Shown here: positions 1-64,000 of the stretch, piece after piece
How positions within the stretch are numbered: position 1 is the stretch's first letter
How the letters are laid out: each line of letters starts with the position of its first letter
Assembly: GCA_020350445.1 (NCBI GenBank)
Contig: CP070717.1
Span: 3,793,904-3,857,903 of the forward strand
Reading direction: 5' to 3'
DNA: 64,000 nucleotides
Source of the DNA: Acidobacteriota bacterium
GTDB taxonomy: Bacteria; Acidobacteriota; UBA6911; RPQK01; JAPXNP01
The notes under the pieces: model-generated
Told to the model about the DNA's origin: nothing
Databases searched by the model: none
The model's input: the letters and a program-made list of their open reading frames with translations, nothing else
Program-made: the position numbers and the translations under genes

Positions 1-1
1 G

Positions 2-1309
2 GGATACATCATCGGTGTGCGCTACGCAGCGATCATCTGTGCCGGTTCGCTCATGTCCTACTGGGTTCTGGTCCCCCAGGTCGCCCGAATCGGTTCGATT
101 ACGGCGAGTCCAATCTTTCCGGGACTGCCTCCGGTCGCCGGCCTGGGGGCTGAAGACATCTTCTTCGAGTATGTCCGCTTGATCGGCATTGGCGGGATCT
201 TTGCGGCTGGAGTACTCTCGATCCTGAAGATGAGTCCGGTCATGGCCCAGGCGATTGGCCAGGTTCTGAGGGAACTGAGGAAACTGTTCAAGGGAGGGGC
301 CTCGGCTGTGACTGAACGAACGGAATCCGATATTCCGATGCTGCAGGTCGCAGGGCTTTTAACCGTTACAACGATTGCGATTGGCACTTATTTTCGGTTT
401 GTCGTCCTGGCAGGGCAGGAAAATGCATCCGTGAAAGCCCTGGCCGCGCTTTTGATGACCCTGATCGTTTCGGGCCTGTTCGCCGCCGTGTCGGCCTGGG
501 CGATAGCGATGATATCGATCACACCGGTATCTGGAATGACGCTGACCACTCTCATTATTTCGGCTGTCGTCCTGGGGCAGTTTCTTGGACTGTCAGGTCA
601 GGAGGGAATGCTTGCCACTCTCCTCGTGGGAGGGGTGGTTTGTACCGCGCTGTCGATGACAGGTTCGATGGTGACCCTGATGAAGGTGGGTTACTGGGTG
701 GGAGGCACGCCGAAGAAAATCCAGTGGGCCCTGGTCGGTGGCAGTGCTGTGGCCTGTGTGACGGTAACGGCAGTGATCTTCCTTTTTGCGGAAACGCAGG
801 GATATGTCGTCTCAGCGGAACATCCCTCACCGATGCCCGCTCCGCAGGCCAATGCGATGGCAGCGGTGGTTCGCTCGATGATGGGATCGGCGGAAGCCCC
901 CTGGTTCCTTTACGGAGTGGGAGCTGTGATCGCCATCCTGGTTGAGATGACAGGGGTGTCGTCGCTGGCCTTTGCGCTGGGGATGTACCTCCCCCTTGAG
1001 CTGAACACACCCATTCTGGCCGGGGCGCTCGTTGCCGGGGCCGTTCGCCATTCCGCGGGAGGGGAACGCCTGACCGAGAAGCTGAGAAATGACCGAGGAA
1101 CTCTCGTGGCTTCAGGTCTGATCGCCGGAGGGGCTCTGGCCGGAGTCCTGCAAGGTATGACAGACTTGGTCCAGGACTGGACGGGGAGTCAACTCCCCTC
1201 CTTCGGTAATGATTCCTGGGGAGGGAACTGGCTGGGATTGGCTGTCTTTGTCTTGCTGGGAGTGGGTATCTACCTCGATGCAAGGCGTCTGAAGAATGGA
1301 GAGGAATAA
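2..1309 (+). CDS. OPT-family oligopeptide transporter, C-terminal ~430 aa; the 5' end runs off the window (the listed start at 17 is GTG in an open frame)
   Basis: Polytopic membrane protein collinear with and similar to the C-terminal two-thirds of the full OPT paralog at 2640-4610 (e.g. GMYLPLELNTPILAGALVAGAV vs GIYLPLSTMTPVFAGGCLKALV). No stop between position 2 and 17. Confidence 0.7.
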   Translation, partial: GYIIGVRYAAIICAGSLMSYWVLVPQVARIGSITASPIFPGLPPVAGLGAEDIFFEYVRLIGIGGIFAAGVLSILKMSPVMAQAIGQVLRELRKLFKGGASAVTERTESDIPMLQVAGLLTVTTIAIGTYFRFVVLAGQENASVKALAALLMTLIVSGLFAAVSAWAIAMISITPVSGMTLTTLIISAVVLGQFLGLSGQEGMLATLLVGGVVCTALSMTGSMVTLMKVGYWVGGTPKKIQWALVGGSAVACVTVTAVIFLFAETQGYVVSAEHPSPMPAPQANAMAAVVRSMMGSAEAPWFLYGVGAVIAILVEMTGVSSLAFALGMYLPLELNTPILAGALVAGAVRHSAGGERLTEKLRNDRGTLVASGLIAGGALAGVLQGMTDLVQDWTGSQLPSFGNDSWGGNWLGLAVFVLLGVGIYLDARRLKNGEE

Positions 1310-2496
1310 TGAGTGTAGAGATTCGACGAGAAGACTTGGAAACATGGGCGGACTATCTTTTGGACTGGTCGATTGGCGGCGTGGAGCCTGAAGATGTCGT
1401 GATGGTCAAGGGCGAGCGGATCGCCTGGCCGTTGATGTCGGTTTTGCAGGACAAGATCTTCGCCAGGGGAGCCATCGCCGATATCTGCCTGGTGCCACCC
1501 GACAACGATCGGGGGAAGGTCTGGGGCGCCTCGATCGCCCATCACGGAACTGTCGATCAGATCAGCCGGGTACCCGCCTGGCAGCAGCAGCGATACGAAG
1601 CGATGACCAAGTACATCGAAGTGATGGGAGCGGAATCACCTGAGCTCTTCGGTGGTCTCCCCGATGAGACAGCAACGGCAGTCATGCGGGCCGATGAGTT
1701 GTACAAGGGGATTCGACTCCTCAAGCCGTGGGTCATCACACTGTATCCAACCAAGGGCTTTGCCGATCTCGAAGAGATGTCTCTTGAAGAGTACACCGAC
1801 GTGATCGTCTCAGCCTCGACCGTTGACCCCCGGTTGCTCGACGACGTGGAGGAACCGCTGCGCATTGCAATGGAGCGGAGTCAGACGATCCGCATTGTCA
1901 CGGAGCATCCCCGAACCGGGAAGATGCTGGAACTGTCGATGGATATTGGTGGGCAGAACATTATCAAGTGTACGGGCACCCGGAACCTTCCGGACGGGGA
2001 GGTCTATACCAGTCCCGATTCCCGATCGACCGAGGGAGAAATCTTCGTCGATTTGCCGGTGTTTCAGGGGGGCGAGACCATTCAGGGAATCTTTCTCAGA
2101 TTTCAGGGTGGGGTGATCCAGGAGTACTCGGCCGAGGTCGGGCACGAGGCCCTTGCCAAGGTGATCGAAACCGACGCCGGTTCCCGCCGTCTCGGCGAGG
2201 TCGCCCTGGGTGTGAACACTGGGATTGAGAAGGTGTTGCGGCACCCACTCTTCGTTGAAAAGGTCGGGGGCACCCTGCACATTGCCATAGGGGCCAGTTA
2301 TCCGGAAGCCTACATTTCGGATCCGGGTTCGCCGGAGGGCAGGGCCCGGACGGCGGAACTCGCTAAGCTGGGATCGTTGAATCAATCGGCTCAGCACGTC
2401 GATATCGTCACCGATTTTCGTCCCGGTGGGAGCGGACGAGCCGTCTACCTCGATAATGAAAAGCTCGAAGTCGTCGGAAATACCTGGAAGATTTGA
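1309..2496 (+). CDS. M29-family aminopeptidase (aminopeptidase T / AmpS-like)
   Basis: 395 aa soluble protein whose length and N-terminal region resemble thermophilic M29 metallo-aminopeptidases. Its start ATG overlaps the upstream OPT stop (ATGA), which suggests translational coupling. Confidence 0.6.
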   Translation: MSVEIRREDLETWADYLLDWSIGGVEPEDVVMVKGERIAWPLMSVLQDKIFARGAIADICLVPPDNDRGKVWGASIAHHGTVDQISRVPAWQQQRYEAMTKYIEVMGAESPELFGGLPDETATAVMRADELYKGIRLLKPWVITLYPTKGFADLEEMSLEEYTDVIVSASTVDPRLLDDVEEPLRIAMERSQTIRIVTEHPRTGKMLELSMDIGGQNIIKCTGTRNLPDGEVYTSPDSRSTEGEIFVDLPVFQGGETIQGIFLRFQGGVIQEYSAEVGHEALAKVIETDAGSRRLGEVALGVNTGIEKVLRHPLFVEKVGGTLHIAIGASYPEAYISDPGSPEGRARTAELAKLGSLNQSAQHVDIVTDFRPGGSGRAVYLDNEKLEVVGNTWKI

Positions 2497-2556
2497 GCCC
2501 GATCAAAAGTACGACAAGCTTCCAGCTTGTCTCTTTCAGCTATCGAGTACAGCCAA

Positions 2557-2637
2557 CCGGTTAGCCCGTTAGCCGGTTAGCCGGTTAGCCCGTTAGCCGG
2601 TTAGTCGGTTAGCCCGTTAGCCGGTTAGCCCGTTAAC
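2557..2637. repeat. Tandem 8-bp repeat (CCGGTTAG / CCCGTTAG), about 10 copies, intergenic and immediately upstream of the OPT transporter start
   Basis: Read directly: ccggttag cccgttag ccggttag ccggttag cccgttag ccggttag tcggttag cccgttag ccggttag cccgttaa. Confidence 0.9.
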
Positions 2638-2639
2638 CA

Positions 2640-4610
2640 TTGACCACACGAGGACCGATGGAGAAGGAAAGTATGAGTGAGCACAGACCTTACGTTCCGG
2701 AGAATACCACCATGGCGGACTGGTCCTGGCGGGGACTGGTCCTGGGGATTGTTTTCGGAGCGATCCTGGGATCGGCTAATGCCTACCTGGGACTTCGTGT
2801 GGGGCTGACGATCAGTACGTCGATTCCGCTGGCCGTCATAATGGTGGCAGCTTTTGCCGCCTTGCGACCACTGATTGGGCGGGGCACGATTCTCGATGTG
2901 AATATCGGGCAGACCGCGGGCTCGGCCTCTTCGTCTCTGGCCTCGGGGATCATCTTCACGATTCCGGCCTTGTTCATGTGGGGGCTGGCACCGACCCTGG
3001 GAAAGGGATGGCTGGAGGTGGCCTTGCTGGCTCTGTGCGGAGGGGTACTCGGCATCCTCTTCATGATTCCCCTGCGGCCGTTTCTGATCGTCCAGGAACA
3101 CAAGAACCTCCCCTATCCCGAGGGTACGGCTTCGGCCGCTGTGCTCGAAGCTGCAGACGGGGGTGGAGCAAAGGCCCGTCCCGTCTTCACTGGATTGATT
3201 CTGGGGGCCTTCTACAAGGCAATCCTGTCATTGGCTCAGCTCTGGCCCGGGGAGGTCGAACTGCGTCTACCGGTACTCAAGAAGGGGCTGTTGGGAATTG
3301 AGCCGACCCCAGCCCTGCTGGGTGTGGGGTATGTGCTGGGTTATCGGATCTCCGCCATTATGGTTGCCGGGGGATTGCTCTCCTGGCTGGGTCTCATCCC
3401 GCTCATGGCTCTTTTTGGAGAATCACTCCAGAGCCCGCTGTTTCCCGATCTGTTTCCGGATGGAAGTACTCCGAAGTTGATCAGTGAGATGTCGGCCCAT
3501 GAGATTTGGAGTCGGTATGTTCGCTATGTCGGGGCGGGGGCGGTTGCGACTGCCGGAATCATCGCGGTCATCAAGGCGCTGCCGGTGATGGTGGCCTCGG
3601 TTAAGGAGGGGCTGCGAGGTTTGGCGGCTCGGTCGCAGATCGGTGTCTCCGCGAAGCTGAGAACGAGTCGAGACCTTCCAATGAGCTTTGTCCTGGCTGG
3701 TACAGCCGCGGTTGTTCTGATTCTTGCTCTCGTTCCTGGTGTGATGGGCGGAGGGGCCCCGATCCTGTTTCGGATGATTGCGTCCATTTGTGTCGCCGTC
3801 TTCGCCTTCCTGTTCGTGACCGTCTCTTCGCGAATCGTCGGATTGGTGGGGGTGACTTCGAATCCGACCTCGGGGATGGCGATCGTGACACTGATCGGTA
3901 CCAGTGTTCTTTTCTATTCGCTGGGATGGACCGACGCGGTGGGCAAGGTGACAGTCCTGACCATCGGAACCGTTGTCTGCGTTGCGGCCTCGATCGCTGG
4001 GGATATCTCCCAGGATTTGAAGACGGGTTATTTGATCGGGGCGACGCCGGGTCGTCAGCAGACCGCCGAACTGCTGGGGGCGATCGTCAACGCTTCGGTG
4101 ATTGCCGGAGTGGTTTTGCTGCTCGGCAGTCAGTATGGATTCGGAGGCGCCGATTTCCCGGCTCCGCAGGCTACCCTGATGAAGACGGTCATCGATGGGG
4201 TCTTGAATGCCAATCTGCCCTGGGGACTCGTACTGACAGGAGCTGCATTCTCTCTGGTTGCCGAACTTCTTGGGATCCCGTCGCTGGCCTTTGCTGTCGG
4301 GATCTACCTGCCCCTCTCGACGATGACCCCGGTCTTCGCCGGGGGCTGTCTCAAAGCTCTTGTAGAATGGAGCAAGAGCCGTCGTAACCGGGAAGAACGC
4401 ACCGATCGGGGTGTGCTCTTCGCTTCGGGCCTGATCGCCGGGGAAGGTGTTATGGGGATTGGAGTTGCTGTCGCCGCCCTGATCACCGGTCAGCGTCCCG
4501 AAGGAATCGGGATCGCCTTTGAAGGAGTCCTGGGATCGGCTGTCTCGCTCGTGGGATTCGCTCTATTGGGTTGGATTCTATTTCGCACCGCGCGGAAGCA
4601 GGCTGGTTGA
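2640..4610 (+). CDS. OPT-family oligopeptide transporter, full length
   Basis: 656 aa with about 16 predicted TM segments and the characteristic OPT N-terminal region (WRGLVLGIVFGAILGSANAYLGLRVGLT). Paralog of the truncated ORF at the window start. Confidence 0.8.
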   Translation: MTTRGPMEKESMSEHRPYVPENTTMADWSWRGLVLGIVFGAILGSANAYLGLRVGLTISTSIPLAVIMVAAFAALRPLIGRGTILDVNIGQTAGSASSSLASGIIFTIPALFMWGLAPTLGKGWLEVALLALCGGVLGILFMIPLRPFLIVQEHKNLPYPEGTASAAVLEAADGGGAKARPVFTGLILGAFYKAILSLAQLWPGEVELRLPVLKKGLLGIEPTPALLGVGYVLGYRISAIMVAGGLLSWLGLIPLMALFGESLQSPLFPDLFPDGSTPKLISEMSAHEIWSRYVRYVGAGAVATAGIIAVIKALPVMVASVKEGLRGLAARSQIGVSAKLRTSRDLPMSFVLAGTAAVVLILALVPGVMGGGAPILFRMIASICVAVFAFLFVTVSSRIVGLVGVTSNPTSGMAIVTLIGTSVLFYSLGWTDAVGKVTVLTIGTVVCVAASIAGDISQDLKTGYLIGATPGRQQTAELLGAIVNASVIAGVVLLLGSQYGFGGADFPAPQATLMKTVIDGVLNANLPWGLVLTGAAFSLVAELLGIPSLAFAVGIYLPLSTMTPVFAGGCLKALVEWSKSRRNREERTDRGVLFASGLIAGEGVMGIGVAVAALITGQRPEGIGIAFEGVLGSAVSLVGFALLGWILFRTARKQAG

Positions 4611-4653
4611 TCGATCGGGTCAAGCAGCTGGCCGCAATGAGGAGTTCGGTATT

Positions 4654-5727
4654 ATGCAGGTTAAGTTGCGGTCGATTGGTCACAGGTGGATCGCCGTCTG
4701 GTTGATCGTCGGTCTTAGTTGTTTGGCTGTCGTCTCTGCCAGAACGAAGACCGATGTTATCCGTCTAAAAAACGGGGACCGAATTACGGGCGAGATCAAG
4801 AGGCTGGAGAGGGGGAAGCTCTCCCTGAGTACGGACGCGATGGGCACGATTGACATCGAGTGGGACGATATTCAATCGGTTGTCAGCGGCTTTCTTTTCG
4901 AGGTCGAGACGAAAGAGGGCCGAAAGTTCTATGGAACGCTGCAAAGCTTCGATGATCGGCCCAGTGTCGAGGTTCAGACGATGATGGGGGCAGTGGAGCT
5001 GAGACACCCGGATGTTGTTCGTATAGGAGCCCTCGAAGAGCAATTCCTCGGGCGGTTCAACGGCTCCGTTGACGCGGGTTTCAGTTTTACAAAGGCCAAC
5101 CAGGATACCCAGTGGAACGCGTCCAGCAGTGTGAGGTACGAGTGGAGGAAGACCGCCTTCACAGCGACCGCGAGTTCGCTGTTTTCTAGCCAGGAAGGCT
5201 CATCCCAGATCAATCGTCACGACGTCTCGTTCACCTTCCGGCGAAGCTTCGCTCCGCGCTGGTTCGCGTTGGGAATGGCTCAGGTAGGGACGAATGATGA
5301 ACTGCAACTCGATCTCAGAACCACGGGTGGCGGCGGTGTAGGACGTTCTCTGATCCAGTCGAATACGATGCTGATGTCGGTCGGCGGCGGGCTGGCAGTA
5401 ACGAAGGAAAACTACAGCGCAGCAAACGATTCATCGGGAATGGAAGCATTCTTCGCCTGGAACTTTCAGTCTTTCCTCTATGACTCTCCCAAACTCGATC
5501 TGGTTACCCAGGTTCTCACCTTTCCCAGTCTTACCGACGCAGGCCGTGTCCGAATCGATTTCTCAGCCAAAATCCGATATGAGATCTTCAAGGACTTCTA
5601 CTGGAGCGTGAGCTTCTTTGATAACTTCGACAGCCGGCCACCTGAGAGTGAAATCAGCCCTGCTTCCGGGATCGGGTTGGAGAGGAACGACTACTCGTTC
5701 TCGACCGGGCTGGGCTGGAGTTTCTAG
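4654..5727 (+). CDS. DUF481 (YdiY-like) outer-membrane beta-barrel protein
   Basis: Start chosen at MQVKLRSIGHRWIAVWLIVGLSCLAVVSA (signal peptide, GGAG RBS at about 4641). It has alternating amphipathic beta-strand patterns and a C-terminal aromatic residue (…GLGWSF). The upstream part of the listed ORF overlaps the OPT gene and is probably not coding. Confidence 0.55.
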   Translation: MQVKLRSIGHRWIAVWLIVGLSCLAVVSARTKTDVIRLKNGDRITGEIKRLERGKLSLSTDAMGTIDIEWDDIQSVVSGFLFEVETKEGRKFYGTLQSFDDRPSVEVQTMMGAVELRHPDVVRIGALEEQFLGRFNGSVDAGFSFTKANQDTQWNASSSVRYEWRKTAFTATASSLFSSQEGSSQINRHDVSFTFRRSFAPRWFALGMAQVGTNDELQLDLRTTGGGGVGRSLIQSNTMLMSVGGGLAVTKENYSAANDSSGMEAFFAWNFQSFLYDSPKLDLVTQVLTFPSLTDAGRVRIDFSAKIRYEIFKDFYWSVSFFDNFDSRPPESEISPASGIGLERNDYSFSTGLGWSF

Positions 5728-5743
5728 GTCCCGAAGTGTTCGT

Positions 5744-6751
5744 TTACGGGGAGATCGGCCTCCCGGATCTTCGCGATTCTACGGCTGCCAATGCCAGCTG
5801 GAGCGCCTGTGCCGATTCACTTGGCGGGCAGAGAGGGTCAGGGGTATCCCTTTCACAGGCATCGGCAAAGGCTTGGAGTTCCGCTCGGAACCCATCCCCT
5901 TCCGTGAGTTCGAACTCTTCAGCCGGTTTGCCGGGGAGATAACGGGATAACCGTCTTAGGCCGGAGTGATAATCGAGGGTTCCCTCTGAGCCGGTCAACG
6001 TGAATTCCATCGAGAAGGGATAGTCTCCCGGCTGCCAGCCCCCGGAAACCACGACGATGGGGCCGTCAGAGTAGGTCAATTCCGCTTCAAGGATGTCGAT
6101 GCCATGTTCCTTCTGTTCGGAGCCGGTTGCGCGTACCTCGGCCGGCATTCCGAAGAGATGGATGCAGAAGTCGAAATCATGGATGAGCAGATCGAAGGCT
6201 CCGCCCCCACTCTGTTTCGCATCATGAATCCAGGGATTCCAAGTCGGAGCTCCACACTTTCGCCGGAAGACAGCCATCTGAAGGCTCCCGATAGAGCCTT
6301 CCGCAAGCTCGCTGCGCGCCCGGACGTAGTCGGGCCAGAAGCGCAGTACTTGAGCGACCATCAGGATTCGGCCTGCCTTTTCACTCTCACGCAGCATCTG
6401 TTCGGCATGTGCTGGGTTGAGAGCCATCGGTTTCTCGACGAGGACGTGTTTTCCGGCTTGAAGCGCCTGAATCGCAAGAGGTGCATGCAGGTGAGTCGGA
6501 ACACAGAGGTCGACGGCATCCACACTGGGATCGGCGAAGAGCGATTCCGGGTTAGAGTAGCGCGCACAGTTCGTGAAATCGACCTTAGCGGCGCCAGTCC
6601 CCAGGTTTCCTCCGACCTGGCTGAGATCTCCTTCGAGCTTTCGCGGATCCCCACTGGCGACTGCGACCAGCTGGGCATTTGAGACCTGGGACCAAGCCTG
6701 CAGATGGGTGCTTCCCATGAACCCGAGGCCAACGACTCCAATTCTGATCAT
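5744..6751 (-). CDS. Gfo/Idh/MocA-family NAD(P)-dependent oxidoreductase
   Basis: N-terminal Rossmann motif MIRIGVVGLGFMGSTH and an EKP motif (VLVEKPMA) typical of the Gfo/Idh/MocA family. Start placed at the MIRIG Met. Confidence 0.8.
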   Translation of the reverse strand: MIRIGVVGLGFMGSTHLQAWSQVSNAQLVAVASGDPRKLEGDLSQVGGNLGTGAAKVDFTNCARYSNPESLFADPSVDAVDLCVPTHLHAPLAIQALQAGKHVLVEKPMALNPAHAEQMLRESEKAGRILMVAQVLRFWPDYVRARSELAEGSIGSLQMAVFRRKCGAPTWNPWIHDAKQSGGGAFDLLIHDFDFCIHLFGMPAEVRATGSEQKEHGIDILEAELTYSDGPIVVVSGGWQPGDYPFSMEFTLTGSEGTLDYHSGLRRLSRYLPGKPAEEFELTEGDGFRAELQAFADACERDTPDPLCPPSESAQALQLALAAVESRRSGRPISP

Positions 6752-6909
6752 CTCTTCTCTCTCCTTCCGTATTCCCGTGTCCACCTCTAAGGCCACAAGT
6801 CAAGGCTCGCCGAGGGTCTCCGCCAGTGAGATACCCTCGAGGCGGTTCCATCGGAGCGGAGCCGGGAGCCTGAAACTATCAATCTGGCCTCAAATGTCAA
6901 GGCGTCGGG

Positions 6910-7668
6910 TCAAAACTTGAAGAGGAAGCTGGCCACGAAGGCGACGTCATTCTTCTTCGTATCCGCTGAAGGGGGTTTGTTCTTGAAATCGTCGATGAGC
7001 TCGACCTTGAGTTCGGTCTGCTTGGTCACTGAGGCGGCGACTCCAATCGCGAAATGGTAGAGTGCATCCTCGAAATCATCCATCTTCCAGAGCGCCGCGA
7101 AGTTCTGAGTCAAGCGGGCACTGTCTGAAAAAGCAAAATCGAGGTTCTGTCCCAGGTTCAACGAACCGCTTGATCTCGTGTCCTGATCCAGGTTGTTCTC
7201 CCAGACCGCTCCAGCACCCCCATCAACCTGCAGGGACATGCGGTCCGTATCATAAAGGCGGTAACCGATCCCTCCGTTTGGATTCACGAGATAGTTAATT
7301 TCCTTGAATGGGTCGCGCAGGTATCCAAGATCCCCGTAGACGAAGGCCCGGTCAGACAGGGTGTATTCATCACGAAATCCGAGTCGGAGCCGATCCACCG
7401 TCTTCTCATCGCTTTCGGATCCGCGGAGGTACAAGCCCGTGAACTTCATGAGGTTCTTTGTCTTCGGATCCCTCAGCAGATTGAAAGACGCGTTGAAGTT
7501 GGTAGTCTCGGAGTTTCCGCTGGTGAGTGAAAGTCCGGCGCCAAAGTCTCCAGTCCAGATTTTTGGGGGAGCTGCGGCGGGATCAACGGCCGGATCAGCA
7601 TCCTGTCCAACGACTGGAGAAACAAGGGTCACACAAAGCAAAAGTAATAGAGATAGTTTCTTTATCAT
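6910..7668 (-). CDS. DUF481 (YdiY-like) outer-membrane beta-barrel protein, paralog of the one at 4654-5727
   Basis: Signal peptide MIKKLSLLLLLCVTLVSPVVGQ, beta-strand-rich sequence and C-terminal …FLFKF. Similar architecture to the 4654-5727 protein. Confidence 0.5.
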   Translation of the reverse strand: MIKKLSLLLLLCVTLVSPVVGQDADPAVDPAAAPPKIWTGDFGAGLSLTSGNSETTNFNASFNLLRDPKTKNLMKFTGLYLRGSESDEKTVDRLRLGFRDEYTLSDRAFVYGDLGYLRDPFKEINYLVNPNGGIGYRLYDTDRMSLQVDGGAGAVWENNLDQDTRSSGSLNLGQNLDFAFSDSARLTQNFAALWKMDDFEDALYHFAIGVAASVTKQTELKVELIDDFKNKPPSADTKKNDVAFVASFLFKF

Positions 7669-7764
7669 TTTTTGAAATGCCCTCCTCGTCAACTTCACAA
7701 GATGAGACATCTACCGGCGAGGATTCAGCAGAATCGCTGCAACATTCAATGTCGGTTCGAAACC

Positions 7765-9744
7765 TTAGCGCTGCTGGTCAAGCAGGCGGGAGATGATCCT
7801 TTCGACGTCGTAGATCGCCCCTCGCCAGGTTCCTCCACTGACTTCCTGAAGTGCGGCCCAAAGTCGTGTGTCGTCGGGGAGTCCGGCCCGTGGAGCAAGA
7901 TCGGGGTGTGGCGGACGTTCGGCGAGTTCCCTAAAAGCCTCTTCTCCATCGAGCCGACCGCGTGACGTTCCAACCAGATCAACCTTACCCTCCAGCTTCG
8001 ACCGATCGACGACTACCCGAATGCGATCGCCGTCCCGTACCTTTGAGATGGGACCACCGGCCAGTGCCTCGGGCCCGATGTGCCCGATACAAGGACCAGT
8101 CGAAACCCCGGAGAACCTTCCGTCCGTCAGGACGGTGATTTCTTTGCCCCAGGGGATGAACTTCAGGGCCGCGGTGATTTGAAAGATCTCCTCCATGCCG
8201 GTACCTGCCGGCCCGCTTCCGATCAGGACCAGCATATCTCCCGGCTGAAGGGGGTTTGAGGTACGGCCCTTGATGGCGCGAATCGCGGCCTCCTCGGTCG
8301 TGAAGACTCGTGCGGGGCCTTCGCGTTCGAAAACACCTTCCTCGTTGAGCAGGCTGGGATCGATAGCCGTTGCCTTGATGACGGAGCCCTGCGGAGCCAG
8401 GTTACCGGTTGGAAAAACAAGTGTGCTGCCCAGCGAGGTCTTCGAAGACTCTCCGGGAGCGCGAATAACTTCACTGGGATCGATTCCCACAACTTCCCGG
8501 AGACGGTCGCGGGCTACTGAACGGCGCTCGCTTTCTTCCCATTGCGCCAGCACTTCTCCAAGGGTGACGCCGCTGACCGTCAGGACGTCCAGGTGCAGGA
8601 GATTCTGATCCCTGAGATGCAGCATGACCTCGGGGACTCCTCCGGCCATGTAGACAAATGCAGTGGGATGGTTGCGGGGACCATTCGGGAGACAATCGAC
8701 GAGACGGGCTGTGGCCCGGCTTGCGGCCTGCCAGTCAGCGACATCGGGAATCCGTAAACCTGCAGCGTGCGCGATGGCGGGAAGGTGAAGCAGAAGATTG
8801 GTGGAACCTCCAAAGGCCGCATGAACGAGCATAGCGTTTTCAATCGACCGATCGGTGAGGATCTCTTTCAACGGCCGGTTCTGCAGACGGAGGTTTTCGA
8901 GGGCATGGGCTGACCGAACCGCGAGTTCATGCCAGACCGGTTCTCCCGACGGGATGAGGGCGGAATGCGGCAGGGCGATGCCCAGCGCTTCTGCGACGAC
9001 TTGCGAGGTCGCGGCTGTTCCCAAGAACTGACAACCACCTCCAGGTGATCCACAGGCTCGACAGCCCATCGTCGCGGCATGCTCGAGAGAGATAACGCCG
9101 TCGGCGAATCGGGCTCCGAGGCTCTGGACGGTTCCCAGGTCTTCTGCGTCCCGGGTTGGCAGCGTGACGCCGCCGGGAACCAGGATCGAAGGCAGCTGCG
9201 ATGAACCGGCAAGGGCCAGCATCATGGCGGGGAGACCCTTGTCGCAGGTTGCGATCCCCAGCACGGCGTTCCGAGTGGGAAGGGACCGGATCAGCCGCCG
9301 AAAAACGGTGGCTGCGTCGTTGCGATAGGGAAGGCTGTCCATCATTCCCGGCGTGCCCTGGGTGCGTCCGTCGCAGGGATCGGAACAGTAGGCGGCGTAG
9401 GGGATTCCACCCAGCTCTTTGACCGTTTGAGCCGCCCGGGAAACCAGCGCCTGCAGTTCCCAGTGGCCAGTATGGTAGCCCAGTGCAATCGGCGCCCCGT
9501 CGGCGTCCTGGAGTCCGCCATGGGTACTGAGGATAAGGACCTCGCTTCTCTTGAGCTGGCTGGGATCCCATCCCATGCCAGCGTTCTGGGTCATGCCAAA
9601 GACGAATCCGCTCGGTCTTTCGAGAAGGTCCTCTTTGGTGAGAGGAAGCTGTCCGGGCGGTCCCTCACCGATGAGGCGAGTCTTGGTGAGGACCTGGGAC
9701 GAGCCCAGGAAATTCATGTCGGGCTTGCAGGGCTGCTGTTGCAT
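7765..9744 (-). CDS. IlvD/EDD-family dehydratase, long form (YjhG/YagF-like sugar-acid dehydratase, about 655 aa)
   Basis: ILVD_EDD-like sequence (ATCDKGLPAMMLALA, CDGRTQGT, and the Fe-S ligand region GRFSGVSTGPCIGHIGPEA). At 659 aa it matches the long xylonate/arabinonate dehydratase subgroup rather than canonical IlvD. Confidence 0.75.
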   Translation of the reverse strand: MQQQPCKPDMNFLGSSQVLTKTRLIGEGPPGQLPLTKEDLLERPSGFVFGMTQNAGMGWDPSQLKRSEVLILSTHGGLQDADGAPIALGYHTGHWELQALVSRAAQTVKELGGIPYAAYCSDPCDGRTQGTPGMMDSLPYRNDAATVFRRLIRSLPTRNAVLGIATCDKGLPAMMLALAGSSQLPSILVPGGVTLPTRDAEDLGTVQSLGARFADGVISLEHAATMGCRACGSPGGGCQFLGTAATSQVVAEALGIALPHSALIPSGEPVWHELAVRSAHALENLRLQNRPLKEILTDRSIENAMLVHAAFGGSTNLLLHLPAIAHAAGLRIPDVADWQAASRATARLVDCLPNGPRNHPTAFVYMAGGVPEVMLHLRDQNLLHLDVLTVSGVTLGEVLAQWEESERRSVARDRLREVVGIDPSEVIRAPGESSKTSLGSTLVFPTGNLAPQGSVIKATAIDPSLLNEEGVFEREGPARVFTTEEAAIRAIKGRTSNPLQPGDMLVLIGSGPAGTGMEEIFQITAALKFIPWGKEITVLTDGRFSGVSTGPCIGHIGPEALAGGPISKVRDGDRIRVVVDRSKLEGKVDLVGTSRGRLDGEEAFRELAERPPHPDLAPRAGLPDDTRLWAALQEVSGGTWRGAIYDVERIISRLLDQQR

Positions 9745-9855
9745 AATCGGCCATGATAGGAGACAGCTGTCGAGGGGAGCAAGAACTCATTAACAGGAGA
9801 TCGCCCATTGAAGCGGGGCGCATCCCTTCAACGGCGGGCCGTCGAGCCCAGAGAG

Positions 9856-10128
9856 CTATTCTTCCTCGGAACCCTGAGCCAGGGTCACTATTTCCTGCTT
9901 GAGGAACGACTTGAGACGCTGCTGAACCTCGAGGGGAACATCGACCTGCTGTTCGCGAAGGCGATGAGTCAGGTCAGCAGACCGCTCAAATGTATTCACA
10001 AAGTTGATACAGGGAGCACAACCCGCGAGGTGTTCGTCAAGTTTGTCCTTGACCTCCGAATCGAGACTCCCTTCGAGGTAGTCCGTCAGTAAGTCAACGC
10101 ATTCCTCACATCGAAAAAAGTCTTTCAT
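9856..10128 (-). CDS. Anti-sigma factor, zf-HC2 (putative zinc-finger) type
   Basis: 90 aa with CEECVDLLTDYLEG…HLAGCAPC (H/C-x-x-C pattern). It overlaps the upstream ECF sigma gene by 4 bp. Confidence 0.55.
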   Translation of the reverse strand: MKDFFRCEECVDLLTDYLEGSLDSEVKDKLDEHLAGCAPCINFVNTFERSADLTHRLREQQVDVPLEVQQRLKSFLKQEIVTLAQGSEEE

Positions 10129-10727
10129 CTCTTGCCTTCGAAATAATGTGCCAACCGCTCTCTTACAAACAATCGTGCTCTGTGAATTCGCGTCTTCGTC
10201 GTTGGTTCCTTCAGGCCCAGCAGAGATGAAATCTGCTTGATCGAGTAGCCTTCGATATCCTTCAATGCGAGTGGTACGCGATATTCGAATGGGAGCGATT
10301 GAACGGCGTCGTAAAGCTCACCGGCCAGTTCGGAATTCAGGTAGACCTCTTCGGGGTCAACAGACCACCCATAGACGGGGTTGTCAAACTCTCCATCCCT
10401 GGAGAATCGCGGCATCATGTCGTCTAACTGCATGGTCCGCTCCTGCTTTGCCCGGTGCTTTCTAAGCCACATAATGCCGTTGTTGATTGCAATCCTCCTC
10501 ATCCAAGGCCATATGTCACTTTCCTCCCGAAAGGTTTCAATCTTTCTTATGATTTTTAGGAGAGTGTCCTGGAGGATCTCCTCCGCATCGGAAGGATTCT
10601 TGGTGTAGTTGAGGATGACACCAAACAGAGGGCGGGAATAATGATCGACGAAATCGTCGATGACTCCGGCATCCAAAGCTTTCAGCCCTTCGACGATCTT
10701 CTGCTGATCCAGTTCTTTTGTCTTCAT
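10125..10727 (-). CDS. ECF-subfamily RNA polymerase sigma-70 factor
   Basis: 200 aa with sigma-70 region 2 (ILQDTLLKIIRKIETF) and region 4 HTH (YSIKQISSLLGLKEPTTKTRIHRARLFVRERL). Confidence 0.8.
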   Translation of the reverse strand: MKTKELDQQKIVEGLKALDAGVIDDFVDHYSRPLFGVILNYTKNPSDAEEILQDTLLKIIRKIETFREESDIWPWMRRIAINNGIMWLRKHRAKQERTMQLDDMMPRFSRDGEFDNPVYGWSVDPEEVYLNSELAGELYDAVQSLPFEYRVPLALKDIEGYSIKQISSLLGLKEPTTKTRIHRARLFVRERLAHYFEGKR

Positions 10728-10835
10728 GGTAGCGACTTCGTTTTATCACATAACGGAACAGATGTCAGGTTCCAAAGCATCCTTTGAGGTTCCAGGACCG
10801 GGTATCTTCAGAGGTAAATCTGGTAGGATGGCGTC

Positions 10836-13172
10836 ATGAGATTGCGGCTCCGAAAATGGGGGATTCTCGGACTCCTGGTGCTCTTGGCAACCGCATCCTT
10901 TCTGCCCGCTCAGCGGCGGGGGGGGCGGATCGTGTTGCCCGAGTATTATCGGGCGTTTCGCGCTCATGAAATGGACGAGAGATTCAGTCGCGTGGTCTTC
11001 CGCAACGGACTCACCGTCATCGTGGAAGAGCATCCCAGTCTACCCCTGGCCGTGGTCTCTTTGACCGTGAAGGTGGGAAGTCTTGATAGCGACGGCAGAA
11101 CCAAGGCTGCCGTGCTCGCAGAGTTTCTCAGAACTCGTCTGGTGCGGGGCATCGATGAACTGGGTGGTCGCCTGGCGGTTTCGGTTCATGAGTTCTCTAC
11201 CCAATTCACCGTTACGGTACCGGAGGACAACGCTCTCGAGGCGCTCGAGGAACTCGAGAAGGTGTTTTTGAGAAAAGATTGGGATGAGGAACAGCTCGAG
11301 TTCTCGCAACGCTGGATTTCTGAAAAAACGCAGCGCTGGGAGAAGAGCTCCTGGCGGCAGCGAGTGGACCCCCTGATCGACGCTGTCTTCGGCGGATCTG
11401 CTCAGATTCTGGAGAGTGCCCAGGATTCCACCGAGTCATTCCGGGAGTTTCACCGGCTCTACTACCATACGAACAACGCCATTGTGACCGTCACCGGCGC
11501 GGTGCGGCGCGAGCAGGTATTGCGCAAGCTCGTCGACTTGGTGGGGGAGTCAGAACCACCGTTTGATGGCAAGCAGGGCGGGTACTGGGCCGATCGTCAG
11601 GCGAGCGTTGAGGGCTTTCATTATGGTCAGAGGACTTTTCGAGAACCGGTTCCGTTAGTTCTGCTCGGTTTCCCTTATCCCGAAGCCCGTAGCAGCGATT
11701 ATTGGAAGGGAGAAATCGTCTCCTACCTACTCGGCGAAGGACAGGCAGCGTTGCTGCGACTGGAGGCGGGTGAGGAACCTGAGCCGCGGGCGTTTGAAGT
11801 CAAGGTCTGGCAAGAAGTGAGAGAGAGGGGGACCTGTCTGGTCATCGGATTCGCTCCTGAGCCGGGGGCTCTCGACCGGGCCGAAACCCGTGTGCTGGGA
11901 ACCCTGCGGGCGCTGGCGGCATCGCCCTTGCCGGTTTCAGTGCTGAACCGGGCCAAGGCCCTGCGGGTGGCCGATTTCTACCATTCCATGGAAGACCTTG
12001 CGAAACGCGCGGAACAACTGGCCCATTTCGAGGCTCTCGGAGATTTTCGAGCACGGGATCGAGTTCCAGAGTCGATCGCAGAGATCACTCCAGCAGAAGT
12101 CCAGGCGTTTGCCAGAAAGTTTCTGAATCGGGAGAGGCTTTCCGTCATTGAATGGCTGCCGGCTGGTGGCGAAGCCCGGACATTTGACCAGGAGTCCTTT
12201 CGAGAGACGGTTGACATTCTGGCTCCGGAAGGGACTCGGCAGGCTGTCGGCTTGCTCGCCAATCTGGATGAAGAAGGGGTGGGGCGTTTCAAGCCGCAGA
12301 CGATAACGCCACTTTTTTCCCGTTCCGACCTCAAACGCAGTTCGGTGCTTCGCGGACCTGAAATCTATCTCAGGGAACAGCATACCGATCCCCTCGTACA
12401 TCTTGGGTTCTTTTTTCCAGGCGGCCGGGTCTCGGAGACTCCCCAGAATACCGGGATGACGGAACTGGTTTTGCGAGCGGTCCTGGCCGCCCAGGCCCGT
12501 CGTGAAGGTGGTCTTCTCATCAACCGATTCGAGCAGATGGGCAGCCGTGTCGAGATCGTGAACCGACCCGATTTCTTTGGGTATCGGGTGACCATGCTTT
12601 CGCGCGAATTGAACGAAGCTTTCTTGAACATGGTGATGTTTCTCAGAGAGGCCACCTTTGAGGAGGCGGATCTCGAATCAGCCCGAAAGGCCATGCTGAA
12701 GCAGCGTCTTCTGGATGTGGACTGGGATCGGGATCGACCGGTGCGGTGGGTTGCACGGCAGTTGTTTGGCGAGCATCCATACGCTTTCAACTGGAAAGAT
12801 CGGGTGGAACTGGTTTCGCAGATCAAACTGGAAGATGCGAAAAGCTGGCTTGACCAGAACATTCGTGGAGTCCATCCCTACATCGTAGTTTCTGGTGATG
12901 TCGCCGGTACCTCATTCCTGCAGGCCTTCATTTCGCGCCTGAGCGATCCTCGCCTCGAAGTCCGGGAGGCTGTGCGCAACGAGGTCAAATTTGCCGAGAA
13001 TGAGGCAGGGCAGTCGGGCCTGGCCCAGCTGGAGTTGGATGGCGAAGTGGCGATCGCTTTTCCCGGTCCCGAGGAAGGGACCTACCTGTTGGAGATGGTC
13101 GATCTGGCTGAACGCCTCATTGCCGGTGAAGGAGGCATTCTTTATCGGCTGCTGCGGGAGACAGAGAAATGA
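10836..13172 (+). CDS. M16 (pitrilysin/insulinase)-family protein, secreted, apparently non-catalytic; the ORF ends at an in-frame TGA
   Basis: Signal peptide plus two M16-like halves. The position of the HxxEH zinc motif reads AEFLRT (no His or Glu ligands). The same reading frame continues after the TGA at 13170-13172 into ORF 13182-13526. Confidence 0.65.
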   Translation: MRLRLRKWGILGLLVLLATASFLPAQRRGGRIVLPEYYRAFRAHEMDERFSRVVFRNGLTVIVEEHPSLPLAVVSLTVKVGSLDSDGRTKAAVLAEFLRTRLVRGIDELGGRLAVSVHEFSTQFTVTVPEDNALEALEELEKVFLRKDWDEEQLEFSQRWISEKTQRWEKSSWRQRVDPLIDAVFGGSAQILESAQDSTESFREFHRLYYHTNNAIVTVTGAVRREQVLRKLVDLVGESEPPFDGKQGGYWADRQASVEGFHYGQRTFREPVPLVLLGFPYPEARSSDYWKGEIVSYLLGEGQAALLRLEAGEEPEPRAFEVKVWQEVRERGTCLVIGFAPEPGALDRAETRVLGTLRALAASPLPVSVLNRAKALRVADFYHSMEDLAKRAEQLAHFEALGDFRARDRVPESIAEITPAEVQAFARKFLNRERLSVIEWLPAGGEARTFDQESFRETVDILAPEGTRQAVGLLANLDEEGVGRFKPQTITPLFSRSDLKRSSVLRGPEIYLREQHTDPLVHLGFFFPGGRVSETPQNTGMTELVLRAVLAAQARREGGLLINRFEQMGSRVEIVNRPDFFGYRVTMLSRELNEAFLNMVMFLREATFEEADLESARKAMLKQRLLDVDWDRDRPVRWVARQLFGEHPYAFNWKDRVELVSQIKLEDAKSWLDQNIRGVHPYIVVSGDVAGTSFLQAFISRLSDPRLEVREAVRNEVKFAENEAGQSGLAQLELDGEVAIAFPGPEEGTYLLEMVDLAERLIAGEGGILYRLLRETEK

Positions 13173-13181
13173 CTGGGCGAT

Positions 13182-13526
13182 GTGTCGATGCGGACGGAAT
13201 CGCTGGTCGGAGGAGGGGCGATTCTGCTGCGGATATCGGGACCTCAGGCCGATCTCTCAAAGACCGCTGAACGGGTCGTGTCTGAAATCCGCAGTCTGAC
13301 CGAAACCACGGTGACCGAGTCGGTCTTTCTGGATGCCGTGGTCGGCGTGATCACAGACCTTTACATCAACGGGGCCGATCATGATCGGTTTCTGATCGAC
13401 ACGATGGAGGCGATACTTGGCGGCGAGACCGTGGATTACCAGACCAATTACGTCCTGAATCTCAAACAGATGCGAATGGGTGAGGTTGAATCCGCCCTGA
13501 AGCGATTTATCAGGGGGAACAATTGA
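13182..13526 (+). CDS. Probable C-terminal continuation of the M16-like protein (Peptidase_M16_C tail), separated by an in-frame stop
   Basis: Same frame as 10836-13172 (both start positions are multiples of 3) and only 3 codons after the TGA. The sequence resembles the terminal helices of an M16_C domain. Combined length is about 896 aa. Confidence 0.4.
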   Translation: MSMRTESLVGGGAILLRISGPQADLSKTAERVVSEIRSLTETTVTESVFLDAVVGVITDLYINGADHDRFLIDTMEAILGGETVDYQTNYVLNLKQMRMGEVESALKRFIRGNN

Positions 13527-14590
13527 AAGCATTGATCATGGCAGGAGGGCAGGGGACACGGTTCTGGCCGGCGAGCGTGGCCCAGTGTCCGAAGCAGTTT
13601 CTGAAGATCTCGGGTGAGCGAACCTTGTTTCAGGACACGGTCTACCGCCTGCTGCCATTTCTGGATATTTCGGACGTCTTCGTAGTCTGCAGCCAGCGTT
13701 ATGTGGCCCTGGTCCGGGAACAGGTTCCCGAGCTGAGCGATGATCAGATCATCGTCGAACCGGCTCCCAGGAATACCGCGCCCTGTATCGGATTTGCTGC
13801 GACCTATCTCGCAAGCCGTTTTCCCGGTGAGGTCATGGCCGTTCTTCCCGCCGATCATGTGATCCGGGAAGTCGGGGAATTTCACCGCCTGCTGGGCGAC
13901 GCTGAACGTCTGGCTCAGGAGGGCTGGCTGGTGACGTTTGGCATCGAACCGGACCATCCTTCAACAGGCTACGGCTATCTGGAGCGTGGGGAAGAGGTAT
14001 CCTCGCAGTCTGCCTTGGATCGGCCCGCCTTCCGCGTTGTCCGGTTCACCGAGAAACCCGACCTGGAAACCGCTCAGACGTTTCTCCGTTCCGGTGTCTA
14101 TAGCTGGAATAGCGGCATGTTCGTCTGGCAGATCGGCGACATCCTCAATCAACTGAAACAGCACACACCACGGTTGTACAAGACTCTGATCCAGATTGAA
14201 GAAGCCGGTCGTTCGAGCCCCCTCGCTGCCGAGCTTTTCTCCTCCTGTGAAAAGATCTCAATTGACTACGCTGTGATGGAACGAACAGACCGGGCTGCCC
14301 TCTTTCCCTGCCGTCTGGGCTGGGATGATGTCGGCAGCTGGGGAGCGGTGAGGAACGTGAGGCGCAGCCAGGGGCAGGGCATTGTGAGCGATACCCTGAC
14401 GATCCCCATCGATAGCCGGGACTGCGTTGTCTTTTCCCGGAGTGGCAAGTTGGTCGGACTGGTCGGCGTCGACAACCTGGTGGTCGTGGAGACGGCGGAT
14501 TCTCTACTGATCTGTGCCGAGGACAGGGCCCAGGAAGTCAAGGCGCTGGTGGATGAGCTCAAGGCTCGCAAACTCGAGAAGTATCTCTAG
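13523..14590 (+). CDS. manC: Mannose-1-phosphate guanylyltransferase (GDP-mannose pyrophosphorylase)
   Basis: N-terminal nucleotidyltransferase motif MKALIMAGGQGTRFWP, 355 aa. Confidence 0.85.
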   Translation: MKALIMAGGQGTRFWPASVAQCPKQFLKISGERTLFQDTVYRLLPFLDISDVFVVCSQRYVALVREQVPELSDDQIIVEPAPRNTAPCIGFAATYLASRFPGEVMAVLPADHVIREVGEFHRLLGDAERLAQEGWLVTFGIEPDHPSTGYGYLERGEEVSSQSALDRPAFRVVRFTEKPDLETAQTFLRSGVYSWNSGMFVWQIGDILNQLKQHTPRLYKTLIQIEEAGRSSPLAAELFSSCEKISIDYAVMERTDRAALFPCRLGWDDVGSWGAVRNVRRSQGQGIVSDTLTIPIDSRDCVVFSRSGKLVGLVGVDNLVVVETADSLLICAEDRAQEVKALVDELKARKLEKYL

Positions 14591-14617
14591 ACCGAGGGAT
14601 GTGGAGGCCAAGGATTC

Positions 14618-15676
14618 GTGTTGGACAAGAGTGAGACGATTCAGGACCTGGACCGGGGAGGAATCCTCGAGATTATGGGGCAGTTCGATCGGCATCTGGA
14701 GGCAGCCGCCGGGCTGGCCGAAGGACTGTCGCTCGGAGAAGTCCCGGCTGACACTCGCAACGTCGTTCTGCTGGGGATGGGCGGATCGGCAATCGGAGGA
14801 GATCTAGCCAAAGCCTATCTCGGTCCCCGCCTGACGCTTCCTCTCGAGGTCGTGCGCAGCTATTCACTGCCCGGTCATGTCGGGAAGGGAACTCTGGTAA
14901 TTGTCAGCAGTTACTCGGGGAACACCGAGGAAACACTTTCAGCATTTGCAGCCGCCCGCAGGACGAGTGCCTCCGTAGTCGCAATAACCTCGGGCGGTGA
15001 AGTGGAAGAACTGGCCAGGAAGCATCAATTTGCCTGTCTCAAGTTGCCGGGAGGTCAGCCTCCCCGAACAGCGTTGCCATTCTCGTTCGTCGGCATCCTG
15101 GGTGTGTTGGAGAAGTCAGGGCTGGTCAGCGGAGCGATTCGTGAAGTCCGTCAGTCGATTCCCTGGGTGAGTGAGCGCTTGCGGTTGTACGGACCTGAAC
15201 AGATGGAGTCAGAGAATCCAGCGAAGCAGCTGGCCCGGCAGTTGCACGGCCGGATCTCCGTTGTCTACGGCAGTGAGGGTCGCCTCGCTTATGTGGCCCG
15301 TCGCTGGAGTGGGCAGTTCTGTGAGAATGGAAAGGGCCTTTCCTATTTCAGCGCCCTGCCCGAAATGAATCACAACGAGATTGTGGGCTGGAAACATCCT
15401 GAGGAGACCCTGGCAGACATTCTGCCGATTTTTTTGAGCGATCGCGACGATGAAAGACGGGTGGCGATCCGCGCCACCATCACGCGGGAGCTTCTCAAAC
15501 AGTGGACCGATCCGATTCTCGAGTTCAGAGCAGAGGGAAACAGCTGGCTCGAACGGTTGTGGACACTGATCCTGTTGGGAGACTTTGCGAGCGTCTATCT
15601 GGCCCTCCTCAATAGCGAAGATCCAACACCCGTTGAACCGATTGAGCAGCTGAAGAACCGCCTCAAGGACTTTTGA
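14618..15676 (+). CDS. Bifunctional phosphoglucose/phosphomannose isomerase (SIS-domain PGI/PMI family)
   Basis: 352 aa with SIS-type motifs (VVLLGMGGSAIGG, VIVSSYSGNTEET). Sits between manC and the phosphomannomutase. Confidence 0.7.
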   Translation: MLDKSETIQDLDRGGILEIMGQFDRHLEAAAGLAEGLSLGEVPADTRNVVLLGMGGSAIGGDLAKAYLGPRLTLPLEVVRSYSLPGHVGKGTLVIVSSYSGNTEETLSAFAAARRTSASVVAITSGGEVEELARKHQFACLKLPGGQPPRTALPFSFVGILGVLEKSGLVSGAIREVRQSIPWVSERLRLYGPEQMESENPAKQLARQLHGRISVVYGSEGRLAYVARRWSGQFCENGKGLSYFSALPEMNHNEIVGWKHPEETLADILPIFLSDRDDERRVAIRATITRELLKQWTDPILEFRAEGNSWLERLWTLILLGDFASVYLALLNSEDPTPVEPIEQLKNRLKDF

Positions 15677-15752
15677 GCGAATAGGGTTGGGCTTTCCCTT
15701 GGGAAGGTCTAGACTGGTGGGCGCAAGCTAAAACTGCGAAGACAGGAGACAG

Positions 15753-17120
15753 ATGAATAGAGAGATCTTTCGAGAGTACGATATCCGGGGCATCGCTGAC
15801 CGGGATCTGGTTCCCGAGGCCATCGTGAAGCTGGGGAAGTCGATCGCGGTCTATATGCTGCGGGAAGGTCGCAGACGGATTGCTGTGGGACGGGATGTTC
15901 GGCTGAGCTCGAAGCGCCTTCGAGACAACCTGGTCGAAGGTCTGACTTCTTGCGGAATAGATGTGGTCGATATTGGAGAATGCCCGACGCCGTTGCTCTA
16001 CTATGCCCTCTACAAGCTCGATGTAGATGGTGGGGTGATGATTACCGGCAGCCACAATCCTGCTGAGTACAACGGTTTCAAGGTCTCGGCCGGACGGGCG
16101 TCGCTTCATGGGGAACAGATTCAGGACCTGCTGCAGATCGCTGAAGCAGGGGAATTTCCCGCTGGTAGTGGCAGGGTGGAGACGGTTTCAGTTCGCGACC
16201 GGTACATCGAGGAGATTGCGGATACCTTCGGCACTCTGAATCGGCCCGTCAAAGTGGTGGTGGACTGTGGGAACGGCGCCGCATCGATTCTGGCTGTGGA
16301 AGTCTTTGAGCGCCTGGGCTGCGAGGTCGTACCTCTCTTCTGCGAAGTCGACGGTCGTTTTCCCAATCACCATCCGGATCCCACCGTGGAAGAGTTCCTG
16401 CAGGACCTGATTCGGCAGGTAAGGGAATCGGGGGCTGAGTTGGGGATTGCCTTTGACGGCGATGGCGACCGGATCGGGGCTGTCGATCATGAGGGACGCA
16501 TTATCTGGGGAGACGAGCTGATGGTTCTTTTCTCCCGGAGTGTTCTCAAGGATAATCCGGGCGCCACGATCATCGGTGAAGTCAAATGCTCGAAGACCCT
16601 TTACGATGACATAACCCGCCGAGGCGGCAAGGCTGTCATGTGGAAGGCTGGCCATTCCCTGATCAAGGCGAAGATGAGAGAAACGGGGGCCCTTCTCGGT
16701 GGAGAGATGAGCGGGCATATGTTCTTCGCTGATCGTTTCTACGGTTTTGACGACGCCATATATGCTGGAGCCCGGCTGTTGGAGATCTGTGCCGGCGCTC
16801 AAGAGAGTGTGGCGGAGATGCTGTCAGACCTTCCAAAGACATTCCACACGCCCGAGATCCGAATGGATTCTCCGGAGCCGATCAAGTTCGAAGTCGTCAA
16901 GCGAGCCCAGGACTTCTTTTCTGAGCACTATGATGCGGTCACGATCGATGGCGTTCGGGTGTTGTTCGATGACGGATGGGGCCTGGTTCGAGCTTCCAAC
17001 ACACAGCCGGCTCTGGTGTTGAGGTTTGAGGCGGTGACGGAGCAGCGTTTGGGGGAGATCCGAGGTTTACTGGAAGGTAAGCTCGAAGAGATCACTCGAG
17101 AGGTTTCGGCTGGAGCATGA
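15753..17120 (+). CDS. manB: Phosphomannomutase/phosphoglucomutase
   Basis: Active-site serine loop TGSHNPAEYNGFKV and metal-binding FDGDGDR, 455 aa. Confidence 0.85.
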   Translation: MNREIFREYDIRGIADRDLVPEAIVKLGKSIAVYMLREGRRRIAVGRDVRLSSKRLRDNLVEGLTSCGIDVVDIGECPTPLLYYALYKLDVDGGVMITGSHNPAEYNGFKVSAGRASLHGEQIQDLLQIAEAGEFPAGSGRVETVSVRDRYIEEIADTFGTLNRPVKVVVDCGNGAASILAVEVFERLGCEVVPLFCEVDGRFPNHHPDPTVEEFLQDLIRQVRESGAELGIAFDGDGDRIGAVDHEGRIIWGDELMVLFSRSVLKDNPGATIIGEVKCSKTLYDDITRRGGKAVMWKAGHSLIKAKMRETGALLGGEMSGHMFFADRFYGFDDAIYAGARLLEICAGAQESVAEMLSDLPKTFHTPEIRMDSPEPIKFEVVKRAQDFFSEHYDAVTIDGVRVLFDDGWGLVRASNTQPALVLRFEAVTEQRLGEIRGLLEGKLEEITREVSAGA

Positions 17121-17935
17121 TCATGGGTAACTACTACGTTCTGATTGTCAGTGATGGAACCGGAGAAACGGCCTACCGTTTGCTGAAAGCGGCAATGCGT
17201 CAGTTTGACTCTGACATCTTGATCACACGATATGCCAAGGTCCGCGAAACACAGCAGATTGATGAGATCGTCAAAGCTGTCAAGCGCAGCCATACTCTTA
17301 TTGTGCACACCTTTGCGTCCCGAATCCTCAGGGACTACATGACCGATCGGGCAGCGAAAGAAGGTGCCGAGTGCATCGACGTTTTGGGTCCGCTGGTTGA
17401 AGAGCTAGCGGTCTTTTTTCAGAAGAAACCGGTTTCCAAGCCGGGACTCCTTCACCAGGTCGATGAGGAGTATTTTGACCGGGTCGAGGCGATCGAGTTC
17501 GCGATTCGTCACGACGATGGGGAATCGACCGAAGACCTGGACAGCGCGGATATCGTTCTTGTCGGTATCAGCCGGACGTCGAAGACGCCACTGAGTATCT
17601 ACCTGGCAATGGAAGGTTGGCGTGTCGCCAATATCCCGATCGTGGTTGGATCGAAGCTGCCGGCCAAACTGTTCAAACTCGATTCGCACAAGGTTGTCGG
17701 ACTCGTCGTGGATCCGAAGCGGCTGGCTGAAGCCCGGAGCTTTCGCCTGGAACAGCTCGGTGTCGAGGGGAGCAGTTATGCCGATGCGGAGAGGATCCAG
17801 GGGGAACTCGAGTATGTGGAAGCGGTTTTCGAACAGAACCCGGAATGGCCGGTCATCGATGTGACGGGTAAGTCGATCGAGGAGGTCTCGCAGGAGGTCC
17901 TCGATGTGGTCATTGGGCGTGGACGTAGACTGTGA
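17117..17935 (+). CDS. PEP synthase / pyruvate,phosphate dikinase regulatory protein (PSRP, DUF299 kinase/pyrophosphorylase)
   Basis: 272 aa. N-terminal YYVLIVSDGTGETA and P-loop-like GISRTSKTPLS are typical of the YdiA/PSRP family. Confidence 0.8.
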   Translation: MIMGNYYVLIVSDGTGETAYRLLKAAMRQFDSDILITRYAKVRETQQIDEIVKAVKRSHTLIVHTFASRILRDYMTDRAAKEGAECIDVLGPLVEELAVFFQKKPVSKPGLLHQVDEEYFDRVEAIEFAIRHDDGESTEDLDSADIVLVGISRTSKTPLSIYLAMEGWRVANIPIVVGSKLPAKLFKLDSHKVVGLVVDPKRLAEARSFRLEQLGVEGSSYADAERIQGELEYVEAVFEQNPEWPVIDVTGKSIEEVSQEVLDVVIGRGRRL

Positions 17936-17947
17936 GAAGCGATTCGG

Positions 17948-18802
17948 ATGATCTTTGCCGCGAAATATCATGGGTTTGGAAATGACTTCGTGATCGTCTC
18001 GTCCGACCAGGTCCTGGACGATCAGTTGTCAGGGCTGGCACGAGCGATTTGTGACCCCCATTTTGGAATCGGAGCCGACGGTTGTGTCTATGTCGGACGG
18101 GAATCGGAGGAGGGGATCCCGATTCGGATTTTCAATCAGGATGGGAGTGAAGCCGGGATGTCAGGGAATGGCGCCCGCTGTGCGGCCGCCTTTGTTCATC
18201 ACCGGAAACTGGCGCGGTCAGATTCGCTCACCTTCCAGACTTCTTCGGGTCCGAAGGGTTACCACCTCCTGGAAGAGTCTTTCCCGGTTTGGCGGTATCG
18301 TTCCGCGATGGGAGTTGCGGAGTTCCGACCCGGGCGGATTCCCTGTACCCTGGCCCGGGATCTCCCGGCGGTCGAAGGTACCGAACTCGAACTGGGAGAA
18401 CGGGTTGTCCATCTGTGGGCCGTCAACGTCGGGAATCCCCAATGCGGTATTTTCTGCGCTGCACTGCCCGATGATGAAGCGTTCCATGCGATCGGATCGG
18501 CCTTGACATCGCATCCTGTCTTTCCGGAAGGGACGAACATCAGCTTCATCGAGGTTCAGGACCGCAATCGGGTCAGAATCCGGATCTGGGAGCGGGGAGT
18601 CGGACCGACGCACTCTTCCGGAACCGGCTGCTGCGGGGCCGCTCTCCTTTCCATTCGAGCCGGTAAAGTGGAGACCCCGGTTGAAGTCGTGACCGAGACG
18701 GGCAGCCAGGTGGTTGAATGGGACGGGAGCGGTGAGATCGCGCTCACGGGAGATGCCGAATTCATCGGGGACATCCACTTCTACTGGAGAGATGCATCCT
18801 GA
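17948..18802 (+). CDS. dapF: Diaminopimelate epimerase
   Basis: HGFGNDFVIV N-terminus and catalytic Cys motifs (GNGARCAAAF … HSSGTGCCGAA). Confidence 0.85.
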   Translation: MIFAAKYHGFGNDFVIVSSDQVLDDQLSGLARAICDPHFGIGADGCVYVGRESEEGIPIRIFNQDGSEAGMSGNGARCAAAFVHHRKLARSDSLTFQTSSGPKGYHLLEESFPVWRYRSAMGVAEFRPGRIPCTLARDLPAVEGTELELGERVVHLWAVNVGNPQCGIFCAALPDDEAFHAIGSALTSHPVFPEGTNISFIEVQDRNRVRIRIWERGVGPTHSSGTGCCGAALLSIRAGKVETPVEVVTETGSQVVEWDGSGEIALTGDAEFIGDIHFYWRDAS

Positions 18803-19956
18803 GAGACCGGTGGAGCCAGCAGGATCAGGGTCATTAGCGCGGTGCGTTCGACGAGCGAATCGAGGTAGATGAACTCGTGTGGTGCGTGGGCGCCGCCACC
18901 GACTGGTCCGAGGCCGTCCAGGGTTGCGGTCAGGGGACTCGTCAGGTTCCCGTCTGATCCGCCACCGGAGTGGGCCTGCTTTAGATCGAGTCCGAGGAAA
19001 AGACCCATCTCCCGTGCAATCTCCCAAAGTTCCTGATTCCTTCGTGTTGCCTCCATCGGGGGACGGTCCATTCCTCCGTTGACCCGGATCGTCGTTCCCT
19101 CGAGTGTTGATTTCAGGCCGCGGATGGCATCTTCAATTGTCGCTCCCTCCCGGGCGGTCTGCGTGCGTACATCGACCAGCGCCCGGGCGCGAGCGGGGAC
19201 GATATTGGAACGGGTGCCCCCCTCGACAACACCAACTGTGACGGTGTTGCCCCGGGCCGGGTCGTTGAGCTCGTGCAGGCGCTGAATCAAGTAGGCCATT
19301 TCAAGGACCGCACTCACACCGGCTTCGGGTTCGACCCCCGCATGCGCTGATCTTCCTTCGACTTCGATTTCAAAGAGGCCCACTCCCTTCCGGCTGGTCT
19401 TCAGGCGGCCATCCGGTTCCGCCGAGGGTTCCGGAACGAGAACCCGATTGAACCGTCGCGCCATGAGCTGAAGGCGAAAACGGGAGTCCTCGCTGGCGAG
19501 CTCTTCATCTGAAGTCACATAGACACAGGGGGTGACGCCCGGAACCAGGCCCAGCTCATTCAAGCAGAGCAGGGCATAGACAATCTGGGTCAGTCCAGCC
19601 TTCATGTCGTAGACACCAGGTCCCGCCATGCGTCCATCTTTGATCTGTAACGGCATGGTCTTCAGCGTTCCAACGGGCCAGACGGTGTCGCAGTGACCGA
19701 GGAGCAGCTGGGCGGGAATCCCTTTGATGCGTTTTGCCGGGCTAGCGAAGAGCTGTCCGCCGCTGAGGCGTCCGCGCAGCAGACAGACCTTGTAATCGAT
19801 CGCCCTGAGGGGGACGGCCAGGCGTTCGAGCACCGGGGGTTGGGTATGGGGATCCAGTGAAGGTGATTCGATCTCGACCAGTGATTTCAGGTATTCAACC
19901 ATTTCTTCACGGCGGTCGTTGAGGAAACTCAGGACTCTCGAGGCTGTCTTTTCCAT
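18781..19956 (-). CDS. M20-family metallopeptidase (ArgE/DapE-type deacylase)
   Basis: Start placed at MEKTASRVLSFLNDRREEMVEYLKSLVEIESPS, an M20 N-terminus. HCDTV and other M20 metal-ligand regions are present. The longer listed ORF upstream of this Met looks non-coding. The 3' end overlaps dapF convergently. Confidence 0.7.
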   Translation of the reverse strand: MEKTASRVLSFLNDRREEMVEYLKSLVEIESPSLDPHTQPPVLERLAVPLRAIDYKVCLLRGRLSGGQLFASPAKRIKGIPAQLLLGHCDTVWPVGTLKTMPLQIKDGRMAGPGVYDMKAGLTQIVYALLCLNELGLVPGVTPCVYVTSDEELASEDSRFRLQLMARRFNRVLVPEPSAEPDGRLKTSRKGVGLFEIEVEGRSAHAGVEPEAGVSAVLEMAYLIQRLHELNDPARGNTVTVGVVEGGTRSNIVPARARALVDVRTQTAREGATIEDAIRGLKSTLEGTTIRVNGGMDRPPMEATRRNQELWEIAREMGLFLGLDLKQAHSGGGSDGNLTSPLTATLDGLGPVGGGAHAPHEFIYLDSLVERTALMTLILLAPPVSQDASLQ

Positions 19957-20194
19957 AGCTGATTTGTGGGGTCGTGGGACCCAGTTCAGAGGGATTAAAA
20001 CACAGGATTCGTCGCCTTTCCATTCTCGTCTCCACTCTCCACAGACGGGACGGCCCTCTGCGATCCGAACTATTTCCGTTTCCGACCCGTCGAGCTGTTG
20101 AAGCTCACCATCTCGTGGACTAAACTTGGCCTTGCGGCCGAAGGCCGCCCTTTTAGGGAAAATTCTGGGGAAGTGTAGAAGGAGGTTATCAGCC

Positions 20195-21148
20195 ATGTTG
20201 AACAAAATCGGATTGATTGGCGGCGGCAATATTGGCGGCGTGCTGGCACAAGAACTAACCCGGCGGCGTTTGTCGAAATCGGTCGGGTTGATGGATATCA
20301 AGGGACCCGATCTGGCCAAGGGGAAATGTTTGGATATCGCAGAGGGGACCCCGCTGATCGGGAGCGATATCGAGTGTGAAGGCTCCAAGGGCTACGAGGT
20401 CCTCGCCGGTGCCGAGATTGTCATAAATACAGCGGGTGTTCCCCGGACCAAGCGTCCGGACGGATCGATCCCGACGCGTGAGGAACTGCTGGCGACGAAT
20501 CTGAAGATCACCGATCAGGTTGCTGATGGGATCCGTCAGAACTGTCCGGATGCAATCGTCATTTCCGTTGCCAATCCGCTGGATGCGATCGTCTACCGGC
20601 TCTATCAGAATCTGCAGCCTCCGAAGAGCCGGCTGCTGGGAATGGCCGGAGCGCTGGACTCCTCCCGTTACCGCTATTTCGTGGCCAAGGCCGCGGGTGT
20701 TTCCGTGGAGAATGTCGAAGCGATGGTCCTGGGCGGCCATGGCGACACTATGGTCCCAATTCGGAGTTGCTGTCGAATCGCCGGGATGCCGGTTGAGAAG
20801 TTCGTCGGAGCAGAGGAACTGCAGGCTATCGAGTCGCGGACCCGGAAAGCGGGCGGTGAAGTGGTCGGCCTGCTGGGAGTAGGGTCGGCTTTCGTATCGC
20901 CGGCCTTGTCAGCACTCGAGATGGTGGAAGCCATCGTCTTCGACAAGAAGAAGATTATCCCGTGCTGTGTCCTGCTCGAAGGCGAATATGGGGTCGATGG
21001 CCTCTTTGTTGGGGTTCCGGCGCTTCTGGGGAGTGCCGGAGTCGAGAAGATCCTCGAGGTCGAGATGACGGATGTCGAGCAGGAGGGATTCAACCGCTCC
21101 GTAGCCGCGGTTCAATCGACCGTCGATGAGGTCAGCGCGTTGAGCTAG
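20195..21148 (+). CDS. mdh: Malate dehydrogenase (LDH-like, NAD-dependent)
   Basis: MLNKIGLIGGGNIGG Rossmann N-terminus preceded by an AGGAGG RBS, plus ITNPLD-like VANPLD and a catalytic His region. The listed ORF's first 23 codons are probably not translated. Confidence 0.85.
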   Translation: MLNKIGLIGGGNIGGVLAQELTRRRLSKSVGLMDIKGPDLAKGKCLDIAEGTPLIGSDIECEGSKGYEVLAGAEIVINTAGVPRTKRPDGSIPTREELLATNLKITDQVADGIRQNCPDAIVISVANPLDAIVYRLYQNLQPPKSRLLGMAGALDSSRYRYFVAKAAGVSVENVEAMVLGGHGDTMVPIRSCCRIAGMPVEKFVGAEELQAIESRTRKAGGEVVGLLGVGSAFVSPALSALEMVEAIVFDKKKIIPCCVLLEGEYGVDGLFVGVPALLGSAGVEKILEVEMTDVEQEGFNRSVAAVQSTVDEVSALS

Positions 21149-21250
21149 AGAATATCCGCGTTTCGGCTGAGCCGAAGGCGGCAAGATCTGAGCGCTCCGG
21201 ATTTCGATGCAGTCCGGGGCGCTTTTCTTTTTACTGGGAATGGGGGAAGG

Positions 21251-21568
21251 CTACTCTTCGATGATGACTGCGGTGCCGTACACCATCAGTTCTGCCGCAC
21301 CAGACATCACTTCCGACGTGGCAAATCGAGTGCAGACAATAGCGTTGGCGCCGAGTTTCTCTGCCTCATCAACCATGCGGTCAATGGCTTGTTCGCGGGC
21401 TTCGGCCAGAAGCTTGACATACTCGTGAATCTCTCCTCCGACGACATTTCGGAACCCTGCGAGGATATCTTTTCCCAGGTGTCGCGCCCGAATCGTGTTT
21501 CCACGGACCAGACCCAGGGTCTTGACTATCTTTTTTCCAGGGATTTCGTCACTTGTGACAATGATCAT
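21251..21568 (-). CDS. YbjQ/UPF0145-family protein
   Basis: 105 aa with the typical YbjQ pattern (MIIVTS…IPG…VRGNTIRARHLGKDILAG). Confidence 0.7.
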   Translation of the reverse strand: MIIVTSDEIPGKKIVKTLGLVRGNTIRARHLGKDILAGFRNVVGGEIHEYVKLLAEAREQAIDRMVDEAEKLGANAIVCTRFATSEVMSGAAELMVYGTAVIIEE

Positions 21569-21999
21569 CTGATGACTCCTCGGTAGCGGTCATGTTGGCG
21601 TTCGCGGAGGCGTTCGAAAAGCACCGAAAGGAAGATGAGTCCGAAGCCCAGGAAGAGGCCGAACACCAGGATCTTCTCGAACAGGGGTTCTGTGGGTGAG
21701 GTGGCAAACTGAAAGGCACCGTAACCGACTGTAACGACTGCCCAGACAATGAGAACGAGCCAGCCGATGCTGCGAGTCCCTTTCTCCAGAATCGTGGTCT
21801 CCATCGAATTCCACTCCTGTAGCGTTGGTTGCTGCATTTCGAGTTCGCGCGTTGCTTCTTTGGCGAGCTTTAATTCATCAAGTACATCACTGCAGATGGC
21901 ACAGTCCGTTAGGTGTAACTCAACGAACTGGACCTGCTGCTGGGTCAGTTCTCGATCAAGGTAACCGGAAAGGTAGATCTCAATTTCTTCGCATTTCAT
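21565..21999 (-). CDS. Membrane-anchored anti-sigma factor, zf-HC2 type
   Basis: N-terminal CEEIEIYLSGYLD…HLTDCAICSD zinc-finger pattern followed by one TM helix. Overlaps the ECF sigma gene by 4 bp upstream and ybjQ by 4 bp downstream. Confidence 0.55.
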   Translation of the reverse strand: MKCEEIEIYLSGYLDRELTQQQVQFVELHLTDCAICSDVLDELKLAKEATRELEMQQPTLQEWNSMETTILEKGTRSIGWLVLIVWAVVTVGYGAFQFATSPTEPLFEKILVFGLFLGFGLIFLSVLFERLRERQHDRYRGVIR

Positions 22000-22583
22000 G
22001 ACTTCGTAATCCCCAATGCCGCAATCAGGTTCTTCCGAGCATGATGCAGTCGGGACATCACGGTCCCCAGGGGTATATCCAGGATCTCAGCGATTTCCAG
22101 GTAGCTGTGTCCCTGGTAGTCCTTGAGGAAGATAATCTCCCGTTGGTTTTCGTTGAGGCTTTGAAGGGCCGTCCAAATCTCGTTTCGGAGAACCTGCTGG
22201 ACCGCCTTGCCCGATGACTTGGGATCCGCCAGATAGTCCGGCAGCCCATCGGCAGAAACGCGTTTCTGCCTGCGCAGATGATCGATCGACAGATTCCTGA
22301 CAATGGTCAGAAGCCAGGGCCCAAAGCTGCGTTTCAAGTCGAACTTGCCCAGGTTCTGGTAAGCCTTGATGAACGCATCCTGCACGATATCCTTCGCATC
22401 TTCGTAGTTCTGCAGGTATTGATAGGCGAGGGCAAAAGCCCGGCCACGATGCTGCGTAAAGATTTCGGCATAAGCGCTGGTCTGTCCTTCAAGAACTCTT
22501 TCCAGGATCTCAACCTCCATTTCTTCTTTGGTTCTGGTTGGCATATGTCCTACGTTCCATCTGTTGAGATTATTCAGCGCCAC
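21996..22583 (-). CDS. ECF-subfamily RNA polymerase sigma-70 factor
   Basis: Region 2 (IVQDAFIKAYQNLGKF…WLLTIVRNLSIDHLRR) and region 4 HTH (HSYLEIAEILDIPLGTVMSRLHHARKNL). Confidence 0.8.
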   Translation of the reverse strand: MALNNLNRWNVGHMPTRTKEEMEVEILERVLEGQTSAYAEIFTQHRGRAFALAYQYLQNYEDAKDIVQDAFIKAYQNLGKFDLKRSFGPWLLTIVRNLSIDHLRRQKRVSADGLPDYLADPKSSGKAVQQVLRNEIWTALQSLNENQREIIFLKDYQGHSYLEIAEILDIPLGTVMSRLHHARKNLIAALGITKS

Positions 22584-22642
22584 GAAGATGATAATCGAGA
22601 ACGGGACTCAGGGCGAGTTTTAACTGGGTGGCTGGCGTCGGA

Positions 22643-24433
22643 TCAAAGGGGCCAGATGATCGGGATAAAGATGCTGGCCACGATCCAGAGAAGTACATTC
22701 AGAGGGATGCCGACTTTGAGGAAGTCGGCAAACTTGTAGCGCCCCGGGCCATATACCATCAGGTTCGTGTGGTAGCCGAATGGGGTGAACAGAGAAGATG
22801 AAGCGGCAAACGTGATCGCCATCAAGAAGGGCATCGGATCGACGTGGAGTTCATGAGCGGAGGCGACACCGATCGGTACGAGCAGAATCACTGCTGCATT
22901 GTGTGACATGATTCCGGCAAAGAGCGTGGAGAGCAAATAGAAGATCGGTATGATCACGATCACCCCGAGGAGATCGGTCAAACCCAGGAGGCCCTGGGCA
23001 ACGAATTCGGCGGTGCCGGTCTTTTCCATCACCACGCCGAGCGGGATGACTCCGGCCAGAAGGAAGATGACGAACCAGTCAATCGCATCGTAAGCGTCCT
23101 GCAGGCTGATACAACCGGTCAGGACCATGAGGAGACAGCCGACAATTGCCGAGACGAGGATCGGGGAGATCCCGAAGGCAGCCGAAGCCACAACCCCGGC
23201 AACAATCAGGAAGGCGCACATCGCTCGGTCACTCTTGACCCTGGGTAAATCCTTCTCCTGCAGGGTCAGGAAATCATTCGAGGCATTGAGTCGCTCGATT
23301 AGACCCTTGCGGCCCTGTAGAAGCAGCGTGTCTCCCCCTTCCAGGGGAATCTCACCGAGTTTGTCCCGGATAGTCCCTCCCGGCTTTCGAATGGCCAGGA
23401 CGAAGGCCCCGTAGCGATTTCTAAAATCCGCCTTCTTGAGCGTCGAGCCTGCGAGACGTGAGGTCGGTGAGATGATTCCCTCGGCCAGGACCCGCTCATC
23501 GGCCGTGAGATCCTTTTCCCCATACTTTGTCTCAGAGCGGATAGAGAGCCCCTCGAAGGTATTGAAGTCGATGATGCTTTGAATCCCGCCCTGGATAAGT
23601 AGAATGTCGCCTTCCTTCAACCTTGCCTCAGGAATGCCGCATGACAAGCGCAGTTCCCCGCGGACAATGTCGAGGATCGTGACGTCATAACGATCGCGAA
23701 TCTGGGCCTCTTTGGCCGTTCGTCCGATCAAAGGGGATTTCGGCTCAACGGTAACCCGGGTCAGATAGTTGCCAATGCTGTATTTCTGGGTCAGGTCTTT
23801 CGGATCGACGCGCTCAGGAAGCACGTTGCGGGCGTAGAAGTAGAGGTAGAGCATTCCGACCGCAAAAAAGATGATCCCGAGCTTCGATAACTCGAACATT
23901 GCGAATTCGCCCAGCCCATGGTCGGCTGCCATCGAACTGACAAGAATGTTGGTCGAAGTACCGATCAGCGTGCAGGTTCCGCCGACAATCGAGGCGAATG
24001 AGACGGGAATCAGGAGTTTCGATGGGCTGATCTTCTGCTGTTTGGAGATCGTCAGAGTAATCGGAATGAAAACTGCGACCGCCGCAGCATTGTTGATAAA
24101 GGCGGAGATTGTCCCCACGATCAACATCAGCAGTACGAACATCAGGTTTCGACTCGAACTTCCGAATCGCATCAACCGCTGGGTGACCCAATTGATCGCG
24201 CCGGTCTTCAGCAGGCCCGCACTCAAGATGAACATGGCGGCAATGGTGACGGTGGCCTTGTTGGCGAAACCAGATATCGCCTCTCCAGCATCGGGGAAGT
24301 TAGGCCGGATCAACCCGATAACCATGAGCAGGCCCATCACGAGCAGGGCGACGAGGTCTGCCCGAAATTTCTCTGAAGCAAAGGCAACCAGGGCCGCAAC
24401 AACGATAACGATGACCAGGATGATGTCAAGCAT
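22643..24433 (-). CDS. DASS/SLC13-family anion transporter with two internal TrkA-C (RCK_C) domains
   Basis: N- and C-terminal permease halves (about 5-6 TM each) flank two soluble RCK_C-like segments. Start placed at MLDIILVIV. Divergent from dsrA. Confidence 0.75.
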   Translation of the reverse strand: MLDIILVIVIVVAALVAFASEKFRADLVALLVMGLLMVIGLIRPNFPDAGEAISGFANKATVTIAAMFILSAGLLKTGAINWVTQRLMRFGSSSRNLMFVLLMLIVGTISAFINNAAAVAVFIPITLTISKQQKISPSKLLIPVSFASIVGGTCTLIGTSTNILVSSMAADHGLGEFAMFELSKLGIIFFAVGMLYLYFYARNVLPERVDPKDLTQKYSIGNYLTRVTVEPKSPLIGRTAKEAQIRDRYDVTILDIVRGELRLSCGIPEARLKEGDILLIQGGIQSIIDFNTFEGLSIRSETKYGEKDLTADERVLAEGIISPTSRLAGSTLKKADFRNRYGAFVLAIRKPGGTIRDKLGEIPLEGGDTLLLQGRKGLIERLNASNDFLTLQEKDLPRVKSDRAMCAFLIVAGVVASAAFGISPILVSAIVGCLLMVLTGCISLQDAYDAIDWFVIFLLAGVIPLGVVMEKTGTAEFVAQGLLGLTDLLGVIVIIPIFYLLSTLFAGIMSHNAAVILLVPIGVASAHELHVDPMPFLMAITFAASSSLFTPFGYHTNLMVYGPGRYKFADFLKVGIPLNVLLWIVASIFIPIIWPL

Positions 24434-24778
24434 GTGCTTCCTCAATACCGATTAACTCAGGTGTCGAGAACCGCTGCGACTTTCAATCTCCGCTGCCAAC
24501 GGATCAACCATCCAAACAGATCCTTCTCTCCTGCACATTGATGACCGGAATCGAATCTCTCATGAAATTCCGCCAGGTAAAAGCGAAAAGTAGTTAAGAA
24601 CACGTTCGATGGAAAGCCAAAGTACGAGCCAGGAAAGCTATCAAGAGTAAATGCATATTCATGGATAACTTGTTCTTTGTGGTAATTCACCCAGTGATTG
24701 AGTCTATTGCCCCATGGGGGTTCCGGCCCGGTTTTCGGGATTCGGGGCTTTCGAGCGACCTGTCCAAAGGACCTGAAA

Positions 24779-24788
24779 TTGCATGCAA
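24779..24788. promoter_or_regulatory. Perfect 10-bp palindrome TTGCATGCAA about 105 bp upstream of dsrA, a candidate operator
   Basis: Read directly from the dsrA / DASS-transporter divergent intergenic region. Confidence 0.25.
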
Positions 24789-24892
24789 AATGCTTTTGGT
24801 ATGCGCTTTCTCCGTAAACGGAGGGGCAACGGTGTAAGTTTCGAAATATAGGGTTTTTCTAACCGGGCACAGGAAAGGAGCGAGGTGCGTCT

Positions 24893-26074
24893 ATGAGCCA
24901 GAAGGAACGGAAAACACCCTTGGTAGACGAGCTTGAGAAGGGGCCTTGGCCAAGTTTTGTCAAGGAAATCAAGAGCGTCGACAACCCCAAGGCGAAGGAT
25001 CTCCTGGGGGTGCTTGAGCGGTCCTACCAGGACAAGATCGGGCACTGGAAACATGGCGGACTGGTCGGAGTCATGGGATACGGCGGAGGCGTCATTGGTC
25101 GGTACAATGATCTTCCTGACGAGTATCCAAACGTCGCTGAGTTTCATACCCTGCGTGTAAATCAGCCCTCGGGTTGGTTTTACACGTCAGATGTACTTAG
25201 AAAACTTTGCGATATCTGGGAAGAGCATGGCTCCGGAATCACCAATATGCATGGTTCAACCGGTGACATCATCTTCCTGGGTTGTTCAACCGAAGAGCTG
25301 GAACCGACCTTTGCAGCATTGACAGAGCTGGGATTTGACCTCGGGGGCTCGGGGTCATGTATGCGGACTCCGAGTTGTTGCGCCGGGATGGCGCGCTGTG
25401 AGTGGGCCTGTTACGACACCATGGGGCTTACCCATGACCTGACAATGGAGTACCAGGACGAGCTGCACCGGCCGCCGTTTCCCTACAAGTTCAAGTTCAA
25501 GATGGCAGGTTGCCCGAATGACTGCGTCGCATCGGTGGCGCGGGCAGATCTGTCGATCATCGGGACTTGGAGGGATGAGATCCAGATTGATCAGGAGGCT
25601 GTCAGGGAGTACGCCAACTCCTCGGAATTGAACGTACTCGAAGATGTCGTTGAGCGCTGTCCGACCGGGTGCATGAGGTACAACGGACAGCTCGAGATTG
25701 ACGACGAGAACTGTGTGAAGTGCATGCACTGCATCAATGTGATGCCGAAGGCACTGGCTCCGGGCAAGGAGCGCGGAGCAACCATTCTGATCGGATCGAA
25801 GGCGCCGATTATTGGTGGTGCGCTGCTCTCGTCGGTACTGGTTCCTTTCCTGGAGATGGAGCCCCCGTACGAAGACCTCAAGGAGCTGATCGAGGCAATC
25901 TGGGATCTCTGGGCTGAACATGGCAAGAACCGTGAGAGAGTTGGGGAATTCATCCAGAGGGTTGGCCTGGGCAACTTCTGCGATGAAATCGGACTGGACG
26001 TGGCACCAGAGATGGTCATCCAGCCGCGTACCAACCCCTACATCTTTTACGAAATGGACACTGCGGATTATTGA
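24893..26074 (+). CDS. dsrA: Dissimilatory sulfite reductase alpha subunit
   Basis: 393 aa with siroheme/[4Fe-4S] Cys clusters and a ferredoxin-like insert ([12 protein letters not shown]). Directly followed by dsrB and dsrD. Confidence 0.9.
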
Positions 26075-26109
26075 CCGGTAGGTCAGTTGATCTGAAAGGA
26101 GAAGATGCC

Positions 26110-27195
26110 ATGTCGACTAGCGTGAAGAAGAGAGTTACCGATATCGGCCCCCCGCATTACGAACAGTTCCTGCCTCCGGTGATCAAGGAGAATTACGGAA
26201 AGTGGAAGTACCATGAGGTGTTGAAGCCCGGCGTCCTGGTTCACACCGCCGAGTCAGGGGAAAAACTCTATTCGGTTCGGGCGGCGACACCACGCCTGGC
26301 CAGCATCCATTCGATTCGACTGTTCGCCGATCTGGCGGACGAGTTCTCGGACGGCTATCTGCGCTATACGAGCCGGAACAACGTGGAATTCCTGCTGACG
26401 GATCCCGACAAGATTGATCCGCTGATCGCGAAGCTGGGTGCTGAAGGCTATCCGGTCGGCGGAGTCGGTGCGGCGATCAGTAACCCTGTCCACACGCAGG
26501 GATGGATCCACTGCCACTCGGCTGCTTCAGATGCTTCGGGGGTCGTGAAGGCCCTCATGGATGAGCTTTGCGATTACTTCACCGGCCAGAAGTTGCCCGC
26601 CAAACTGCGACTGGCCTTTGCCTGTTGTCTGAACATGTGCGGAGCTGTCCACTGTTCGGATATCGCTGTACTCGGAGTTCACCGACGGGTTCCGAAGATC
26701 AATCATGAAACGATTCGGACCCAGTGTGAGATTCCGACGACGGTATCGGCCTGCCCGACGGGCGCGATCCGGCCCACGAGCGTCAATGGAAAGCAGTCGG
26801 TTGAAGTGGTTGAAGAACAGTGCATGTTCTGTGCGAACTGCTACACCGTTTGCCCTTCGATGACCTTGAACGATCCGGAAATGGACGGGGTATCGATTTG
26901 GGTTGGCGGCAAGGTCAGCAATGCCCGGCACGAGCCGATGTTCTCGAAGTTGGCGATCCCATACCTCCCGAACAATCCGCCTCGGTGGCCCGAGGTAGTC
27001 GATGCGGTCAAGCACCTCGTCGAGATCTATGCCGCTAATGCCCGAAGGTACGAACGCATGGGCGAGTGGATTGAACGGATTGGATGGCCGAAGTTCTTCG
27101 AAATGACAGATCTCGAGTTCACGAAGTACCACATCGATGACTTCAGTCATGCCGGTTTGTCTTTTCGGACGTCACTTCACTTCAGGCATCAATAG
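26110..27195 (+). CDS. dsrB: Dissimilatory sulfite reductase beta subunit
   Basis: Start at MSTSVKKR with a GGAGAAG RBS. Cys clusters ([25 protein letters not shown]) typical of DsrB. Confidence 0.9.
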
Positions 27196-27204
27196 GGAGA
27201 GGAA

Positions 27205-27444
27205 ATGAGCCAAGAGGTAGGTGTCGAAGAAGTCGCTGAGGCGATGTTTGACCTGGTCAAGCAGACCCATGGGAAGAAGAACCTGAAGCCGATGGATCTG
27301 ATTAAGGCGATGATCCAGAAGTTCGGCGATGACCGGTGCTCTAAACCACTCTGTAAAAAGGCCATTCGGGAACTGATCGACGGTGGACGATGTATCTACT
27401 CTTACATTGGGGGAAGTTACGTCACTCTGCCACCAGAGGAGTAG
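27205..27444 (+). CDS. dsrD: DsrD (small winged-helix protein of reductive-type dsr operons)
   Basis: 79 aa, Lys-rich helix-turn-helix plus C-terminal …CIYSYIGGSYVTL resembling the DsrD YWSSGSTTMYGL wing. It sits 9 bp after dsrB. Confidence 0.8.
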   Translation: MSQEVGVEEVAEAMFDLVKQTHGKKNLKPMDLIKAMIQKFGDDRCSKPLCKKAIRELIDGGRCIYSYIGGSYVTLPPEE

Positions 27445-27590
27445 ATCTGTGGCCTGCCTGTGAATTGCAGGGAGGGTGGCGCCGGGGCTCGCGGGGTGTC
27501 TCGAACAGGGGCGCCTGAAGAATCAGCGAAGCCGGGTGCCGCCCGATCTGTGGATTCGGAGCGGGCCGGGACCTACCGTGCGTTCTGTTC

Positions 27591-28976
27591 ATGACCATGC
27601 CAGTAGCACAGTCGCCTAATACACCTCGGATCATCGTGGCCGGACTCGGCGGAGACAGTGGAAAGACCCTGGTCTCAATCGGAATCTGCCGGGCCCTGGT
27701 TGAACGGGGGATGACCGTTTCGGGCTTTAAGAAGGGACCCGATTTCATCGATTCCGGATGGCTCCAGAAAGCCACTCGCCGTCCGGGCCGAAACCTGGAT
27801 ACCTTCCTAATGTCGGCCGAGGCGATCCGGACTTCGCTGGCTCGTGAAGCGGAGCGCTCGGATGTATCCGTCATCGAAGGGAACCGGGGACTCTTCGATG
27901 GCTTCGACTCATCCGGAACGCATTCGACAGCTGAATTGGCGAGAGTGACCCAGACCCCTTGTGTACTGGTCGTTGATGTCACCAAGGTGACCCGGACCGT
28001 GGCCGCCCTGGTGAAGGGTTGTCTGATCCTGGAGCCGGATGTGCCCCTGGCGGCCGTCATTCTCAATCGGGTCGCGACCGCCCGCCAGGAAAGGGTTATT
28101 CGGGAGTCACTTCAGCAGAGCGTCGGAATCCCCGTGGTGGGTGCGCTTCCTCGGCTGGATCGAGAGTATCTGCCGGGCCGGCATCTTGGCCTGCTGACAG
28201 CTGCTGAGCACCCCCAGGTTGAAGAAGTGCTCGACTTCATTGCCGCAACCATCCGGTCTTCGGTGGATCTCGATGCTGTCCTGAAGGTAGGTGCCTCAGC
28301 CAGGTCCTGGCCAGTCGTTGCGAGTCCCGGGTACCAGAAGAAACCCGCAAGTGTCAGGATCGGCGTTCTACAGGACGCGGCGTTTTCCTTCTACTACCCC
28401 GAGAACCTTGAGGCCCTCGAGCGGGAGGGGGCGATACTTCAGCCGGTCTCACCCCTCGGTGAAAGCGAGTTTCCCCAGCTTGACGGACTCTATGCCGGCG
28501 GGGGATTTCCCGAGGTTTATGCCGAGGCGCTGGCGGGGAATACCGGGTTTCGAGAAGGCCTTCGGCGGGCCTTGGCCGACGGGCTGCCGGTGTGGGCGGA
28601 ATGTGGTGGGTTGATTTACCTCTCCGAGGGCCTGCGGCTCGGGTCCCACTCGGTTCCGATGGCTCAGGCCCTGCCGGTCCATGTGGAGCAGTTGCCCAGG
28701 CCTCAGGGCCATGGCTACGTGGAGGGGGTCATCGATCGCGAGGACCGTCTCTTTGAACTGGGAGAGCATTTGCGGGGGCATGAATTTCATTACACCCGGA
28801 TCTGTGAGGGCAGTGCACGGCTGGCAACGGTCATGGATTTGAGTCGGGGTACTGGGATCGGAGCGGGTCGGGATGGCATTCGATGCGGATCTGTCTTTGC
28901 CTCCTATACGCACCTGCATGCTTTGAGTTCCGACAGATGGGCGCAGCGACTGGTGGCTGCGGCCGGAGGAAGATGA
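27591..28976 (+). CDS. dsrN: DsrN (cobyrinic acid a,c-diamide synthase homolog, proposed siroheme amidase)
   Basis: CbiA/CobB architecture: N-terminal ATPase (VAGLGGDSGKTLVS) plus C-terminal glutamine amidotransferase (WAECGGLIYLS). Located in the dsr operon. Confidence 0.8.
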   Translation: MTMPVAQSPNTPRIIVAGLGGDSGKTLVSIGICRALVERGMTVSGFKKGPDFIDSGWLQKATRRPGRNLDTFLMSAEAIRTSLAREAERSDVSVIEGNRGLFDGFDSSGTHSTAELARVTQTPCVLVVDVTKVTRTVAALVKGCLILEPDVPLAAVILNRVATARQERVIRESLQQSVGIPVVGALPRLDREYLPGRHLGLLTAAEHPQVEEVLDFIAATIRSSVDLDAVLKVGASARSWPVVASPGYQKKPASVRIGVLQDAAFSFYYPENLEALEREGAILQPVSPLGESEFPQLDGLYAGGGFPEVYAEALAGNTGFREGLRRALADGLPVWAECGGLIYLSEGLRLGSHSVPMAQALPVHVEQLPRPQGHGYVEGVIDREDRLFELGEHLRGHEFHYTRICEGSARLATVMDLSRGTGIGAGRDGIRCGSVFASYTHLHALSSDRWAQRLVAAAGGR

Positions 28977-29443
28977 TGAGTTTGCGCCAGCGTTTCATCG
29001 ATAGTTTTGATCGAGGCAAGAATGGGGATCTCGGCGATTTCGTCCGGTTGATCTCAAAGGAACCGGCGGTCGTCAGACACCTGTTAGGCATGACCTATCA
29101 CCCCGATCGCTCTAATCGGGAACTGGCGATCCGCGGACTGGGAATCGCGGCGAAACACCATCCCGAACTCGTTCAGGAGGTCATTCGCCGGCTGGTCTGG
29201 GCGATGAATGATGAGTCTGGAACCAATGGTTTGACGGCTCCAGACGTTCTCTGCGCAGTCGCTCGGGAGATGCCCGAGATTCTGCTGCCGTTTATTGCCG
29301 ATTTGAGCCGCCTGGCAGGAGATCCCGGCCTGCACAACGGGTTGAAGGCGCTCCTTCGCCAGATTTCCGAGGCGTTTCCTGGTGAGGTTGGACAGCGAAT
29401 GGGGAAGGAGTTGAGTCGGGGAAGAAGGAGGATCTCTCGATGA
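28972..29443 (+). CDS. Hypothetical HEAT-repeat (PBS-lyase-like) protein, translationally coupled to dsrN
   Basis: Start ATGATG overlaps the dsrN stop. Repeated alpha-helical RxLxxLGI-type HEAT units. The listed ORF's upstream extension lies inside dsrN and is probably not coding. Confidence 0.4.
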
Positions 29444-30009
29444 GCCGGTTGAGGGAACGTGTCAACTTGGAGAAGTGCCGCCAACTGGCTGAGGCCAATC
29501 CCGATTCCGCCGGGGCCCATCTCAGGCTGGGAACCGCACTGATGAAGGTGGGATTTGCCGGCAAGGCCGAGGCTTCGCTGGCTCGTGCTGTGGAGCTGGA
29601 TCCGACCTGCATCCAGGGCTGGGTCAACCTCGGAGGACTGCGGCTGGGCCGTTGGGATTTTCAGGGTTGTATCGAGGCAAATCGACGGGCTTTGGAACAG
29701 CAGCCCGATCTCGTTGAGGCTCTGTTCAATAAGGGCCTGGGGCATCTGTACGCCGGAGATACCGAGGCCATGTTGGATTGTTTTCGTCGGGTTGTGGAGT
29801 TGGATCCGGGCCGCGGCGGCGGCCAGTACTTTCTGGCTGTTGGGTTGCTGGCGACCGGTGACATAGCGGGTGCCGAGGAGCACCTGGGTCGGGCCGTCGG
29901 GCTGGGATATTCGCCCCATCCCGACTTCGTGAAGGCCATGGAGCGTGTTGCGAGGGAAGACTCGGTGACGGTCTTGGAGTTCGGTCCCGAGTCGAAACAT
30001 TCGGCGTGA
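29440..30009 (+). CDS. TPR-repeat protein
   Basis: Four to five TPR-like units (AHLRLGTALMKVGFAGKAEASLARAVELDP …). ATGA overlap with the preceding ORF. Confidence 0.55.
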   Translation: MSRLRERVNLEKCRQLAEANPDSAGAHLRLGTALMKVGFAGKAEASLARAVELDPTCIQGWVNLGGLRLGRWDFQGCIEANRRALEQQPDLVEALFNKGLGHLYAGDTEAMLDCFRRVVELDPGRGGGQYFLAVGLLATGDIAGAEEHLGRAVGLGYSPHPDFVKAMERVAREDSVTVLEFGPESKHSA

Positions 30010-30048
30010 CCAATCCACGCCGGGGTTTAGGAGAAAAGGAGAATAGTT

Positions 30049-30366
30049 ATGGCTGATTTTGTTGTTGGCGACATCACACTCGATATCGATGAAGACGGCT
30101 TCATTCAGCAGCCTGAGGCTTGGAATGAAGCGATTGCGAAAGCTCTCGCTAAGACCGAGGGAGTAGATGAACTGACTGAAGCACATTGGAAAGTAGTCAA
30201 CTATCTGCGCGACTACTACCTCGAGTTCGGTATTGCCCCAATGATCAGAAAGCTCTGCAAGTCGACGGGATTCAAACTGAAGGAAATCTACGAACTCTTT
30301 CCATCGGGACCGGCGAAGGGCGCCTGCAAGGTCGCCGGACTACCGAAACCAACCGGTTGCGTCTAG
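30049..30366 (+). CDS. dsrC: DsrC (TusE/DsrC-family sulfur carrier)
   Basis: 105 aa ending with the invariant DsrC arm …GFKLKEIYELFPSGPAKGACKVAGLPKPTGCV (both conserved Cys). Confidence 0.9.
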   Translation: MADFVVGDITLDIDEDGFIQQPEAWNEAIAKALAKTEGVDELTEAHWKVVNYLRDYYLEFGIAPMIRKLCKSTGFKLKEIYELFPSGPAKGACKVAGLPKPTGCV

Positions 30367-30435
30367 CCGGCTGCCGATGGGGGATGTTCACAGGGATCGG
30401 GTCCGTTCCGGATTTGATGGGAGGATTGGACGGCG

Positions 30436-30978
30436 ATGTTTGAGTTGATCTGTCAGCATCGAGAGAGAATTCTCGAGACCTGGTTGACGAAGATCCTTTC
30501 GTCTTATCCTGAACAGACGGCGAGCTTCTGGAGCCGCAATCCCAATCCGTTCGCCAATCCCGTAGGAACTACCTTCAAGAGCCGGGCGGAGCGAGTGTTC
30601 TCGGCACTGCTGGATGGAGCGGAGCCCGGGGAACTCTGCCTGGCTCTGGAGGACATCCTCAAGATCCGAGCGGTTCAGGAGTTGACGGCTGCTGAATCGG
30701 TCGGCTTTGTGTTTCTGCTCAAGGATGCCGCAGCTGAGGTTCTGGCGGAACACCTCTCAGATCCGGGCTCTCTGAAACAGTTGATCAGGTTCTCGCGGCA
30801 GGTCGATCTGGTGGCGCTCGAAGCATTCGAGATTTTCGCCCGAAGCAGAGAACGTGTATTTGAACTGCGGGTCAAAGAACTGAAGCGCACGGGTTTTCTT
30901 CTTCTGAAGCGTTCGAGTCAGATCGCTGGAAACTCCGATGGTACCCACTCTCCGACTGACCCGGGGGAGGTTCAATGA
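30436..30978 (+). CDS. RsbRD_N-like domain protein, possible DsrT
   Basis: The N-terminus (ICQHRERILETWLTKIL) resembles the RsbRD N-terminal domain found in DsrT, which precedes dsrMKJOP in several sulfate reducers. Its stop overlaps the dsrM start. Confidence 0.4.
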   Translation: MFELICQHRERILETWLTKILSSYPEQTASFWSRNPNPFANPVGTTFKSRAERVFSALLDGAEPGELCLALEDILKIRAVQELTAAESVGFVFLLKDAAAEVLAEHLSDPGSLKQLIRFSRQVDLVALEAFEIFARSRERVFELRVKELKRTGFLLLKRSSQIAGNSDGTHSPTDPGEVQ

Positions 30979-31976
30979 ACGTTTTGGTTGCACTTACTGC
31001 CTTGCTCCTGCTCGGTGGAATCGTCTATCTGGGGGTTGAGATTGCTGGTTTAGAGTTTCTTTTTGGCGTCATCATCCCCTATGCAGCGGTTCTGACCTTC
31101 CTGATCGGCCTGGTGATCCGGGTGATCAGCTGGGCCCGGACTCCGGTCCCGTTCCGGATCACCACAACCTGTGGTCAGCAACGGTCCCTTTCCTGGATTT
31201 CTCCGAACAGGATAGACAATCCTTCGACTACTCTCGGAGTACTGGGCCGGATGGCTCTCGAGATCTTTCTGTTCCGCTCTCTGTTTCGCAATACGCGAAA
31301 CGAATTGAGGGAAGGGGAGAACCGGCTCGTGATCGGTCCGAGCAAATGGCTTTGGCTCATGGGCCTGGCGTTTCACTGGTCGTTCCTGATTATCCTGCTG
31401 CGCCACCTGCGGCTTTTTGTAGAACCGGTGCCACAGATCACCCTTCTGATACAGAGCCTTGACGGGTTCTTTCAGGTGGGTGTCCCGGTGGTCTATTCCA
31501 CCAGCCTCTTGTTCGTGACGGCGGCGACGTTGCTCTTTGTTCGCCGTATCGTCCTGCCCCAGGTTCGCTACCTGTCCCTCCCGACTGACTACTTTCCGCT
31601 CTTCCTGCTGATTTCCATCGCGGGGAGTGGGATCATCCTGCGGCACTTCATCAAAATTGACATTGTCCGGGTCAAGGAAGTCGTACTCGGTTTGATGACG
31701 TTTCGACCGGAAGCTGGTGGCCTGCCCGTCCTGTTCTACTTTCATCTTTTCCTGGTTTCGGTCCTTCTTGCTTACTTCCCCTTCAGCAAGCTGGTCCACA
31801 TGGCGGGAGTCGTACTGAGTCCTACTCGGAATCTCGCCAATAACAACCGTCGAATCCGTCACGTCAATCCCTGGGATTATCCGGTGAAGACCCATACCTA
31901 CCAGGAATACGAAGAGGAATTCAGGGGGAAGATGATCGGTGCCGGAATTCCCGTCGAGGAGGAAGACAATGGCTGA
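30975..31976 (+). CDS. dsrM: DsrM (NarI-like heme-b membrane subunit of the DsrMKJOP complex)
   Basis: 333 aa with 5-6 TM helices and conserved His residues in TM helices. Followed by dsrK. Confidence 0.85.
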   Translation: MNVLVALTALLLLGGIVYLGVEIAGLEFLFGVIIPYAAVLTFLIGLVIRVISWARTPVPFRITTTCGQQRSLSWISPNRIDNPSTTLGVLGRMALEIFLFRSLFRNTRNELREGENRLVIGPSKWLWLMGLAFHWSFLIILLRHLRLFVEPVPQITLLIQSLDGFFQVGVPVVYSTSLLFVTAATLLFVRRIVLPQVRYLSLPTDYFPLFLLISIAGSGIILRHFIKIDIVRVKEVVLGLMTFRPEAGGLPVLFYFHLFLVSVLLAYFPFSKLVHMAGVVLSPTRNLANNNRRIRHVNPWDYPVKTHTYQEYEEEFRGKMIGAGIPVEEEDNG

Positions 31977-33600
31977 GCCCCGTCCGGATGAGATGGAATT
32001 CTACAAGCAGGAGGAGTTGGTACAGATCGACTACACACCTCCTCAAACCAGCTGGATGAGAACACCGGTGGATTTCAGGCCTGGGAGCTGGATTTATCCT
32101 GCCAAGGCTCGCCACCTGGAATACCTCGGACTGGCGAACCCTCGGGAATGGTCGCCTCTGGACGAGGACTGGAAGCTTCCGGAGGATTGGAAGGAGATCA
32201 TCTTTGAAGGAATGCGGGAGCGGCTGAACAAGTACCGCTCTTTCAAACTGTTCATGGATATCTGCGTGCGCTGCGGGGCCTGCGCGGACAAATGTCATTT
32301 CTACATCGGCGGTGGGGATCCGAAGAACATGCCCGTTTTGCGGGCTGAATTGCTCAGGTCGGTGTATCGCAGGGATTTTACCCTGGCCGGAAAGCTGGTG
32401 GGGAAGTGGGTGGGTGCCCGTGAACTGACTCCCGAGGTTCTCAAGGAATGGTTCTACTACTTCTTCCAGTGTACTGAATGCCGGCGCTGCTCGGTCTTCT
32501 GTCCCTATGGGATCGATACCGCCGAGATTACGATCATGGGACGGGAACTGCTCAATCTTCTGGGCCTGAATGTCAACTGGGTGATTGAGCCGGTCTCGAA
32601 CTGTTTCAGAACAGGGAACCACCTCGGCATCCAGCCTCACGGGTTAAAGGACACGCTGGAGTTCTTTGCAGAAGATATCGAAGAGGTTACGGGCATCCAG
32701 GTTGAAATCCCGATCAATCGAAAGGGTGCCGAGATTCTATTCGTCACGCCTTCAGGAGACTTTCTGGCGGACCCGGGGACCTATACCTGCATGGGTTACA
32801 TGATGCTCTTTCACGAGCTGGGGCTGGACTATACCTGGAGTTCCTACGCTTCGGAGGGAGGGAACTTCGGCCTGTTCACCTCCCACGAAATGATCAAGCG
32901 GCTGAATGCCAAGATCTACGCTGAGGCCAGGCGCCTCGGTGTCAAGTGGATCCTGGGCGGAGAATGCGGCCACATGTGGCGGGTCCTGCACCAGTACATG
33001 GACACGATGAATGGTCCGGCGGACTTCCTCGAGGTGCCGAAATCACCGGTGACCGGAACGGTCTTCGAGAACGCAGCATCAACGCGGATGGTTCATATCA
33101 TCGAATTCGTTGCAGATGCGATTCGAAACAACAAACTCCGGCTCGATCCCAGTCGAAACGATGGACTGCGGGTCACCTTCCACGATTCCTGTAATCCCGC
33201 CAGAAGTATGGGTTTTTTCGAGGAGCCGCGTTACGTGATCAAAAGCGTCTGCAACCACTTTTGCGAGATGCCAGAAAACACCATTCGGGAACAGACCTTC
33301 TGCTGTGGCGGTGGGGCAGGGCTGGGAACCGACGAGAATATGGAAATGCGCCTGAGGGGTGGGTTCCCGAGAGGAAACGCAGTCCGCTACGTTCAAGAGA
33401 AACATGGAGTCAATCGGCTCGCCTGCATCTGTGCGATTGATCGGGCAACCCTGTCAACGGTTTGTGACTACTGGGCACCGGGTGTGGAGGTGACGGGAAT
33501 TCATGAGCTTGTCGCCAACGCGATGGTGATGGAAGGCGAGAAGGAACGGACCTTGAATCTTCGACTCGAACCGATCGAACGAGGGGAGGGTGTCTCATGA
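31969..33600 (+). CDS. dsrK: DsrK (HdrD-like Fe-S/CCG-domain catalytic subunit)
   Basis: [4Fe-4S] motifs (CVRCGACADKCH, CTECRRCSVFCP) and CCG-type Cys clusters (FCCGGGAGL). ATG at 31969 has a GAGGAGGAAG RBS; the listed ORF uses an upstream GTG. Confidence 0.85.
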   Translation: MAEPRPDEMEFYKQEELVQIDYTPPQTSWMRTPVDFRPGSWIYPAKARHLEYLGLANPREWSPLDEDWKLPEDWKEIIFEGMRERLNKYRSFKLFMDICVRCGACADKCHFYIGGGDPKNMPVLRAELLRSVYRRDFTLAGKLVGKWVGARELTPEVLKEWFYYFFQCTECRRCSVFCPYGIDTAEITIMGRELLNLLGLNVNWVIEPVSNCFRTGNHLGIQPHGLKDTLEFFAEDIEEVTGIQVEIPINRKGAEILFVTPSGDFLADPGTYTCMGYMMLFHELGLDYTWSSYASEGGNFGLFTSHEMIKRLNAKIYAEARRLGVKWILGGECGHMWRVLHQYMDTMNGPADFLEVPKSPVTGTVFENAASTRMVHIIEFVADAIRNNKLRLDPSRNDGLRVTFHDSCNPARSMGFFEEPRYVIKSVCNHFCEMPENTIREQTFCCGGGAGLGTDENMEMRLRGGFPRGNAVRYVQEKHGVNRLACICAIDRATLSTVCDYWAPGVEVTGIHELVANAMVMEGEKERTLNLRLEPIERGEGVS

Positions 33601-33992
33601 GTGATTACGGAAAGATAATCCTTGGGCTCGTCGGGTTCCTCGTCCTGTGCACTTCTCCGTTTTGGTATCAGGTCCTGAGTTCCGATGGGCTCCCGGCTCC
33701 GGAGCTGAAACTGCCGGTCGGAGAGCAAGGCTGTGTCGAATCCAAGGAGTATATGCGGGCTCTCCACATGGACCTGCTCAATCGCTGGCGAGATGCCGTC
33801 GTACGAGATGGAGAGCGTATCTATGTCTCGACCAGCGGCCGAGAGTATCAGATGAGTCTCACCGGTACCTGCCTGGGTTGCCATACCAGCCGGGCTGACT
33901 TCTGCGATCAGTGCCACACCTATGTCGGGAGCGAGAATTACTGCTGGAGCTGTCATGTTGAGCCGATCAACCTCAGAGTGGAGGCGAGATAG
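33597..33992 (+). CDS. dsrJ: DsrJ (periplasmic triheme cytochrome c)
   Basis: Signal anchor plus three CxxCH motifs (CLGCH, CDQCH, CWSCH) in 131 aa. Confidence 0.85.
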   Translation: MSDYGKIILGLVGFLVLCTSPFWYQVLSSDGLPAPELKLPVGEQGCVESKEYMRALHMDLLNRWRDAVVRDGERIYVSTSGREYQMSLTGTCLGCHTSRADFCDQCHTYVGSENYCWSCHVEPINLRVEAR

Positions 33993-33994
33993 GA

Positions 33995-34783
33995 ATGGAT
34001 AAGCGCAAAAGGAGCTTTCTGAAGGTGGCGGGTTCATCGATCATAGGCGTACTGGGCCTCGGTTGGGTCCGTCCGGTGACAGCTGCGCAGGTGCCGGGAG
34101 CAACCCGCAAACCGGTGGAAGCTCTGACCGGGAAGCGACTTGCTTTGGCCGTGGATGTCAAGAAATGCTCGCTGGAAAAGGGTTGCAGCGCCTGTATTGA
34201 CGCCTGCCATTCGCGGCACAATGTGCCAACGCAGTTGCAGGCTGAGGAAGAAATCAAGTGGATCTGGAAAGAGACCTACGAGCATGCTTTTCCGACCCAG
34301 GCACACCGCTACACCGAATCGACGCTGAAACAGCAGGCGGTGCTGGTGCTTTGCAACCATTGCGAGAATCCACCCTGCGTCCGAGTGTGTCCGACACAGG
34401 CGACCTGGAAGCGTGAAGGCGATGGCCTGATCATGATGGACCAGCACCGCTGCATTGGCTGCCGGTACTGCATGGTTGCCTGTCCCTACGGTTCGCGCAG
34501 TTTCAACTGGCAGGATCCCCGCAGAAGCCTCGGAGATCAACTCAATCGGGAGTATCCGACCCGCATGAAAGGGGTGGTTGAGAAGTGTAACTTCTGTGCG
34601 GAGCGATTGGTCTTCGGAGAAGAACCGCTGTGTGTGGCGGCCTGTCGCAGTAAGTCCCAGGCACTGCTCTTTGGAGACCTCGAAGATCCAGATTCGGAGA
34701 TTTCGAAGACCCTGAAGGAACGACACAGTATTCGGAGAAAGCCGGCCCTGGGGACTGAGCCGCAGGTCTACTACCTGGTGTGA
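33995..34783 (+). CDS. dsrO: DsrO (periplasmic ferredoxin-like Fe-S subunit, Tat-type signal)
   Basis: KRKRSFLKVAGSS Tat-like signal and multiple [4Fe-4S] Cys clusters (CNHCENPPCVRVCP, CIGCRYCMVACP, CNFCAERL). Confidence 0.8.
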   Translation: MDKRKRSFLKVAGSSIIGVLGLGWVRPVTAAQVPGATRKPVEALTGKRLALAVDVKKCSLEKGCSACIDACHSRHNVPTQLQAEEEIKWIWKETYEHAFPTQAHRYTESTLKQQAVLVLCNHCENPPCVRVCPTQATWKREGDGLIMMDQHRCIGCRYCMVACPYGSRSFNWQDPRRSLGDQLNREYPTRMKGVVEKCNFCAERLVFGEEPLCVAACRSKSQALLFGDLEDPDSEISKTLKERHSIRRKPALGTEPQVYYLV

Positions 34784-34790
34784 GGATTTC

Positions 34791-35951
34791 ATGTTAGAAA
34801 AAGCACTCAAAGGCAGTCCAAATTACTGGGGTGGACTCGGCATTCTTGGGGTTGTCATGCTGATCGGCCTGGGCGCCTACTTGAAGCAGTACGACGAAGG
34901 CTTGACGGTGACGGGTCTCAGCCGGGATATCCCCTGGGGCTTCTACATTGCCCAGTTCACCTTCCTTGTCGGAGTTGCCGCCTCTGCTGTCATGGTCGTG
35001 CTCCCCTACTATCTGCACGACTATAAAGCCTTTGGCCGGGTAACAGTCATCGGAGAATTCCTGGCGATCGCCGCTGTCAGCATGTGCATGCTCTTCATCT
35101 TCGTCGATATGGGCCAGCCGCTGAGAGTACTTAACCTGATGCTGTATCCCTCTCCCAACTCATTGATGTTTTGGGACTTCGTTGTCATGACAGGGTACCT
35201 GCTGCTCAATGTTGTTATCACGCAGGTCACCTTTGGCGCAGAAAGGAAGGGTGTGGCCCCTCCGAACTGGATTCGACCGGTAATCATCCTGTCGATTCCC
35301 TGGGCGATCAGTATCCACACGGTGACCGCCTTTCTCTATTCAGGTCTCGAGGCACGGGCGTTCTGGATGACCGCGATCCTGGCGCCGCGGTTTCTCGCTT
35401 CGGCGTTTGCCAGTGGGCCGGCCCTCCTGATCATCCTCTGTACCCTGGTGGGAAGTCAGACGAACTGTCAAATCGGGGGAAAGGCTATCCAGAAGCTTCG
35501 ACAGATCGTCACCTACGCACTGGCCGTCAATATCTTTTTCGTGCTAGTCGAACTGTTCACCGGAATCTACAGCCACATTCCTGAGCACATGGAACATTTT
35601 CAGTATCTTTTCTTCGGCCTCGAAGGAAGGAATGCTCTGGTGCCGTGGATGTGGACGTCTCAAGTGCTGGGAGTGGGGGCACTCGTTCTTCTACTGCTTC
35701 CGGTCTCGGGGAGGAATCAGCGGGTGTTGCTGGGAGTCTGTGTAGCGGTCATTACCTCGATTTGGATCGAAAAAGGGTTGGGTATGGTCGTTACCGGCTT
35801 TATTCCCTCTCCACTTGGTGGTTTGATGGAATACTTTCCGACCGTCCCGGAAATCTTGATTTCCCTGGGGATCTACGCCACTGGACTGGCGATCCTGACG
35901 GTCCTGCTGAAGATCGCGACGACGATTCGAGAGGAACTCGAAACCGCCTGA
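34791..35951 (+). CDS. dsrP: DsrP (NrfD/PsrC-like integral membrane quinone-interacting subunit)
   Basis: 386 aa with about 10 TM helices. Terminal gene of the dsrMKJOP set. Confidence 0.8.
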   Translation: MLEKALKGSPNYWGGLGILGVVMLIGLGAYLKQYDEGLTVTGLSRDIPWGFYIAQFTFLVGVAASAVMVVLPYYLHDYKAFGRVTVIGEFLAIAAVSMCMLFIFVDMGQPLRVLNLMLYPSPNSLMFWDFVVMTGYLLLNVVITQVTFGAERKGVAPPNWIRPVIILSIPWAISIHTVTAFLYSGLEARAFWMTAILAPRFLASAFASGPALLIILCTLVGSQTNCQIGGKAIQKLRQIVTYALAVNIFFVLVELFTGIYSHIPEHMEHFQYLFFGLEGRNALVPWMWTSQVLGVGALVLLLLPVSGRNQRVLLGVCVAVITSIWIEKGLGMVVTGFIPSPLGGLMEYFPTVPEILISLGIYATGLAILTVLLKIATTIREELETA

Positions 35952-35970
35952 CATCATTCAAGGGGGGTGT

Positions 35971-37788
35971 ATGTATCCCGTCATGCTGAATCTGGAGAAC
36001 CGTTCCTGCCTGGTTGTTGGAGGAGGTGGGGTAGCTTTGCGGAAGGTTGAAGGTCTTCTCACCGAAGGCGCGCGGATCACCGTGATCGCACCCGAGCCGG
36101 TCGCAAGACTCGAAGAACTGGAGCAGGAAGGCGCGATCCGACTGGAGCGCCGGGCCTATCGGGAAGGCGAGTTGAGGGGTTATGCCCTGGGGTTTGCCGC
36201 CACCAATGACCGTCGAGTGAACCGGCAGGTATTCTGGGAAGGCGAAAACCTGGGGATCTGGGTGAATGTTGCCGATGACCCGGATATCTGTTCTTTTCAC
36301 CTTCCGGCCCGATTGAAGCGTGGAGCATTGCAGATAGCGATCGCCTCAGCCGGCGAAGCGCCGTTCGTCGTGCGTCGAATTCGGAGGATGCTCGAGAAGG
36401 CCCTGGGGCCGGAGTGGTCAGAATGGATCCAGGCGGCAGCCGGCTTTCGACAGAAGATCAAGAAGAGCAATCTCTCGCCGGCCGAGCAGCAGCGATGTTT
36501 CGACCGGTTTTTCGATTCGACGGTTGATGAGCAGCGGCTCGCAGTTCGGGTCCCGAACCCAACGGAAGAGGCCACCTGGCTCGATCCCCTGAGAGCCTGC
36601 AATTGCTGTGATACGCCTTCGGGGGAACCTGTTTTGCGGGAGCGAAATGGAAAGGGTTGGGTGGCCCTCGTCGGAGCGGGTCCCGGCGACGCGGGCCTAC
36701 TCACTTTGAAGGGTTATCGCAGGCTCCTGGCAGCCGATGCCATCGTCTACGATCACCTGGCTGAAACCGTGCTGCCTCTCGAACTCAGACCCGAGGTTGA
36801 GTTGCACCCCGTTGGAAAGAAGGCCGGCTACCACCCGGTACCGCAGAGTGAGATCAATGCCCTGTTGATTCGCCTCGCAAGCGGGGGGAAACGGGTGGTT
36901 CGCCTCAAAGGTGGAGATCCGTACGTCTTTGGCCGGGGCGGGGAAGAAGCGGAAGCGCTTGTCAACGCGGGAATCGATTTCGAAGTTGTCCCCTGTGTCA
37001 CGGCGGCGACGGCCGTGTCTGCTTATGCCGGGATCCCCGTGACCTACCGCGAAGAGTCGGTTCGTCTCACCCTGGTTACCGCACACGAATGCAGGAAGCT
37101 GGGTGGAAAACAGTCGCGATGGGATCTGATCGCCCGGGATGAGCATGCCACGCTGGTTGGCTACATGGGGGTAACGAGCCTGCCCTCGGTCGTGAAGCGG
37201 CTGATCGAAGAAGGCATGGATGCGCAGACACCGGCTGCGGTCATCGAACGGGGAACGACCTCGCGTCAGCGTTCTGTCCGAAGCCCACTTTGCGAACTGC
37301 CGCAGCGAGCCGCAGAAGCTGGTATTTGTCCACCGGCGATCTTCGCAATTGGACCATCGGTGGCCCGCGCAGAACACCTCGACTGGTTTACGCGCAAGCC
37401 CCTCTTCGGGACGCGGATTGTCCTGGGGTCCTCGGCAAAAAATTTCGCCCGCGAACTGGAAGAGTCGGGAGCGGAAGTCCTGGCGCTGGGGCAGAGGTTG
37501 ACACCCGCTTCTGAGGTTGTTCTGCGTGCCTTGCCGGTCAGTGATCTCCTCTTCGGGTCGCCCGACGAGGTCGATACGCTCGAGGAACTGCGGGGAAGCC
37601 CGGCCGCCGAGGGAATTGAGGCGGCCTGGTGCATTGGGGTTCAGACGGCTGAACGGGCCAGGGAACTCGGCTGGTCTGGAGTCATTGAACTGGCAGGGGA
37701 TATCGACAGCGCAACTCTGGTCAACAGCTTGATTCGACATAAGACTGCCGTCGTCATGCCTCAGGAACTCAAGATTCAGGGGAGGTGA
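35971..37788 (+). CDS. Siroheme synthase-like fusion: precorrin-2 dehydrogenase/ferrochelatase (SirC/CysG-N) + uroporphyrinogen-III C-methyltransferase (CobA/SUMT) + a ~140-aa C-terminal extension (possibly a HemD-like half domain)
   Basis: N-terminal Rossmann LVVGGGGVALRKVEGLL (SirC-like). Central SUMT motifs VGAGPGDAGLLTLKG and GGDPYVFGRGGEE. Total 605 aa versus about 457 aa for E. coli CysG. Begins 20 bp after dsrP. Confidence 0.75.
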   Translation: MYPVMLNLENRSCLVVGGGGVALRKVEGLLTEGARITVIAPEPVARLEELEQEGAIRLERRAYREGELRGYALGFAATNDRRVNRQVFWEGENLGIWVNVADDPDICSFHLPARLKRGALQIAIASAGEAPFVVRRIRRMLEKALGPEWSEWIQAAAGFRQKIKKSNLSPAEQQRCFDRFFDSTVDEQRLAVRVPNPTEEATWLDPLRACNCCDTPSGEPVLRERNGKGWVALVGAGPGDAGLLTLKGYRRLLAADAIVYDHLAETVLPLELRPEVELHPVGKKAGYHPVPQSEINALLIRLASGGKRVVRLKGGDPYVFGRGGEEAEALVNAGIDFEVVPCVTAATAVSAYAGIPVTYREESVRLTLVTAHECRKLGGKQSRWDLIARDEHATLVGYMGVTSLPSVVKRLIEEGMDAQTPAAVIERGTTSRQRSVRSPLCELPQRAAEAGICPPAIFAIGPSVARAEHLDWFTRKPLFGTRIVLGSSAKNFARELEESGAEVLALGQRLTPASEVVLRALPVSDLLFGSPDEVDTLEELRGSPAAEGIEAAWCIGVQTAERARELGWSGVIELAGDIDSATLVNSLIRHKTAVVMPQELKIQGR

Positions 37789-37794
37789 CGGGCG

Positions 37795-38736
37795 ATGGAA
37801 ACGGTTCCTTTCTGGTTCGCCTGTGCAGGGCTGCTCGCGTTTCTGGTCTCCGTGACCCTTCGAACGATGATGTGGTTAAGGATGCCGATCCACGTTCGGT
37901 GGGAACTCTACCCTGTGGCTCATGAGGGAAAAAGGGCCTCCTACGGTGGATCCTATCTCGAAGAGAGTGAATGGTGGAAGAAACCGAGGGAATTCTCGAT
38001 CTGGGGCGAAATCAGGGTAATGGTTCCCGAGATTCTGTTCCTGGTTGCCTTGCGCGAGCACAACCGAAAGCTCTGGTACCGATCCTTCCCGTTTCATTTT
38101 GGCCTCTACCTGATCACCGCCGGAACGGTTCTCATGGGAGGCTTTGCCCTGATGGGATCCCAATGGGAGAGTGCAGAAGGTTTTGCGGGAGTCCTTCGAA
38201 TGGGGATCATTGTATTCGGACTCGCCGGTCTTGTGCTGGGGTTGCTGGGAGCCGCAGGACTGCTGCACCGCAGAATGACAGCCCCTGAGTTGAAGGATTT
38301 CAGCGCTCCTGCCGACCTCTTCAACCTGGCGGTTTTTGTCGCGGTTTTTTCGGTTGCTCTAAGCGGGATTGTCCTGCTCGGAGTCGTGGAGTTTTTCGCT
38401 TCGTTGACCGGCCTGATCGGACAGATTGTGAAGTTGCCGTTTGGCCACGCGGAGGCCCAGGTCCCGGGTATCGTGGGTCTGTCTGTCGTCTTGATGAGTC
38501 TGCTGCTCGCCTACATCCCGTTGACCCACATGTCTCACTTTATCGGGAAGTACTTTGCCTACCATTCGGTTCGCTGGAATGATGCTCCCAATCTGAAGGG
38601 GAGCAAGCAGGAGAAGGTGATTCAGGAGGCCCTGGGCCAGCCTGTCAGCTGGTCTGCCTCCCACATCGCTGGAGATGGAAAGAAAAACTGGGTCGATGTG
38701 GCTACGACGATGCCCGGGGAGATCAAGGACAGATGA
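37795..38736 (+). CDS. NarI/HdrE/DsrM-like membrane b-type cytochrome subunit
   Basis: 313 aa, 5-6 TM helices, with FHFGLYL and a C-terminal HMSHF His pair positioned like the heme-b ligands of the NarI family. Translationally coupled to the following HdrD-like gene. Confidence 0.5.
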   Translation: METVPFWFACAGLLAFLVSVTLRTMMWLRMPIHVRWELYPVAHEGKRASYGGSYLEESEWWKKPREFSIWGEIRVMVPEILFLVALREHNRKLWYRSFPFHFGLYLITAGTVLMGGFALMGSQWESAEGFAGVLRMGIIVFGLAGLVLGLLGAAGLLHRRMTAPELKDFSAPADLFNLAVFVAVFSVALSGIVLLGVVEFFASLTGLIGQIVKLPFGHAEAQVPGIVGLSVVLMSLLLAYIPLTHMSHFIGKYFAYHSVRWNDAPNLKGSKQEKVIQEALGQPVSWSASHIAGDGKKNWVDVATTMPGEIKDR

Positions 38737-40334
38737 GGTCGAGTTGCATGTTTGCTGACTTCTCTCGCGGTGACGACTGCCTTTTCGAGATCAACCAAAA
38801 GGATCAGCAGCCGTTGCCTCCTCCATTTGATGACATCGATGAAGAACCTCTGTTCCGCAGGCTGACCGAGGAAGCGAAGAAGAAGTATGTCTTGCTGGAT
38901 GACACGATTGCAGTCAACATCCCAAAGCCTGAGACGCAGGAGGAGGAAGCGCAGCTGGTTAACAGCTTTCTTTCGGGGCTGCGACGCCTGGTCAGCCGGG
39001 AGGACAACTGGACGTTTCTCGAGCCGCTGATGATCTCACTCGAACACTGTGCCAAATGCCAGACCTGTTCGGAGGGCTGCCATATCTATGAGGAGAGTGG
39101 GCGGCATCCCTACTACCGTCCGTCCTATCGTTCGGAGATCCTGCGCAGGATATACTTCAAGTATCTGAAGAACAGTTCCACCTGGGTTCACGGTGATATC
39201 GAACTGAACTGGAAGACGGTCGCCCGTTTGATCGAACTCTCCTATCGCTGCAACCTCTGCCGTCGCTGTGCTCAGAGCTGCCCAATCGGAGTCGATAACG
39301 CCTTGCTAGCGCGGGAGATTCGAAAGGTGGCGAGCCAGGAAATGGGAATCGTACCGAAGGAACTGCATGATTCAGGCTCCATGCTGCAGCTCAAGGTCGG
39401 ATCCTCGACGGGGATGAATGCCATCGTGGCCAGGGATAACGTGGAGTTCATCGATGAAGACACGACCGACCGAACGGGAATTGCCGTCGAGACTCCCTGG
39501 GATAAGGAAGGTGCAGATATCCTGCTGATCCATAATGCCGGGGAGATCATGGCCTGGCCCGAAAACCCAGGGGGCTTCGCACTGTTGTTCAGCGCCGCAG
39601 GCCTCAGCTGGACGATGTCGAGTGACCTGGCGGCCTATGATGGGATCAACTACGGGGTCTGGTACGACGATTTCCAGTTCGCCCGCACTGCACTCCTGCA
39701 TTTGGAAGCGGCCCGGAAGCTGAAGGTCAAGAAGATCGTCATCGGAGAATGCGGACACGCTCATAAGGCTCTGTCAGTGATTGCCGACAAGGTGGTAACC
39801 GGAGACCTCAACATCCCGCGAGAAAGTGGGATCAACGTGTTGCGTGATATCGTTCGGGAGGGTCGCGTCAAGTTCGACAAGAGTCGCAACGATTTTCCGG
39901 TGACCCTGCATGATCCGTGCAACCTGGTGAGATTGATGGGAATTGTTTCGCCCCAGCGGGAGATCATCGAGGCGATCGTTCCCAAAGAGCGGTTCCGAGA
40001 AATGGAACCGCACGGGGTCGAGAATTACTGCTGTGGTGGAGGCTCCGGATTTGCCATCATGTCAGGACACAATTTCGCGCACTGGAGGCATCATGTCTCG
40101 GGCCGAAGAAAGCTCCGACAGGTCCTCGAAGCCTTTCAAGGAGAGGTGATGGATATGGAGCATCCCAAGTATGTCTGTGCACCCTGCAGCAACTGTAAAG
40201 GTCAGCTCAGAGACATCATTGCCTATTACGACGCCTGGGAAAGGGCCGGGATCTATTACGGGGGCCTGGTGGAATTGATGGTCAACGCCATGGTCGACGC
40301 CCAGCCCGGCTACATCGATTGGGAATGGCATTGA
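38733..40334 (+). CDS. HdrD/DsrK-like Fe-S protein with CCG domains (second DsrK-like paralog)
   Basis: Two [4Fe-4S] ferredoxin motifs (CAKCQTCSEGCH, CNLCRRCAQSCP) and CCG clusters (ENYCCGGGSGF, CAPCSNCKG). About 90-aa N-terminal extension. Confidence 0.7.
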   Translation: MRSSCMFADFSRGDDCLFEINQKDQQPLPPPFDDIDEEPLFRRLTEEAKKKYVLLDDTIAVNIPKPETQEEEAQLVNSFLSGLRRLVSREDNWTFLEPLMISLEHCAKCQTCSEGCHIYEESGRHPYYRPSYRSEILRRIYFKYLKNSSTWVHGDIELNWKTVARLIELSYRCNLCRRCAQSCPIGVDNALLAREIRKVASQEMGIVPKELHDSGSMLQLKVGSSTGMNAIVARDNVEFIDEDTTDRTGIAVETPWDKEGADILLIHNAGEIMAWPENPGGFALLFSAAGLSWTMSSDLAAYDGINYGVWYDDFQFARTALLHLEAARKLKVKKIVIGECGHAHKALSVIADKVVTGDLNIPRESGINVLRDIVREGRVKFDKSRNDFPVTLHDPCNLVRLMGIVSPQREIIEAIVPKERFREMEPHGVENYCCGGGSGFAIMSGHNFAHWRHHVSGRRKLRQVLEAFQGEVMDMEHPKYVCAPCSNCKGQLRDIIAYYDAWERAGIYYGGLVELMVNAMVDAQPGYIDWEWH

Positions 40335-40350
40335 GTTAGAAGGGGGAATC

Positions 40351-41670
40351 TTGATGGTTGAGAACAGTGACAGCAAGGATGATGTGAGTCGTTCGAACCT
40401 CTTGAAGCTGGAAGACTGGTGGGCCGTCTGGATTGGTGGGGGGCTTCTTCTGATCTGTGTCCTGGTGCCCGGGCTTACGATTCCCAAGGTCGGGAAGTGG
40501 TTGACGTCTCCATTCGAAGTGGTCAGCCCCGAGCTCGTGGTTGGCATTCTGATCCTGGGTCTGTTCCTGGCCCTTTTCCTTTCGGTCGGGACCTGGATTA
40601 TGGACTCCGTTGTCTGGACATTCCTGAGAGGCTTCTGGCTGGTCTTCCTGATCGCCGTGGTGTCCTACATTGTGGCTGAACAGCGGGCGATTGCCGCCAA
40701 GGGATTGGGGTACGCCCTCTGGGCCCTCCTGATCGGCCTGCTGGTCTCGAACACGGTCGGTGTCCCGGAATGGCTCCGGGGAGGTCTGAGGAGTGAGTTG
40801 TTCATCAAGATCGGCCTGGTTCTTCTGGGTGCCGAAATCCTGTTTGGGAATATCCTGGTATTGGGCCTTCCTGGTCTCTTCGTTGCCTGGCTGGTGACTC
40901 CGGTTGTCATCATCACCATGTTCTGGTTTGGCACACGGGTTCTCCGGATGTCGAGCAAGGCCCTGGTCATCGTCGTGGCTGCGGCCACTTCCGTCTGTGG
41001 GGTGTCGGCCGCGATTGCCGCGGCCGCTGCTTCGAGGGCGAAGAAGGAAGAACTGACCCTGGCGGTGGGCATGACGCTGATCTTTACCGTCCTGATGATG
41101 GTGGGAATGCCGCTCCTGGTGAAGACTTCGGGAATGGATGCCGTGGTGGGGGCCGCCTGGATTGGAGGGACGGTCGATGCCACGGGTGCCGTGGTTGCCG
41201 CCGGTTCCATGCTCGGTGAACGGGCCGAACAGGTCGCTGCCGTAGTGAAGATGATCCAGAACATCCTGATTGGAGTGGTGGCCTTCTTCATCGCGCTGTT
41301 CTGGGTGGCGCGGGTCGAACGGGAGCCATCCGGGCGGAGACCCGATGCCATGGAGGTCTGGCGGCGGTTTCCGAAATTCATCGTCGGATTCCTGGCCGCT
41401 TCGTTGATCTTCTCGTTCCTTTTGGAGCCCACGATGGGCTCAGATGCAGTCAGGGGAATCCTCGCCCAGTCAAAGGCCTTGAGGGGATGGTTCTTCTGCC
41501 TGGCATTCGTCAGTATCGGCCTGGAATCGAACTTCGTCGAACTCAAAAAGCAGATGGCGGGGGGCAAGCCGATCCAGCTCTATATCGTCGGCCAGAGCTT
41601 CAACCTGGTTTTGACTCTCCTGGCGGCTTATCTCGCTTTCGGGGGGATTCTTTTCGCCCTTGATTTCTGA
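40351..41670 (+). CDS. Integral membrane protein, YeiH/UPF0324-like (putative sulfate-exporter family)
   Basis: 439 aa with about 10-11 TM helices and Gly/Ala-rich helices (AAATSVCGVSAAIAAAAAS) reminiscent of the YeiH family. Assignment is tentative. Confidence 0.4.
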   Translation: MMVENSDSKDDVSRSNLLKLEDWWAVWIGGGLLLICVLVPGLTIPKVGKWLTSPFEVVSPELVVGILILGLFLALFLSVGTWIMDSVVWTFLRGFWLVFLIAVVSYIVAEQRAIAAKGLGYALWALLIGLLVSNTVGVPEWLRGGLRSELFIKIGLVLLGAEILFGNILVLGLPGLFVAWLVTPVVIITMFWFGTRVLRMSSKALVIVVAAATSVCGVSAAIAAAAASRAKKEELTLAVGMTLIFTVLMMVGMPLLVKTSGMDAVVGAAWIGGTVDATGAVVAAGSMLGERAEQVAAVVKMIQNILIGVVAFFIALFWVARVEREPSGRRPDAMEVWRRFPKFIVGFLAASLIFSFLLEPTMGSDAVRGILAQSKALRGWFFCLAFVSIGLESNFVELKKQMAGGKPIQLYIVGQSFNLVLTLLAAYLAFGGILFALDF

Positions 41671-41715
41671 GTCGGGAAGGATGCAAAGTCGAACGTCCCA
41701 GGGAAGAGGGAGTGA

Positions 41716-41988
41716 ATGACTGAGATTGTGGCGGGGACAGGGCAATTGAACGACAGGACACTGTTGTCGAGGGTGGGCTACCTCCTGTTTGGATTCCTCC
41801 TGCTCGGTGGATTCATCCTCCTGCTCGCGATCCCGGTATCGTGGCCGGGAGCCTGGGGAGAGACGTTTGACCACAATTTCGAGACGGGTCGGACAGCATC
41901 CAGCCTCTTCTACACGGAAGTCGAGGGTTACTGGGAGCTCGAAGCGGCTCTGAAGAAAGACGTGGTGGACGGCTCGATTAACCGGTAG
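41716..41988 (+). CDS. Small hypothetical membrane protein (one TM helix)
   Basis: 90-aa ORF with a hydrophobic segment LLFGFLLLGGFILLLAIPV. No recognisable family. Confidence 0.3.
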   Translation: MTEIVAGTGQLNDRTLLSRVGYLLFGFLLLGGFILLLAIPVSWPGAWGETFDHNFETGRTASSLFYTEVEGYWELEAALKKDVVDGSINR

Positions 41989-42379
41989 AGAACTCAATAT
42001 CGATCTGAGGGGGACTGGTCAGCGTGTTGTGGATGGGGCAGTCCCGCACGACCCGGGCCAGCGCTGAGACACGGTTCGGTGGAAATCCTTCCGGCAGGTC
42101 AACATCAACTATGATGGTTTTGATCCGCCTGGCACCGGTGTCGGGCAGTTCGAAGGTCAGACAGATTTCCAGCCCTTCAGTGCTGCAGCCGACAGTCTGA
42201 CAGTAGCGGGCAACTGTCATTCCGATGCAGGTCCCGAGTGAGCCGACGAGCATCTCGGTGGGACTCGGACCTCGATCCTTCCCTCCATCGGAATGGGAAT
42301 AGTCAACAGATAGCTGATGCTGGCGAACCCGAATCGTGAAATGTGGGGCCTCGACGGGCTCCACGCAGATCAAATCCAT
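41978..42379 (-). CDS. OsmC/Ohr-family protein
   Basis: 133 aa with the OsmC-like pattern including the paired Cys region (GSLGTCIGMTV … DCPIHNTL). Confidence 0.7.
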   Translation of the reverse strand: MDLICVEPVEAPHFTIRVRQHQLSVDYSHSDGGKDRGPSPTEMLVGSLGTCIGMTVARYCQTVGCSTEGLEICLTFELPDTGARRIKTIIVDVDLPEGFPPNRVSALARVVRDCPIHNTLTSPPQIDIEFSTG

Positions 42380-42418
42380 TACAGGCCTCCCGGACGCTGT
42401 ATCCGTTAAGTCAGTCTT

Positions 42419-43582
42419 CTACCGCCTTCTACCCATTTGCTCCGCATAGGTCATCGCCAGGGTTCTGTAGATCGCATGGGAGAACTTGGAGAAAGGCAGG
42501 TAGATCAAAAGCATGAAGGCCAGGATCAGGTGTATGAAGTAGACGGTGTATCCGGCGGTCACGGATTCGGCGAAACGCAGACCCTCGGTCACCAACCCGG
42601 TGACACCGACGAGAAAGAGGATTCCAAGAAACAGCCAGTCAAACTCGGTACTTCGCCCCATCGTCTTGGTATTGGCAATCCGCTCAACCATCGCGATCAG
42701 GCATCCCGCTACCAGGGCCAGGGCTCCAAGGTTCGCAATGATCTTCGCCGGGTCCCAGAAGGAGAAGGGGTAGGGAAGTGGAGTCTCCATGAAGGGATTG
42801 AGAACGTAGAGCAGGACAACGGCCCAGGTCGAGACCAGGAAAAGAGCCAGAAAACCGTAGAAGATCCCGAGGTGGGCCCGTTTCCGAGTGGCGGTGACCG
42901 TGCAGCCGCCAAACCGCTTGTGGGTGAGGAAATCCATAACCACGGTCAGGAAACTGGACAGGAGCGACTTGCTGGGGGCCTGTTCCGTTTGGAGGAGGTC
43001 CGACCGTTTGACTGCCCGCCAGAAACGGAGCCCTCCCAGGGCGACACTGACCAGCGAGAGTATCAGGAATGATGTGAAGAATCCGATCAGCAGCCAGTGG
43101 GGGAATAGGTTGGCATACTGCATTCCTGGGCCGTGATCCGAGGAGATTCCCAGCAGGGCGGCGAGCGGATCTCTGACCAGCAGTGCCAGCAGGAGGAGGA
43201 CGGCGGGGATCAGTATGAGTACTGGTAAGAAACCGGCCCGGTTCATCCAGGCACCCAGAAACTGCGGAGTAGCGTAGTGCCAGACCGCCTGCCGGCGGAT
43301 GGCGGAAAGAATCGTGCCCGGACTTGCCCCACGGGGGCATCTAGCGGAGCAATCTCCACAGTTGTGACAGAGCCAGATATCGGGATCGCCCAAGAGCCGG
43401 TTCTTGAGTCCCCACTGACTCCAAATGACTTCCTTTCTCGGGAACGGATTCTCCGCAGGGGACAGTTCGCAAACCGCCGAGCAGGTCGCGCACTGCATAC
43501 ACTTGAAGACATCCTCGCCACCCAGTTCAATAATCTGGTTCGTGAAGGCGATGTCAGGCTGAATCAGTACAGCATTACTCAT
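42419..43582 (-). CDS. qmoC: QmoC (ferredoxin domain fused to an HdrE/NarI-like membrane heme-b domain)
   Basis: N-terminal 2x[4Fe-4S] motifs (CMQCATCSAVCE, CHNCGDCSARCP) followed by 5-6 TM helices with conserved His. 387 aa. Lies downstream of qmoAB. Confidence 0.85.
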   Translation of the reverse strand: MSNAVLIQPDIAFTNQIIELGGEDVFKCMQCATCSAVCELSPAENPFPRKEVIWSQWGLKNRLLGDPDIWLCHNCGDCSARCPRGASPGTILSAIRRQAVWHYATPQFLGAWMNRAGFLPVLILIPAVLLLLALLVRDPLAALLGISSDHGPGMQYANLFPHWLLIGFFTSFLILSLVSVALGGLRFWRAVKRSDLLQTEQAPSKSLLSSFLTVVMDFLTHKRFGGCTVTATRKRAHLGIFYGFLALFLVSTWAVVLLYVLNPFMETPLPYPFSFWDPAKIIANLGALALVAGCLIAMVERIANTKTMGRSTEFDWLFLGILFLVGVTGLVTEGLRFAESVTAGYTVYFIHLILAFMLLIYLPFSKFSHAIYRTLAMTYAEQMGRRR

Positions 43583-43609
43583 GGTCTGTTACTCCCTCTG
43601 AGCTGGTCG

Positions 43610-45850
43610 TCAGAAGCCTTTGAACGGGTTCAAGCCGATCTCCTCGATTTCGTCGGCAAAGGCATTGATGATTTCGGGGAGTCGGTTGTAGTCAGCAATC
43701 GTGAGCTCTTCGAGCCGGACCCGTTCTTCTTCGAGTGCCAACTGGGTGAGCTTTTCGCGGACATTCTTGCCCCGGATGCCCATGATTTCGCTTCCCTTGA
43801 TGAAATGGCACTGGTAATGGTCTCCCGACTGACACCCAACGAGCAGTACGCCGTCGAATCCGCGGGAAAGGGCGTCTGCAATCCAGATCGTGTTGACCGA
43901 TCCGAGACAGCGGACCGGGATGAACCGGATAAAGGTGCTGAACCGCCTGCGCAGGATGCCGGCAGTGTCGAGGGCCGGATAGGCGTCGTTCTCGCAGATG
44001 AGACCGAGAATCCGTGGTTTTTCATCAAATTCATCGGGGATCTCGACCGCCTTGATCATCGACGAGACGATATCGATCGAGTAGTTCTTGAAAGAAATCA
44101 CCCGCTCGGGACAGGCTCCCAGGCAGATTCCACAGCGACGGCAGCGGGCAGGATTGGGCTTTGGGGTACCCTTTTCGTCTTCGTTGAGGACCCCGAATGG
44201 GCACTCCTCCGTGCACCGTTTGCACTGAGTACATCGCTGGAATGAGAATTCGGGAAAGGACATATCGTCCCAGCGTGGATGGACGGCCTTTCCCTGCGAG
44301 CCGAGCTCTACCGACTGAATCGCCTTGAGGGCGGCGGCGGTTCCATCACTGATTGCACCCTCGAAGTCTGTCGGAGCCTTAGCGCATCCGGCCAGGTAGA
44401 TCCCGGTTCTCCTCGATTCGTAGGGGAAACAGATGAAGTGGGAATCGGGAAAGCCATGCTGTAGTGTCGGGGTGTCCGGACCCTGGCGGTAGTTGAGATT
44501 CAAAACGCTCTCCAGGTCCAGTTGTTTGAGTTCTTCGAGTGTCGCCTTTGCTGTTTCGAGCTTGACGCCCTTCTCACCGCGGTCGATGACCGCCTGAGCA
44601 TCCCTCTGGCGTCGAATCACCTCGCCGTCGCTCACCCGTGGAACCATCCCGGTGGCCAGGACAACCAGATCGACATCGACGAGGATCTTCTCGCCCAACA
44701 TCGACTGGTCGACTTCGATCCTCAGGCGGCCGTCTTCTCGAGGCGTCACTCCGGCAACCTCGCCCTTTGCAAAGAGGATCCCTTTTAGTTCCTGCGCCCT
44801 TCGATAGAGGTCTTCGTACTGCGCCGGCGTGCGAATATCCTTGTAGAAGATCATCGTTTGAGTGTCGGGCAGCTTCTCGCGCAGCTGGATGGCCTGTTTG
44901 ATGGAGACTCTGCAGCAGACAGCCGAACAATAGGGAAGATGATTCGGATCCCGTGATCCGGCACACTGGATAAAGGCGATTTGGCGAATCGGTTTTCCAT
45001 CCGAGGGTCGAACCAGTTGGGGTTTGTTGAGCAGATCCTCCATTTCGATGTTGGTAACAATGTCGGGCGACTTCCCGTAAGAGAGGTGCTCGATTCGCGA
45101 AGCATCGTACGGCTTCCAGCCGGTCGCTTGAACAACTGCGCCGACTCGACTCACCCGGGTGGTACCGTTGGTACGCAGGCTGATATCGAACTGGCCGGGT
45201 TGTCCTTCGATGGAGGCGACGGTCGTCGAGGTCAAGACTTCGATGTTGGGATGGTCCAGCACACTCTTCAGGTCGCCGTTGAGGTTGGTTGCAGCGAGAC
45301 CACCATAGGGCGGTGAGTGTCTGAACTGGACCGGGAACCTCCGTTTCCAGCCACCAAGCTCAGCTTCCTTTTCCACGAGAATCGCCTTGAAGCCGGCTCG
45401 GGCCGATTCGAGAGCGGCCTTCATTCCACTGGTTCCTCCTCCGATGATCAGGATCGTCTTTTCGACATCCAGTGTGAAAGGATCAGGCAGGGCCGTCCTT
45501 TCCGCCCGGGCGATTCCCATTCTCAGGTAATCTTCCGCCATCATCTGGGTGTCTTCATCATTGGCTTCATGCGTCCAGACCACTTGCTCACGGAGGTTGA
45601 CCCGTTCCACGAGGCAGCCGGGGAGGTTGAACTGTTCGCTCTTGAATCGTGGGGAACAGGCGCCCAGAACGAGGGTATTGACACCGTCTCGGATGTGATC
45701 CTCGAGGGTCCGGACCCCGTCTGAGCGGCAGAGGCAGGGGTGGGTTTTACAGGCATAGGTTCCGCAGACGCCCGCCAGAGCGTCAAGATCCAGCGAGGTT
45801 CCAATCTCACAGCCTTCGCACAAATAGACAGCGATCTTCTTCTGATCCAT
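43610..45850 (-). CDS. qmoB: QmoB (HdrA-like flavoprotein with MvhD-like domain)
   Basis: 746 aa with FAD motif IIGGGTSGMKAALESA, ferredoxin-like Cys clusters (CTQCKRCTEECP, CRRCGICLGACP) and a C-terminal MvhD-like segment (VRCLGSV…LLVGCQSGDHYQCHF). Confidence 0.85.
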   Translation of the reverse strand: MDQKKIAVYLCEGCEIGTSLDLDALAGVCGTYACKTHPCLCRSDGVRTLEDHIRDGVNTLVLGACSPRFKSEQFNLPGCLVERVNLREQVVWTHEANDEDTQMMAEDYLRMGIARAERTALPDPFTLDVEKTILIIGGGTSGMKAALESARAGFKAILVEKEAELGGWKRRFPVQFRHSPPYGGLAATNLNGDLKSVLDHPNIEVLTSTTVASIEGQPGQFDISLRTNGTTRVSRVGAVVQATGWKPYDASRIEHLSYGKSPDIVTNIEMEDLLNKPQLVRPSDGKPIRQIAFIQCAGSRDPNHLPYCSAVCCRVSIKQAIQLREKLPDTQTMIFYKDIRTPAQYEDLYRRAQELKGILFAKGEVAGVTPREDGRLRIEVDQSMLGEKILVDVDLVVLATGMVPRVSDGEVIRRQRDAQAVIDRGEKGVKLETAKATLEELKQLDLESVLNLNYRQGPDTPTLQHGFPDSHFICFPYESRRTGIYLAGCAKAPTDFEGAISDGTAAALKAIQSVELGSQGKAVHPRWDDMSFPEFSFQRCTQCKRCTEECPFGVLNEDEKGTPKPNPARCRRCGICLGACPERVISFKNYSIDIVSSMIKAVEIPDEFDEKPRILGLICENDAYPALDTAGILRRRFSTFIRFIPVRCLGSVNTIWIADALSRGFDGVLLVGCQSGDHYQCHFIKGSEIMGIRGKNVREKLTQLALEEERVRLEELTIADYNRLPEIINAFADEIEEIGLNPFKGF

Positions 45851-45853
45851 GAT

Positions 45854-47104
45854 TTAACCTCGAACGACTTGGACGGCTTTCATGGCTGCTGCCGTCGCGT
45901 CACGGACAGCTTCAGCGACACCCACAGGCCGGCGGACACACCCGGCCGGAAAGATGGCAGATTCCTCTGCGTTCTCGACGACTAGGAAACCATGCTCATC
46001 GGCAGCGAGATTTCCGCTCAGCCGGGGAACCTGCGGAACCATCCCCGTTGCCAGGATCACCAGGTCGACAGGCTGCTGGATGCGCCGGCCGGTCAGCACG
46101 TTCTCGGCTTCGACGACAATCCGGGATTCTCCATTCCGGGGATAAACCTTTCCAACCTTACCTTTGACAAGGTGCAGCAGGGGATCCTGCTGGGCTTCAA
46201 GGTAGAAGTCCTCCATTCGACCTGGTGCCCTGAGATCGATGTAGAAGAGATAGATCTCCGCTTTGGGATACTGTTGCCGGATATAGCGGACCTGTTTGAG
46301 CGAGGCCAGGCAGCAGACAGAGGAGCAGTGTCGAAGGTAGTTCTCGTCGCGGGATCCGGCACACTGGATGAAGGCAGCTGACTCGATTGGCTCTTGATCG
46401 GAAGGGCGGAGAATCTGTCCCCCAGTCGGGCCATCGGGTGCAGCCAGACGCTCAAGTTCGACGTTGGTGATGACGTTGGGGTTCGACGCGTAGCCAAGGT
46501 TGTCAATCTTTTCGGGAGGGTAGGGCCTCCAACCCGTCGCCAGGACCACGGAATCGATCTCGATTTCAAATGTCTCAGGCTGCATCTTCAGATCGACCGC
46601 ATCATTGGGACATTCGGCGATGCACTGGCTGCACTCCTCTCCCAGGCAGTCAATCGGATCAATAGTGAAGATCGGCGGATACGCTGCGGGAGAAGGGAAG
46701 TAGATGGCCCTCGTCTGGCTCAGGCCATAGTTGAAAGGGTCGGGCCGTCGGACCGGGCAGAACGGGATACAGGCCCCGCAGGCGGTGCACTGGTCAGTGA
46801 CAAAGCGGGGCGACCGGGTGATCGAGACGGTGTAGTTCCCCGGTTCTCCTGAAATGCTGTGGACCTCGGATTGTGTGTAACAGGTGATCTTCGAGTTGTT
46901 CCTGAGCTGTCGAAAGTTAATCTCGAGGCCACAGGATGGAGGACAGAGTTTCGGAAAATAGAGGTTCATCTGAGAGACACGACCGCCCAGGTAGGGCTGC
47001 TTCTCGATCAGGACCACCTCCGCTCCCGCTTGAGAAGCTTCCACGGCGGCGGAAATCCCGGCGATCCCGCCCCCTACGACGAGCACGCGTTTACTACTAC
47101 CCAT
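45854..47104 (-). CDS. qmoA: QmoA (HdrA-like FAD flavoprotein)
   Basis: 416 aa with N-terminal VLVVGGGIAGISAAVEASQAG and HdrA-type Cys motifs (CTACGACIPFCP). Immediately upstream of qmoB. Confidence 0.85.
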   Translation of the reverse strand: MGSSKRVLVVGGGIAGISAAVEASQAGAEVVLIEKQPYLGGRVSQMNLYFPKLCPPSCGLEINFRQLRNNSKITCYTQSEVHSISGEPGNYTVSITRSPRFVTDQCTACGACIPFCPVRRPDPFNYGLSQTRAIYFPSPAAYPPIFTIDPIDCLGEECSQCIAECPNDAVDLKMQPETFEIEIDSVVLATGWRPYPPEKIDNLGYASNPNVITNVELERLAAPDGPTGGQILRPSDQEPIESAAFIQCAGSRDENYLRHCSSVCCLASLKQVRYIRQQYPKAEIYLFYIDLRAPGRMEDFYLEAQQDPLLHLVKGKVGKVYPRNGESRIVVEAENVLTGRRIQQPVDLVILATGMVPQVPRLSGNLAADEHGFLVVENAEESAIFPAGCVRRPVGVAEAVRDATAAAMKAVQVVRG

Positions 47105-47150
47105 AGCGTCTTACACCCCAAATAGCCAGTTGGCAGCGGTTCCGGCCGCT

Positions 47151-47999
47151 TCAACGTGAATAGGATTTACTGGTCACTTCGGTTTTCTGTCGGACACTCT
47201 TGCGCACCTCGCGCCGGATCTCGACGGTGTCTTCGCCGAAAAGGCAGAAGCGAAGCCATCGGTAACCCAGGCGCAGGAGGGCTCGATCCTCCCTGCGGGC
47301 CTCTTCTACCGTCACCTCATCGATGGAGAATTTCTGCAGGAAGGTGCTTTCAAAGACGAAACGACGGAACTTGTCCAGGTCGTAGAGCACCATCACCAGC
47401 ATGTTCATCTTCGACGGCTCGAGTTGCCCCCCGTCGAGGAAAAAAGGATGCAAACTGATCTGCTTGAAGTCCTCTCCGTGGAACTCATACTTCTCCGCCC
47501 CCTGGTTTCTGATCCATTCCCGAATGGTCTGCCGGGTGTTGGACGAATGCCCTTCGCAGGGATCCTCTTCGATAAGGAAGAAGAAGGGTTCATCCGTCTC
47601 CTCTCCCGGAGAGGCCAGTCCAACGGGATACATCCGGCAAGCCCAGGGGCGGTCGCTGTAGACCAAACATCCTTCCGGGCGCACGAATGGACAGCTTCTT
47701 CGCTCATCATTCTGCATCCGGAGTAGAACCACGGGGAACTTCTGCTGAGCGGAGAAGGGAAGGATCGTGTACCGGTCGAGGAACTCGGTCGATGAGATCT
47801 TCAAGCCGGTCCGGAGGCGGAGGACATCGTAAGGAGTCAGCGCGATGTTGACATCGGCGCAGCACTGATTGAAACAGCCGAGACCAGGCTTGCATTGAAA
47901 GTCAAAAGCATCAGATTCCTTGAATCTGGGTGCGTCTTCGAGAATTGAGAGTGGAAACTGAGTCGTTGAATCATTCATCGGGCTGTTCATCTTCCTCAA
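47151..47999 (-). CDS. YkgJ/UPF0153-like Cys-cluster protein (CxxCxxCC putative Fe-S or zinc chelating domain)
   Basis: Motif CKPGLGCFNQCCADV near the N-terminus plus a second Cys group (CPFVRPEGCLVY…CRMYP). 282 aa. Lies between aprA and qmoA. Confidence 0.45.
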   Translation of the reverse strand: MRKMNSPMNDSTTQFPLSILEDAPRFKESDAFDFQCKPGLGCFNQCCADVNIALTPYDVLRLRTGLKISSTEFLDRYTILPFSAQQKFPVVLLRMQNDERRSCPFVRPEGCLVYSDRPWACRMYPVGLASPGEETDEPFFFLIEEDPCEGHSSNTRQTIREWIRNQGAEKYEFHGEDFKQISLHPFFLDGGQLEPSKMNMLVMVLYDLDKFRRFVFESTFLQKFSIDEVTVEEARREDRALLRLGYRWLRFCLFGEDTVEIRREVRKSVRQKTEVTSKSYSR

Positions 48000-48312
48000 G
48001 AATGAATTCTCGGAGCGCCGTTGCCGACCAGACCGGTAAGGGGCCGGACGTCCCGGTGCGCGGATTGAACCTCAGCCGGTAGGATGCAGAGACATCGAAC
48101 TTCTCGCGCATCCTCTGCCAACCCCGAACGAAATAGGGACACTCGTCATTGAAACAGACGTAGAACCTCTCGGGTTTCCAGGCTGAATCGGGAGGAGGTA
48201 TCCAGGCGGTTAGTTTTTCAGAGCAGTGTGGACAAGTCGGAACTTCCCCTTCCATTTCCTCTCCCTCGGGACGCATTTCCCAGGACTCAACGGCGTGGGA
48301 TGTTGAGACCAT
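47971..48312 (-). CDS. Small hypothetical protein with a four-Cys zinc-ribbon-like motif
   Basis: CPHC … CFNDECP arrangement and an acidic C-terminus. Overlaps the start of the downstream ykgJ-like ORF. Coding status uncertain. Confidence 0.3.
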   Translation of the reverse strand: MVSTSHAVESWEMRPEGEEMEGEVPTCPHCSEKLTAWIPPPDSAWKPERFYVCFNDECPYFVRGWQRMREKFDVSASYRLRFNPRTGTSGPLPVWSATALREFILEEDEQPDE

Positions 48313-48371
48313 CCCCGGATGAGAAGCCGCCCCGTCCTGGAAGACGGGGCGGTAGACGATGAACGCGGTGC

Positions 48372-50248
48372 TTATGGAACCAGTTCGATGATCGGACGCT
48401 TGATCATCTCCCAGGTGCCCTTGCCCGGATCATACTTGCAGTTGACGAAGACCTTCCAGTCGTCCTGCATCTTTGGCTGGTCGGTCCTGAAGTAGTAACC
48501 GGGCCACCGGGTTTCCTGCCGGAAGAGAATACTCCGGACATGGGCTTCGGCCTGCCACATCCGGTGGATGTTCTCCCAACAGCGCATCAACTCATGCAGA
48601 TCCTCGGCCGCGAGCTTCTTCGAGTCCTCGCGGAGGAAGTCGAGCAGGCTCAAACCCTTTTCCAGCAACGTGGCACTCGTCTTGAAGGCGCTCGAGACAC
48701 CACCGGCATACTCATCCATGATCTTCTGCAACCGGAACATGAACTGCTTCGGTCGAATGTACTCAGGGTTGATATCCGGGTCGGTACTCTTGCCGCTGAA
48801 TTCATCGAACAGTGCCACCGGGGCCAGAACCTGGGCCTTGAGTTGTTCGACATCGGGCGATGCCTCAGTTAGAGCGGCACCCTGCTCGACAATGTAGCGG
48901 ACTGCTGACTTCGCGGCAATCCGCCCCTCGGCGTGGGAGCCCGAAGAGAACTTGTGACTCGAAGCACCCGAGGCGTCACCGGCGCAAAAGACTCCGGCTG
49001 TCGTCGCCATGTTGCAGTAGCCCCACTTGTACTCCTCAGGAGCCATGTCTTCGGGACCGCTGACCCAGGCGCCCGAGGCACCGGAATGGGAGCCGATGAA
49101 GTACGGTTCCGCTGCAGCGATTTCAGAAGGCTTCTCATCGGGTGCGACATTCGTCGCCGCCCAGAGAATGGCTTGTGAAATGGTCATATCGAGGAAGTCT
49201 TCCCAGGCTTCCGACTCCAACTCCTTGAGCTTTCTCTTCCGCTTCTTCTCATCCGGCTCGGCGGTCGACAGATTCTCGATCGCTTCGGCCGTCTGCATGA
49301 AGATCGGGCCCTTGCCTTCGTCCACATCGAGCATCATCAGGTAATTGCGGAGGTTGGCCGGAACCGGTTTGACCTTTCCATAAGGGACCCAGTTCTCCAA
49401 CTCAGGCCGGCGGGTCTCCATGTAGTTCTCACCGAGTGCGTTCGTCGCCGAGACTTGAAGAGAAGGAACCAGGCTCCAACGGGACCGTAGGCATCCTTGA
49501 AACGGACCGGGATGAACCGGACTTCCTGGCAGGTCATCTCGGCACCTGCCTGGATCGTGAAGTAGGCACTGGATCCAGAATTCCAGGGTGGGTACCAGGC
49601 TCGGCCCAGTCCTTCACCCGAGGACCTGGGCTTGAAGACGTGAACGGCACCGCCCATGGCGACCAGCGTCGCCTTCGCCTTGAATACGTAGAACTTGTTC
49701 TCCCGGACGCTGAAACCGATCGCGCCGGCACAGCGGTTTCCTTCCATCAAGGGGCCGACAATAAAGATGCGCTCGTAAATGTTGTCCAGGCCGATCGCGT
49801 TCTTTGCCGCTTCGGCGACAACGACCTTATAGGATTCGCCGTTGATCATGAGCTGCCAACGGCCTTCGTGGACGTACTTGCCCTCCTCGTCGGTCCAGAT
49901 CGGCAGTCCCCACTTTTCGAAGAGATGGACCGACGAATCGACGTGGCGCGCAATATTGGCAACCAGGTCTTCGCGGGTGATGCCCATCAGGTCATTCTTG
50001 ACGTAACGGACATAGTCTTCGAGCGTGTTTTCTCCGTCTTTGAGCCCGACATACTGGTTAATGGCTGAAAGTCCCATGGCCACGGCGCCGCTTCGATCCA
50101 CGGCGGCCTTGTCGACCAGGGTTACGGTGAGATTGTGCTTCTTGGCCCAGTAGGCAGCCTCCACAGCTGCGCCGCAAGCGGCCATTCCTCCGCCGACGAT
50201 TAGCAGGTCGGTACGGACTTCTACAGTTTCAAAATCGGCAACTTTCAT
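48372..50248 (-). pseudogene. aprA: Adenylylsulfate (APS) reductase alpha subunit aprA, interrupted by an apparent 1-bp frameshift near 49450
   Basis: ORF 49337-50248 encodes the AprA N-terminus (FAD motif DLLIVGGGMAACGAA … GPVGAWFLLFK). ORF 48372-49421 in another frame encodes the rest (…VSATNALGENYMETRRPELENW… to the C-terminus). The two frames join between the FK and VSATN codons, around plus-strand gagacttgaag. Confidence 0.75.
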
Positions 50249-50325
50249 GTGAAACTCTCCTCATCAAAGACAACCCTGCAGTCCTGCAGGACAGTCAGAT
50301 TCCCTCTCGAGATAGGCCATTGGAC

Positions 50326-50763
50326 CTAGAGCTTGGCAACTTCCGACAGACCGAGAGAGGCCGGTTCGGTGAAGAGTGCAGGTCCATTCAGGTCATCGTT
50401 CGAGACCTCCCAGCCGCCGTTGGGAACAGCAGTGCCTTCGGGGGTCGTCCGAATGGGGAATTTGAATCGTTTGAGGGTTCCGTTGCGAAACTTGAGTGTC
50501 CACATGATCGCGTCAGTGCTGCGCATGCAGGTCACACTCGCTCCGAGAGGCACAAAGTCAGCATAACCGCGGACTTCAACTGCCTGAGTGGGGCAAATCT
50601 TGACGCAGTTGTAACACTCCCAGCACATCGCAGGATCCCGTTTGTAGGCCTTCATGATGTCTGCATTGAGCACCATCAGGTCATTCGGGCAGATGTGCTG
50701 GCAAGCCGTTTTGTCGAGCGCCTTGCAGCCGTCGCACTTTTCAGGATTCACGTAGCTTGGCAT
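50326..50763 (-). CDS. aprB: Adenylylsulfate reductase beta subunit
   Basis: Start at MPSYVNPEKCDGCKALDKTACQHICPNDLM (GGAGGG RBS upstream), with a second cluster CWECYNCVKICP and a C-terminal tail. 146 aa. Confidence 0.85.
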   Translation of the reverse strand: MPSYVNPEKCDGCKALDKTACQHICPNDLMVLNADIMKAYKRDPAMCWECYNCVKICPTQAVEVRGYADFVPLGASVTCMRSTDAIMWTLKFRNGTLKRFKFPIRTTPEGTAVPNGGWEVSNDDLNGPALFTEPASLGLSEVAKL

Positions 50764-50989
50764 GTTCCCCTTCCCTCCTTGGTCTTGTTCTAATGTCTTC
50801 AGACACCAGTTGCGAAACCGTTGCGCAGAGACCCTTGCGAGTCGCCGCGGATACACCGTTACCGTTCTAATTTCAAAGCAATTTACATACCTATCAGAGG
50901 CAATGTAGAAAACCCGGGAATATTAAAGAGGGAGTTAAATTAAAACCGAATGCTGGGGCAATAGGCTCAGGATGGTGGGTTAAGTTCCA

Positions 50990-51090
50990 CATCGAAAGGG
51001 TTCAACCCGCTTGAGCCTCCGGGTCCCAGTTGTTGGAGGGGAGGTGAGACTGGCGTCCTGGGTGGAGAACTCAAGCGGGTATCGGCTGAA
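50990..51090 (-). promoter_or_regulatory. Structured segment in the long aprB upstream/leader region (nested inverted repeats)
   Basis: 10-bp inverted repeat cccgcttgag / ctcaagcggg separated by about 60 nt, with an inner cctcc/ggagg pair. It lies within the 440-bp intergenic region between arsR and aprB, which also holds an AT-rich stretch next to aprB. Confidence 0.25.
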
Positions 51091-51295
51091 GGAAGGGGAG
51101 CCTCGGCGCATTTCTGGTGGTGGCAACCAGAGGGGGGCGCAACTATCCGGCCGGCTTGGAGGAGATTGGCCGGCATAGCGGCTCGCAGGCGACCTTCCAG
51201 GGGGAGGAGAGTGATCTGCCTATTCCTTCCTTCAGACGAGTTGGGAAAGTCCACTGAATATCGATCGATCCCGGCTTGAAGAGCGGTCCAAAGCA

Positions 51296-51676
51296 TCATT
51301 CTGGACCTCCCTCAGCCTGGGAAGCGGTTCGAGAATTGAAGCGCTGACGCTGGCCAGGTTCAAAATGGAGCTGGCAGCAGCCCAGATTGATGGCGTTCAA
51401 TTTCCCGGGAACAAGGGTGCTCTCGGTGGCCCGGTAGATCACCGATTTTCCCTGGCGATCACCTTTGACCAGGCCTGCCTCGCGCAGGACCCTGAGATGG
51501 TGGGACAAAAGACTTTGTTCGACAAACAGCCTTTCGCTCAACTGGCCGACCGAGCAGGGTTCAAGCAAAAGCACCTCCATCACCGCCAGTCGTGTTCGGT
51601 CAGAAAGAACCTTTAGCTTGCCCGCACAATCGAGTTTCTTACTCAAATTGTCCACCTGTCGAGCGGTCCACCGCAC
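51296..51676 (-). CDS. ArsR/SmtB-family transcriptional regulator
   Basis: 126 aa with an ArsR-type wHTH (LSDRTRLAVMEVLLLEPCSVGQLSERLFVEQSLLSHHLRVLREAGLV). Located between sat and aprBA. Confidence 0.75.
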   Translation of the reverse strand: MRWTARQVDNLSKKLDCAGKLKVLSDRTRLAVMEVLLLEPCSVGQLSERLFVEQSLLSHHLRVLREAGLVKGDRQGKSVIYRATESTLVPGKLNAINLGCCQLHFEPGQRQRFNSRTASQAEGGPE

Positions 51677-51802
51677 CCCTCACATGAATACTAGTTCATG
51701 TGATATACAGAAATCAATGTCCTTTCGATCCCTTTCATTTACAAGTACGTTACTAGTCTGAATTGTGTCGTAACTTTTCCAAAAAAACTGAGTGAAAAAC
51801 AC

Positions 51803-53062
51803 TTATGTCAAAACCGCCTGAGACTGATAGTAGTGCATCAGGATTTCAGCGACTTCCGGTCTGGAAAACTCGACGGGCAATGGCTGCCCCTGCGACAACA
51901 TTTCGCGTACCTTGGTACCCGAAAGGAACACGTAATCTTCTTTCTTGTGATCGGGATGGTCACGCATCATGACCACCTTGTTGAGTCGCTTGGACCAGGC
52001 GGTGTGATCAGCTTCGAAGATCTCGATCTCAAGGGCCTCCTTTGGAACTTCATCATGGAAGATGGCCTGAGCATCGAACGGGCCGTAGTAGGAACCGACT
52101 CCGGCATGATCACGCCCAACGATCAGGTGGGTGCAGCCACTGTTCTGCCTGAAGACCGCATGAAGGACTGCCTCCCGGGGGCCGGCATAGAGCATGTCGA
52201 ATCCATAGCCCGTAATCAGCACTGTCTTCGGCGGGAAATACAGTTCCACCATCTTGCGGATACAGGCATCCCGAACGTCGGCAGGGATATCTCCCGCTTT
52301 GAGCTTTCCGAGAAGCATGTGAATGAGGATTCCGTCGGCCTTGACTGCTTCGTAAGCCATGCGGCAGAGCTCTTCATGGGCGCGGTGCATCGGGTTGCGG
52401 GTCTGAAACGCGACAACCTTCTCCCAGCCCAGAGCCGACATTTCAGCGCGAATCTGGTAGGCCGTGCGGAAGGTTTCCGGAAAATCGCTTTCGAAATAGG
52501 AGAAGTTCAAGACTTCGATCGGTCCCGAAATACAGGTCTTGCCGCTGCTGTTAAAGGCTGCGACACCGGGATGGTTCGGATCCTGGGTCCGGAAGATCTT
52601 TCCGGTCATCCGTTCCATCTCGTCCGAACTGAACTCTTCGACATCCATCACGGTCTGGATCGCGAGGATGGGGTTGCCGGGTACATTCGGATCCCGCAGC
52701 GCAATCCGTTTCGCTTTTCCAATCACCGAACCATCGGGAACGACATTGAGAATTGGGATAGGGAAAAAGAGGCCCGCTTTCGTGTGCATCGAGTCAGCGG
52801 TTGCCAGGGCGTCCGACCTGTCCATGAATCCGGTCAGGGGATTGAAGTATCCGCTCCCGAGCATTACGGCATTGGCTGCCGCTGCCGAAGAAACAGTCAG
52901 TGAAGGCAGTCCCGCCGCTTCCTCGAGCAGAGCTTTCCGGCGATTACTGTCCTGGATGTAAAGTGGGTTTAGTTCATCTGATCCATGCGGTCTGATCATG
53001 AGTTTGCGCTCCAATTCAGCTTCAGTTCTGGGTTCAGGAATCCGCTGCCGAGGGTCCTCCAT
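51803..53062 (-). CDS. sat: Sulfate adenylyltransferase (ATP sulfurylase)
   Basis: QTRNPMHRAHEEL and GRDHAGVGSYYGPFDAQ motifs. 419 aa if the first Met is used; the alternative start MIRPHGS is 21 codons downstream. Confidence 0.9.
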   Translation of the reverse strand: MEDPRQRIPEPRTEAELERKLMIRPHGSDELNPLYIQDSNRRKALLEEAAGLPSLTVSSAAAANAVMLGSGYFNPLTGFMDRSDALATADSMHTKAGLFFPIPILNVVPDGSVIGKAKRIALRDPNVPGNPILAIQTVMDVEEFSSDEMERMTGKIFRTQDPNHPGVAAFNSSGKTCISGPIEVLNFSYFESDFPETFRTAYQIRAEMSALGWEKVVAFQTRNPMHRAHEELCRMAYEAVKADGILIHMLLGKLKAGDIPADVRDACIRKMVELYFPPKTVLITGYGFDMLYAGPREAVLHAVFRQNSGCTHLIVGRDHAGVGSYYGPFDAQAIFHDEVPKEALEIEIFEADHTAWSKRLNKVVMMRDHPDHKKEDYVFLSGTKVREMLSQGQPLPVEFSRPEVAEILMHYYQSQAVLT

Positions 53063-53670
53063 TACCTGTCATGAGCATTATACGAGAAGACCCGCCGCGA
53101 ATTCCTGCTCTTGATTCTGGCGACGAACTTCAGCCGTCTGCGGTTGCCCGTCGTCTGATGGAGCCGAAGAGTTCAACATTCGGACCTACACCCCCCTCGG
53201 CCTTGCTCATTAAGCACCTCCTCCAAAGTGGGAGGGGATCTTCCGGTCCCCTCGGATCTACACCGTTGCGGTTTACAAAGGAAGCAAGATAGGGGCCACA
53301 GTAGAGTGCTCATCAGGAAATTGCAATCTGGCAGTAGCTCGGGCGGCTGAGGTCCCTCGGGCCGCCTCGCGTTGAAACGGTGTCGTGGGGCAATTAACCA
53401 AGCTGACTGGGTTAAACGACCCTTGAACGATCGGTCTGCAGGTGGCTGGGATCGTGATCGAAGGGGTGGCCTTCAGACGTCCTGTTTGGGAGCCAGAATC
53501 ACCTGTAGACGGCACCTCGACTGATCCTTATCATAAAGAAAACGGCCGAGGACTCTGTTGGTAACTGTCTTGCTTGATAGCAGAATAAAGTGGTGTTGTT
53601 CCCGAGCTTGCTGTTTCAGGCAACCGGGTTGGGTGTGGCATTCGACTCTGAATCGAAGGAAGGGTAGAAG

Positions 53671-55407
53671 ATGGGGCTCCTGAAGAAGAAAGACAAGAGC
53701 AAGTCGAAGGGTGCGATGTCGAGACTCTCCTCACGCAGGGGCGGAGGGGACATTTCGGGCCAGCGTCCGCAGATGGTTGAGAAGGTACCGCCATGTACAT
53801 TTAAGTGTCCAAGCGGAAACGACATTCGGGGTTGGCTGTCGGTTGTCGCGCACCGAAACAAGTTCGGGCTGTCACTGGATGAAGCGATGGATCGCGCCTG
53901 GAGAATCGAGGTGGAAACTAACCCGTTTCCTTCGATCATGGGGCGAATCTGTCCCCACCCGTGCGAATCCGCCTGTAACCGCAACGCAAAAGACGGTGCT
54001 GTCGAGATCAATTCAGTCGAACGGTCATTGGGCGACTGGGGTCTGGAGCGAGGACTACAGCTGTCCAGACTTGAGAACGGGGGGCCGCATACCCAAAAGG
54101 TGGCCGTGGTCGGTTCAGGGCCATCCGGGCTCTCCTGTGCCTATCAGCTCGCCCGTAGAGGCTATTCCGTTACGGTCTTCGAAGCTCTGGAGAAGCCGGG
54201 AGGAATGCTGCGTTACGGCATACCGGAATACCGGCTTCCCCGCGATGTCATCGATCGGGAAATCGAACGGATCGTAGCGCTGGGTGTCGAACTGAAGTGC
54301 AATACTTCCATCGGGGAAGAGATCAGCCTCGAGGACCTGCGTCGCGACTTTGACGCTGTCTTTGTGGGGATTGGGGCGCACAAGGGACGCACGATGGGCA
54401 TTCCCGGTGAGGAAGGGGTCGGGGTCTACAGCGGTACGGGATTCCTGAACCGTATCAACTCGGGGGAGAGGATCGACATCGGGCAGAAGGTGATCGTGGT
54501 CGGTGGCGGCGATACGGCGATCGACGCAGCTCGGGTCTCCCTGCGTCTGAGTTCGGACGTGGCCGGTGCTTCCCGTCGTCTTGGAGCCGAGGTCACCATA
54601 CTCTACCGGCGAACACGAGCGGAGATGCCGGCGATCGAGCGGGAGATCGAAGAGGCGCTTGAAGAGGGGATCCGGATTGAGTTTCTTGCCGCCCCGATCA
54701 AGGTCGTTCGAGACTCCTCTGGAGAGATTGAAAAGCTGGTCGTACAGCGGATGGAACTGGGGGAACCGGATGATTCCGGCCGCAGGCGTCCGGTGCCGAT
54801 CGAAGGCGATGTCTATGACCTGGAAGCCGATTCCTTGATCACGGCTGTCAGCCAGGAGCCCGACTGGTCAGCGCTCGGCGGTGTTCCCGGAGCGGGCTCG
54901 TGGCTCGAGATCGACAGCCAGGGCCGAACACCGGTGGAAAGTGTCTGGTCCGGCGGGGATGCTCTCCGGCTGGGGCTGGCTACGATCTCAATCGGGCAGG
55001 GTCGTCGAGCAGCGGAGAGTATTGATTCGACGCTGCAGGGCAGGACATGGGAAGAGGCATCGAAGCAGTCTCCGATCGGAACTGATCGAATCATGTTGGA
55101 CTGGTACGCCGCGATGCAGCCTGTCGAGCGAAAGGTCCTTTCTCCTGAAGAGCGACTGGCCCACCCGCTCGGCGAGGTGGACTTGGGGGTAACACGCGAA
55201 CAGGCACTCCAGGAGGTCCAGCGCTGTTTCAGCTGTGGCAAGTGCTTTGGCTGTGAGAACTGTTGGATGTACTGCCAGAACAACGGATTCATCCGTCTGG
55301 ACGATCCCCTGGCGAAAGGGCGTTTCTTCGATGTGAACATCGGGGTCTGCGACGGCTGTAAGAAGTGCTCCGAACAGTGTCCCTGTGGCTACATCGATAT
55401 GATCTAG
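53671..55407 (+). CDS. GltD-family NAD(P)H:acceptor oxidoreductase (glutamate synthase small-subunit / SudA/NfnB-like) with a C-terminal 2x[4Fe-4S] ferredoxin domain
   Basis: N-terminal Fe-S Cys (CTFKCPSGNDI, CPHPCESAC), FAD motif VAVVGSGPSGLSCAYQLA, NAD(P) motif VIVVGGGDTAIDAA, and C-terminal CFSCGKCFGCENC…CDGCKKCSEQCP. Confidence 0.7.
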   Translation: MGLLKKKDKSKSKGAMSRLSSRRGGGDISGQRPQMVEKVPPCTFKCPSGNDIRGWLSVVAHRNKFGLSLDEAMDRAWRIEVETNPFPSIMGRICPHPCESACNRNAKDGAVEINSVERSLGDWGLERGLQLSRLENGGPHTQKVAVVGSGPSGLSCAYQLARRGYSVTVFEALEKPGGMLRYGIPEYRLPRDVIDREIERIVALGVELKCNTSIGEEISLEDLRRDFDAVFVGIGAHKGRTMGIPGEEGVGVYSGTGFLNRINSGERIDIGQKVIVVGGGDTAIDAARVSLRLSSDVAGASRRLGAEVTILYRRTRAEMPAIEREIEEALEEGIRIEFLAAPIKVVRDSSGEIEKLVVQRMELGEPDDSGRRRPVPIEGDVYDLEADSLITAVSQEPDWSALGGVPGAGSWLEIDSQGRTPVESVWSGGDALRLGLATISIGQGRRAAESIDSTLQGRTWEEASKQSPIGTDRIMLDWYAAMQPVERKVLSPEERLAHPLGEVDLGVTREQALQEVQRCFSCGKCFGCENCWMYCQNNGFIRLDDPLAKGRFFDVNIGVCDGCKKCSEQCPCGYIDMI

Positions 55408-55599
55408 AACCGGTCCGGCAACGTATTGGAGTACTGCGGTGGGGTCCCAGGCCGCGCCGTGGTACTCCGGGTCTACCGCCTTCAAAGTATCCTTCCTACT
55501 CTTCACCGGATCTCTCCACCGGTTTCGAAAAAGTGACCGCTCATCTTCGCGACGGGCCGTTCGTGAGGAAATGGGCTCGCATCTGAGCCTCCGGGCTTT

Positions 55600-57603
55600 A
55601 TGATTGAGGTACGGAGCGAGAGTGAAACGATGAATCTGACCACAGCTGCAAGAACGACGACTAACTGGCCGTTCGTCCGTATCTGGGCGACATTCCTGGT
55701 GGCAATGGCTCTGCTGATCGGACCCTTGTCGATGTTCATCTTTGGCATGGTGTCCTTCAGTGGGCTCTTTGTCCTCTGGGTGAAATCGTCGAAAGGGGGG
55801 CTGCGTGAAGGGCTCTTTGTCGTCAATGGCGTCATGCTGCTGCTCTGCGTGATCTGGTTCGCTCTGAACGTGGTGCTCGAAGTCACTGGGTCGGGGGCCG
55901 GCCAGGCGTGGCTCTTCTCAGTCGCGTTTCTCTTTCCGCCCTTGATCTCGCACATGTTTTATCTCGAGAGCACCAAGACTTCAGGGCCCCGTTTGGGGGC
56001 GAAAATCCTGATCAGCCTCCTCTATGCCTTTGGTGCTTCAGCTTCGTTGGCGGTGGTGGCTCTACTACTGTTTCGTGGCCTCGAGGATGAGTCTGTCCTG
56101 TGGGTGCTCGGCTGGCTAATGGGGTCGATGTTCGTCTTGTTCGTCTTTTCGGGCCTGTTGAGCAGCTACTTCCTCAGCCGGTACGCTCCGGCCGGGGTCA
56201 AGAAGGCCGGCCTCTCCCAGCAGCGCCGGACCAACATCGTGCTGCTGTTGAGTATGGTCTTGGTGTTCGTCATTGTCATTGTCGCTGGAACGGGACGAAT
56301 GATCGGAGTGACCAACCTGCTGACGATTGTCTCGAGATCGCTGCCGCTCTTCTTTCTGTTTTTCAATACCTATTACGAGTCCCGCTTTGAGTTCTATGAT
56401 GTCTTCGTCAAAAGGGCGACCTTCTTCTTTCTGGTTCTGGCCGTGCTCTATGGTTACTTTTCATTGATTCATGTGCCGTTGTCCGGTCTTGAAGTCGAAT
56501 CCTCGCTCGCTCCCTGGATCTTTGCGATTGCGATCCTCCCGATCGCCATGGCGTTACCCTGGGGATACCGGCGGCTGGAAGAACTGTTTGATCGTGTCTG
56601 GCTGGGTAGAACCTATTCGCCGACTGAGGCGGTCACCTTCTTCCTCGAGGGTGTGCAGCATTGCACCACTCTGAGTGAGCTCCTGGCTGAGGCGGAGCGG
56701 CGCCTGGGGAGGATCTTTCAGGCGAAGACTCGAGTTCTAATCGATGATGAGCGAGATTGGGAACTCGACTTTCCTGCGGCACAGACGGTTGAACTCCGCC
56801 TGCGGGACGGCGTCACGGGCCAGGTGATCCTCGGATCCCGGCCGAGTGAGATGCCCTATTTTGCCGGGGACATGGCCCTCTTGGGCGCCCTGGTCGAAGT
56901 CCTCTCTTACTTACTCCAGAATGTCACTTTGCAGCAGCGGAAACAGGAGCAGGAGAAACGGGAACAGGAACTGGTACTGGATGCGAGTCGCTCGGAACTC
57001 AAAGCCCTGAGGGCTCAGATCAATCCCCATTTTCTATTCAATGCCCTCAACGCGATTGCGACTTTGACCCATCGGGATCCGGATCGCGCCGAGGAAACTG
57101 TAGAACAACTGGCCGAGGTTTTCCGTTATACATTGAGGCGGTCTGAAGAAGAGTGGGTGAGAGTGGAGGATGAGGTGGAGTTCATCCGCTCGTACCTGCA
57201 GGTCGAGAAGGCGCGGTTTGGGGACCGGTTGACGGTCCAGATTGAGGTAGATCCCGAGGTCGAAGGGTATCTCGTCCCAACGATGATGGTTCAGACGCTC
57301 GTGGAGAACGCGGTTAAGCACGGCGTCTCGGTAGTCAAGGAAGGGGCTGTGATCAGGATTTCGGCCCGTGCAACGGGGGACAGTCTGCTAATCGACGTCA
57401 TGGACAACGGACCGGGTGTGTCACCTCGTTCATCTACTTCTCGTGAGAGCGGATCCGCACGGTACGGTCTCGTGAACATCCAGACACGGCTCGAGGGTTA
57501 CTACGGAGAACGTGGTTCGTTCGAGCTTCTGCGGGATGAGAATCGGTTTACCATCGCTCGGATCCGGATCCCGATGTCCGCGCGGGATTGGGTGGCTTCA
57601 TGA
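55600..57603 (+). CDS. Membrane sensor histidine kinase, LytS/YehU type (5TMR-LYT-like N-terminus + His_kinase + HATPase_c)
   Basis: About 330-aa polytopic N-terminus, then LRAQINPHFLFNALNAIATL (His_kinase PF06580-type H-box) and an ATPase domain (VENAVKHG … DNGPGV). Confidence 0.75.
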   Translation: MIEVRSESETMNLTTAARTTTNWPFVRIWATFLVAMALLIGPLSMFIFGMVSFSGLFVLWVKSSKGGLREGLFVVNGVMLLLCVIWFALNVVLEVTGSGAGQAWLFSVAFLFPPLISHMFYLESTKTSGPRLGAKILISLLYAFGASASLAVVALLLFRGLEDESVLWVLGWLMGSMFVLFVFSGLLSSYFLSRYAPAGVKKAGLSQQRRTNIVLLLSMVLVFVIVIVAGTGRMIGVTNLLTIVSRSLPLFFLFFNTYYESRFEFYDVFVKRATFFFLVLAVLYGYFSLIHVPLSGLEVESSLAPWIFAIAILPIAMALPWGYRRLEELFDRVWLGRTYSPTEAVTFFLEGVQHCTTLSELLAEAERRLGRIFQAKTRVLIDDERDWELDFPAAQTVELRLRDGVTGQVILGSRPSEMPYFAGDMALLGALVEVLSYLLQNVTLQQRKQEQEKREQELVLDASRSELKALRAQINPHFLFNALNAIATLTHRDPDRAEETVEQLAEVFRYTLRRSEEEWVRVEDEVEFIRSYLQVEKARFGDRLTVQIEVDPEVEGYLVPTMMVQTLVENAVKHGVSVVKEGAVIRISARATGDSLLIDVMDNGPGVSPRSSTSRESGSARYGLVNIQTRLEGYYGERGSFELLRDENRFTIARIRIPMSARDWVAS

Positions 57604-58727
57604 GTAGCTTGAATCGAACCGGACGCATCCGGACGCTGCTGGTTGATGACGAGGTCCTGGCCCGTCAGAGGCTCAGGGATCTGCTCGATCATTTCGCCGT
57701 AATCGAGATTGTGGGGGAAGCGGAGAATGGCGACCAGGCGATCGAGCGGATTGCTTCGCTGCAACCCGATCTGGTGTTTCTCGACATTCAGATGCCCGGT
57801 CGGAATGGCCTGCAGGTCGCGACAGGCCTGATGCCTCCTCGACCGGCGGTCGTTTTCTGTACTGCCTTTGATCAGTATGCGGTCGACGCCTTCGAGCAGA
57901 ATGCCGTCGACTATCTGCTCAAGCCGGTTTCGCGAACCCGTCTGGCGCGCTGTCTCGAGCGAATCGCTGAGAGGCTCGGACGCACGACGGAAGCCGATCC
58001 CGATTTGCAGAGGGCTGAGGAGACTCAGGCCCGTCTGTTTCCTCAGACCCTGCCGGTCCTCGAGAGTCTTGAAGATGCTGGGGCGTGTGTCCCCGCCCGG
58101 CGCGTTGGAGGCGATTACTATGATTTCCTTTCCCTTGGAGGAGACCGGTTAGGCCTGGCCCTGGCCGACGTCTCGGGGAAGGGGCTTTCGGCAGCTCTCC
58201 TGATGGCGAGTTTACAGGGTAGACTGCAGAGTTCCGCTGTCACGGCACCGTCGGTCGGGAACCTCGTTCGGGGTTTGAATCGGGCGATGTGCGCTTCGAC
58301 CGACAGTGGGAGGTTCGTCACCCTTTTTTACGGTGTTTACAGTGACCAGAGTCGGATTCTGACCTATACGAATGCCGGTCACAATCCGGCAGTGCTGGTG
58401 CGGCCCGACGGAAGCTGGCAGCCGGAAGTCAAGGAGTTGACCTCAAACAGTATCGTCATTGGAGTTTTTCCCGATGCAGGCTATGCGGAGGAGTCGATCG
58501 TGATCGAGCCGGGAGACTACCTGGTCCTGTACACCGATGGGGTCACCGAAGCGATGGATGGGGCGGGTAGTGAGTTCGGCCTCGATCGGTTGAAGGAGAG
58601 TATCGTTGAGAATCTCGGTGATACCCCGGCAGAACTCTGTCATAAACTGAAGTGTGAGGTCATGGACTATTCGGGAGGGGAGGGCCTCCACGACGATCTG
58701 ACCCTGGTGGTAGCGAGAGGAGTGTAA
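57600..58727 (+). CDS. Response regulator with receiver domain fused to a PP2C/SpoIIE-type phosphatase domain
   Basis: REC (LLVDDEVLARQRL…DLVFLDIQMPGRNG…DYLLKP) followed by GGDYYDF…ADVSGKG…YTNAGHNP…LYTDGVTEA, typical of SpoIIE/RsbU phosphatases. Start placed at MSSLN. Confidence 0.7.
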   Translation: MSSLNRTGRIRTLLVDDEVLARQRLRDLLDHFAVIEIVGEAENGDQAIERIASLQPDLVFLDIQMPGRNGLQVATGLMPPRPAVVFCTAFDQYAVDAFEQNAVDYLLKPVSRTRLARCLERIAERLGRTTEADPDLQRAEETQARLFPQTLPVLESLEDAGACVPARRVGGDYYDFLSLGGDRLGLALADVSGKGLSAALLMASLQGRLQSSAVTAPSVGNLVRGLNRAMCASTDSGRFVTLFYGVYSDQSRILTYTNAGHNPAVLVRPDGSWQPEVKELTSNSIVIGVFPDAGYAEESIVIEPGDYLVLYTDGVTEAMDGAGSEFGLDRLKESIVENLGDTPAELCHKLKCEVMDYSGGEGLHDDLTLVVARGV

Positions 58728-58732
58728 AACCG

Positions 58733-59461
58733 GTGAAGTTGCACACGATCGTTGTCGACGATGAGGAGCTTGCTCGAGAGCGATTGAAGACACTGCTGCG
58801 GCCTTTTGAAGCGATTGAAGTTGTCGGCGAAGCGGGCAATGGGGAGGATGCCATCGAACTGATCACCAAACTCGATCCCGACCTCGTCTTTCTCGATATC
58901 CAGATGCCCGGCTGCAGTGGAATCGAAGTCGCGGCATCGCTGCCGGAAGCTGGACCGCGAGTCATCTTCTGTACGGCCTACGATCAGTATGCGATCGATG
59001 CATTCGAAGTCGAGGCGGTCGATTACCTGCTGAAGCCCGTGAGCCGGGCTCGGTTGGCCGCTGCAGTCGAGAAGGTCGAGCGTGAACCGGCCGCCGGAAG
59101 GGGAATTGAGCGGGTGTTCGAAGGGGCCTCACCGAACCGGTTCCTGGGGAAGAGAGGCAACCGTTTCTTCGTTGTAGCTCGTGAGGATGTGCACTATTTC
59201 TTCTCGGAAGGTGGGCTGACCCAGCTTTGGACGAAGGATGTGTCCTACTGGATGGAGCCGAGTTTGAACCAATTAGAGAACCGGCTGGCCGGGACTCTTT
59301 TCTTCCGCGTATCCCGCCAGGCGCTGGTCAACCTCGACGCGATCGATGAGGTCATCCCCTTGGTCGGGGGGCATGGGCAGGTCAAGCTGCGTTCAGGGAA
59401 GATTCTGGACGTCAGCCGGAGGCGGTTGAAGGAACTGCTTGTCCGGCTGGAAGGAGAGTGA
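58733..59461 (+). CDS. LytTR-family two-component response regulator (REC + LytTR DNA-binding domain)
   Basis: REC domain (IVVDDEELARERL…DLVFLDIQMPGCSG…DYLLKP) and LytTR C-terminus (…FFVVAREDVHYFFSEGGLTQL…). GTG start. Confidence 0.8.
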   Translation: MKLHTIVVDDEELARERLKTLLRPFEAIEVVGEAGNGEDAIELITKLDPDLVFLDIQMPGCSGIEVAASLPEAGPRVIFCTAYDQYAIDAFEVEAVDYLLKPVSRARLAAAVEKVEREPAAGRGIERVFEGASPNRFLGKRGNRFFVVAREDVHYFFSEGGLTQLWTKDVSYWMEPSLNQLENRLAGTLFFRVSRQALVNLDAIDEVIPLVGGHGQVKLRSGKILDVSRRRLKELLVRLEGE

Positions 59462-59464
59462 GGG

Positions 59465-60625
59465 ATGAAGTTTGTTCGTCTTCTGCTGAAGAATCTCTTG
59501 AGAAATAAGCGGCGGACGATCCTGACGGTATCGAGCATCGCCGTTTCACTGTTTCTCGTGGCCACTCTGCAGACCATTCTGTCGGAACTGCAGAATCCGC
59601 CCGAAACACCCGATTCAGCGCTGCGGATGATCGTGCGCCACAAGGTCTCTTTGTTTAACGCTCTTCCGCAGGCTCATCTGGACAGGATGGCCCAGATCGA
59701 GGGTGTTGAGGCAGTGGTCGGTTCGATGTGGTTTGGGGGCGTCTACAAGGATCCAGCGAACTTCTTTGCGAGCTTCTCGACCGATACCGACGGTTTCTTC
59801 ACGATCTACTCTGACCTCGAACTGCCCGACGAACAGAAGGAGGCGTTCAAGGCGAATCGGACCGGGTGTATCGTCGGAGGCACACTGGCTGACCGCTTCG
59901 ACTGGAAGCTGGGGGACCGGATCTTCCTCGAGAGCAACGCCTGGCCGGTCGAAGTGGAACTTACGATCGAAGGGATCTACCAGGGCGGATCTGATGACGG
60001 AACCACTCTTTACCTCCAGCGGGAATACTGGAATGAGCTGATGAAGGAGCAGATGGGGGGTGAGTGGGATATGGTTGGAACCTTCAACCTCCGGGTCCGA
60101 TCCCCCGAAGACCTTGCCCGGGTAGCCTCCGAAATCGATGAAATGTTTCGCAACAGCAGCTTTCCGACCAAAACAGAAACCGAGAAGTCCTTTCTGCTCA
60201 ACATGGTTTCGATGTTAGGCGATGTTCAACTCTTCATTACGAGCATCGTCTCGGTGGTGATATTCACGATTCTCCTGGTCGCCGCCAACACGATGGCGAT
60301 GTCGATTCGGGAACGGACGCGGGAAATCGGGATCTTGAAGGCTCTCGGTTTCACCCGGCGCCTGGTCCTGATGCTACTGGTCGGGGAAGCTCTCTTTCTT
60401 TCCCTGGGTGGAGCCCTTCTCGGCTCCTGGACCGCCCGGCTGATCTATTCATCGATCAACATGACCCAGATCACGGGTGGCTTTATCCAGAGGTTCTATG
60501 TGACGCCTGAGACCCTGTTGCTCTGTGCGGCAATCGGCCTCTTCGTTGGCCTCTTCTCTGCCGGGTTCCCCGCCTGGCAGGCTTCTCGAAAATCGGTTGT
60601 AGATGCTCTGAGGAGGGTCGTATGA
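59465..60625 (+). CDS. ABC transporter permease, FtsX/MacB-like (DUF214)
   Basis: N-terminal TM helix, large periplasmic domain, then three C-terminal TM helices with the FtsX-like core (IGILKALGFTRR). Confidence 0.8.
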   Translation: MKFVRLLLKNLLRNKRRTILTVSSIAVSLFLVATLQTILSELQNPPETPDSALRMIVRHKVSLFNALPQAHLDRMAQIEGVEAVVGSMWFGGVYKDPANFFASFSTDTDGFFTIYSDLELPDEQKEAFKANRTGCIVGGTLADRFDWKLGDRIFLESNAWPVEVELTIEGIYQGGSDDGTTLYLQREYWNELMKEQMGGEWDMVGTFNLRVRSPEDLARVASEIDEMFRNSSFPTKTETEKSFLLNMVSMLGDVQLFITSIVSVVIFTILLVAANTMAMSIRERTREIGILKALGFTRRLVLMLLVGEALFLSLGGALLGSWTARLIYSSINMTQITGGFIQRFYVTPETLLLCAAIGLFVGLFSAGFPAWQASRKSVVDALRRVV

Positions 60626-61779
60626 AGATTCCGGTGAAATACAGTATCCGAAGCCTGCTCGTTAGGAGGGTTGGCACATCCATGACCGCGATGGGAATCG
60701 GCCTGACTGTAGCGGTTGTCGTCGTGATGCTCGCCATGGTCCACGGTCTGGATATGACCTTCATCGAATCGGGTGACCCCTTGAACCTGGTTGTAGTCCG
60801 CAAGGGGGCACAAAACGAGGTCAATAGTTATTTCGACCTGACGATGTTCGATACGATCCGCTTTCTGGAAGGCGTTCAGAGAGACGCGGACAATGTTCCG
60901 ATCGCGACAGGCGAGATCCTTGTCGTGGTCAATCTCAACCGCAAGGACGGCAGCGAGTCAAACGTCTCGATTCGAGGTATTGGTGACAAAAGTGTGGAAC
61001 TGCGTCCAGCACTGAAGGTGATTGAAGGCCGACTTCCGCAGGACGGCCTGCGTGAGTTGATGGTCAGCGATGCGCTCAGAGACCGTTTTTCCGGGTTGGA
61101 ACTGGACACCGAACTGGACTTGAATCAGTCTCCCTGGAAGATCGTGGGCATATTTGACTCGGGAGACGGGGCCAACGAATCGGAGATCTGGGGCGGATAC
61201 CAGGATATCGCGCAGGTTTGGCAACGTCCGGTCTATTCTTCCATTCTGCTGCGGACGGAGTCGGCGACAGCTTCTGAGACGCTGCAAAAGCGGATCGCCG
61301 ATGATCGGCGGATTCAGCTCGACGCGATCAATCAGAAGGAGTACTTCGAGAACCAGACGGTGTCCTCCATTGCACTGAAGGCGCTTTCGGTGTTCATTGC
61401 CATCATCATGGGAATTGGCTCCTGCTTCGCGATCATGAACATGATGTACGGGGCTGTGATGTCTCGCCAGCAGGAGGTTGCAACCCTCCGCGCCCTGGGT
61501 TTCCGGCGTCGCAGTATCCTGGCCTCCTTCCTGTTGGAATCAGCCTTCCTCGGAATCCTCGGAGGTATCGTCGGCTGCTTGCTCGGCTCTCTGTTCAACG
61601 GTTATTCCGCCGGAACATCCAACTTCGCCTCCTTCAGTGAGGTCGTGTTCAATTTCCGGGTGACTCCCACCATCCTGCTTCAGGGAATGCTCTTCGCGAC
61701 GTTCATGGGTGTCCTCGGAGGGTTCCTTCCGGCGCGGCGGGCCGCATCCGTGCGTTTGATCGACGTTTTGAGAGGGTAA
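60622..61779 (+). CDS. ABC transporter permease, FtsX/MacB-like (second copy)
   Basis: Same architecture as the preceding permease (VATLRALGFRRR). 4-bp overlap with it. Confidence 0.8.
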   Translation: MKIPVKYSIRSLLVRRVGTSMTAMGIGLTVAVVVVMLAMVHGLDMTFIESGDPLNLVVVRKGAQNEVNSYFDLTMFDTIRFLEGVQRDADNVPIATGEILVVVNLNRKDGSESNVSIRGIGDKSVELRPALKVIEGRLPQDGLRELMVSDALRDRFSGLELDTELDLNQSPWKIVGIFDSGDGANESEIWGGYQDIAQVWQRPVYSSILLRTESATASETLQKRIADDRRIQLDAINQKEYFENQTVSSIALKALSVFIAIIMGIGSCFAIMNMMYGAVMSRQQEVATLRALGFRRRSILASFLLESAFLGILGGIVGCLLGSLFNGYSAGTSNFASFSEVVFNFRVTPTILLQGMLFATFMGVLGGFLPARRAASVRLIDVLRG

Positions 61780-62916
61780 ATGAAAGAAGATCTGAGTGCC
61801 TTGAAGATTGAAAAGCACAGGAAAGGAAACGGTGGTGGAGGTAAGGGTTTCTGGGTCGGACTGTGCGCGGTTCTCTTCCTGGTTGTGATTGCGCTGGTGT
61901 TCTACATCGTCCAGTCCAGTCACGGGCTGCTCGGAGAGCCGGTGTCGGTTGAACAAACCGCCTCGGCGGACCCCTTGCCGGTGAAACCCGAACCGATCCG
62001 GTTGAGCCGGGAAGTGTTGATCGCCTCCGGTTACATCATTGCCCACCACAGTCATGAGCTCGGTTCAAAGGTGACTGGAAGGGTTGAATGGATCGGGGTC
62101 GAAAAAGGGGACAAGGTGACAAAGGGGCAGCTGCTGGTCAAGCTCGAAGACCGTGAATTCCGGGCCCAGTTGGCTCAGTCAGAGGCCACACTGGCCTTGA
62201 CGAAGTCCCGGTTAGAGGAACTCGAAGCGGGTACCCGTCCCCAGGAAGTCGATCGGGCGGAGGCGGAGCTGAAGCGGGCAGAGGCTGACCTTTCCAATGC
62301 GCGGCTCGAGCATGAGCGTCTCGAAGGATTGCTTCGCCAGGGAGTCGTACCTGAACAGCAGGTCGATGATGCCCGTTCCCGGGTCAAGATGACCGAGGCC
62401 TCGGTCCGCTCCGCTCGACGCAGCTTTGAACTGCTCGACCTGGGACCTCGACAGGAACAGATCGAACAGGCCAGGGCTGAGGTGTCGAGAGCGGAAGGAG
62501 CCGTCGAATACTCACAGGTAATGCTCGATGCAACCGAGATCAGAGCACCGATCAGTGGGACCGTTCTGCGTCGAATTGCGGAGATTGGAGAGATGATCAC
62601 GACCAGCTTTGCCGGTACCAGTGGTGCGAAGTCCGCGGTCGTGGCCCTGGCTGATCTGAAAGACCTTCAGGTGGAACTCGATATCAGTCAGAGTGATTTC
62701 AATCGAATCTCGAGCGAGCAGGAGTGCCAGATGACGCCTGAGGCCTATCCCGATCGGATCTACCCCTGTGAAATCGATGAGATCTCACCCGAGGCGAACC
62801 GACAGAAGGCGTCCATCCAGGTCAAGGTCAAGGTGCTGGAACCTGATGATTACCTGCGCCCGGAGATGAGTGCCCGGGTCACATTTCTGAGGAAGGAAGA
62901 GCAAAGCGATGAGTGA
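61780..62916 (+). CDS. HlyD/MFP-family periplasmic adaptor subunit
   Basis: N-terminal membrane anchor, coiled-coil region ([23 protein letters not shown]…) and beta-barrel C-terminus typical of membrane fusion proteins. Confidence 0.8.
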
Positions 62917-63613
62917 AGTTCTGGTAGAGATCAGGCAACTTGGGAAGGTTTTCAAGCGAGATTCCGTTGAAATCCGAGCGCTCGATGGCATCGATCTGGA
63001 TCTGCATTCCGGTGAATTTGTCAGTCTGATGGGACCCTCCGGGTCGGGCAAGAGCACGCTGCTGAACATCATTGCCGGGATTGACCGGCAGACGGAAGGT
63101 ACGGCTCGTGTACTCGGTACCGATCTCTCCCAGCTGAACGAAGATCAGCTGGCAGGTTGGCGGAATGATCATGTTGGATTTGTTTTCCAGCACTTCAATC
63201 TCATCCCCGTCCTGACGGCGTTTGAGAATGTGGAGCTGCCGCTCCTGCTGACTTCGCTCAGCCGACAGGAACGGCGCGAGCATGTCATGACGGCGCTAAA
63301 AGTCGTGGGGCTCTCGGACCGTGTGAAACATTACCCGCGACAGCTGTCAGGCGGGCAGGAACAGCGGGTCTCGATTGCCCGTGCTATCGTGACCGACCCG
63401 ACATTCATCCTTGCCGATGAGCCGACCGGTGACTTGGACGCAGTTTCGGCCGAAGAAGTACTCGAAGTTCTCAAGAGCCTGAACCGGGATTTTGGCAAGA
63501 CAATCGTGATGGTAACGCATGACCCCAGGGCTGCCCGGTATGCCGCAACCAACTACTATCTGGACAAGGGGCTGCTGGTGGAGCATCCCGACCCGAATCC
63601 TGCACTGCACTGA
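62909..63613 (+). CDS. ABC transporter ATP-binding protein (MacB/LolD-type)
   Basis: Walker [11 protein letters not shown]-loop, signature LSGGQEQR and Walker [12 protein letters not shown]. 234 aa. Confidence 0.85.
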
Positions 63614-63717
63614 CCTCCAGATTGTCCCTTGAATCTGCGGATGGGCCGCTCTAAACTTCAGGTATAAGTGAAGTCCTACACCTAAGTTTCTCAGACAAGT
63701 CGGCTAAGGGGGCAAGC

Positions 63718-64000
63718 ATGATCACAAGGCAAGACTTGCAGTTTCTCCTGTCATACGATTCTTCAGGTCAGGCCCGCGTCTTGACGATTTACCTGAATGT
63801 AGACCAGAGCCGTGCGGTTAACCTGAACCGTGGGTTCGAGGCCGCTCTGAAGAGTAGACTGCAAGGGATTGAGCGCTCGTTGGAATCAGGAGCGGAACGT
63901 CGGAGCTTTTCCGAGAATGCGCGCGTGGCGACCCAGTTGATTTCGGAATACCAGCCCGACGGTAAGAGTGTCGTGTTGTTTCTGGACACTGAAAAGGATC
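63718..64000 (+). CDS. Hypothetical protein, N-terminal fragment (runs off the 3' end of the window)
   Basis: Open frame from ATG 63718 (AAGGGGG RBS upstream) to the window end with no stop. No recognisable family from 94 residues. Confidence 0.3.
   Translation, partial: MITRQDLQFLLSYDSSGQARVLTIYLNVDQSRAVNLNRGFEAALKSRLQGIERSLESGAERRSFSENARVATQLISEYQPDGKSVVLFLDTEKD

Follow-up and report, generated by a model that had tools for sequence, protein, structure and literature searches.

Does the dense cluster of sulfate-reduction genes found in an uncultured member of the Acidobacteriota represent a newly consolidated, mobile unit or an inherited arrangement, and in which direction would the encoded pathway operate? 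The question arises from a 64-kb window, the whole stretch of DNA analysed here, which belongs to a 5.13-Mb single-contig Acidobacteriota MAG (5,129,482 bp). It appears highly probable that the cluster is a native chromosomal locus for canonical Dsr-dependent dissimilatory sulfate reduction, and that its arrangement is inherited and typical of the lineage, rather than newly consolidated or recently mobile.

Host and organization of the locus

DsrA, DsrC, QmoB, AprB, DsrL and a zinc-finger protein each match a UCF362xx protein of an 'Acidobacteriota bacterium' MAG at 100% identity (DsrA UCF36264.1, the zinc-finger protein UCF36287.1 and AprB UCF36288.1). The flanking phosphomannomutase likewise has a 100% match, on a contig of equal length, and its named next-best matches, at 58–70% identity, are all from Acidobacteriota. 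Judged by these matches, the host is an Acidobacteriota MAG and not a deltaproteobacterium, in line with the guess of the initial annotation.

The sulfate-reduction genes lie at 24.9–53.1 kb as a 28–30-kb block of two convergent strings, which accommodates dsrAB, a divergent dsrD, dsrN, dsrC, a dsrT-like gene, dsrMKJOP, cysG, dsrM2K2, qmoABC, aprBA and sat (Table 1). Genes were called with NCBIfam profiles and their curated cut-offs, complemented by Pfam domains. The range delimited in the initial annotation (24893–53062) coincides exactly with the starts of dsrA and sat, and its picture of a near-complete pathway within ∼28 kb holds for the gene content and the single block; it is qualified by a frameshift in aprA and by the weak match of the DsrD candidate.

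Table 1. Genes of the locus and its borders, with window positions, strand and supporting evidence (curated cut-offs in brackets)
Gene or product	Position	Strand	Evidence
DASS/SLC13-type anion transporter, two TrkA_C domains	22643..24445	-	Pfam CitMHS, Na_sulph_symp, TrkA_C; NCBIfam DASS
dsrA, dissimilatory sulfite reductase alpha subunit, reductive bacterial type	24893..26074	+	TIGR02064 566 bits (393)
dsrB	26071..27195 (longest ORF)	+	TIGR02066 505 bits (341)
dsrD-like, divergent winged-helix protein, 79 aa	27205..27444	+	directly after dsrB; predicted fold; moderate profile match
dsrN, CobB-type amidase (siroheme amidation)	27591..28976	+	CbiA + GATase_3; cobB family 416 bits; position
DVU0298-family protein	28883..29443	+	NF045662 E 3e-13, under its cut-off
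TPR-repeat protein	29440..30009	+	Pfam TPR families
dsrC	30049..30366	+	PF04358; TIGR03342 (TusE/DsrC model) 125 bits (53.5)
dsrT-like	30436..30978	+	RsbRD_N domain; same position in relatives
dsrMKJOP membrane complex	30975..35951	+	five of five subunits exceed NCBIfam equivalog cut-offs
dsrM	30975..31976	+	492 bits (300)
dsrK	31939..33600	+	740 bits (400)
dsrJ	33597..33992	+	153 bits (100)
dsrO	33995..34783	+	299 bits (200)
dsrP	34791..35951	+	447 bits (350)
cysG-type siroheme synthase (dehydrogenase/ferrochelatase fused to methyltransferase)	35971..37788	+	NF007922 430 bits (400); Pfam
dsrM2K2 paralogue pair	37795..40334 (M2 37795..38736; K2 38733..40334)	+	Nitrate_red_gam, CCG domains
YeiH-family membrane protein (putative sulfate/sulfite exporter family)	40351..41670	+	PF03601 E 4e-54
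OsmC-like protein	41978..42379	-	PF02566
qmoABC	42419..47104 (C 42419..43582; B 43610..45850; A 45854..47104)	-	qmoC NF038018 405 bits (300)
CxxCxxCC (YkgJ-like) Fe/Zn-binding protein	47151..47999	-	PF03692
Ogr/Delta-like zinc-finger protein, 94 aa from RBS-preceded ATG	47971..48255	-	PF04606
aprA, broken by 1-nt deletion	48372..50248	-	TIGR02061, two halves in different frames
aprB	50326..50763	-	TIGR02060 194 bits (136)
ArsR/SmtB-family regulator, between sat and aprB	51296..51676	-	HTH_5; NF033788 76 bits
sat, ATP sulfurylase	51803..53062	-	TIGR00339 379 bits (323); PUA_2 + ATP-sulfurylase
dsrL, type 2 (NADPH:acceptor oxidoreductase partner of DsrAB), 578 aa	53671..55407	+	Fer4_20, Pyr_redox_2, C-terminal 2x[4Fe-4S] domain

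The two gene strings

The forward string opens with dsrA, from which the gene for the DASS transporter diverges; a 596-aa homologue of this transporter lies upstream of dsrA in two of the fetched loci (L118 and L119), and the protein is a candidate for sulfate uptake. The TIGR02066 match in DsrB begins at residue 37, and the start of dsrB is likely near 26110. Of the two genes between dsrN and dsrC, that of the DVU0298 family is syntenic in L081, L118 and L120, while the TPR gene is syntenic in L081 and L082, L118 having at that position a 199-aa gene devoid of Pfam matches. DsrC retains both conserved C-terminal cysteines and ends ...GACKVAGLPKPTGCV. The dsrT-like gene sits directly upstream of dsrM and overlaps its start, and DsrJ carries three CxxCH motifs. 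DsrK2 scores 321 bits with the DsrK model, under the cut-off; the dsrM2K2 pair has counterparts in L013 that are 81% (DsrK2) and 57% identical, and yeiH is syntenic in L013, L067 and L076.

The 79-aa product encoded immediately after dsrB calls for closer scrutiny, as the initial annotation listed dsrD as present. It shows no sequence match to Pfam DsrD or to the DsrD of the PDB. In 10 loci a homologue at 44–60% identity likewise follows dsrB, the AF2 model displays an H-H-H-E-E order (pLDDT 77), and hhalign against a Pfam-positive DsrD returns a probability of 63% (E 6.8e-5). On position, predicted fold and this moderate profile match, it is judged to be a divergent DsrD-like winged-helix protein, although sequence support is weak.

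In the opposite string, qmoA and qmoB are identified by the HdrA-like architecture of their predicted products (an HdrA-like region, 2x Fer4 and FlpD in QmoB; HdrA-like in QmoA) and by their position. The accessory genes recur elsewhere: osmC lies beside qmoC or sat in 9 loci, the CxxCxxCC gene is found at 33 of 80 qmoB loci and the zinc-finger gene at 29 of the 80.

Proposed pathway

The route that these genes would specify follows established knowledge of the enzyme families. Sulfate would enter the cell, possibly through the adjacent DASS transporter, and be converted by Sat to APS, which AprBA would reduce to sulfite with electrons from the membrane QmoABC complex. DsrAB, assisted by the small DsrD-like activator, would then reduce sulfite, its sulfur ending up on DsrC as a trisulfide, which DsrMKJOP would reduce to sulfide in a reaction coupled to the quinone pool. 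DsrN and CysG would be the source of the sirohaem(amide) cofactor, and a type 2 DsrL could pass NADPH electrons to DsrAB.

Integrity and direction of the pathway

Two findings complicate this scheme. One is that aprA, listed in the initial annotation among the pathway genes, is split in the deposited assembly, which breaks the sulfate-to-sulfite branch on the sequence as given. The N-terminal half (49337–50248) scores 421 bits over TIGR02061 positions 1–259 and the C-terminal half (48372–49421) 467 bits over positions 269–616; the halves are out of frame with each other because of a deletion of 1 nt near 49452, at TCTCGG^CGACG, where L013 gives FKSRATNALGE in a single frame. The other is a dsrL gene located beside sat and divergent from it, 609 bp beyond the range considered in the initial annotation, which had reported dsrL as absent from the window. 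The argument that lack of dsrL implies a reductive pathway therefore fails. The source annotation of this protein reads only 'FAD-dependent oxidoreductase'. By the published criteria (PMC7596348) it is of type 2: it has the domain order of the Desulfurella amilsii DsrL-2 and, like that protein, a YRR motif (here at residue 312), which marks NADP(H) specificity; the Desulfurella enzyme, too, occurs together with a reductive-type DsrAB (Loffler et al. 2020, PMC7596348). DsrL-2 enzymes are NADP(H)-specific and proposed electron donors for sulfite reduction (Loffler 2020, PMC7596348), and a protein of this type is compatible with reduction (PMC7596348). Eleven genomes have a homologue at 44–52% identity in their fetched dsr/apr/qmo loci, in most cases between dsrN and dsrC.

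The phylogenetic position of DsrA agrees with the reductive type assumed in the initial annotation. A neighbour-joining (distance) tree places it in a clade (97.5% bootstrap) with sequences of Desulfobaccales, Zixibacteria and Ignavibacteria that are 58–87% identical to it, and most loci of this clade with a readable position after dsrB carry dsrD or a dsrD-like gene there. The phage DsrA sequences form a separate clade (100% bootstrap; 46–50% identical to the window DsrA), which we take to be oxidative after SUP05 phage rdsrA. By this placement, DsrA belongs with the reductive bacterial type and not with the phage clade. The reported absence of dsrEFH was likewise borne out, as no DsrE, DsrF or DsrH domain is present in the scanned window ORFs of at least 90 aa.

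Pathway direction cannot be read from genes alone, as reductive DsrAB and DsrL-2 also occur in disproportionators, for which reverse operation has been proposed (PMC6018796, PMC7596348). A mainly oxidative or disproportionating locus would carry sulfide or sulfur via DsrMKJOP, DsrC and DsrAB to sulfite and via AprBA and Sat to sulfate, DsrL taking the electrons. The presence of DsrL fits such a course, the possibility has been raised for Acidobacteria (Hausmann 2018, PMC6018796; Flieder 2021, PMC8528874), and Desulfurivibrio, as cited in PMC6018796, uses reductive-type DsrAB in this manner. It nevertheless seems quite improbable here, given the type 2 features of DsrL, the position of DsrA outside the oxidative clade, the lack of dsrEFH in the scanned window ORFs and the presence of a DsrD-like activator, DsrD being absent from organisms with oxidative rDsrAB; moreover, a related acidobacterium reduces sulfate according to metatranscriptomics (PMC10564751). 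Were the aprA lesion genuine, the population would be devoid of APS reductase and respire sulfite, thiosulfate or organosulfonate via DsrAB, DsrC, DsrMKJOP and DsrL-2, with sat and qmoABC persisting as still undecayed remnants. The deletion does stand in the deposited record, where accessions run directly from the zinc-finger protein (UCF36287) to AprB (UCF36288) with none for AprA; the protein collection holds no intact AprA of the same species, the top match being 86% identical, and acidobacterial MAGs with sulfite-reduction genes only, one of them with a truncated aprB, are on record (Hausmann 2018, PMC6018796). Yet the change is a lone nucleotide in a gene that is otherwise fully conserved, its two halves showing 90% and 82% identity to the L013 gene and containing no further stop codon, all remaining pathway genes are intact, and aprA is in one frame in 39 of 39 related loci. 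The lost base may fall in a short G run, and the recovery of a 5.13-Mb MAG as one contig points to long-read assembly, in which such indels are common. A population truly lacking APS reductase is thus rather unlikely, and for the frameshift itself an assembly error is somewhat favoured over a real lesion. Dissimilatory sulfate reduction accordingly remains the preferred reading.

Relation to other clusters and mobility

A close counterpart is an uncultured Acidobacteriota MAG, MFD02923.bin.1.166, in which L013 and L118 are parts of one contig (CAVRSV010000025.1). From aprB to dsrA, order and orientation are the same over ∼27 kb, and the zinc-finger, CxxCxxCC, osmC, yeiH, dsrM2K2 and cysG genes as well as the upstream DASS transporter are shared, with identities of 82–90% for AprA, 81% for DsrK2 and 74% for DsrP. 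It differs in having an intact aprA and an extra SulP transporter and two-component system upstream of dsrA, and neither sat nor dsrL lies within the ∼6 kb fetched past aprB. More widely, 28 of the 80 qmoB loci, among them loci of Gemmatimonadota, Planctomycetota, Zixibacteria and Ignavibacteria, have dsr genes no further than 10 kb away.

Comparable gene sets are known from published descriptions. Among the peatland MAGs SbA1-7 (Ca. Sulfotelmatobacter, Ca. Sulfopaludibacter), of the same phylum, SbA2 has the whole set on one scaffold (Hausmann et al. 2018, PMC6018796). By published gene content they have in common with the window sat, aprBA, qmoABC, dsrABCDN, dsrT, dsrMKJOP, dsrM2K2, sirohaem genes and DsrL, along with syntenic genes of unknown function; however, their dsrL is paired with dsrC downstream of dsrAB, whereas the window has a divergent dsrL beside sat, DVU0298-family and TPR genes between dsrN and dsrC, and sirohaem genes fused into one cysG. 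The full set, DsrD and a YRR-bearing DsrL-2 are also described for MAG CO124, a sulfate-reducing acidobacterium (Dyksma and Pester 2023, PMC10564751), and for marine Ca. Sulfomarinibacter (Flieder et al. 2021, PMC8528874). The marine MAGs were accompanied by an unbinned acidobacterial scaffold that unites all dsr genes on a single contig (PMC8528874). The single-block arrangement is real and already well described for Acidobacteria, in keeping with the resemblance to acidobacterial MAGs noted at the outset. The initial annotation had regarded its reading as refuted if the host were a deltaproteobacterium in whose family the clustered order is standard: the order is indeed standard, but in an acidobacterial lineage.

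Classical Desulfovibrio-type reducers employ the same enzymes and chemistry, and aprBA and qmoABC are adjacent there too, but dsrABD, dsrC, dsrMKJOP and sat occupy separate chromosomal sites. They also lack dsrL (PMC7596348). In the sampled loci assigned by title to Desulfobacteraceae, Syntrophobacteraceae, Desulfarculaceae, Desulfatiglandales, Bacillota and Nitrospirota, no core dsr gene lies within 10 kb of qmoB.

The suggestion that the locus would be transferable as one unit finds no support. The composition check proposed in the initial annotation shows that the locus matches its flanks (GC 0.570 versus 0.574; tetranucleotide correlation 0.97; no 8-kb segment an outlier). The window contains no tRNA gene, neither direct nor inverted repeats flank the locus, and the scanned ORFs encode no integrase, transposase or relaxase domain; together with the matching composition, this leaves no sign of recent transfer. 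That the 28-kb block is a genomic island recently acquired as one unit is therefore very improbable indeed, the more so as a second species of acidobacteria, with a DsrA from the same cluster (representative 87% identical), keeps its order. What speaks for an island is the existence of closely similar clusters in distant phyla: the Apr, Qmo and Dsr proteins of Gemmatimonadota, Planctomycetota and Acidobacteriota are 60–85% identical and accompanied by the same accessory genes. This similarity points to lateral transfer at some past time.

Organization and gene content of the locus

The sulfate-reduction locus is built of two strings of genes, one on each strand, which converge according to an ORF map combined with Pfam and NCBIfam scans. 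The same analyses bore out the gene content listed in the initial annotation: Sat, AprB, QmoABC, DsrA, DsrB and DsrMKJOP are each encoded in the window, and the curated NCBIfam cut-offs are exceeded by dsrA, dsrB, dsrM/K/J/O/P, qmoC, aprB, sat and cysG, which are all the equivalogs existing. DsrC displays both conserved C-terminal cysteines, its sequence ending in ...GACKVAGLPKPTGCV, and DsrJ harbours three CxxCH motifs. The transporter that adjoins dsrA is a candidate sulfate importer, a homologue being located upstream of dsrA in a relative.

Features of the sulfate-reduction locus and adjoining genes (window positions)
Feature	Position	Strand	Basis or remark
DASS/SLC13-type anion transporter	22643-24445		directly upstream of dsrA
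dsrA	24893-26074	+	NCBIfam equivalog above cut-off
dsrB	26071-27195	+	NCBIfam equivalog above cut-off
DsrD-like gene (79 aa)	27205-27444	+	ORF map
dsrN	27591-28976	+	Pfam/NCBIfam scans
DVU0298-family gene, then TPR gene	between dsrN and dsrC	+	
dsrC	30049-30366	+	Pfam/NCBIfam scans
dsrT-like RsbRD_N gene	30436-30978	+	
dsrMKJOP	30975-35951	+	M, K, J, O and P equivalogs all above cut-off
cysG	35971-37788	+	equivalog above cut-off
dsrM2K2 paralogue pair	37795-40334	+	
YeiH-family membrane protein	40351-41670	+	
OsmC-like protein	41978-42379	-	last of the minus-strand series, after qmoC
qmoA, qmoB, qmoC	47104-42419	-	qmoC by equivalog; QmoA and QmoB by architecture and position
Ogr/Delta-like zinc-finger protein, then CxxCxxCC (YkgJ-like) protein	47151-48255	-	between aprA and qmoA
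aprA	50248-48372	-	split frame
aprB	50763-50326	-	equivalog above cut-off
ArsR regulator	between sat and aprB	-	
sat	53062-51803	-	first in minus-strand transcription order; equivalog above cut-off
dsrL	53671-55407	divergent from sat	578 aa

Among the deposited proteins of the source MAG a single accession, UCF36289, stands between AprB (UCF36288) and DsrL (UCF36290), yet arsR and sat are both located there (50857-53062), and Sat translated from the ATG at 53062 is absent from the protein collection. Either the source record uses another sat start and omits arsR, or one of these two genes has no product there. The 110-aa ORF at 50967-51299 lacks homologues and is unlikely to be a gene. Promoter and terminator scans of the window returned nothing above chance level. 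A 10-bp GC-rich stem-loop is present on the minus strand at 48327-48352 (CCGCCCCGTC...GACGGGGCGG), approximately 20 nt past the aprA stop; it is devoid of a T tract, does not figure in the terminator scan list and, placed between aprBA and the genes that follow, may function as an attenuator or in RNA stability.

An arrangement typical of the lineage

A scan for QmoB across one genome per GTDB species yielded 80 loci, onto which the window proteins were mapped. Core dsr genes are located within 10 kb of qmoB in 28 of them, which belong to Gemmatimonadota, Planctomycetota/Pirellulales, Acidobacteriota, Zixibacteria/GN15, Ignavibacteria, Elusimicrobiota and several unclassified bacteria; this linkage was found in none of the scanned loci titled Desulfobacteraceae, Syntrophobacteraceae, Desulfarculaceae, Desulfatiglandales, Bacillota or Nitrospirota. 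Two of the fetched loci, L013 and L118, overlap on a single 200-kb contig (CAVRSV010000025.1) from another Acidobacteriota MAG, MFD02923.bin.1.166, in which order and orientation from aprB to dsrA are those of the window over ∼27 kb, all accessory genes included. A compact acidobacterial sulfate-reduction locus was described by Hausmann et al. 2018 (PMC6018796), and the window locus, with sat, aprBA, qmoABC, dsrABCDN, dsrT, dsrMKJOP, dsrM2K2, dsrL and sirohaem genes clustered in an Acidobacteriota host, conforms to that type. The same gene set, with DsrL-2 (DsrL type 2) and DsrD, has been reported for marine and bioreactor Acidobacteriota (Flieder et al. 2021, PMC8528874; Dyksma and Pester 2023, PMC10564751). 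The earlier interpretation as an acidobacterial-type compact locus was right. The arrangement is already known and typical of the lineage; this locus shows it cleanly at chromosome level, and the value of the present check is mainly corrective, in the lessons that it holds for the automated reading of such loci.

The conserved partners of the locus include DsrM2K2, YeiH, OsmC, TPR and DVU0298-family proteins and the pair formed by the Ogr/Delta-like zinc-finger and CxxCxxCC (YkgJ-like) proteins. This pair is linked to apr/qmo in 27 of the 80 qmoB loci: it is placed between aprA and qmoA in Acidobacteriota, Gemmatimonadota, Planctomycetota, Ignavibacteria and others, and after qmoB in loci of Desulfobacterales and Desulfatiglandales. 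The OsmC-like gene is found beside qmoC or sat in nine loci of the Acidobacteriota/Gemmatimonadota/Planctomycetota cluster type (L001-L013).

DsrA, DsrL and the direction of the pathway

A neighbour-joining tree of 383 columns, with Kimura distances, 200 bootstraps and the window DsrB as root, was used to investigate the type of DsrA. The tree accommodated the window protein, its nearest matches, sequences from 14 genome loci, representatives of 50%-identity clusters, archaeal sequences and seven phage DsrA from IMG/VR. The phage proteins, which we take to be the oxidative rdsrA of SUP05 viruses, served as the oxidative reference, the DsrA entries of the PDB being reductive enzymes only. The window DsrA groups with neighbours 84-87% identical to it at 100% bootstrap, in a cluster that bears Acidobacteriota names, and within a clade supported at 97.5% that also includes Desulfobaccales, Zixibacteria, Ignavibacteria and Elusimicrobiota. 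In this reductive clade, most loci in which the position after dsrB is readable have a dsrD or dsrD-like gene there. The phage DsrA form a separate clade with two further sequences, P0243 and P0253, at 100% support. Identity of the window protein to the reductive clade is 58-87% versus 46-50% to the phage clade. DsrA is thus of the reductive bacterial type and, with the phage clade as reference, does not branch with oxidative sequences.

The initial annotation had stated that both dsrEFH and dsrL are absent from the window. The former statement holds, as no DsrE/F/H domain was detected in the scanned ORFs of the 64-kb window; the latter is wrong, as a gene of the DsrL-2 type is divergently oriented to sat. 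Its product consists of an N-terminal ferredoxin domain (Fer4_20, residues 39-127), an FAD/NAD(P) domain (Pyr_redox_2, 143-444), a linker of ∼80 aa and a C-terminal 2x[4Fe-4S] ferredoxin (Fer4_7, 524-573) with cysteine clusters at 519-535 and 560-572, the order set as criterion by Loffler et al. 2020 (PMC7596348). The NAD(P)-binding domain contains a YRR motif at residue 312 (...TILYRRTRAEMPA...), the defining feature in the same study of DsrL-2, which accompanies reductive DsrAB and is specific for NADP(H). The gene is flanked by sat and by a gene for a LytS-type histidine kinase, not by pyruvate/ketoisovalerate:ferredoxin oxidoreductase genes, and the window also contains dsrAB, at a distance of 27 kb. 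Homologues with 44-52% identity occur in 11 genomes, within the fetched dsr/apr/qmo loci and for the most part between dsrN and dsrC; in Zixibacteria, Ignavibacteria and Elusimicrobiota dsrL is inside the operon, in the order dsrA-B-D-N-L-C-T-M-K. The domain order and the motif are those of type 2.

Whereas the type described in 2018 has a dsrL-dsrC pair downstream of dsrAB, in the window dsrL is beside sat, and DVU0298-family and TPR genes occupy the interval between dsrN and dsrC. The source record names the protein only 'FAD-dependent oxidoreductase'. As DsrL-2 may be encoded outside the dsr operon and carry no more than this name, a claimed absence of dsrL can be an annotation artefact. 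On the genes alone, the reductive direction of the pathway is favoured by the type of DsrA, the presence of a DsrD-like gene, the type-2 motif of DsrL and the absence of dsrEFH from the window.

A probable divergent DsrD

The presence of dsrD, as claimed earlier, stands in part. A small winged-helix protein of 79 aa is encoded at the dsrD position, its gene beginning 10 nt past the dsrB stop, but it matches neither the DsrD Pfam profile nor DsrD structures. The Pfam model (PF08679) gave no match at E<=0.001, one of 11 family members reaching E 0.066; no NCBIfam model was matched; and neither phmmer nor a family-profile search of the PDB retrieved the solved DsrD structures. An AF2 single-sequence model (pLDDT 77) shows a beta hairpin along with three helices; none of its top 50 Foldseek hits is a DsrD, all being generic winged-helix domains. 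Homologues with 44-60% identity are located right after dsrB in 10 loci, and the family extends to loci of Zixibacteria, Ignavibacteria and Elusimicrobiota. Pfam-positive classical DsrD (E 1e-14) occupies this very position in two fetched loci, L021 and L027. Alignment of the 79-aa family profile with the L021 protein by hhalign gave a probability of 63% and an E of 6.8e-5 over 47 columns, in the expected register (KKAIRELI...YSYIGGSY against KKAVQELI...YWSSGSTTY, which includes the classical motif YWSSGSTT). Position and profile-profile alignment thus support, and do not prove, the identification as a divergent DsrD.

In the source record the protein is a 'hypothetical protein'. As PF08679 does not detect the family, surveys of reductive metabolism based on the Pfam DsrD model would miss it, and marker-based 'reductive' or 'oxidative' calls made with Pfam would overlook the DsrD of this lineage.

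In L021 (binchicken_co107_64) and L027 (binchicken_co17_451), from two uncultured bacteria, a duplicated dsrA-dsrB-dsrD block flanks sat-aprBA-qmoABC on both sides, at 1693-4300 and 15981-18600 in the former and at 1825-4440 and 16232-18840 in the latter. The duplicate copies score equally in tblastn with the proteins of the window, and L021 has two identical copies of DsrD.

A putative route of sulfate reduction

Known biochemistry of these enzyme families suggests the following sequence of steps. Sulfate would be imported, possibly by the DASS transporter, and converted to APS by Sat; APS would be reduced to sulfite by AprBA with QmoABC. DsrAB, assisted by the DsrD-like protein as activator, would load sulfite onto DsrC as a trisulfide, to be reduced by DsrMKJOP in a reaction linked to menaquinone. 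Stimulation of DsrAB sulfite reduction by DsrD has been reported for A. fulgidus (Ferreira et al. 2022). The sirohaem(amide) cofactor would be made by DsrN and CysG, and DsrL-2 could donate electrons from NADPH to DsrAB.

The aprA frameshift

The near-complete pathway claimed at the outset included aprA, which in the deposited sequence is not one intact frame. A 1-nt deletion splits the gene into ORFs of 303 and 349 aa: positions 1-259 of the aprA model are covered by ORF 49337-50248 and positions 269-616 by ORF 48372-49421, in another frame. The base is missing in TCTCGG^CGACG, near 49452, by comparison with the closest relative, L013 (...FLLFKSRATNALGENYME...), and possibly inside a short G run. 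Zinc-finger protein UCF36287 and AprB UCF36288 are consecutive accessions in the source record; aprA therefore has no protein product there and appears to have been handled as a pseudogene.

All 39 homologous loci that span both halves of aprA have it in a single frame. Programmed +1 frameshifting was rejected on account of these in-frame homologues and for want of any known precedent. An assembly error is somewhat favoured, as the deletion is a lone nucleotide in an otherwise perfectly conserved gene of a single-contig MAG, one that was probably assembled from long reads. It is rather doubtful that the frameshift is real; if it were, the organism would be a sulfite reducer, not a sulfate reducer, in an acidobacterial population just past the loss of APS reductase, with sat, aprB and qmoABC intact, that is shifting to the respiration of sulfite or organosulfonates on DsrAB-DsrL-2. 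Same-species DNA spanning the site was not found. Exact-protein look-ups of AprB, the zinc-finger protein (two alternative starts) and both AprA fragments returned no match, and a search with the repaired AprA none above 86% identity; two exact DNA scans of JGI metagenome contigs with the sequence around the site were likewise negative; and same-species Logan short-read contigs from three runs, 99.6-99.75% identical to the window, cover dsrD to dsrK only, their sole indel being intergenic and strain-level. These contigs indicate that the population has been sampled elsewhere. One base of aprA decides whether the organism is scored as a sulfate or a sulfite reducer, and the reads should be checked before any ecological inference is drawn.

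Host, mobility and flanking regions

The earlier guess of an acidobacterial host is upheld by DsrA, which is 100% identical to UCF36264.1 of an Acidobacteriota bacterium MAG, on a contig of 5,129,482 bp, and by the flanking phosphomannomutase (15753-17120), which is 100% identical to a protein from an equally long contig and whose named next-best matches, at 58-70% identity, are all Acidobacteriota. Exact matches among the UCF362xx proteins of the UCF36264.1 contig also exist for DsrC, QmoB, AprB, DsrL, the zinc-finger protein and the DsrD-like protein.

The proposal that the locus is transferable as one unit finds no backing in genomic island features. The locus has a GC content of 0.570 and its flanks one of 0.574, with a tetranucleotide correlation of 0.97, and no 8-kb segment is conspicuous in composition. 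The window contains no tRNA gene, no direct or inverted repeats flank the locus, and no scanned ORF encodes an integrase or transposase domain. There is no indication that this copy was acquired recently or is mobile; ancient lateral spread of the cluster is plausible, since clusters are so similar across phyla.

The genes in the flanks are those of ordinary metabolism (OPT transporters, xylonate dehydratase, GDP-mannose genes, dapF, mdh, peptidases and ECF sigma factors). The upstream flank harbours two pairs of ECF sigma factor and zf-HC2 anti-sigma factor, at 9856-10727 and 21565-22583, the second just past the DASS transporter adjoining dsrA. Further upstream, at 2549-2652, an 8-nt unit (CCGGTTAG/CCCGTTAG) is repeated in tandem approximately 13 times in the intergenic stretch that immediately precedes a gene for an OPT-family oligopeptide transporter (2640-4610); this repeat could be slippage-prone or regulatory.

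Follow-up and report, generated by a model that had tools for sequence, protein, structure and literature searches.

Two coupled genes between dsrN and dsrC

The window analyzed here, a 64,000-nt stretch of an Acidobacteriota bacterium genome (contig CP070717.1), carries a string of dsr genes on the forward strand, with two open reading frames, ORF1 and ORF2, lying between dsrN and dsrC. The genes and ribosome-binding features are as follows.

24893..27444, + strand: dsrA, dsrB and dsrD, the upstream part of the gene string (ORF list; tblastn for DsrA and DsrB)
27591..28976, + strand: dsrN, siroheme a,c-diamide synthase homolog, 461 aa (Pfam, NCBIfam, synteny)
28965..28969, + strand: GGAGG, Shine-Dalgarno sequence for ORF1, within the end of dsrN (sequence reading)
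28973..29443, + strand: ORF1, predicted HEAT/ARM-like alpha-solenoid, 156 aa, or 155 aa from the ATG at 28976 (homologs, AlphaFold2, synteny)
29425..29431, + strand: AAGGAGG, Shine-Dalgarno sequence for ORF2, within the end of ORF1 (sequence reading)
29440..30009, + strand: ORF2, TPR protein, 189 aa (Pfam TPR models, homologs, synteny)
30049..30366, + strand: dsrC, 105 aa, C-terminus ...PTGCV (Pfam DsrC, E 3e-39; TIGR03342, E 2e-36)
30436..35951, + strand: dsrT-like gene, followed by dsrM, dsrK, dsrJ, dsrO and dsrP (Pfam domains, synteny)

Pfam, NCBIfam and tblastn synteny confirmed the identities that the first-pass annotation had given to the flanking genes dsrA, dsrB, dsrD, dsrN and dsrC. 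With the window proteins as tblastn queries, DsrA and DsrB are 70-87% identical in syntenic loci. The DsrN proteins of related syntenic loci share 49-57% identity with that of the window, which matches GATase_3 (E 1e-31) and CbiA (E 4e-14) in Pfam and CobB (E 1e-124) in NCBIfam. The block at 30436..35951 contains RsbRD_N (E 4e-16), Nitrate_red_gam and NrfD domains, the first of these in the dsrT-like gene, which we name after the definition of DsrT in PMC6018805. The same operon includes a fused siroheme-synthase-like gene at 35971-37788, so tetrapyrrole supply is encoded alongside the Dsr genes. A scan of positions 24400-31200 for promoters and terminators returned sites no more numerous than in shuffled sequence, and none in the dsrN-to-dsrC interval that would split the operon.

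The dsrN stop codon is the TGA at 28974-28976, and an in-frame ATG at 28973 makes an ATGA overlap for ORF1; a second possible start is the ATG at 28976. The GGAGG at 28965-28969 is spaced 3 nt from the former and 6 nt from the latter, and a database protein that is 99% identical to ORF1 (P0001) is 155 aa long. This spacing and length make ATG 28976 the likelier start. The overlap of ORF1 with the dsrN stop, as originally proposed, holds in the form of ATGA, while the start placed at 28972 was 1-4 nt off. The proposed ATGA overlap of ORF1 with ORF2 was borne out by direct reading: the ORF2 ATG at 29440 lies on the ORF1 stop (TGA, 29441-29443), with AAGGAGG 8 nt upstream. A spacer of 39 nt separates ORF2 from dsrC, which has its own Shine-Dalgarno sequence.

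The pair recurs in dsr clusters of many lineages

Whether homologs occur near dsr genes elsewhere was a check set beforehand, and they do. A genome scan queried with ORF1 peptide motifs alone returned 49 loci, 47 of them inside a dsr cluster, and the same dsr neighborhood was found when TPR homologs (P0183 and P0134) or divergent ORF1 homologs (P0118, P0264 and P0271) served as starting points. The shared gene order is dsrABD(L)N-ORF1-TPR-dsrC-dsrT-dsrMKJOP. By their MAG labels the loci span at least six phyla, with record titles naming Acidobacteriota, Planctomycetota, Myxococcota, Gemmatimonadota, Riflebacteria, Pseudomonadota and Fibrobacteraceae. On our reading, the pair belongs to the single-operon type of reductive dsr cluster, which has this order.

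The tight coupling to dsrN noted in the window extends to the other loci, where overlapping or fused junctions dominate. Among the 45 loci with both dsrN and ORF1, the two are fused in 4, overlap by 4 nt in 24 and overlap in another way in 14; one locus has a 4-nt gap, and two are without a placeable start. The junction between ORF1 and the TPR gene is similarly compact in the 45 loci that have the latter (41 overlaps, 1 fusion, 2 gaps of at most 30 nt and 1 unplaced). The pair is thus almost always found between dsrN and dsrC, with starts that overlap the preceding stops. Two loci (L005 and L026) keep ORF1-TPR-dsrC in a cluster without dsrN, and two others (L006 and L040) have ORF1 but lack a TPR gene, so neither partner is strictly required in cis.

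At L013, L020, L021 and L032, DsrN and ORF1 form one frame with no internal stops, and four more proteins (P0241, P0243, P0244 and P0246) are fusions of the same kind. In several lineages the fusion joins ORF1 to the DsrN C-terminus through a long basic linker. ORF1 and the TPR protein form one frame in a single lineage (L027, protein P0140). Together, the DsrN-ORF1 and ORF1-TPR fusions strengthen the proposed tie to DsrN. The AlphaFold2 model of P0140, made from an unpaired alignment, has well-folded domains, including a regular helix-pair array in the TPR half, and a pTM of only 0.64; no confident ORF1-TPR interface is therefore predicted.

ORF1 is a predicted solenoid related to the DVU0298 family

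Both ORFs are real genes under purifying selection. The dN/dS values across seven pairs of related loci are 0.09-0.30 for ORF1 and 0.12-0.32 for ORF2, and with 119 and at least 173 homologs, respectively, we rejected the possibility that either is a spurious reading frame. Poor conservation or coding statistics, which had been named as a possible refutation of a role for the pair, were not seen.

AlphaFold2 confidently models ORF1 as a nine-helix HEAT/ARM-like solenoid with no strands (pLDDT 93.6, pTM 0.86). A profile of the ORF1 family searched against PDB matched designed ARM/alphaRep proteins and PH0542 (E 1e-9 to 2e-6), and the top Foldseek matches of the model are all HEAT/ARM/TOG proteins, with a best E of 0.075. 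No Pfam HEAT model reached its gathering score on ORF1, the only match being HEAT_EZ below threshold (E 0.091, 13.8 bits, cut-off 27); a few ORF1 homologs carry precomputed PF13513 or PF13646 matches. The label "HEAT-like" from the first-pass annotation is upheld by the predicted solenoid and the ARM/alphaRep profile matches. An exact look-up of the window ORF1 in the assembly collection gave no match.

ORF1 is basic (pI 10), with a highly basic C-terminal tail. The motif RRLVWAMNDESGTN at residues 72-85 is invariant and present in 119/119 homologs of matching length. Within the alignment of these proteins, W76, N79, D80, E81, S82 and G83 do not vary, and several arginines are invariant or nearly so.

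The closest described relatives are the proteins of NCBIfam NF045662 ("DVU0298 family protein"). Comparison by hhalign gave a match at 99.9% probability (E 2.8e-33) over all 145 aligned ORF1 columns, with ORF1 covering only about the first 155 of 230 family columns. On the NF045662 model itself, ORF1 spans positions 21-144 of 213 and scores 50.4 bits (E 2e-13), below the 75-bit cut-off; two divergent homologs with dsr linkage, P0264 and P0271, narrowly reach this value (76.6 and 77.1 bits), and full-length family members score 120-228 bits. We rejected ORF1 as an equivalog of the family because it is below the cut-off and shorter. The two groups have in common a hallmark RRL-W-x-M-N-D-E-S-G loop, the W, E, S and G of the motif being invariant in the DVU0298-family alignment as well, whereas ORF1 is without the C-terminal ~60 residues of the DVU0298 proteins (about 210-230 aa). 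These profile comparisons place ORF1 as a short, operon-embedded branch of the uncharacterized DVU0298 family and not as an orphan.

The genomic settings of the two groups differ. The neighborhoods of five full-length DVU0298-family genes that we read are heterogeneous, with no dsr or siroheme genes nearby; these genes stand alone among unrelated neighbors, in contrast to the ORF1 type embedded between dsrN and dsrC. As these five full-length relatives lie away from dsr, the common motif need not be Dsr-specific. Named members come from sulfate or sulfite reducers (Desulforamulus, Desulfotomaculum, Archaeoglobus veneficus and, by the family name, Desulfovibrio), and some full-length members are labeled "PBS lyase HEAT domain" at source.

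ORF2 is a TPR protein

The TPR assignment of ORF2 proved sound, with seven Pfam TPR models exceeding their cut-offs: TPR_2 (E 8.5e-14, 50.9 bits, cut-off 27), TPR_14 (41 bits, cut-off 23.5), TPR_1 (37.1, 27.8), TPR_19 (34.9, 25), TPR_8 (32.1, 25.7), TPR_11 and TPR_17. Beyond TPR-type repeats, Pfam returned only one sub-threshold repeat match. Identification of ORF2 as MamA, PilW, PrsT or CcmI was rejected, the scores falling far under the cut-offs; its best NCBIfam matches (MamA, PrsT and PilW) are equally weak and unrelated. The homologs carry the invariant residues NLGG...WDFxG...AN, and from sequence comparison ORF2 is best described as belonging to an orthologous TPR family of its own, about 190-200 aa in length.

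Comparison with known systems

That neither gene is a known dsr component agrees with the literature we searched: we found no paper naming or characterizing the pair, and none that gives a HEAT-like or TPR gene of the dsr system a name or a function. Neither ORF1 nor ORF2 matches DsrD, DsrT, DsrN, DsrV/W or DsrL (Pfam, NCBIfam). The named ancillary Dsr genes that travel with dsrAB, dsrC and dsrMKJOP are recognized by conserved synteny (PMC6018805; PMC6018796). Among the hypothetical genes near dsr, a large survey singled out only dsrT (PMC6018805), and another draws conserved syntenic genes without names (PMC6018796).

In the phycocyanin lyase CpcE/CpcF, small HEAT-like solenoids handle a tetrapyrrole and its apoprotein, which offers an analogy to ORF1 in working principle only. 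CpcF (5n3u_B) is among the Foldseek matches of ORF1 at rank 19 (TM 0.44, E 0.19), no better than dozens of unrelated HEAT/ARM proteins, all with E > 0.07. Pfam found no PF03130 HEAT_PBS repeats in ORF1, and neither catalytic nor ligand residues could be mapped. For ORF2, the comparable case is the TPR domain of CcmI/CycH, an apoprotein chaperone for cofactor attachment in cytochrome c maturation, which is likewise a short TPR array encoded beside tetrapyrrole-handling genes. ORF2 matches PF23914 TPR_CcmH_CycH weakly (E 9e-4, 19.5 bits, cut-off 42), and many of its homologs carry the same match in precomputed form. CcmI carries a membrane-anchored domain, which has no counterpart among the Pfam matches of ORF2.

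A possible role in siroheme amidation and handover

How DsrAB acquires its siroheme or siroamide, and why DsrN is so widely conserved, are poorly understood. To our knowledge, DsrN is the sole named cofactor-modifying Dsr protein, and we know of no accessory complex described for cofactor delivery to any siroheme enzyme. HEAT/ARM-type solenoids and TPR repeats typically serve in protein-protein or ligand binding. The pair probably encodes helper proteins, so far unnamed, for making or assembling the enzyme. Given the synteny, the fusions and the fold, the pair most likely provides a scaffold that is associated with DsrN and serves in the amidation of siroheme, in delivery of the cofactor or in assembly of DsrAB.

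We hypothesize that ORF1 and ORF2 are conserved, cytoplasmic, non-catalytic scaffold proteins that would form one assembly with DsrN. The basic HEAT-like module, with its invariant NDESGTN loop and its invariant or nearly invariant arginines, may tether DsrN, as the siroheme amidase, to the product or to a client. The protein held by the TPR module may be apo-DsrAB or DsrC. Maturation or assembly of DsrAB could then include the handover or insertion of the amidated siroheme. On this view, ORF1 would share its binding chemistry with the full-length DVU0298-family proteins, its stand-alone relatives in classical sulfate reducers. Taken as a whole, a scaffold pair in a DsrN-HEAT-TPR assembly serving siroheme amidation and handover is the explanation we favor, at slightly less than an even chance. 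The siroheme-synthase-like gene of the operon also speaks for it. Weighing against it are the fusion model with its low pTM, the clusters that lack dsrN or the TPR gene, the generic HEAT/ARM character of the fold matches and the position of the sampled full-length relatives away from dsr. A more specific form has the trio as a dedicated system for delivery and insertion of amidated siroheme, with stand-alone DVU0298 counterparts in Desulfovibrio, Desulfotomaculum and Archaeoglobus and with the NDESGTN loop and arginines as a site for tetrapyrrole carboxylates or amides; this we consider conceivable and on the doubtful side.

The neighbor on the other side, dsrC, suggests a different client. 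TPR domains commonly bind C-terminal peptides, as in Hop/EEVD and PEX5/PTS1, and this usual mode would suit a TPR protein that binds DsrC, for example at its flexible C-terminal arm with two redox-active cysteines, with ORF1 bridging to DsrAB or DsrK and the pair chaperoning or gating DsrC. Of the 47 loci in a dsr context, 44 have the TPR gene next to dsrC, only tens of bases away, the two clusters without dsrN retain ORF1-TPR-dsrC, and the basic ORF1 would face an acidic DsrC (pI 4.9). However, ORF1 is seen fused to DsrN and to the TPR protein, no fusion links either ORF to DsrC, and both ORFs overlap their upstream neighbors whereas dsrC is set off by a spacer and its own Shine-Dalgarno sequence. 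The two loci that have no TPR gene also keep dsrC. We regard a DsrC-directed function as unlikely. HEAT and TPR proteins are often signaling scaffolds, and together with the basic tail of ORF1 this would fit a regulatory or organizational scaffold that acts with DsrT (RsbRD_N-like) or DsrD to set the activity or stoichiometry of the Dsr system and not its cofactor chemistry. In nearly all loci dsrC is followed by dsrT, for which a regulatory role has been proposed (PMC6018805). Yet neither gene of the pair is fused to or overlaps dsrT or dsrD, the coupling and fusions point to DsrN instead, and no DNA-binding or sensor domain was found in either protein by Pfam or NCBIfam, which leaves such a role rather improbable.

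The pair could also be passengers, generic repeat proteins that entered an ancestral operon a single time and traveled with it by lateral transfer, with no Dsr-specific function. The single gene order of the pair-bearing clusters could descend from one laterally mobile operon type, and the sampled full-length DVU0298-family relatives have no dsr linkage. Against this, purifying selection on the pair matches that of ordinary genes, and its position is retained among proteins that are about 45-55% identical, a level close to that of DsrN itself. The preserved overlaps at the junctions, the independent fusions to DsrN and to the TPR protein and the unvarying motif residues in all 119 homologs also argue against it, and we consider it very improbable that the genes are mere passengers.

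The scaffold pair that we favor supplies concrete candidates for the acquisition of the cofactor; in dozens of lineages that have not been cultured, the two genes accompany dsrN and dsrC. Both genes, at present unnamed boxes, can be added to dsr-cluster annotation and to metagenome marker sets. For the uncharacterized DVU0298 family, members of which are present in sulfate reducers amenable to genetics, ORF1 offers an initial clue to function. The one paper that we found for "DVU0298" has the tag in a table of CO-dehydrogenase genes; it looks like a misprint for DVU2098, which we take to be cooS of D. vulgaris Hildenborough.

Gene organization of the dsr region

ORF1 and ORF2 are two real, conserved and tightly coupled genes with HEAT-like and TPR folds, respectively. 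In the window they belong to an unbroken + strand run of sulfite-reduction genes that extends from 24893 to ~40300.

Genes in and around the dsr string of the window
21996-22583, - strand: ECF sigma factor gene, adjoining the transporter gene
22643-24445, - strand: CitMHS/Na-sulfate-symporter-type transporter, 600 aa, two TrkA-C domains, divergent and upstream of dsrA; candidate sulfate transporter
24893-26074, + strand: dsrA
ending at 27195, + strand: dsrB
27205-27444, + strand: dsrD
27591-28976, + strand: dsrN, CobB-like, GATase_3 and CbiA domains (NCBIfam CobB, E 1e-124)
28973-29443, + strand: ORF1
29440-30009, + strand: ORF2
30049-30366, + strand: dsrC
30436-30978, + strand: dsrT-like RsbRD_N gene
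ending at 35951, + strand: dsrM, dsrK, dsrJ, dsrO and dsrP
35971-37788, + strand: fused siroheme-synthase-like gene, 605 aa, NAD_binding_7 (precorrin-2 dehydrogenase-like) and TP_methylase (uroporphyrinogen-III methyltransferase)
37795-40334, + strand: dsrM2K2-like pair, 3′ of the siroheme-synthase-like gene
40351-41670, + strand: YeiH-type (PF03601) membrane protein, 3′ of the dsr string
42419-47104, - strand: qmoC/B/A-like genes, encoding an Fe-S protein, a 746-aa FlpD and Pyr_redox protein and a 416-aa ORF

The presence of qmoC/B/A-like genes and the YeiH-type gene beside the dsr string suggests that the window is probably from a complete sulfate-reduction gene island. The siroheme-synthase-like fusion, immediately 3′ of dsrP, is DsrV/W-like, and tetrapyrrole-synthesis genes also follow dsrP in two related loci (L062 and L052).

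ORF1 has two possible ATG start codons, an in-frame one at 28973, which overlaps the dsrN stop codon (TGA, 28974-28976), and another at 28976. The spacing of a GGAGG at 28965-28969 suits the second ATG better, and a database protein 99% identical to ORF1 (P0001) is 155 aa long; the ORF1 start is therefore 28976 or 28973, on the dsrN stop in both cases. The ORF2 start codon (29440) overlaps the ORF1 stop (ATGA) and is preceded by AAGGAGG 8 nt upstream, and ORF2 and dsrC are 39 nt apart. Inside the stretch, promoter and terminator signals did not exceed shuffled background in a consensus scan. The first-pass annotation, which described two coupled genes here from the sequence alone, was correct as to the ORFs and off by 1-4 nt in the start coordinate.

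Conservation and predicted fold

A large protein collection contains 119 ORF1 homologs, 136-175 aa long, all of which (119/119) carry the core motif; the stretch RRLVWAMNDESGTN is fully or almost fully invariant. For ORF2 the count is at least 173 homologs, nearly all 185-220 aa, with invariant positions NLGG...WDFxG...AN. Codon-level dN/dS, computed for seven pairs of related loci, was 0.09-0.30 in ORF1 and 0.12-0.32 in ORF2.

Against Pfam, ORF1 matched HEAT_EZ alone, below threshold (E 0.09). Its AlphaFold2 model is a confident nine-helix solenoid (pLDDT 93.6, pTM 0.86), and the family profile matches designed armadillo/alphaRep proteins and PH0542 in the PDB. Foldseek returned generic HEAT/ARM/TOG proteins only (best E 0.075). 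ORF1 is basic (pI 10), with a tail rich in lysine and arginine. Its conserved residues map to the end of helix 5, the 80-88 loop and the loops that follow helices 3 and 7, a secondary-structure map which suggests that they form a single conserved edge of the predicted solenoid. ORF2, which is mildly acidic, scored above cut-off for seven Pfam TPR models.

Genomic context across species

We searched 185,579 species, each represented by a single genome, with two peptide patterns, both derived from ORF1 only, and probed the resulting 49 confirmed loci by tblastn with the twelve Dsr-region proteins of the window. In 47 of the 49, the ORF1 homolog is part of a cluster ordered dsrA-dsrB-dsrD-(~2 kb)-dsrN-ORF1-TPR-dsrC-dsrT-dsrMKJO; placement between dsrN and dsrC is near-obligate. 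Of the remaining two loci, L016 is a 6-kb contig and L049 carries a longer, 30% identical HEAT protein in an unrelated neighborhood. By submitter titles, the loci come from Acidobacteriota, Planctomycetota, Myxococcota, Deltaproteobacteria, Gemmatimonadota, Riflebacteria, Pseudomonadota and Fibrobacteraceae MAGs. The same dsr context was reached from independent entry points of two kinds: the TPR homologs P0183 and P0134, and divergent ORF1 homologs in which the motif reads WALNDES(G/A)TN (P0118, P0264 and P0271).

Protein identity of ORF1 and the TPR protein to the window (~45-55%) is similar to that of DsrN (49-57%), below that of DsrA, DsrB and DsrC (~70-88%) and above that of DsrT (~30-45%). 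Some clusters lack one member: L005 and L026 read dsrD-ORF1-TPR-dsrC, without dsrN within the fetched locus, and L006 and L040 read dsrN-ORF1-dsrC, without the TPR gene. Where present, the ~2-kb insert between dsrD and dsrN encodes a DsrL-like flavoprotein; the window does not carry it, and its dsrD-dsrN distance is 146 nt.

Two further observations concern individual loci. L001 encodes a DsrL-like NAD(P)H oxidoreductase (Fer4_20 and Pyr_redox_2) at 6880-8601, and an equivalent ~2-kb gap separates dsrD and dsrN in roughly half of related loci. In a TPR-anchored dsr cluster (L061), the gene call between dsrN and the TPR gene (6501-7008) is 98 aa long, follows a 210-nt gap and may represent an ORF1 homolog that is truncated, frameshifted or called from the wrong start.

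Overlapping junctions and gene fusions

Among the 45 loci with both dsrN and ORF1, the two genes are fused in 4, share a 4-nt NTGA overlap in 24 and overlap otherwise in 14; one junction has a 4-nt gap and two could not be scored. The ORF1/TPR junction, in the 45 loci with a TPR match, is an overlap in 41, a fusion in 1 and a gap no longer than 30 nt in 2, with 1 unplaced. Fusion candidates translated as single frames, with internal stops absent.

Fusion genes (coordinates within each locus)
L013, 8282-10426: DsrN-ORF1
L020, 8483-10417: DsrN-ORF1
L021, 661-2748: DsrN-ORF1
L032, 8309-10417: DsrN-ORF1
L027, ~974-1930: ORF1-TPR (P0140, 331 aa), Riflebacteria MAG

The DsrN-ORF1 fusions, 645-715 codons long and from Myxococcota and Deltaproteobacteria MAGs, join their parts through a basic low-complexity linker of ~50-100 residues. 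An exhaustive profile search added four such sequences: P0246, which is full length, and P0241, P0243 and P0244, which are partial and join the DsrN C-terminus to ORF1. In the AF2 model of the ORF1-TPR fusion, both halves are well folded (pLDDT 92), but the pTM is only 0.64, too low for a confident relative placement or an ORF1-TPR interface.

Relation to the DVU0298 family

ORF1 is homologous to the DVU0298 family (NF045662), uncharacterized HEAT-like proteins. The NCBIfam model matched positions 21-144 of 213 with E 2e-13, its 50 bits falling below the cut-off of 75. Profile-profile comparison with an alignment of bona fide members gave 99.9% probability (E 3e-33). The alignment takes in the whole of ORF1 and, in the longer family, the first two thirds only; both share an RRL-W-x-M-N-D-E-S-G loop. 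At E <= 1e-3 the exhaustive search returned 1087 cluster representatives, of which 33 reached E <= 1e-30; many of the weaker matches are large generic HEAT proteins.

The family takes its name from a Desulfovibrio vulgaris gene, and the full-length members that are named belong to species of Desulforamulus and Desulfotomaculum and to Archaeoglobus veneficus. Desulforamulus/Desulfotomaculum, Archaeoglobus and Desulfovibrio are sulfate/sulfite reducers from three distant phyla. As the named-member search was word-indexed and biased to the query's relatives, we read this membership as a lead and not a distribution. Full-length DVU0298-family genes stand alone among unrelated neighbors in all five neighborhoods read, whereas the ORF1 type is dsr-embedded.

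In A. veneficus (L064; CP002588.1, 547901-564545), the family member sits immediately after two genes for cytochrome bd oxidase subunits, with rubrerythrin and peroxiredoxin within a few kb and a 232-aa NIR_SIR (small sulfite-reductase-like) gene ~3 kb off. This neighborhood may be a hint of some connection with oxidative stress or with a siroheme protein.

Possible roles of ORF1 and ORF2

By the usual logic, the gene fusions and overlapping reading frames suggest a physical association of ORF1 with both DsrN and the TPR protein, and we infer that ORF1 and ORF2 are binding scaffolds, not enzymes. The best-supported model, which we hold tentatively, is a DsrN-associated adaptor pair linking siroheme amidation to its client. 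Such a pair would hand the cofactor on or recruit DsrN to apo-DsrAB; ORF1, basic, arginine-rich and with an invariant polar loop, could plausibly bind a polycarboxylate tetrapyrrole or an acidic protein surface. HEAT-type bilin lyases/chaperones and the TPR apoprotein chaperones of cytochrome c maturation offer analogies of working for ORF1 and ORF2, respectively, but when tested neither protein fell within the corresponding family.

The main rival to the adaptor model has the TPR protein acting on DsrC and is favored by the adjacency of the two genes and by the clusters that lack dsrN; we consider it unlikely. Lower still we place a regulatory scaffold with DsrT, which seems improbable, and it would be surprising if the two were passenger genes. 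The first-pass annotation had suggested a maturation, delivery or assembly role from coupling to dsrN. The observation itself is confirmed, and much more strongly than the window sequence alone could show; the role is reasonable, strengthened by the fusions and still an unproven proposal.

Full-text searches pairing dsrN, dsrC or dsrAB with tetratricopeptide, HEAT or hypothetical returned no description of either gene. Anantharaman et al. 2018 looked specifically for hypothetical genes in the vicinity of dsr genes, and dsrT was the only one they reported (PMC6018805); Hausmann et al. 2018 described acidobacterial clusters with [quoted passage not shown] (PMC6018796), and Neukirchen et al. 2023 plotted co-localized non-Dsr genes in gray (PMC10504309). 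ORF1 and ORF2 have thus very probably been seen already as unnamed boxes; within the literature searched, they have been neither named, analyzed nor assigned a function. To that extent they constitute a new, widely conserved accessory module of the known Dsr system, related to an uncharacterized family found in model sulfate reducers.

In several ORF1 homologs (P0039, P0050, P0062, P0064, P0072, P0082, P0102 and P0105) the basic tail is followed by a short Cys-rich one (CGCG, GGCC, GCGC), as it is in the DsrN-ORF1 fusions of L013 and L021. CxC or CC occurs in the last 20 residues of 12/110 full-length homologs, and ORF1 of the window has no such tail. These tails might serve in metal binding or sulfur carriage.

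What the first reader, a model, noticed from the sequence alone, without database searches (positions are those of the whole stretch)
37795..41670. Second DsrMK-like (NarI-like + HdrD-like CCG protein) module plus a YeiH-like putative sulfate exporter immediately after the dsr–siroheme operon
Downstream of dsrMKJOP and the siroheme-synthase fusion there is another translationally coupled membrane b-cytochrome / CCG-domain Fe-S pair. It lacks the J, O and P partners and is followed by a roughly 10-TM YeiH/UPF0324-like protein. This looks like a minimal quinol:disulfide (DsrC-trisulfide or other thiol/disulfide) oxidoreductase. The HdrD-like subunit carries an unusual acidic 90-aa N-terminal extension.
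Basis: partly seen in the sequence, partly recalled or inferred. Interest (0 to 1): 0.6.

Follow-up and report, generated by a model that had tools for sequence, protein, structure and literature searches.

The report
Second DsrMK module (dsrM2K2) plus YeiH
Right after the sulfite-reduction (dsr) operon of an Acidobacteriota genome sits a second, already named kind of membrane electron-transfer pair (dsrM2K2), a bacterial counterpart of the Archaeoglobus DsrMK(K) module, followed by a YeiH-type transporter; it is a known kind, but the membrane subunit seems to hold one heme instead of two.

Summary
Three same-strand genes lie at 37795-41670: a NarI-like membrane protein (M2, 313 aa), a Fe-S/CCG protein (K2, 533 aa) and a PF03601/YeiH transporter (about 438 aa). 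They follow dsrC-T-MKJOP-cysG after a 6-nt gap.

K2 is closest to DsrK but scores below NCBI's DsrK cut-off. It is 30% identical to the window's own DsrK and 57% identical to the second K subunit of the A. fulgidus DsrMK(K) locus. The M2-K2 pair was adjacent wherever it could be scored (69 of 80 related genome loci), often next to dsrC or other dsr genes. The literature already calls such pairs dsrM2/dsrK2, so this is a new member of a known kind.

Corrections and additions:
- The N-terminal "extension" is family-wide, confidently modelled, and matched in length by the true DsrK.
- M2 keeps only the proximal heme-ligand pair (H101, H248). The distal pair is T111 and S230, as in 45 of 65 family members. 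The solved single-heme EtfD is a precedent.
- K2 keeps the DsrK Cys/His pair (C340, H342) but has an Hdr-type Cys (C488) where DsrMKJOP-type DsrK has Asp.
- YeiH linkage is rare (about 4 loci), and recent genetics points to sulfite, not sulfate.

Best reading: a single-heme, probably electroneutral quinone-linked reductase acting on DsrC-bound sulfur.

The parts
37795..38736 (+). M2 (dsrM2-type): NarI-family membrane subunit, 313 aa, five hydrophobic TM helices, long conserved TM1-TM2 loop (residues 28-96) and conserved C-terminal tail (249-300)
   Evidence: PF02665 E 7e-9. 23% identical to the window's DsrM and 39% to the A. fulgidus 308-aa M. AF2 pLDDT 80.7 with five long helices. Best fold match is NarI 1q16_C. 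Hydropathy gives 5 TM segments.
38095..38097 (+). M2 His101 codon: equivalent of NarI H56 / DsrM H134 (proximal heme ligand, TM2); invariant in the family
   Evidence: Alignments with E. coli NarI and DsrM; 65/65 family members; codon checked.
38536..38538 (+). M2 His248 codon: equivalent of NarI H205 / DsrM H275 (proximal heme ligand, TM5); invariant in the family
38125..38127 (+). M2 Thr111 codon: position of the distal heme ligand NarI H66 / DsrM H144; His in only 2 of 65 family members, otherwise variable
38482..38484 (+). M2 Ser230 codon: position of the distal heme ligand NarI H187 / DsrM H257; His in 20 of 65 family members, not in the window lineage
38733..40334 (+). K2 (dsrK2-type): cytoplasmic Fe-S/CCG subunit, 533 aa; ATGA overlap with M2 (alternative start ATG at 38748)
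   Evidence: Fer4_8 plus CCG. NCBIfam DsrK 320.6 bits, below the 400 cut-off. 30% identical to the window's DsrK and 57% to the A. fulgidus 538-aa K. AF2 pLDDT 82.7. Best fold match is EtfD 9ojn, then LutA and HdrB.
39048..39080 (+). K2 first CX2CX2CX3C motif (C106, C109, C112, C116), cubane [4Fe-4S] site
   Evidence: Conserved in essentially all groups of the alignment; codons checked.
39249..39281 (+). K2 second CX2CX2CX3C motif (C173, C176, C179, C183), cubane [4Fe-4S] site
39750..39758 (+). K2 Cys340-Gly-His342 (GECGH): aligned with the window DsrK's C343/H345, taken as the non-ligating Cys329 / His331 of A. fulgidus DsrK
   Evidence: 75/75 family members and 8/8 true DsrK. Role of these residues as given by Yin et al. 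2026; the A. fulgidus DsrK sequence itself was not aligned here.
39918..40196 (+). K2 single complete CCG domain: C396, C433-C434, C485-x-x-C488 (plus C482); C488 occupies the position that is Asp in DsrMKJOP-type DsrK
   Evidence: PF02754 at residues 390-493. C488 in 75/75 K2 family members against Asp in 8/8 dsrJOP-linked DsrK, including D501 in the window.
40351..41670 (+). YeiH/PF03601-family transporter, about 438 aa, 11-12 hydrophobic segments
   Evidence: PF03601 E 4e-54. TIGR00698 83 bits, below the 232.6 cut-off. 100% identical to an NCBI Acidobacteriota entry. Hydropathy.
41716..41988 (+). Possible small membrane-protein ORF (90 aa) after the transporter; membership uncertain
   Evidence: ORF listed. 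Weak similarity (E 0.003; shared N-terminal TM and FYTE motif) to an 81-aa ORF that follows the YeiH homologue in L082.
30049..37788 (+). Upstream context in the same orientation: dsrC, dsrT, dsrM, dsrK, dsrJ, dsrO, dsrP and the 605-aa siroheme-synthase fusion; probably one transcription unit with the module (inferred)
   Evidence: NCBIfam DsrM 492 bits, DsrK 740 bits, CysG 430 bits; Pfam RsbRD_N for dsrT. dsrC, dsrJ, dsrO and dsrP were named from the ORF translations and from their matches to co-located homologues in the related loci. 6-nt gap to M2. No convincing terminator between them.

Best explanation
M2 and K2 form a two-subunit, membrane-bound, quinone-linked sulfur/disulfide reductase of the dsrM2K2 type. 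They are the bacterial orthologue of the Archaeoglobus fulgidus DsrMK(K) module. They sit in the dsr operon as a second, JOP-independent route between the menaquinone pool and DsrC.

Proposed electron path (inferred from cofactor motifs and from the solved EtfD and DsrMKJOP structures):
1. Menaquinol binds at a site on the cytoplasmic half of M2.
2. Electrons pass to one heme b held by H101 and H248.
3. They continue through the two cubane [4Fe-4S] clusters of K2.
4. They reach one non-cubane [4Fe-4S] cluster in the single complete CCG domain.
5. Sulfur carried by DsrC (trisulfide, persulfide or disulfide) is handled there with the help of C340 and H342.

M2 lacks the distal heme ligands, and all its conserved residues lie on the cytoplasmic side. 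The reaction is therefore expected to be electroneutral, with no redox-loop contribution to the proton-motive force, and readily reversible. This differs from DsrMKJOP, where quinol is oxidised at DsrP with proton release to the periplasm.

Shown here: gene order, family membership, cofactor motifs, loss of the distal ligands, synteny with dsrC and other dsr genes.
Inferred: the substrate, the heme count, the quinone site, the direction and the energetics.

The YeiH-like protein is a co-transcribed but only loosely associated transporter. It most plausibly protects against, or exports, sulfite.
For: Family placement:
- K2 is nearest DsrK among curated models: 320 bits, against TmcB 193, HmcF 180 and GlpC 19.5.
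- K2 is 57% identical to the A. fulgidus 538-aa K and 47% to AF0543. M2 is 39% identical to the adjacent 308-aa M, including the M2-specific motifs.
- That archaeal module is described as a constitutively, highly expressed second dsrMK(K) (PMC3949148).
- NJ tree: K2 plus AF0543-type sequences form a clade with 96% bootstrap, separate from the dsrJOP-linked DsrK clade at 100%.

Synteny:
- M2 and K2 are adjacent in all 69 loci where the pair could be scored.
- 38 of 69 carry dsr, qmo, apr, sat or siroheme genes in the flanks.
- dsrC is the immediate upstream gene in 11 loci, typically as dsrAB-D-N-L-C-M2-K2.

Cofactor motifs:
- Two CX2CX2CX3C motifs, one complete CCG domain, and invariant C340/H342 matching the DsrK Cys329/His331 pair.

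Single heme:
- The alignment with E. coli NarI maps H56/H205 to H101/H248 and H66/H187 to T111/S230.
- 45 of 65 family members have the pattern HxxH, and the residues at the two lost positions vary.
- 23 invariant residues lie in the cytoplasmic halves of the TM helices against 1 in the periplasmic halves.

Structural precedent:
- The closest solved fold to K2, and the second closest to M2, is M. smegmatis EtfD.
- EtfD has five TM helices, a single heme b, and a menaquinone 4-5 A from that heme (PMC13083937).
Against: - No experiment exists on any bacterial member. Substrate, heme content and direction are all inferred.
- K2 scores below NCBI's DsrK cut-off.
- K2 has Cys488 where all dsrJOP-linked DsrK have Asp. 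Yin et al. suggest that this Asp tunes the cluster for the perthiosulfenate intermediate. K2 may therefore do ordinary Hdr-type disulfide chemistry on a different substrate.
- About half of the loci show no dsr gene within the DNA held. Instead, 33 of 69 carry two-component signalling genes.
- 18 of 65 M2 proteins keep one distal His and 2 keep both, so heme content may differ within the family.
- Five M2-specific near-invariant His residues (H33, H43, H245, H257, H290) have no assigned role. They could in principle ligate a cofactor.
- The topology is taken from NarI homology, not measured.
- The tree is neighbour-joining on 435 columns. It contains no named HdrD, TmcB or HmcF reference sequences, and the inner nodes are weak (16-56%).
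Confidence: 0.5

Rival explanations
1. M2K2 is a general Hdr-like quinone:disulfide oxidoreductase that does not act on DsrC. Its role would be redox homeostasis or signalling. It would couple the redox state of the menaquinone pool to a thiol/disulfide signal that is read by, or controlled through, two-component systems.
For: - K2 keeps the Hdr-type 'supernumerary' Cys (C488) instead of the DsrK Asp.
- A stand-alone receiver domain is the gene immediately downstream of K2 in 21 of 69 loci and immediately upstream of M2 in 13. PAS histidine kinases and sigma-54 activators flank the pair in Desulfobacterales.
- A third DsrK-like paralogue in the same neighbourhoods is physically fused to a receiver domain (Fer4_8 + CCG + Response_reg).
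- MerR-like or Rrf2 regulators lie directly upstream in 12 loci.
Against: - In the window there is no receiver or kinase gene next to the pair. It sits inside the dsr operon.
- dsrC is the immediate neighbour in 11 loci.
- C340 and H342, the residues assigned to sulfur relay and protonation in DsrK, are invariant.
- Flanking regulators may simply control expression of the pair.
Confidence: 0.2
2. The module runs mainly in the oxidative direction. It would pass electrons from DsrC-bound or other thiol/persulfide sulfur to menaquinone during sulfide oxidation or sulfur disproportionation. The YeiH-like protein would remove the sulfite (or sulfate) end product.
For: - The window encodes a DsrL-like protein (53671-55407). 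dsrL precedes dsrC-M2K2 in many related loci.
- Hausmann et al. argue that DsrL-carrying Acidobacteria might reverse the pathway (PMC6018796).
- A single-heme, cytoplasm-side quinone site, as in EtfD, which reduces menaquinone, would work equally well in reverse.
- An oxyanion exporter of the YeiH family is adjacent.
Against: - dsrD, an activator typical of reductive and disproportionating organisms according to the literature, is present at 27205-27444.
- No dsrEFH was seen in the window.
- Direction cannot be read from sequence.
- The YeiH linkage is rare.
- This rival concerns direction rather than identity and overlaps the best explanation.
Confidence: 0.15
3. M2, K2 and the YeiH-like protein form one dedicated functional unit, for example a sulfite-stress or sulfite-export system powered or gated by the redox pair.
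For: - The three genes are 16-19 nt apart on one strand in the window.
- The same order occurs in the related Acidobacteriota locus L001. A YeiH homologue also lies near the pair in L018 (Gemmatimonadota) and L082.
- YeiH confers sulfite resistance in Salmonella.
Against: - Only 2 of the 80 fetched genome loci (L001, L018) carry a YeiH homologue near the pair, plus L082 found separately. The very close Acidobacteriota locus L002 lacks it.
- Close YeiH orthologues (63-65% identity) sit next to yceG and ruvX with no M2K2 nearby.
- PF03601 transporters need no redox partner in enterobacteria.
Confidence: 0.08
4. It is an ETF:menaquinone oxidoreductase of the EtfD/EMO type split into two genes, or the gamma subunit of a respiratory nitrate reductase as several databases label M2 homologues.
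For: - The closest solved structure is EtfD.
- NCBI and JGI label M2 homologues 'respiratory nitrate reductase subunit gamma'.
Against: - K2 is only 16% identical to EtfD.
- In the partial alignment to EtfD, K2 has no Cys at the first ligand position of the first CCG-domain cluster; only C340 remains in that half.
- No etfAB or narGH gene recurs in the 80 neighbourhoods.
- NCBIfam narI scores 22.8 bits against a cut-off of 105.
Confidence: 0.02

Closest known systems
Archaeoglobus fulgidus DsrMK(K) module (AF0543-AF0545 region; 'second copy of dsrMK(K)', Hocking et al. 2014, PMC3949148)
   Same: - Same gene order, M then K.
- K2 is 57% identical to the 538-aa K and 47% to AF0543; M2 is 39% identical to the 308-aa M.
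- Shared M2-specific motifs: RWELYPVxHE, YGGS, EWW, and the tail YHxVxWxDxPN...W(S/A)APHI.
- Shared K2 N-terminal region and CAPCSNCK motif.
   Different: - The archaeal locus has two K genes in tandem; the window has one.
- The archaeal M keeps one distal His (pattern HxHH); the window M2 has none (HxxH).
- The archaeal module is not inside a dsr operon.
dsrM2/dsrK2 'DsrMK paralogues' of sulfate/sulfite reducers (Hausmann et al. 2018, PMC6018796; Neukirchen et al. 2023 'dsrMK-only' basal clade, PMC10504309)
   Same: - A second NarI-like/CCG pair without dsrJOP, in genomes that also carry dsrMKJOP.
- Occurs in Acidobacteriota and Desulfobacterota among others.
   Different: - The literature places dsrM2K2 'upstream of dsrAB'. 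Here it follows dsrMKJOP-cysG.
- Neukirchen et al. state that the DsrM histidines are highly conserved. Most of this family lacks the distal pair.
- I could not align the published dsrM2K2 sequences directly, so identity with that set is inferred from description and taxonomy.
DsrMK of the DsrMKJOP complex (cryo-EM of A. fulgidus DsrMKJOP, Yin et al. 2026, bioRxiv 10.64898/2026.08.25.746951)
   Same: - NarI-family M plus a K with two cubane clusters and one non-cubane cluster.
- Conserved non-ligating Cys and His (C340, H342 = C329, H331).
- Same overall length, including the N-terminal region.
   Different: - Only 30% (K) and 23% (M) identity to the window's own DsrK and DsrM.
- K2 scores 320.6 bits on the DsrK model (cut-off 400) and M2 31.2 bits on the DsrM model (cut-off 300); both are below NCBIfam's cut-offs.
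- Cys488 in place of Asp500.
- The DsrK-specific Cys (C222 in the window's DsrK) is absent.
- No distal heme ligands in M2.
- M2 has an extra conserved C-terminal tail.
- No J, O or P partners.
Mycobacterium smegmatis EtfD (PDB 9OJN; PMC13083937)
   Same: - Closest solved fold for K2 (Foldseek E 9e-11) and second closest for M2.
- A five-TM NarI-like domain with a single heme b on two His, a quinone site next to that heme on the cytoplasmic side, then two cubane clusters and a non-cubane cluster. This is the cofactor chain predicted for M2K2.
   Different: - EtfD is one fused polypeptide that accepts electrons from ETF and reduces menaquinone.
- It has a second CCG-domain cluster (a linear [3Fe-4S]).
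- Only 16% sequence identity to K2.
Methanogen HdrDE / HdrB (PDB 5ODC) heterodisulfide reductase
   Same: - CCG-domain non-cubane cluster with the full CXnCCXmCXXC motif, including the supernumerary Cys.
- A membrane b-cytochrome partner.
- HdrB is the third-best fold match.
   Different: - Hdr has two non-cubane clusters; K2 has one complete CCG domain plus a lone Cys.
- From my own knowledge, not tested here: HdrE is usually described as a two-heme cytochrome b, and Hdr acts on CoM-S-S-CoB.
YeiH (Salmonella/E. coli) and BP2808 (Bordetella pertussis), PF03601 / TC 2.A.98 'putative sulfate exporter' family
   Same: - PF03601 over residues 94-408.
- A multi-TM inner-membrane protein.
- A sulfur-oxyanion context.
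   Different: - Scores below NCBI's YeiH subfamily cut-off (83 against 232.6 bits).
- Has an N-terminal extension of about 90 aa before the Pfam match.
- No YeiE-type LysR regulator is adjacent.
- Experimental evidence in the family is for sulfite stress resistance, not proven transport.

Membership tests
DsrK (DsrMKJOP-type catalytic subunit) | Reaches the curated equivalog score of NCBIfam NF045796 (400 bits) | tested here: not met
   K2 scores 320.6 bits; the window's true DsrK scores 740.4. Ten further relatives of K2 score 197-353 bits.
DsrK (DsrMKJOP-type catalytic subunit) | Two ferredoxin-type CX2CX2CX3C motifs for cubane [4Fe-4S] clusters | tested here: met
   C106-C116 and C173-C183, conserved in essentially all groups.
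DsrK (DsrMKJOP-type catalytic subunit) | A single complete CCG domain (one non-cubane cluster) plus a conserved non-ligating Cys and nearby His (A. fulgidus C329, H331) | tested here: met
   C396, C433, C434 and C485 plus C340 and H342, in 75/75 family members. Residue roles are taken from Yin et al..
DsrK (DsrMKJOP-type catalytic subunit) | Asp replacing the Hdr 'supernumerary' Cys as cluster ligand (A. fulgidus D500) | tested here: not met
   K2 has C488 in 75/75 family members. dsrJOP-linked DsrK has Asp in 8/8, including D501 in the window. Yin et al. analysed only dsrMKJOP-encoded DsrK.
DsrK (DsrMKJOP-type catalytic subunit) | Encoded with dsrJ, dsrO and dsrP | tested here: not met
   No J, O or P gene follows K2 in the window. 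In related loci JOP always follows the other DsrK paralogue.
DsrK (DsrMKJOP-type catalytic subunit) | Binds and reduces DsrC-trisulfide (DsrC-contact residues F258, H210, E292 of A. fulgidus DsrK) | not testable with these tools
   The A. fulgidus DsrK sequence could not be fetched, so residues could not be mapped with confidence. The DsrK-invariant stretches TGNHLG and SEGGNFG correspond to GSSTGM and YDGINYG in K2.
DsrM / NarI-type di-heme cytochrome b | Four His ligands: two in TM2 spaced by 10 residues and two in TM5 spaced by 18 (NarI H56, H66, H187, H205) | tested here: not met
   The window's DsrM has H134, H144, H257 and H275. M2 has H101, T111, S230 and H248. Family patterns: HxxH 45, HxHH 18, HHHH 2.
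DsrM / NarI-type di-heme cytochrome b | NarI fold with five TM helices | tested here: met
   PF02665; five hydrophobic segments; AF2 model with five long helices; best PDB match NarI, probability 1.00.
DsrM / NarI-type di-heme cytochrome b | Reaches the NCBIfam DsrM equivalog score (300 bits) | tested here: not met
   31.2 bits, against 491.7 for the window's DsrM.
dsrM2K2 / A. fulgidus DsrMK(K)-type module | Adjacent NarI-like and CCG genes without dsrJOP, orthologous to AF0543-AF0545 | tested here: met
   57% (K) and 39% (M) identity over nearly full length, with shared family-specific motifs. Pair adjacency in 69/69 scorable loci.
dsrM2K2 / A. fulgidus DsrMK(K)-type module | Occurs in dsrAB/dsrC-carrying organisms, often alongside dsrMKJOP | tested here: met
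   The window carries dsrABDNC and dsrMKJOP. 38 of 69 related loci carry dsr, qmo, apr or sat genes within the flanks. Whole-genome co-occurrence was not tested.
HdrD / HdrB heterodisulfide reductase | Two complete CCG domains (two non-cubane clusters) | tested here: not met
   Only one complete CCG motif; the other half retains only C340.
   LdhH 29.6, LutB 27.5 and GlpC 19.5 bits, against DsrK 320.6.
TmcB / HmcF | Curated equivalog score (735 / 750 bits) and cytochrome c partners | tested here: not met
   193 and 180 bits. No cytochrome c gene is adjacent.
YeiH / PF03601 (TC 2.A.98 PSE family) | Pfam PF03601 domain above the gathering score | tested here: met
   184.1 bits against a cut-off of 24.5.
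YeiH / PF03601 (TC 2.A.98 PSE family) | NCBIfam TIGR00698 YeiH subfamily cut-off (232.6 bits) | tested here: not met
   83.2 bits. NCBI nevertheless names the identical protein 'putative sulfate exporter family transporter'.
YeiH / PF03601 (TC 2.A.98 PSE family) | Transports or protects against sulfite/sulfate | not testable with these tools
   Only genetic evidence from Salmonella and B. pertussis exists for the family.

The most novel reading that the evidence does not exclude
The window's pair represents a large, cross-phylum subfamily of DsrMK-like modules, found from Archaeoglobus to Acidobacteriota, Planctomycetota, Gemmatimonadota and Desulfobacterota. This subfamily is mechanistically distinct from both DsrMKJOP and the two-heme 'DsrM-1' DsrMK. 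It has lost the distal heme and the periplasmic quinol site. It keeps an Hdr-type all-cysteine non-cubane cluster. It works as an electroneutral, reversible 'low-gear' link between the menaquinone pool and DsrC (or another thiol). In many lineages it sits under, or feeds into, two-component control, with receiver domains adjacent or fused. This would explain why organisms with a complete DsrMKJOP keep a second module. It would also fill the gap left by the 2026 DsrMKJOP structure paper, which excluded genomes that carry both.
Probability: 0.3. Interest if true: 0.6.

Novelty: new member of a known kind. Interest (0 to 1): 0.4.

Why it matters
Second DsrMK copies are routinely listed in genome papers but have never been characterised. 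The 2026 cryo-EM study of DsrMKJOP excluded genomes that carry both versions, and it analysed only dsrMKJOP-encoded DsrK.

If the sequence-level differences found here hold up, they would show that sulfate/sulfite reducers and related sulfur-cycling bacteria carry two energetically different routes from the quinone pool to DsrC. One route would be coupled to the proton-motive force; the other would be neutral and reversible. The differences in question are one heme instead of two, conservation only on the cytoplasmic side, and Cys instead of the DsrK Asp.

That bears on two open questions. One is whether menaquinol-driven DsrC reduction is thermodynamically feasible. The other is how DsrL-carrying Acidobacteria might switch the direction of the pathway.

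There are also practical consequences for annotation:
- M2 homologues are widely mislabelled 'respiratory nitrate reductase gamma subunit'.
- The neighbouring 'sulfate exporter' label is probably better read as sulfite-related.

Tried and rejected
- An exact look-up of K2 in the contig index found nothing. The organism was identified later through the identical YeiH entry.
- The Pereira et al. 2011 comparative-genomics paper (PMC3119410) is not held. Three literature searches for dsrMK paralogue descriptions gave only brief mentions.
- A sequence search of the PDB found no DsrK or DsrM structure, only EtfD at E 2e-6. The DsrMKJOP cryo-EM work exists only as a preprint without sequences I could use.
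- The promoter/terminator scan gave nothing above background around the module.
- Single-linkage clustering at a loose threshold merged all Fe-S proteins into one cluster. It was repeated at 35% identity and 70% coverage.
- I considered whether the M2-specific His33 and His43 could replace the missing distal ligands. This is unlikely. By alignment to NarI, the loop that carries them is the TM1-TM2 loop, which is cytoplasmic by NarI homology. It is modelled with low confidence, as expected for an interface with K2. No coordinates were available to measure distances.
- Mapping of the DsrC-contact residues of A. fulgidus DsrK (H210, F258, E292) onto K2 was attempted through the window's DsrK. The offsets are not constant, so no claim is made.
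- The NarGHI, EtfD/ETF, GlpC/Lut, Tmc/Hmc and canonical HdrD readings were rejected on scores and gene context.
- One Pfam call failed on a wrong frame and was repeated.

Full report
**1. The observation**

- M2: 37795-38736, 313 aa.
- K2: 38733-40334, 533 aa.
- A PF03601 protein: 40351-41670, with ATG at 40354.

M2 starts 6 nt after the stop of a 605-aa siroheme-synthase fusion and has a GGGGAGG ribosome-binding site. M2 and K2 overlap in ATGA. A second ATG at 38748 is the likely start of a 528-aa, 100%-identical database copy, so the coupling may instead be an 11-nt gap. The transporter follows K2 after 16-19 nt.

Pfam and NCBIfam give the following.
- M2: PF02665 NarI-like. DsrM model only 31 bits (cut-off 300).
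- K2: Fer4_8 plus CCG. DsrK 320.6 bits (cut-off 400), TmcB 193, HmcF 180, LdhH 30, GlpC 19.5.
- Third gene: PF03601, E 4e-54. The YeiH subfamily model scores 83 bits (cut-off 232.6).

The window is a complete dissimilatory sulfur island.
- Minus strand, upstream: a DASS transporter.
- Plus strand: dsrA, dsrB, dsrD, dsrN, a DVU0298-family gene, a TPR gene, dsrC, dsrT, dsrMKJOP, the cysG fusion, M2, K2 and the YeiH-like gene.
- Convergent on the minus strand: OsmC-like, qmoCBA, a CxxCxxCC protein, aprA (split), aprB and sat.
- Plus strand again: a DsrL-like gene.

The transporter is 100% identical to an NCBI entry from a 5.13-Mb Acidobacteriota contig.

**2. What family it is**

K2 has more than 4900 homologues. 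Apart from one 100%-identical copy, the best 120 are 72-83% identical over the full 533 residues. The few that carry a source name come from Acidobacteriota, Planctomycetota, Myxococcota, Methylomirabilota and Pseudomonadota MAGs.

In species-representative genomes, 207 stretches encode a relative. I fetched 80 loci from at least 15 lineages. M2 and K2 were adjacent, in that order, in all 69 loci where both could be scored.

K2 is only 30% identical to the window's own DsrK, and M2 is 23% identical to DsrM.

A scan of 1.84 billion cluster representatives shows a graded cloud of DsrK-like proteins. All ten that I scored fall below NCBI's DsrK cut-off. One representative, P0124, is A. fulgidus AAB90694.1/O29707.

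I fetched that archaeal locus. It holds a 308-aa NarI-like gene followed by two K genes of 521 and 538 aa. A divergently transcribed second pair (244 aa and 477 aa) lies next to it.
- The window's K2 is 57% identical to the 538-aa K over residues 20-529.
- M2 is 39% identical to the 308-aa M, including every M2-specific motif.

Hocking et al. 2014 describe this archaeal set as a constitutively, highly expressed second dsrMK(K), AF0543-AF0545.

In a neighbour-joining tree (435 columns, 60 bootstraps), K2 plus the AF0543-type sequences form a clade with 96% support. The dsrJOP-linked DsrK clade is separate, with 100% support. The inner nodes are weak.

The literature already names such pairs.
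- 'dsrMK-paralogs (dsrM2, dsrK2) ... not uncommon in SRM' (Hausmann 2018).
- A basal 'dsrMK-only' clade whose deltaproteobacterial members also carry DsrMKJOP (Neukirchen 2023).

The module is therefore a member of a known kind.

**3. Gene neighbourhood**

Of the 69 scored loci, 38 carry dsr, qmo, apr, sat or siroheme genes in the flanks I hold.

- dsrC is the gene immediately upstream of M2 in 11 loci. The typical order there is dsrA-dsrB-dsrD-dsrN-(145-aa gene)-dsrL-dsrC-M2-K2.
- The cysG-like gene is immediately upstream on the same strand in 6 loci, the window's arrangement.
- A different pattern dominates in Desulfobacterales and elsewhere. Stand-alone receiver domains lie directly downstream of K2 in 21 loci and directly upstream of M2 in 13.
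- PAS histidine kinases and sigma-54 activators flank the pair in those loci. A MerR-like regulator lies directly upstream in 10 loci and an Rrf2 regulator in 2.
- A third DsrK-like paralogue in these neighbourhoods is fused to a receiver domain.

The YeiH-like gene accompanies the pair only in the window, L001 (Acidobacteriota), L018 (Gemmatimonadota) and L082. Close YeiH orthologues elsewhere sit next to yceG and ruvX.

**4. The K2 subunit**

K2 has two CX2CX2CX3C motifs (C106-C116 and C173-C183). It has one complete CCG motif (C396, C433-C434, C485-x-x-C488). A lone invariant C340-G-H342 remains in the degenerate first half.

Yin et al. (2026 preprint) solved A. fulgidus DsrMKJOP. They report that C329, H331 and D500 of DsrK are strictly conserved. 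D500 replaces the Hdr 'supernumerary' cysteine. C329 acts as a sulfur relay.

K2 keeps the Cys and the His. At the D500 position it has Cys488, in 75 of 75 family members. All 8 dsrJOP-linked DsrK in my set have Asp, including D501 in the window. The DsrK-specific Cys (C222 in the window's DsrK) is also absent from K2.

That preprint analysed only dsrMKJOP-encoded DsrK. For DsrM it excluded genomes that carry both versions. This class was therefore not covered.

The N-terminal 100 residues are not an oddity.
- The true DsrK has its first Fe-S Cys at residue 109, against 106 in K2.
- The region is conserved across the family at 43% mean identity to the window, against 64-70% for the rest of the protein.
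- It aligns with the archaeal orthologue from residue 20.
- It is modelled with pLDDT 81-94.

The best solved fold match for K2 is M. smegmatis EtfD (E 9e-11), then LutA and HdrB.

**5. The M2 subunit**

An alignment that includes E. coli NarI (locus L081) maps the four heme ligands as follows.

| NarI | Window DsrM | M2 | Heme |
|---|---|---|---|
| H56 | H134 | H101 | proximal |
| H66 | H144 | T111 | distal |
| H187 | H257 | S230 | distal |
| H205 | H275 | H248 | proximal |

The assignment of proximal (H56/H205) and distal (H66/H187) follows from NarI topology and is my recollection of the NarGHI structure literature.

Across 65 family members the pattern is HxxH in 45, HxHH in 18 and HHHH in 2. 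The residues at the two lost positions are variable.
- All six same-strand cysG-adjacent relatives scored lack both distal His, like the window.
- Most dsrC-adjacent relatives keep the TM5 distal His.
- The A. fulgidus 308-aa M is HxHH, and its neighbour, the 244-aa M, is HHHH.

No other conserved His lies in the periplasmic half of the window's M2.

Conservation is one-sided. There are 23 invariant residues in the cytoplasmic halves of the five helices, against 1 in the periplasmic halves and 0 in the periplasmic loops.

M2 also has features that DsrM lacks.
- A near-invariant TM1-TM2 loop: RWELYPVAHE...YGGS...EWW.
- A conserved C-terminal tail of about 50 residues.

AF2 gives these two regions low confidence, as would be expected for interface segments modelled without the partner.

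The M2 model (pLDDT 80.7) has five long helices. It matches NarI best, then EtfD. The EtfD structure has five TM helices, a single heme b on two His, cluster D4 at 7 A from the heme, and a menaquinone 4-5 A from the heme. This is a solved precedent for the single-heme arrangement I infer.

A contrasting case is the Syntrophus EMO complex. It has extra distal hemes and uses them for a proton-motive-force-driven reverse redox loop.

**6. Mechanism**

Most likely (confidence about 0.5), M2K2 is a JOP-independent, quinone-linked reductase for DsrC-bound sulfur. The cofactor chain would be: quinone, one heme b, two cubane clusters, one non-cubane cluster.

The distal heme and the NarI-type periplasmic quinol site appear to be lost. 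Quinol would then be oxidised near the cytoplasmic face. The reaction would be electroneutral and easily reversible. This contrasts with DsrMKJOP, where quinol is oxidised at DsrP with proton release to the periplasm. It also contrasts with the two-heme 'DsrM-1' that Yin et al. predict to oxidise quinol at the periplasmic face.

The substrate assignment rests on synteny and on the C340/H342 pair. Cys488 argues for caution.

Rival readings:
- An Hdr-like thiol/disulfide module tied to two-component signalling (0.2).
- Mainly oxidative operation in a DsrL-carrying organism (0.15; this overlaps the best explanation).
- A dedicated unit with the transporter (0.08).
- EtfD-type or NarI-type functions (0.02).

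**7. The transporter**

It is a PF03601 protein with 11-12 hydrophobic segments. It scores below the YeiH subfamily cut-off.

'Sulfate exporter' is only a database label. In Salmonella, yeiH is the main determinant of sulfite stress resistance. The B. pertussis homologue BP2808 is treated as a putative sulfite exporter. A sulfite-related role fits an operon whose enzymes make and consume cytoplasmic sulfite. The link to M2K2 is lineage-specific.

**8. Verdict**

- The module is a new member of a known, named but uncharacterised kind.
- The single-heme M2 and the Cys-for-Asp K2 are, as far as the papers I could search show, not described. They make the long-standing question of why reducers keep a second DsrMK directly testable.
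- Interest 0.4.

Noticed in passing
window 48372-50248 (minus strand): aprA is split into two overlapping ORFs. 49337-50248 holds the N-terminal FAD-binding part. 48372-49421 matches aprA model positions 269-616. This is a frameshift: either a pseudogene or an assembly error, in an otherwise intact sat-aprBA-qmoABC set.
   Followed up: partly
L005 8161-9897; L008 11585-13351; L016 11905-13662; L058 2867-4426 (with small NarI-like genes alongside): This is a third DsrK-like paralogue. In the 578-aa representative scanned (L005) it is fused at its C-terminus to a response-regulator receiver domain (Fer4_8 + CCG + Response_reg). It is paired with a short (~234 aa) NarI-like protein that also keeps only the proximal His pair. 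It often lies within a few kb of M2K2.
   Followed up: partly
L036, L040, L043, L045-L050, L052, L060, L062, L064, L067, L069, L070, L074, L082 and others: In many lineages the M2K2 pair is bracketed by stand-alone receiver domains, PAS histidine kinases and a sigma-54 activator. The sigma-54 activator representative has a PAS domain and an N-terminal region with no Pfam match. A receiver gene lies directly downstream of K2 in 21 of 69 loci.
   Followed up: partly
L018 6494-7012 and 9 further loci (L028, L032-L034, L037, L048, L055, L058, L063): A 172-aa MerR-family regulator with a cysteine-rich C-terminal half lies directly upstream of M2 in 10 loci. An Rrf2 regulator takes that place in 2 others.
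   Followed up: no
window 53671-55407 (+): This is a DsrL-like protein: Fer4_20 plus pyridine-nucleotide-disulfide oxidoreductase plus a C-terminal ferredoxin domain, 578 aa. It lies beyond sat, in a genome that also has dsrD. This is the combination discussed for peatland Acidobacteria that may run the pathway in either direction.
   Followed up: partly
window 41716-41988 (+); L082 11306-11551: A 90-aa ORF with one TM helix follows the YeiH-like gene, and its end overlaps the end of the convergent OsmC-like gene. An 81-aa ORF in the same position in L082 shares an N-terminal TM helix and an FYTE motif (E 0.003). It may be a conserved small partner of this transporter subfamily.
   Followed up: partly
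window 35971-37788 (+): The siroheme-synthase fusion is 605 aa. The CysG-like part ends near residue 465. The last ~140 residues match no Pfam family, and only the first part of them is covered by a uroporphyrin-III C-methyltransferase model (PRK07168, to residue 537). The same long form precedes M2 in L001, L002, L005, L006, L008 and L009.
   Followed up: no
database entries P0492, P0522, P0531, P0554, P0558 and JGI entries: M2 homologues are annotated as 'respiratory nitrate reductase subunit gamma' or 'nitrate reductase', although no narGH gene accompanies them. K2 homologues are labelled only '(Fe-S)-binding protein' or 'Fe-S oxidoreductase'.
   Followed up: yes
window 41978-42379 (minus); L001 11276-11659; L002 8888-9280: An OsmC-like (peroxiredoxin-type) gene sits between the module and qmoC in the window and in both close Acidobacteriota relatives. 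It seems to be the last gene of the qmo-apr-sat strand.
   Followed up: no
window 28883-30009 (+) and 47151-47999 (minus): Three genes of unclear role are embedded in the sulfur island. A DVU0298-family protein and a TPR protein lie between dsrN and dsrC. A CxxCxxCC (PF03692) protein lies between qmoA and aprA.
   Followed up: no
L085 (A. fulgidus AE000782.1 489553-501118): A. fulgidus carries two different JOP-less pairs back to back. One is a 244-aa M with all four heme histidines plus a 477-aa K. The other is the 308-aa M (three histidines) plus two K genes. Together with Hme/DsrMKJOP, that makes three module types in one genome.
   Followed up: partly
L059, L061, L065, L068, L072, L075, L013, L005: A conserved 145-aa protein with no Pfam match sits between dsrN and dsrL in the dsrAB-D-N-x-L-C-M2K2 clusters.
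   Followed up: no
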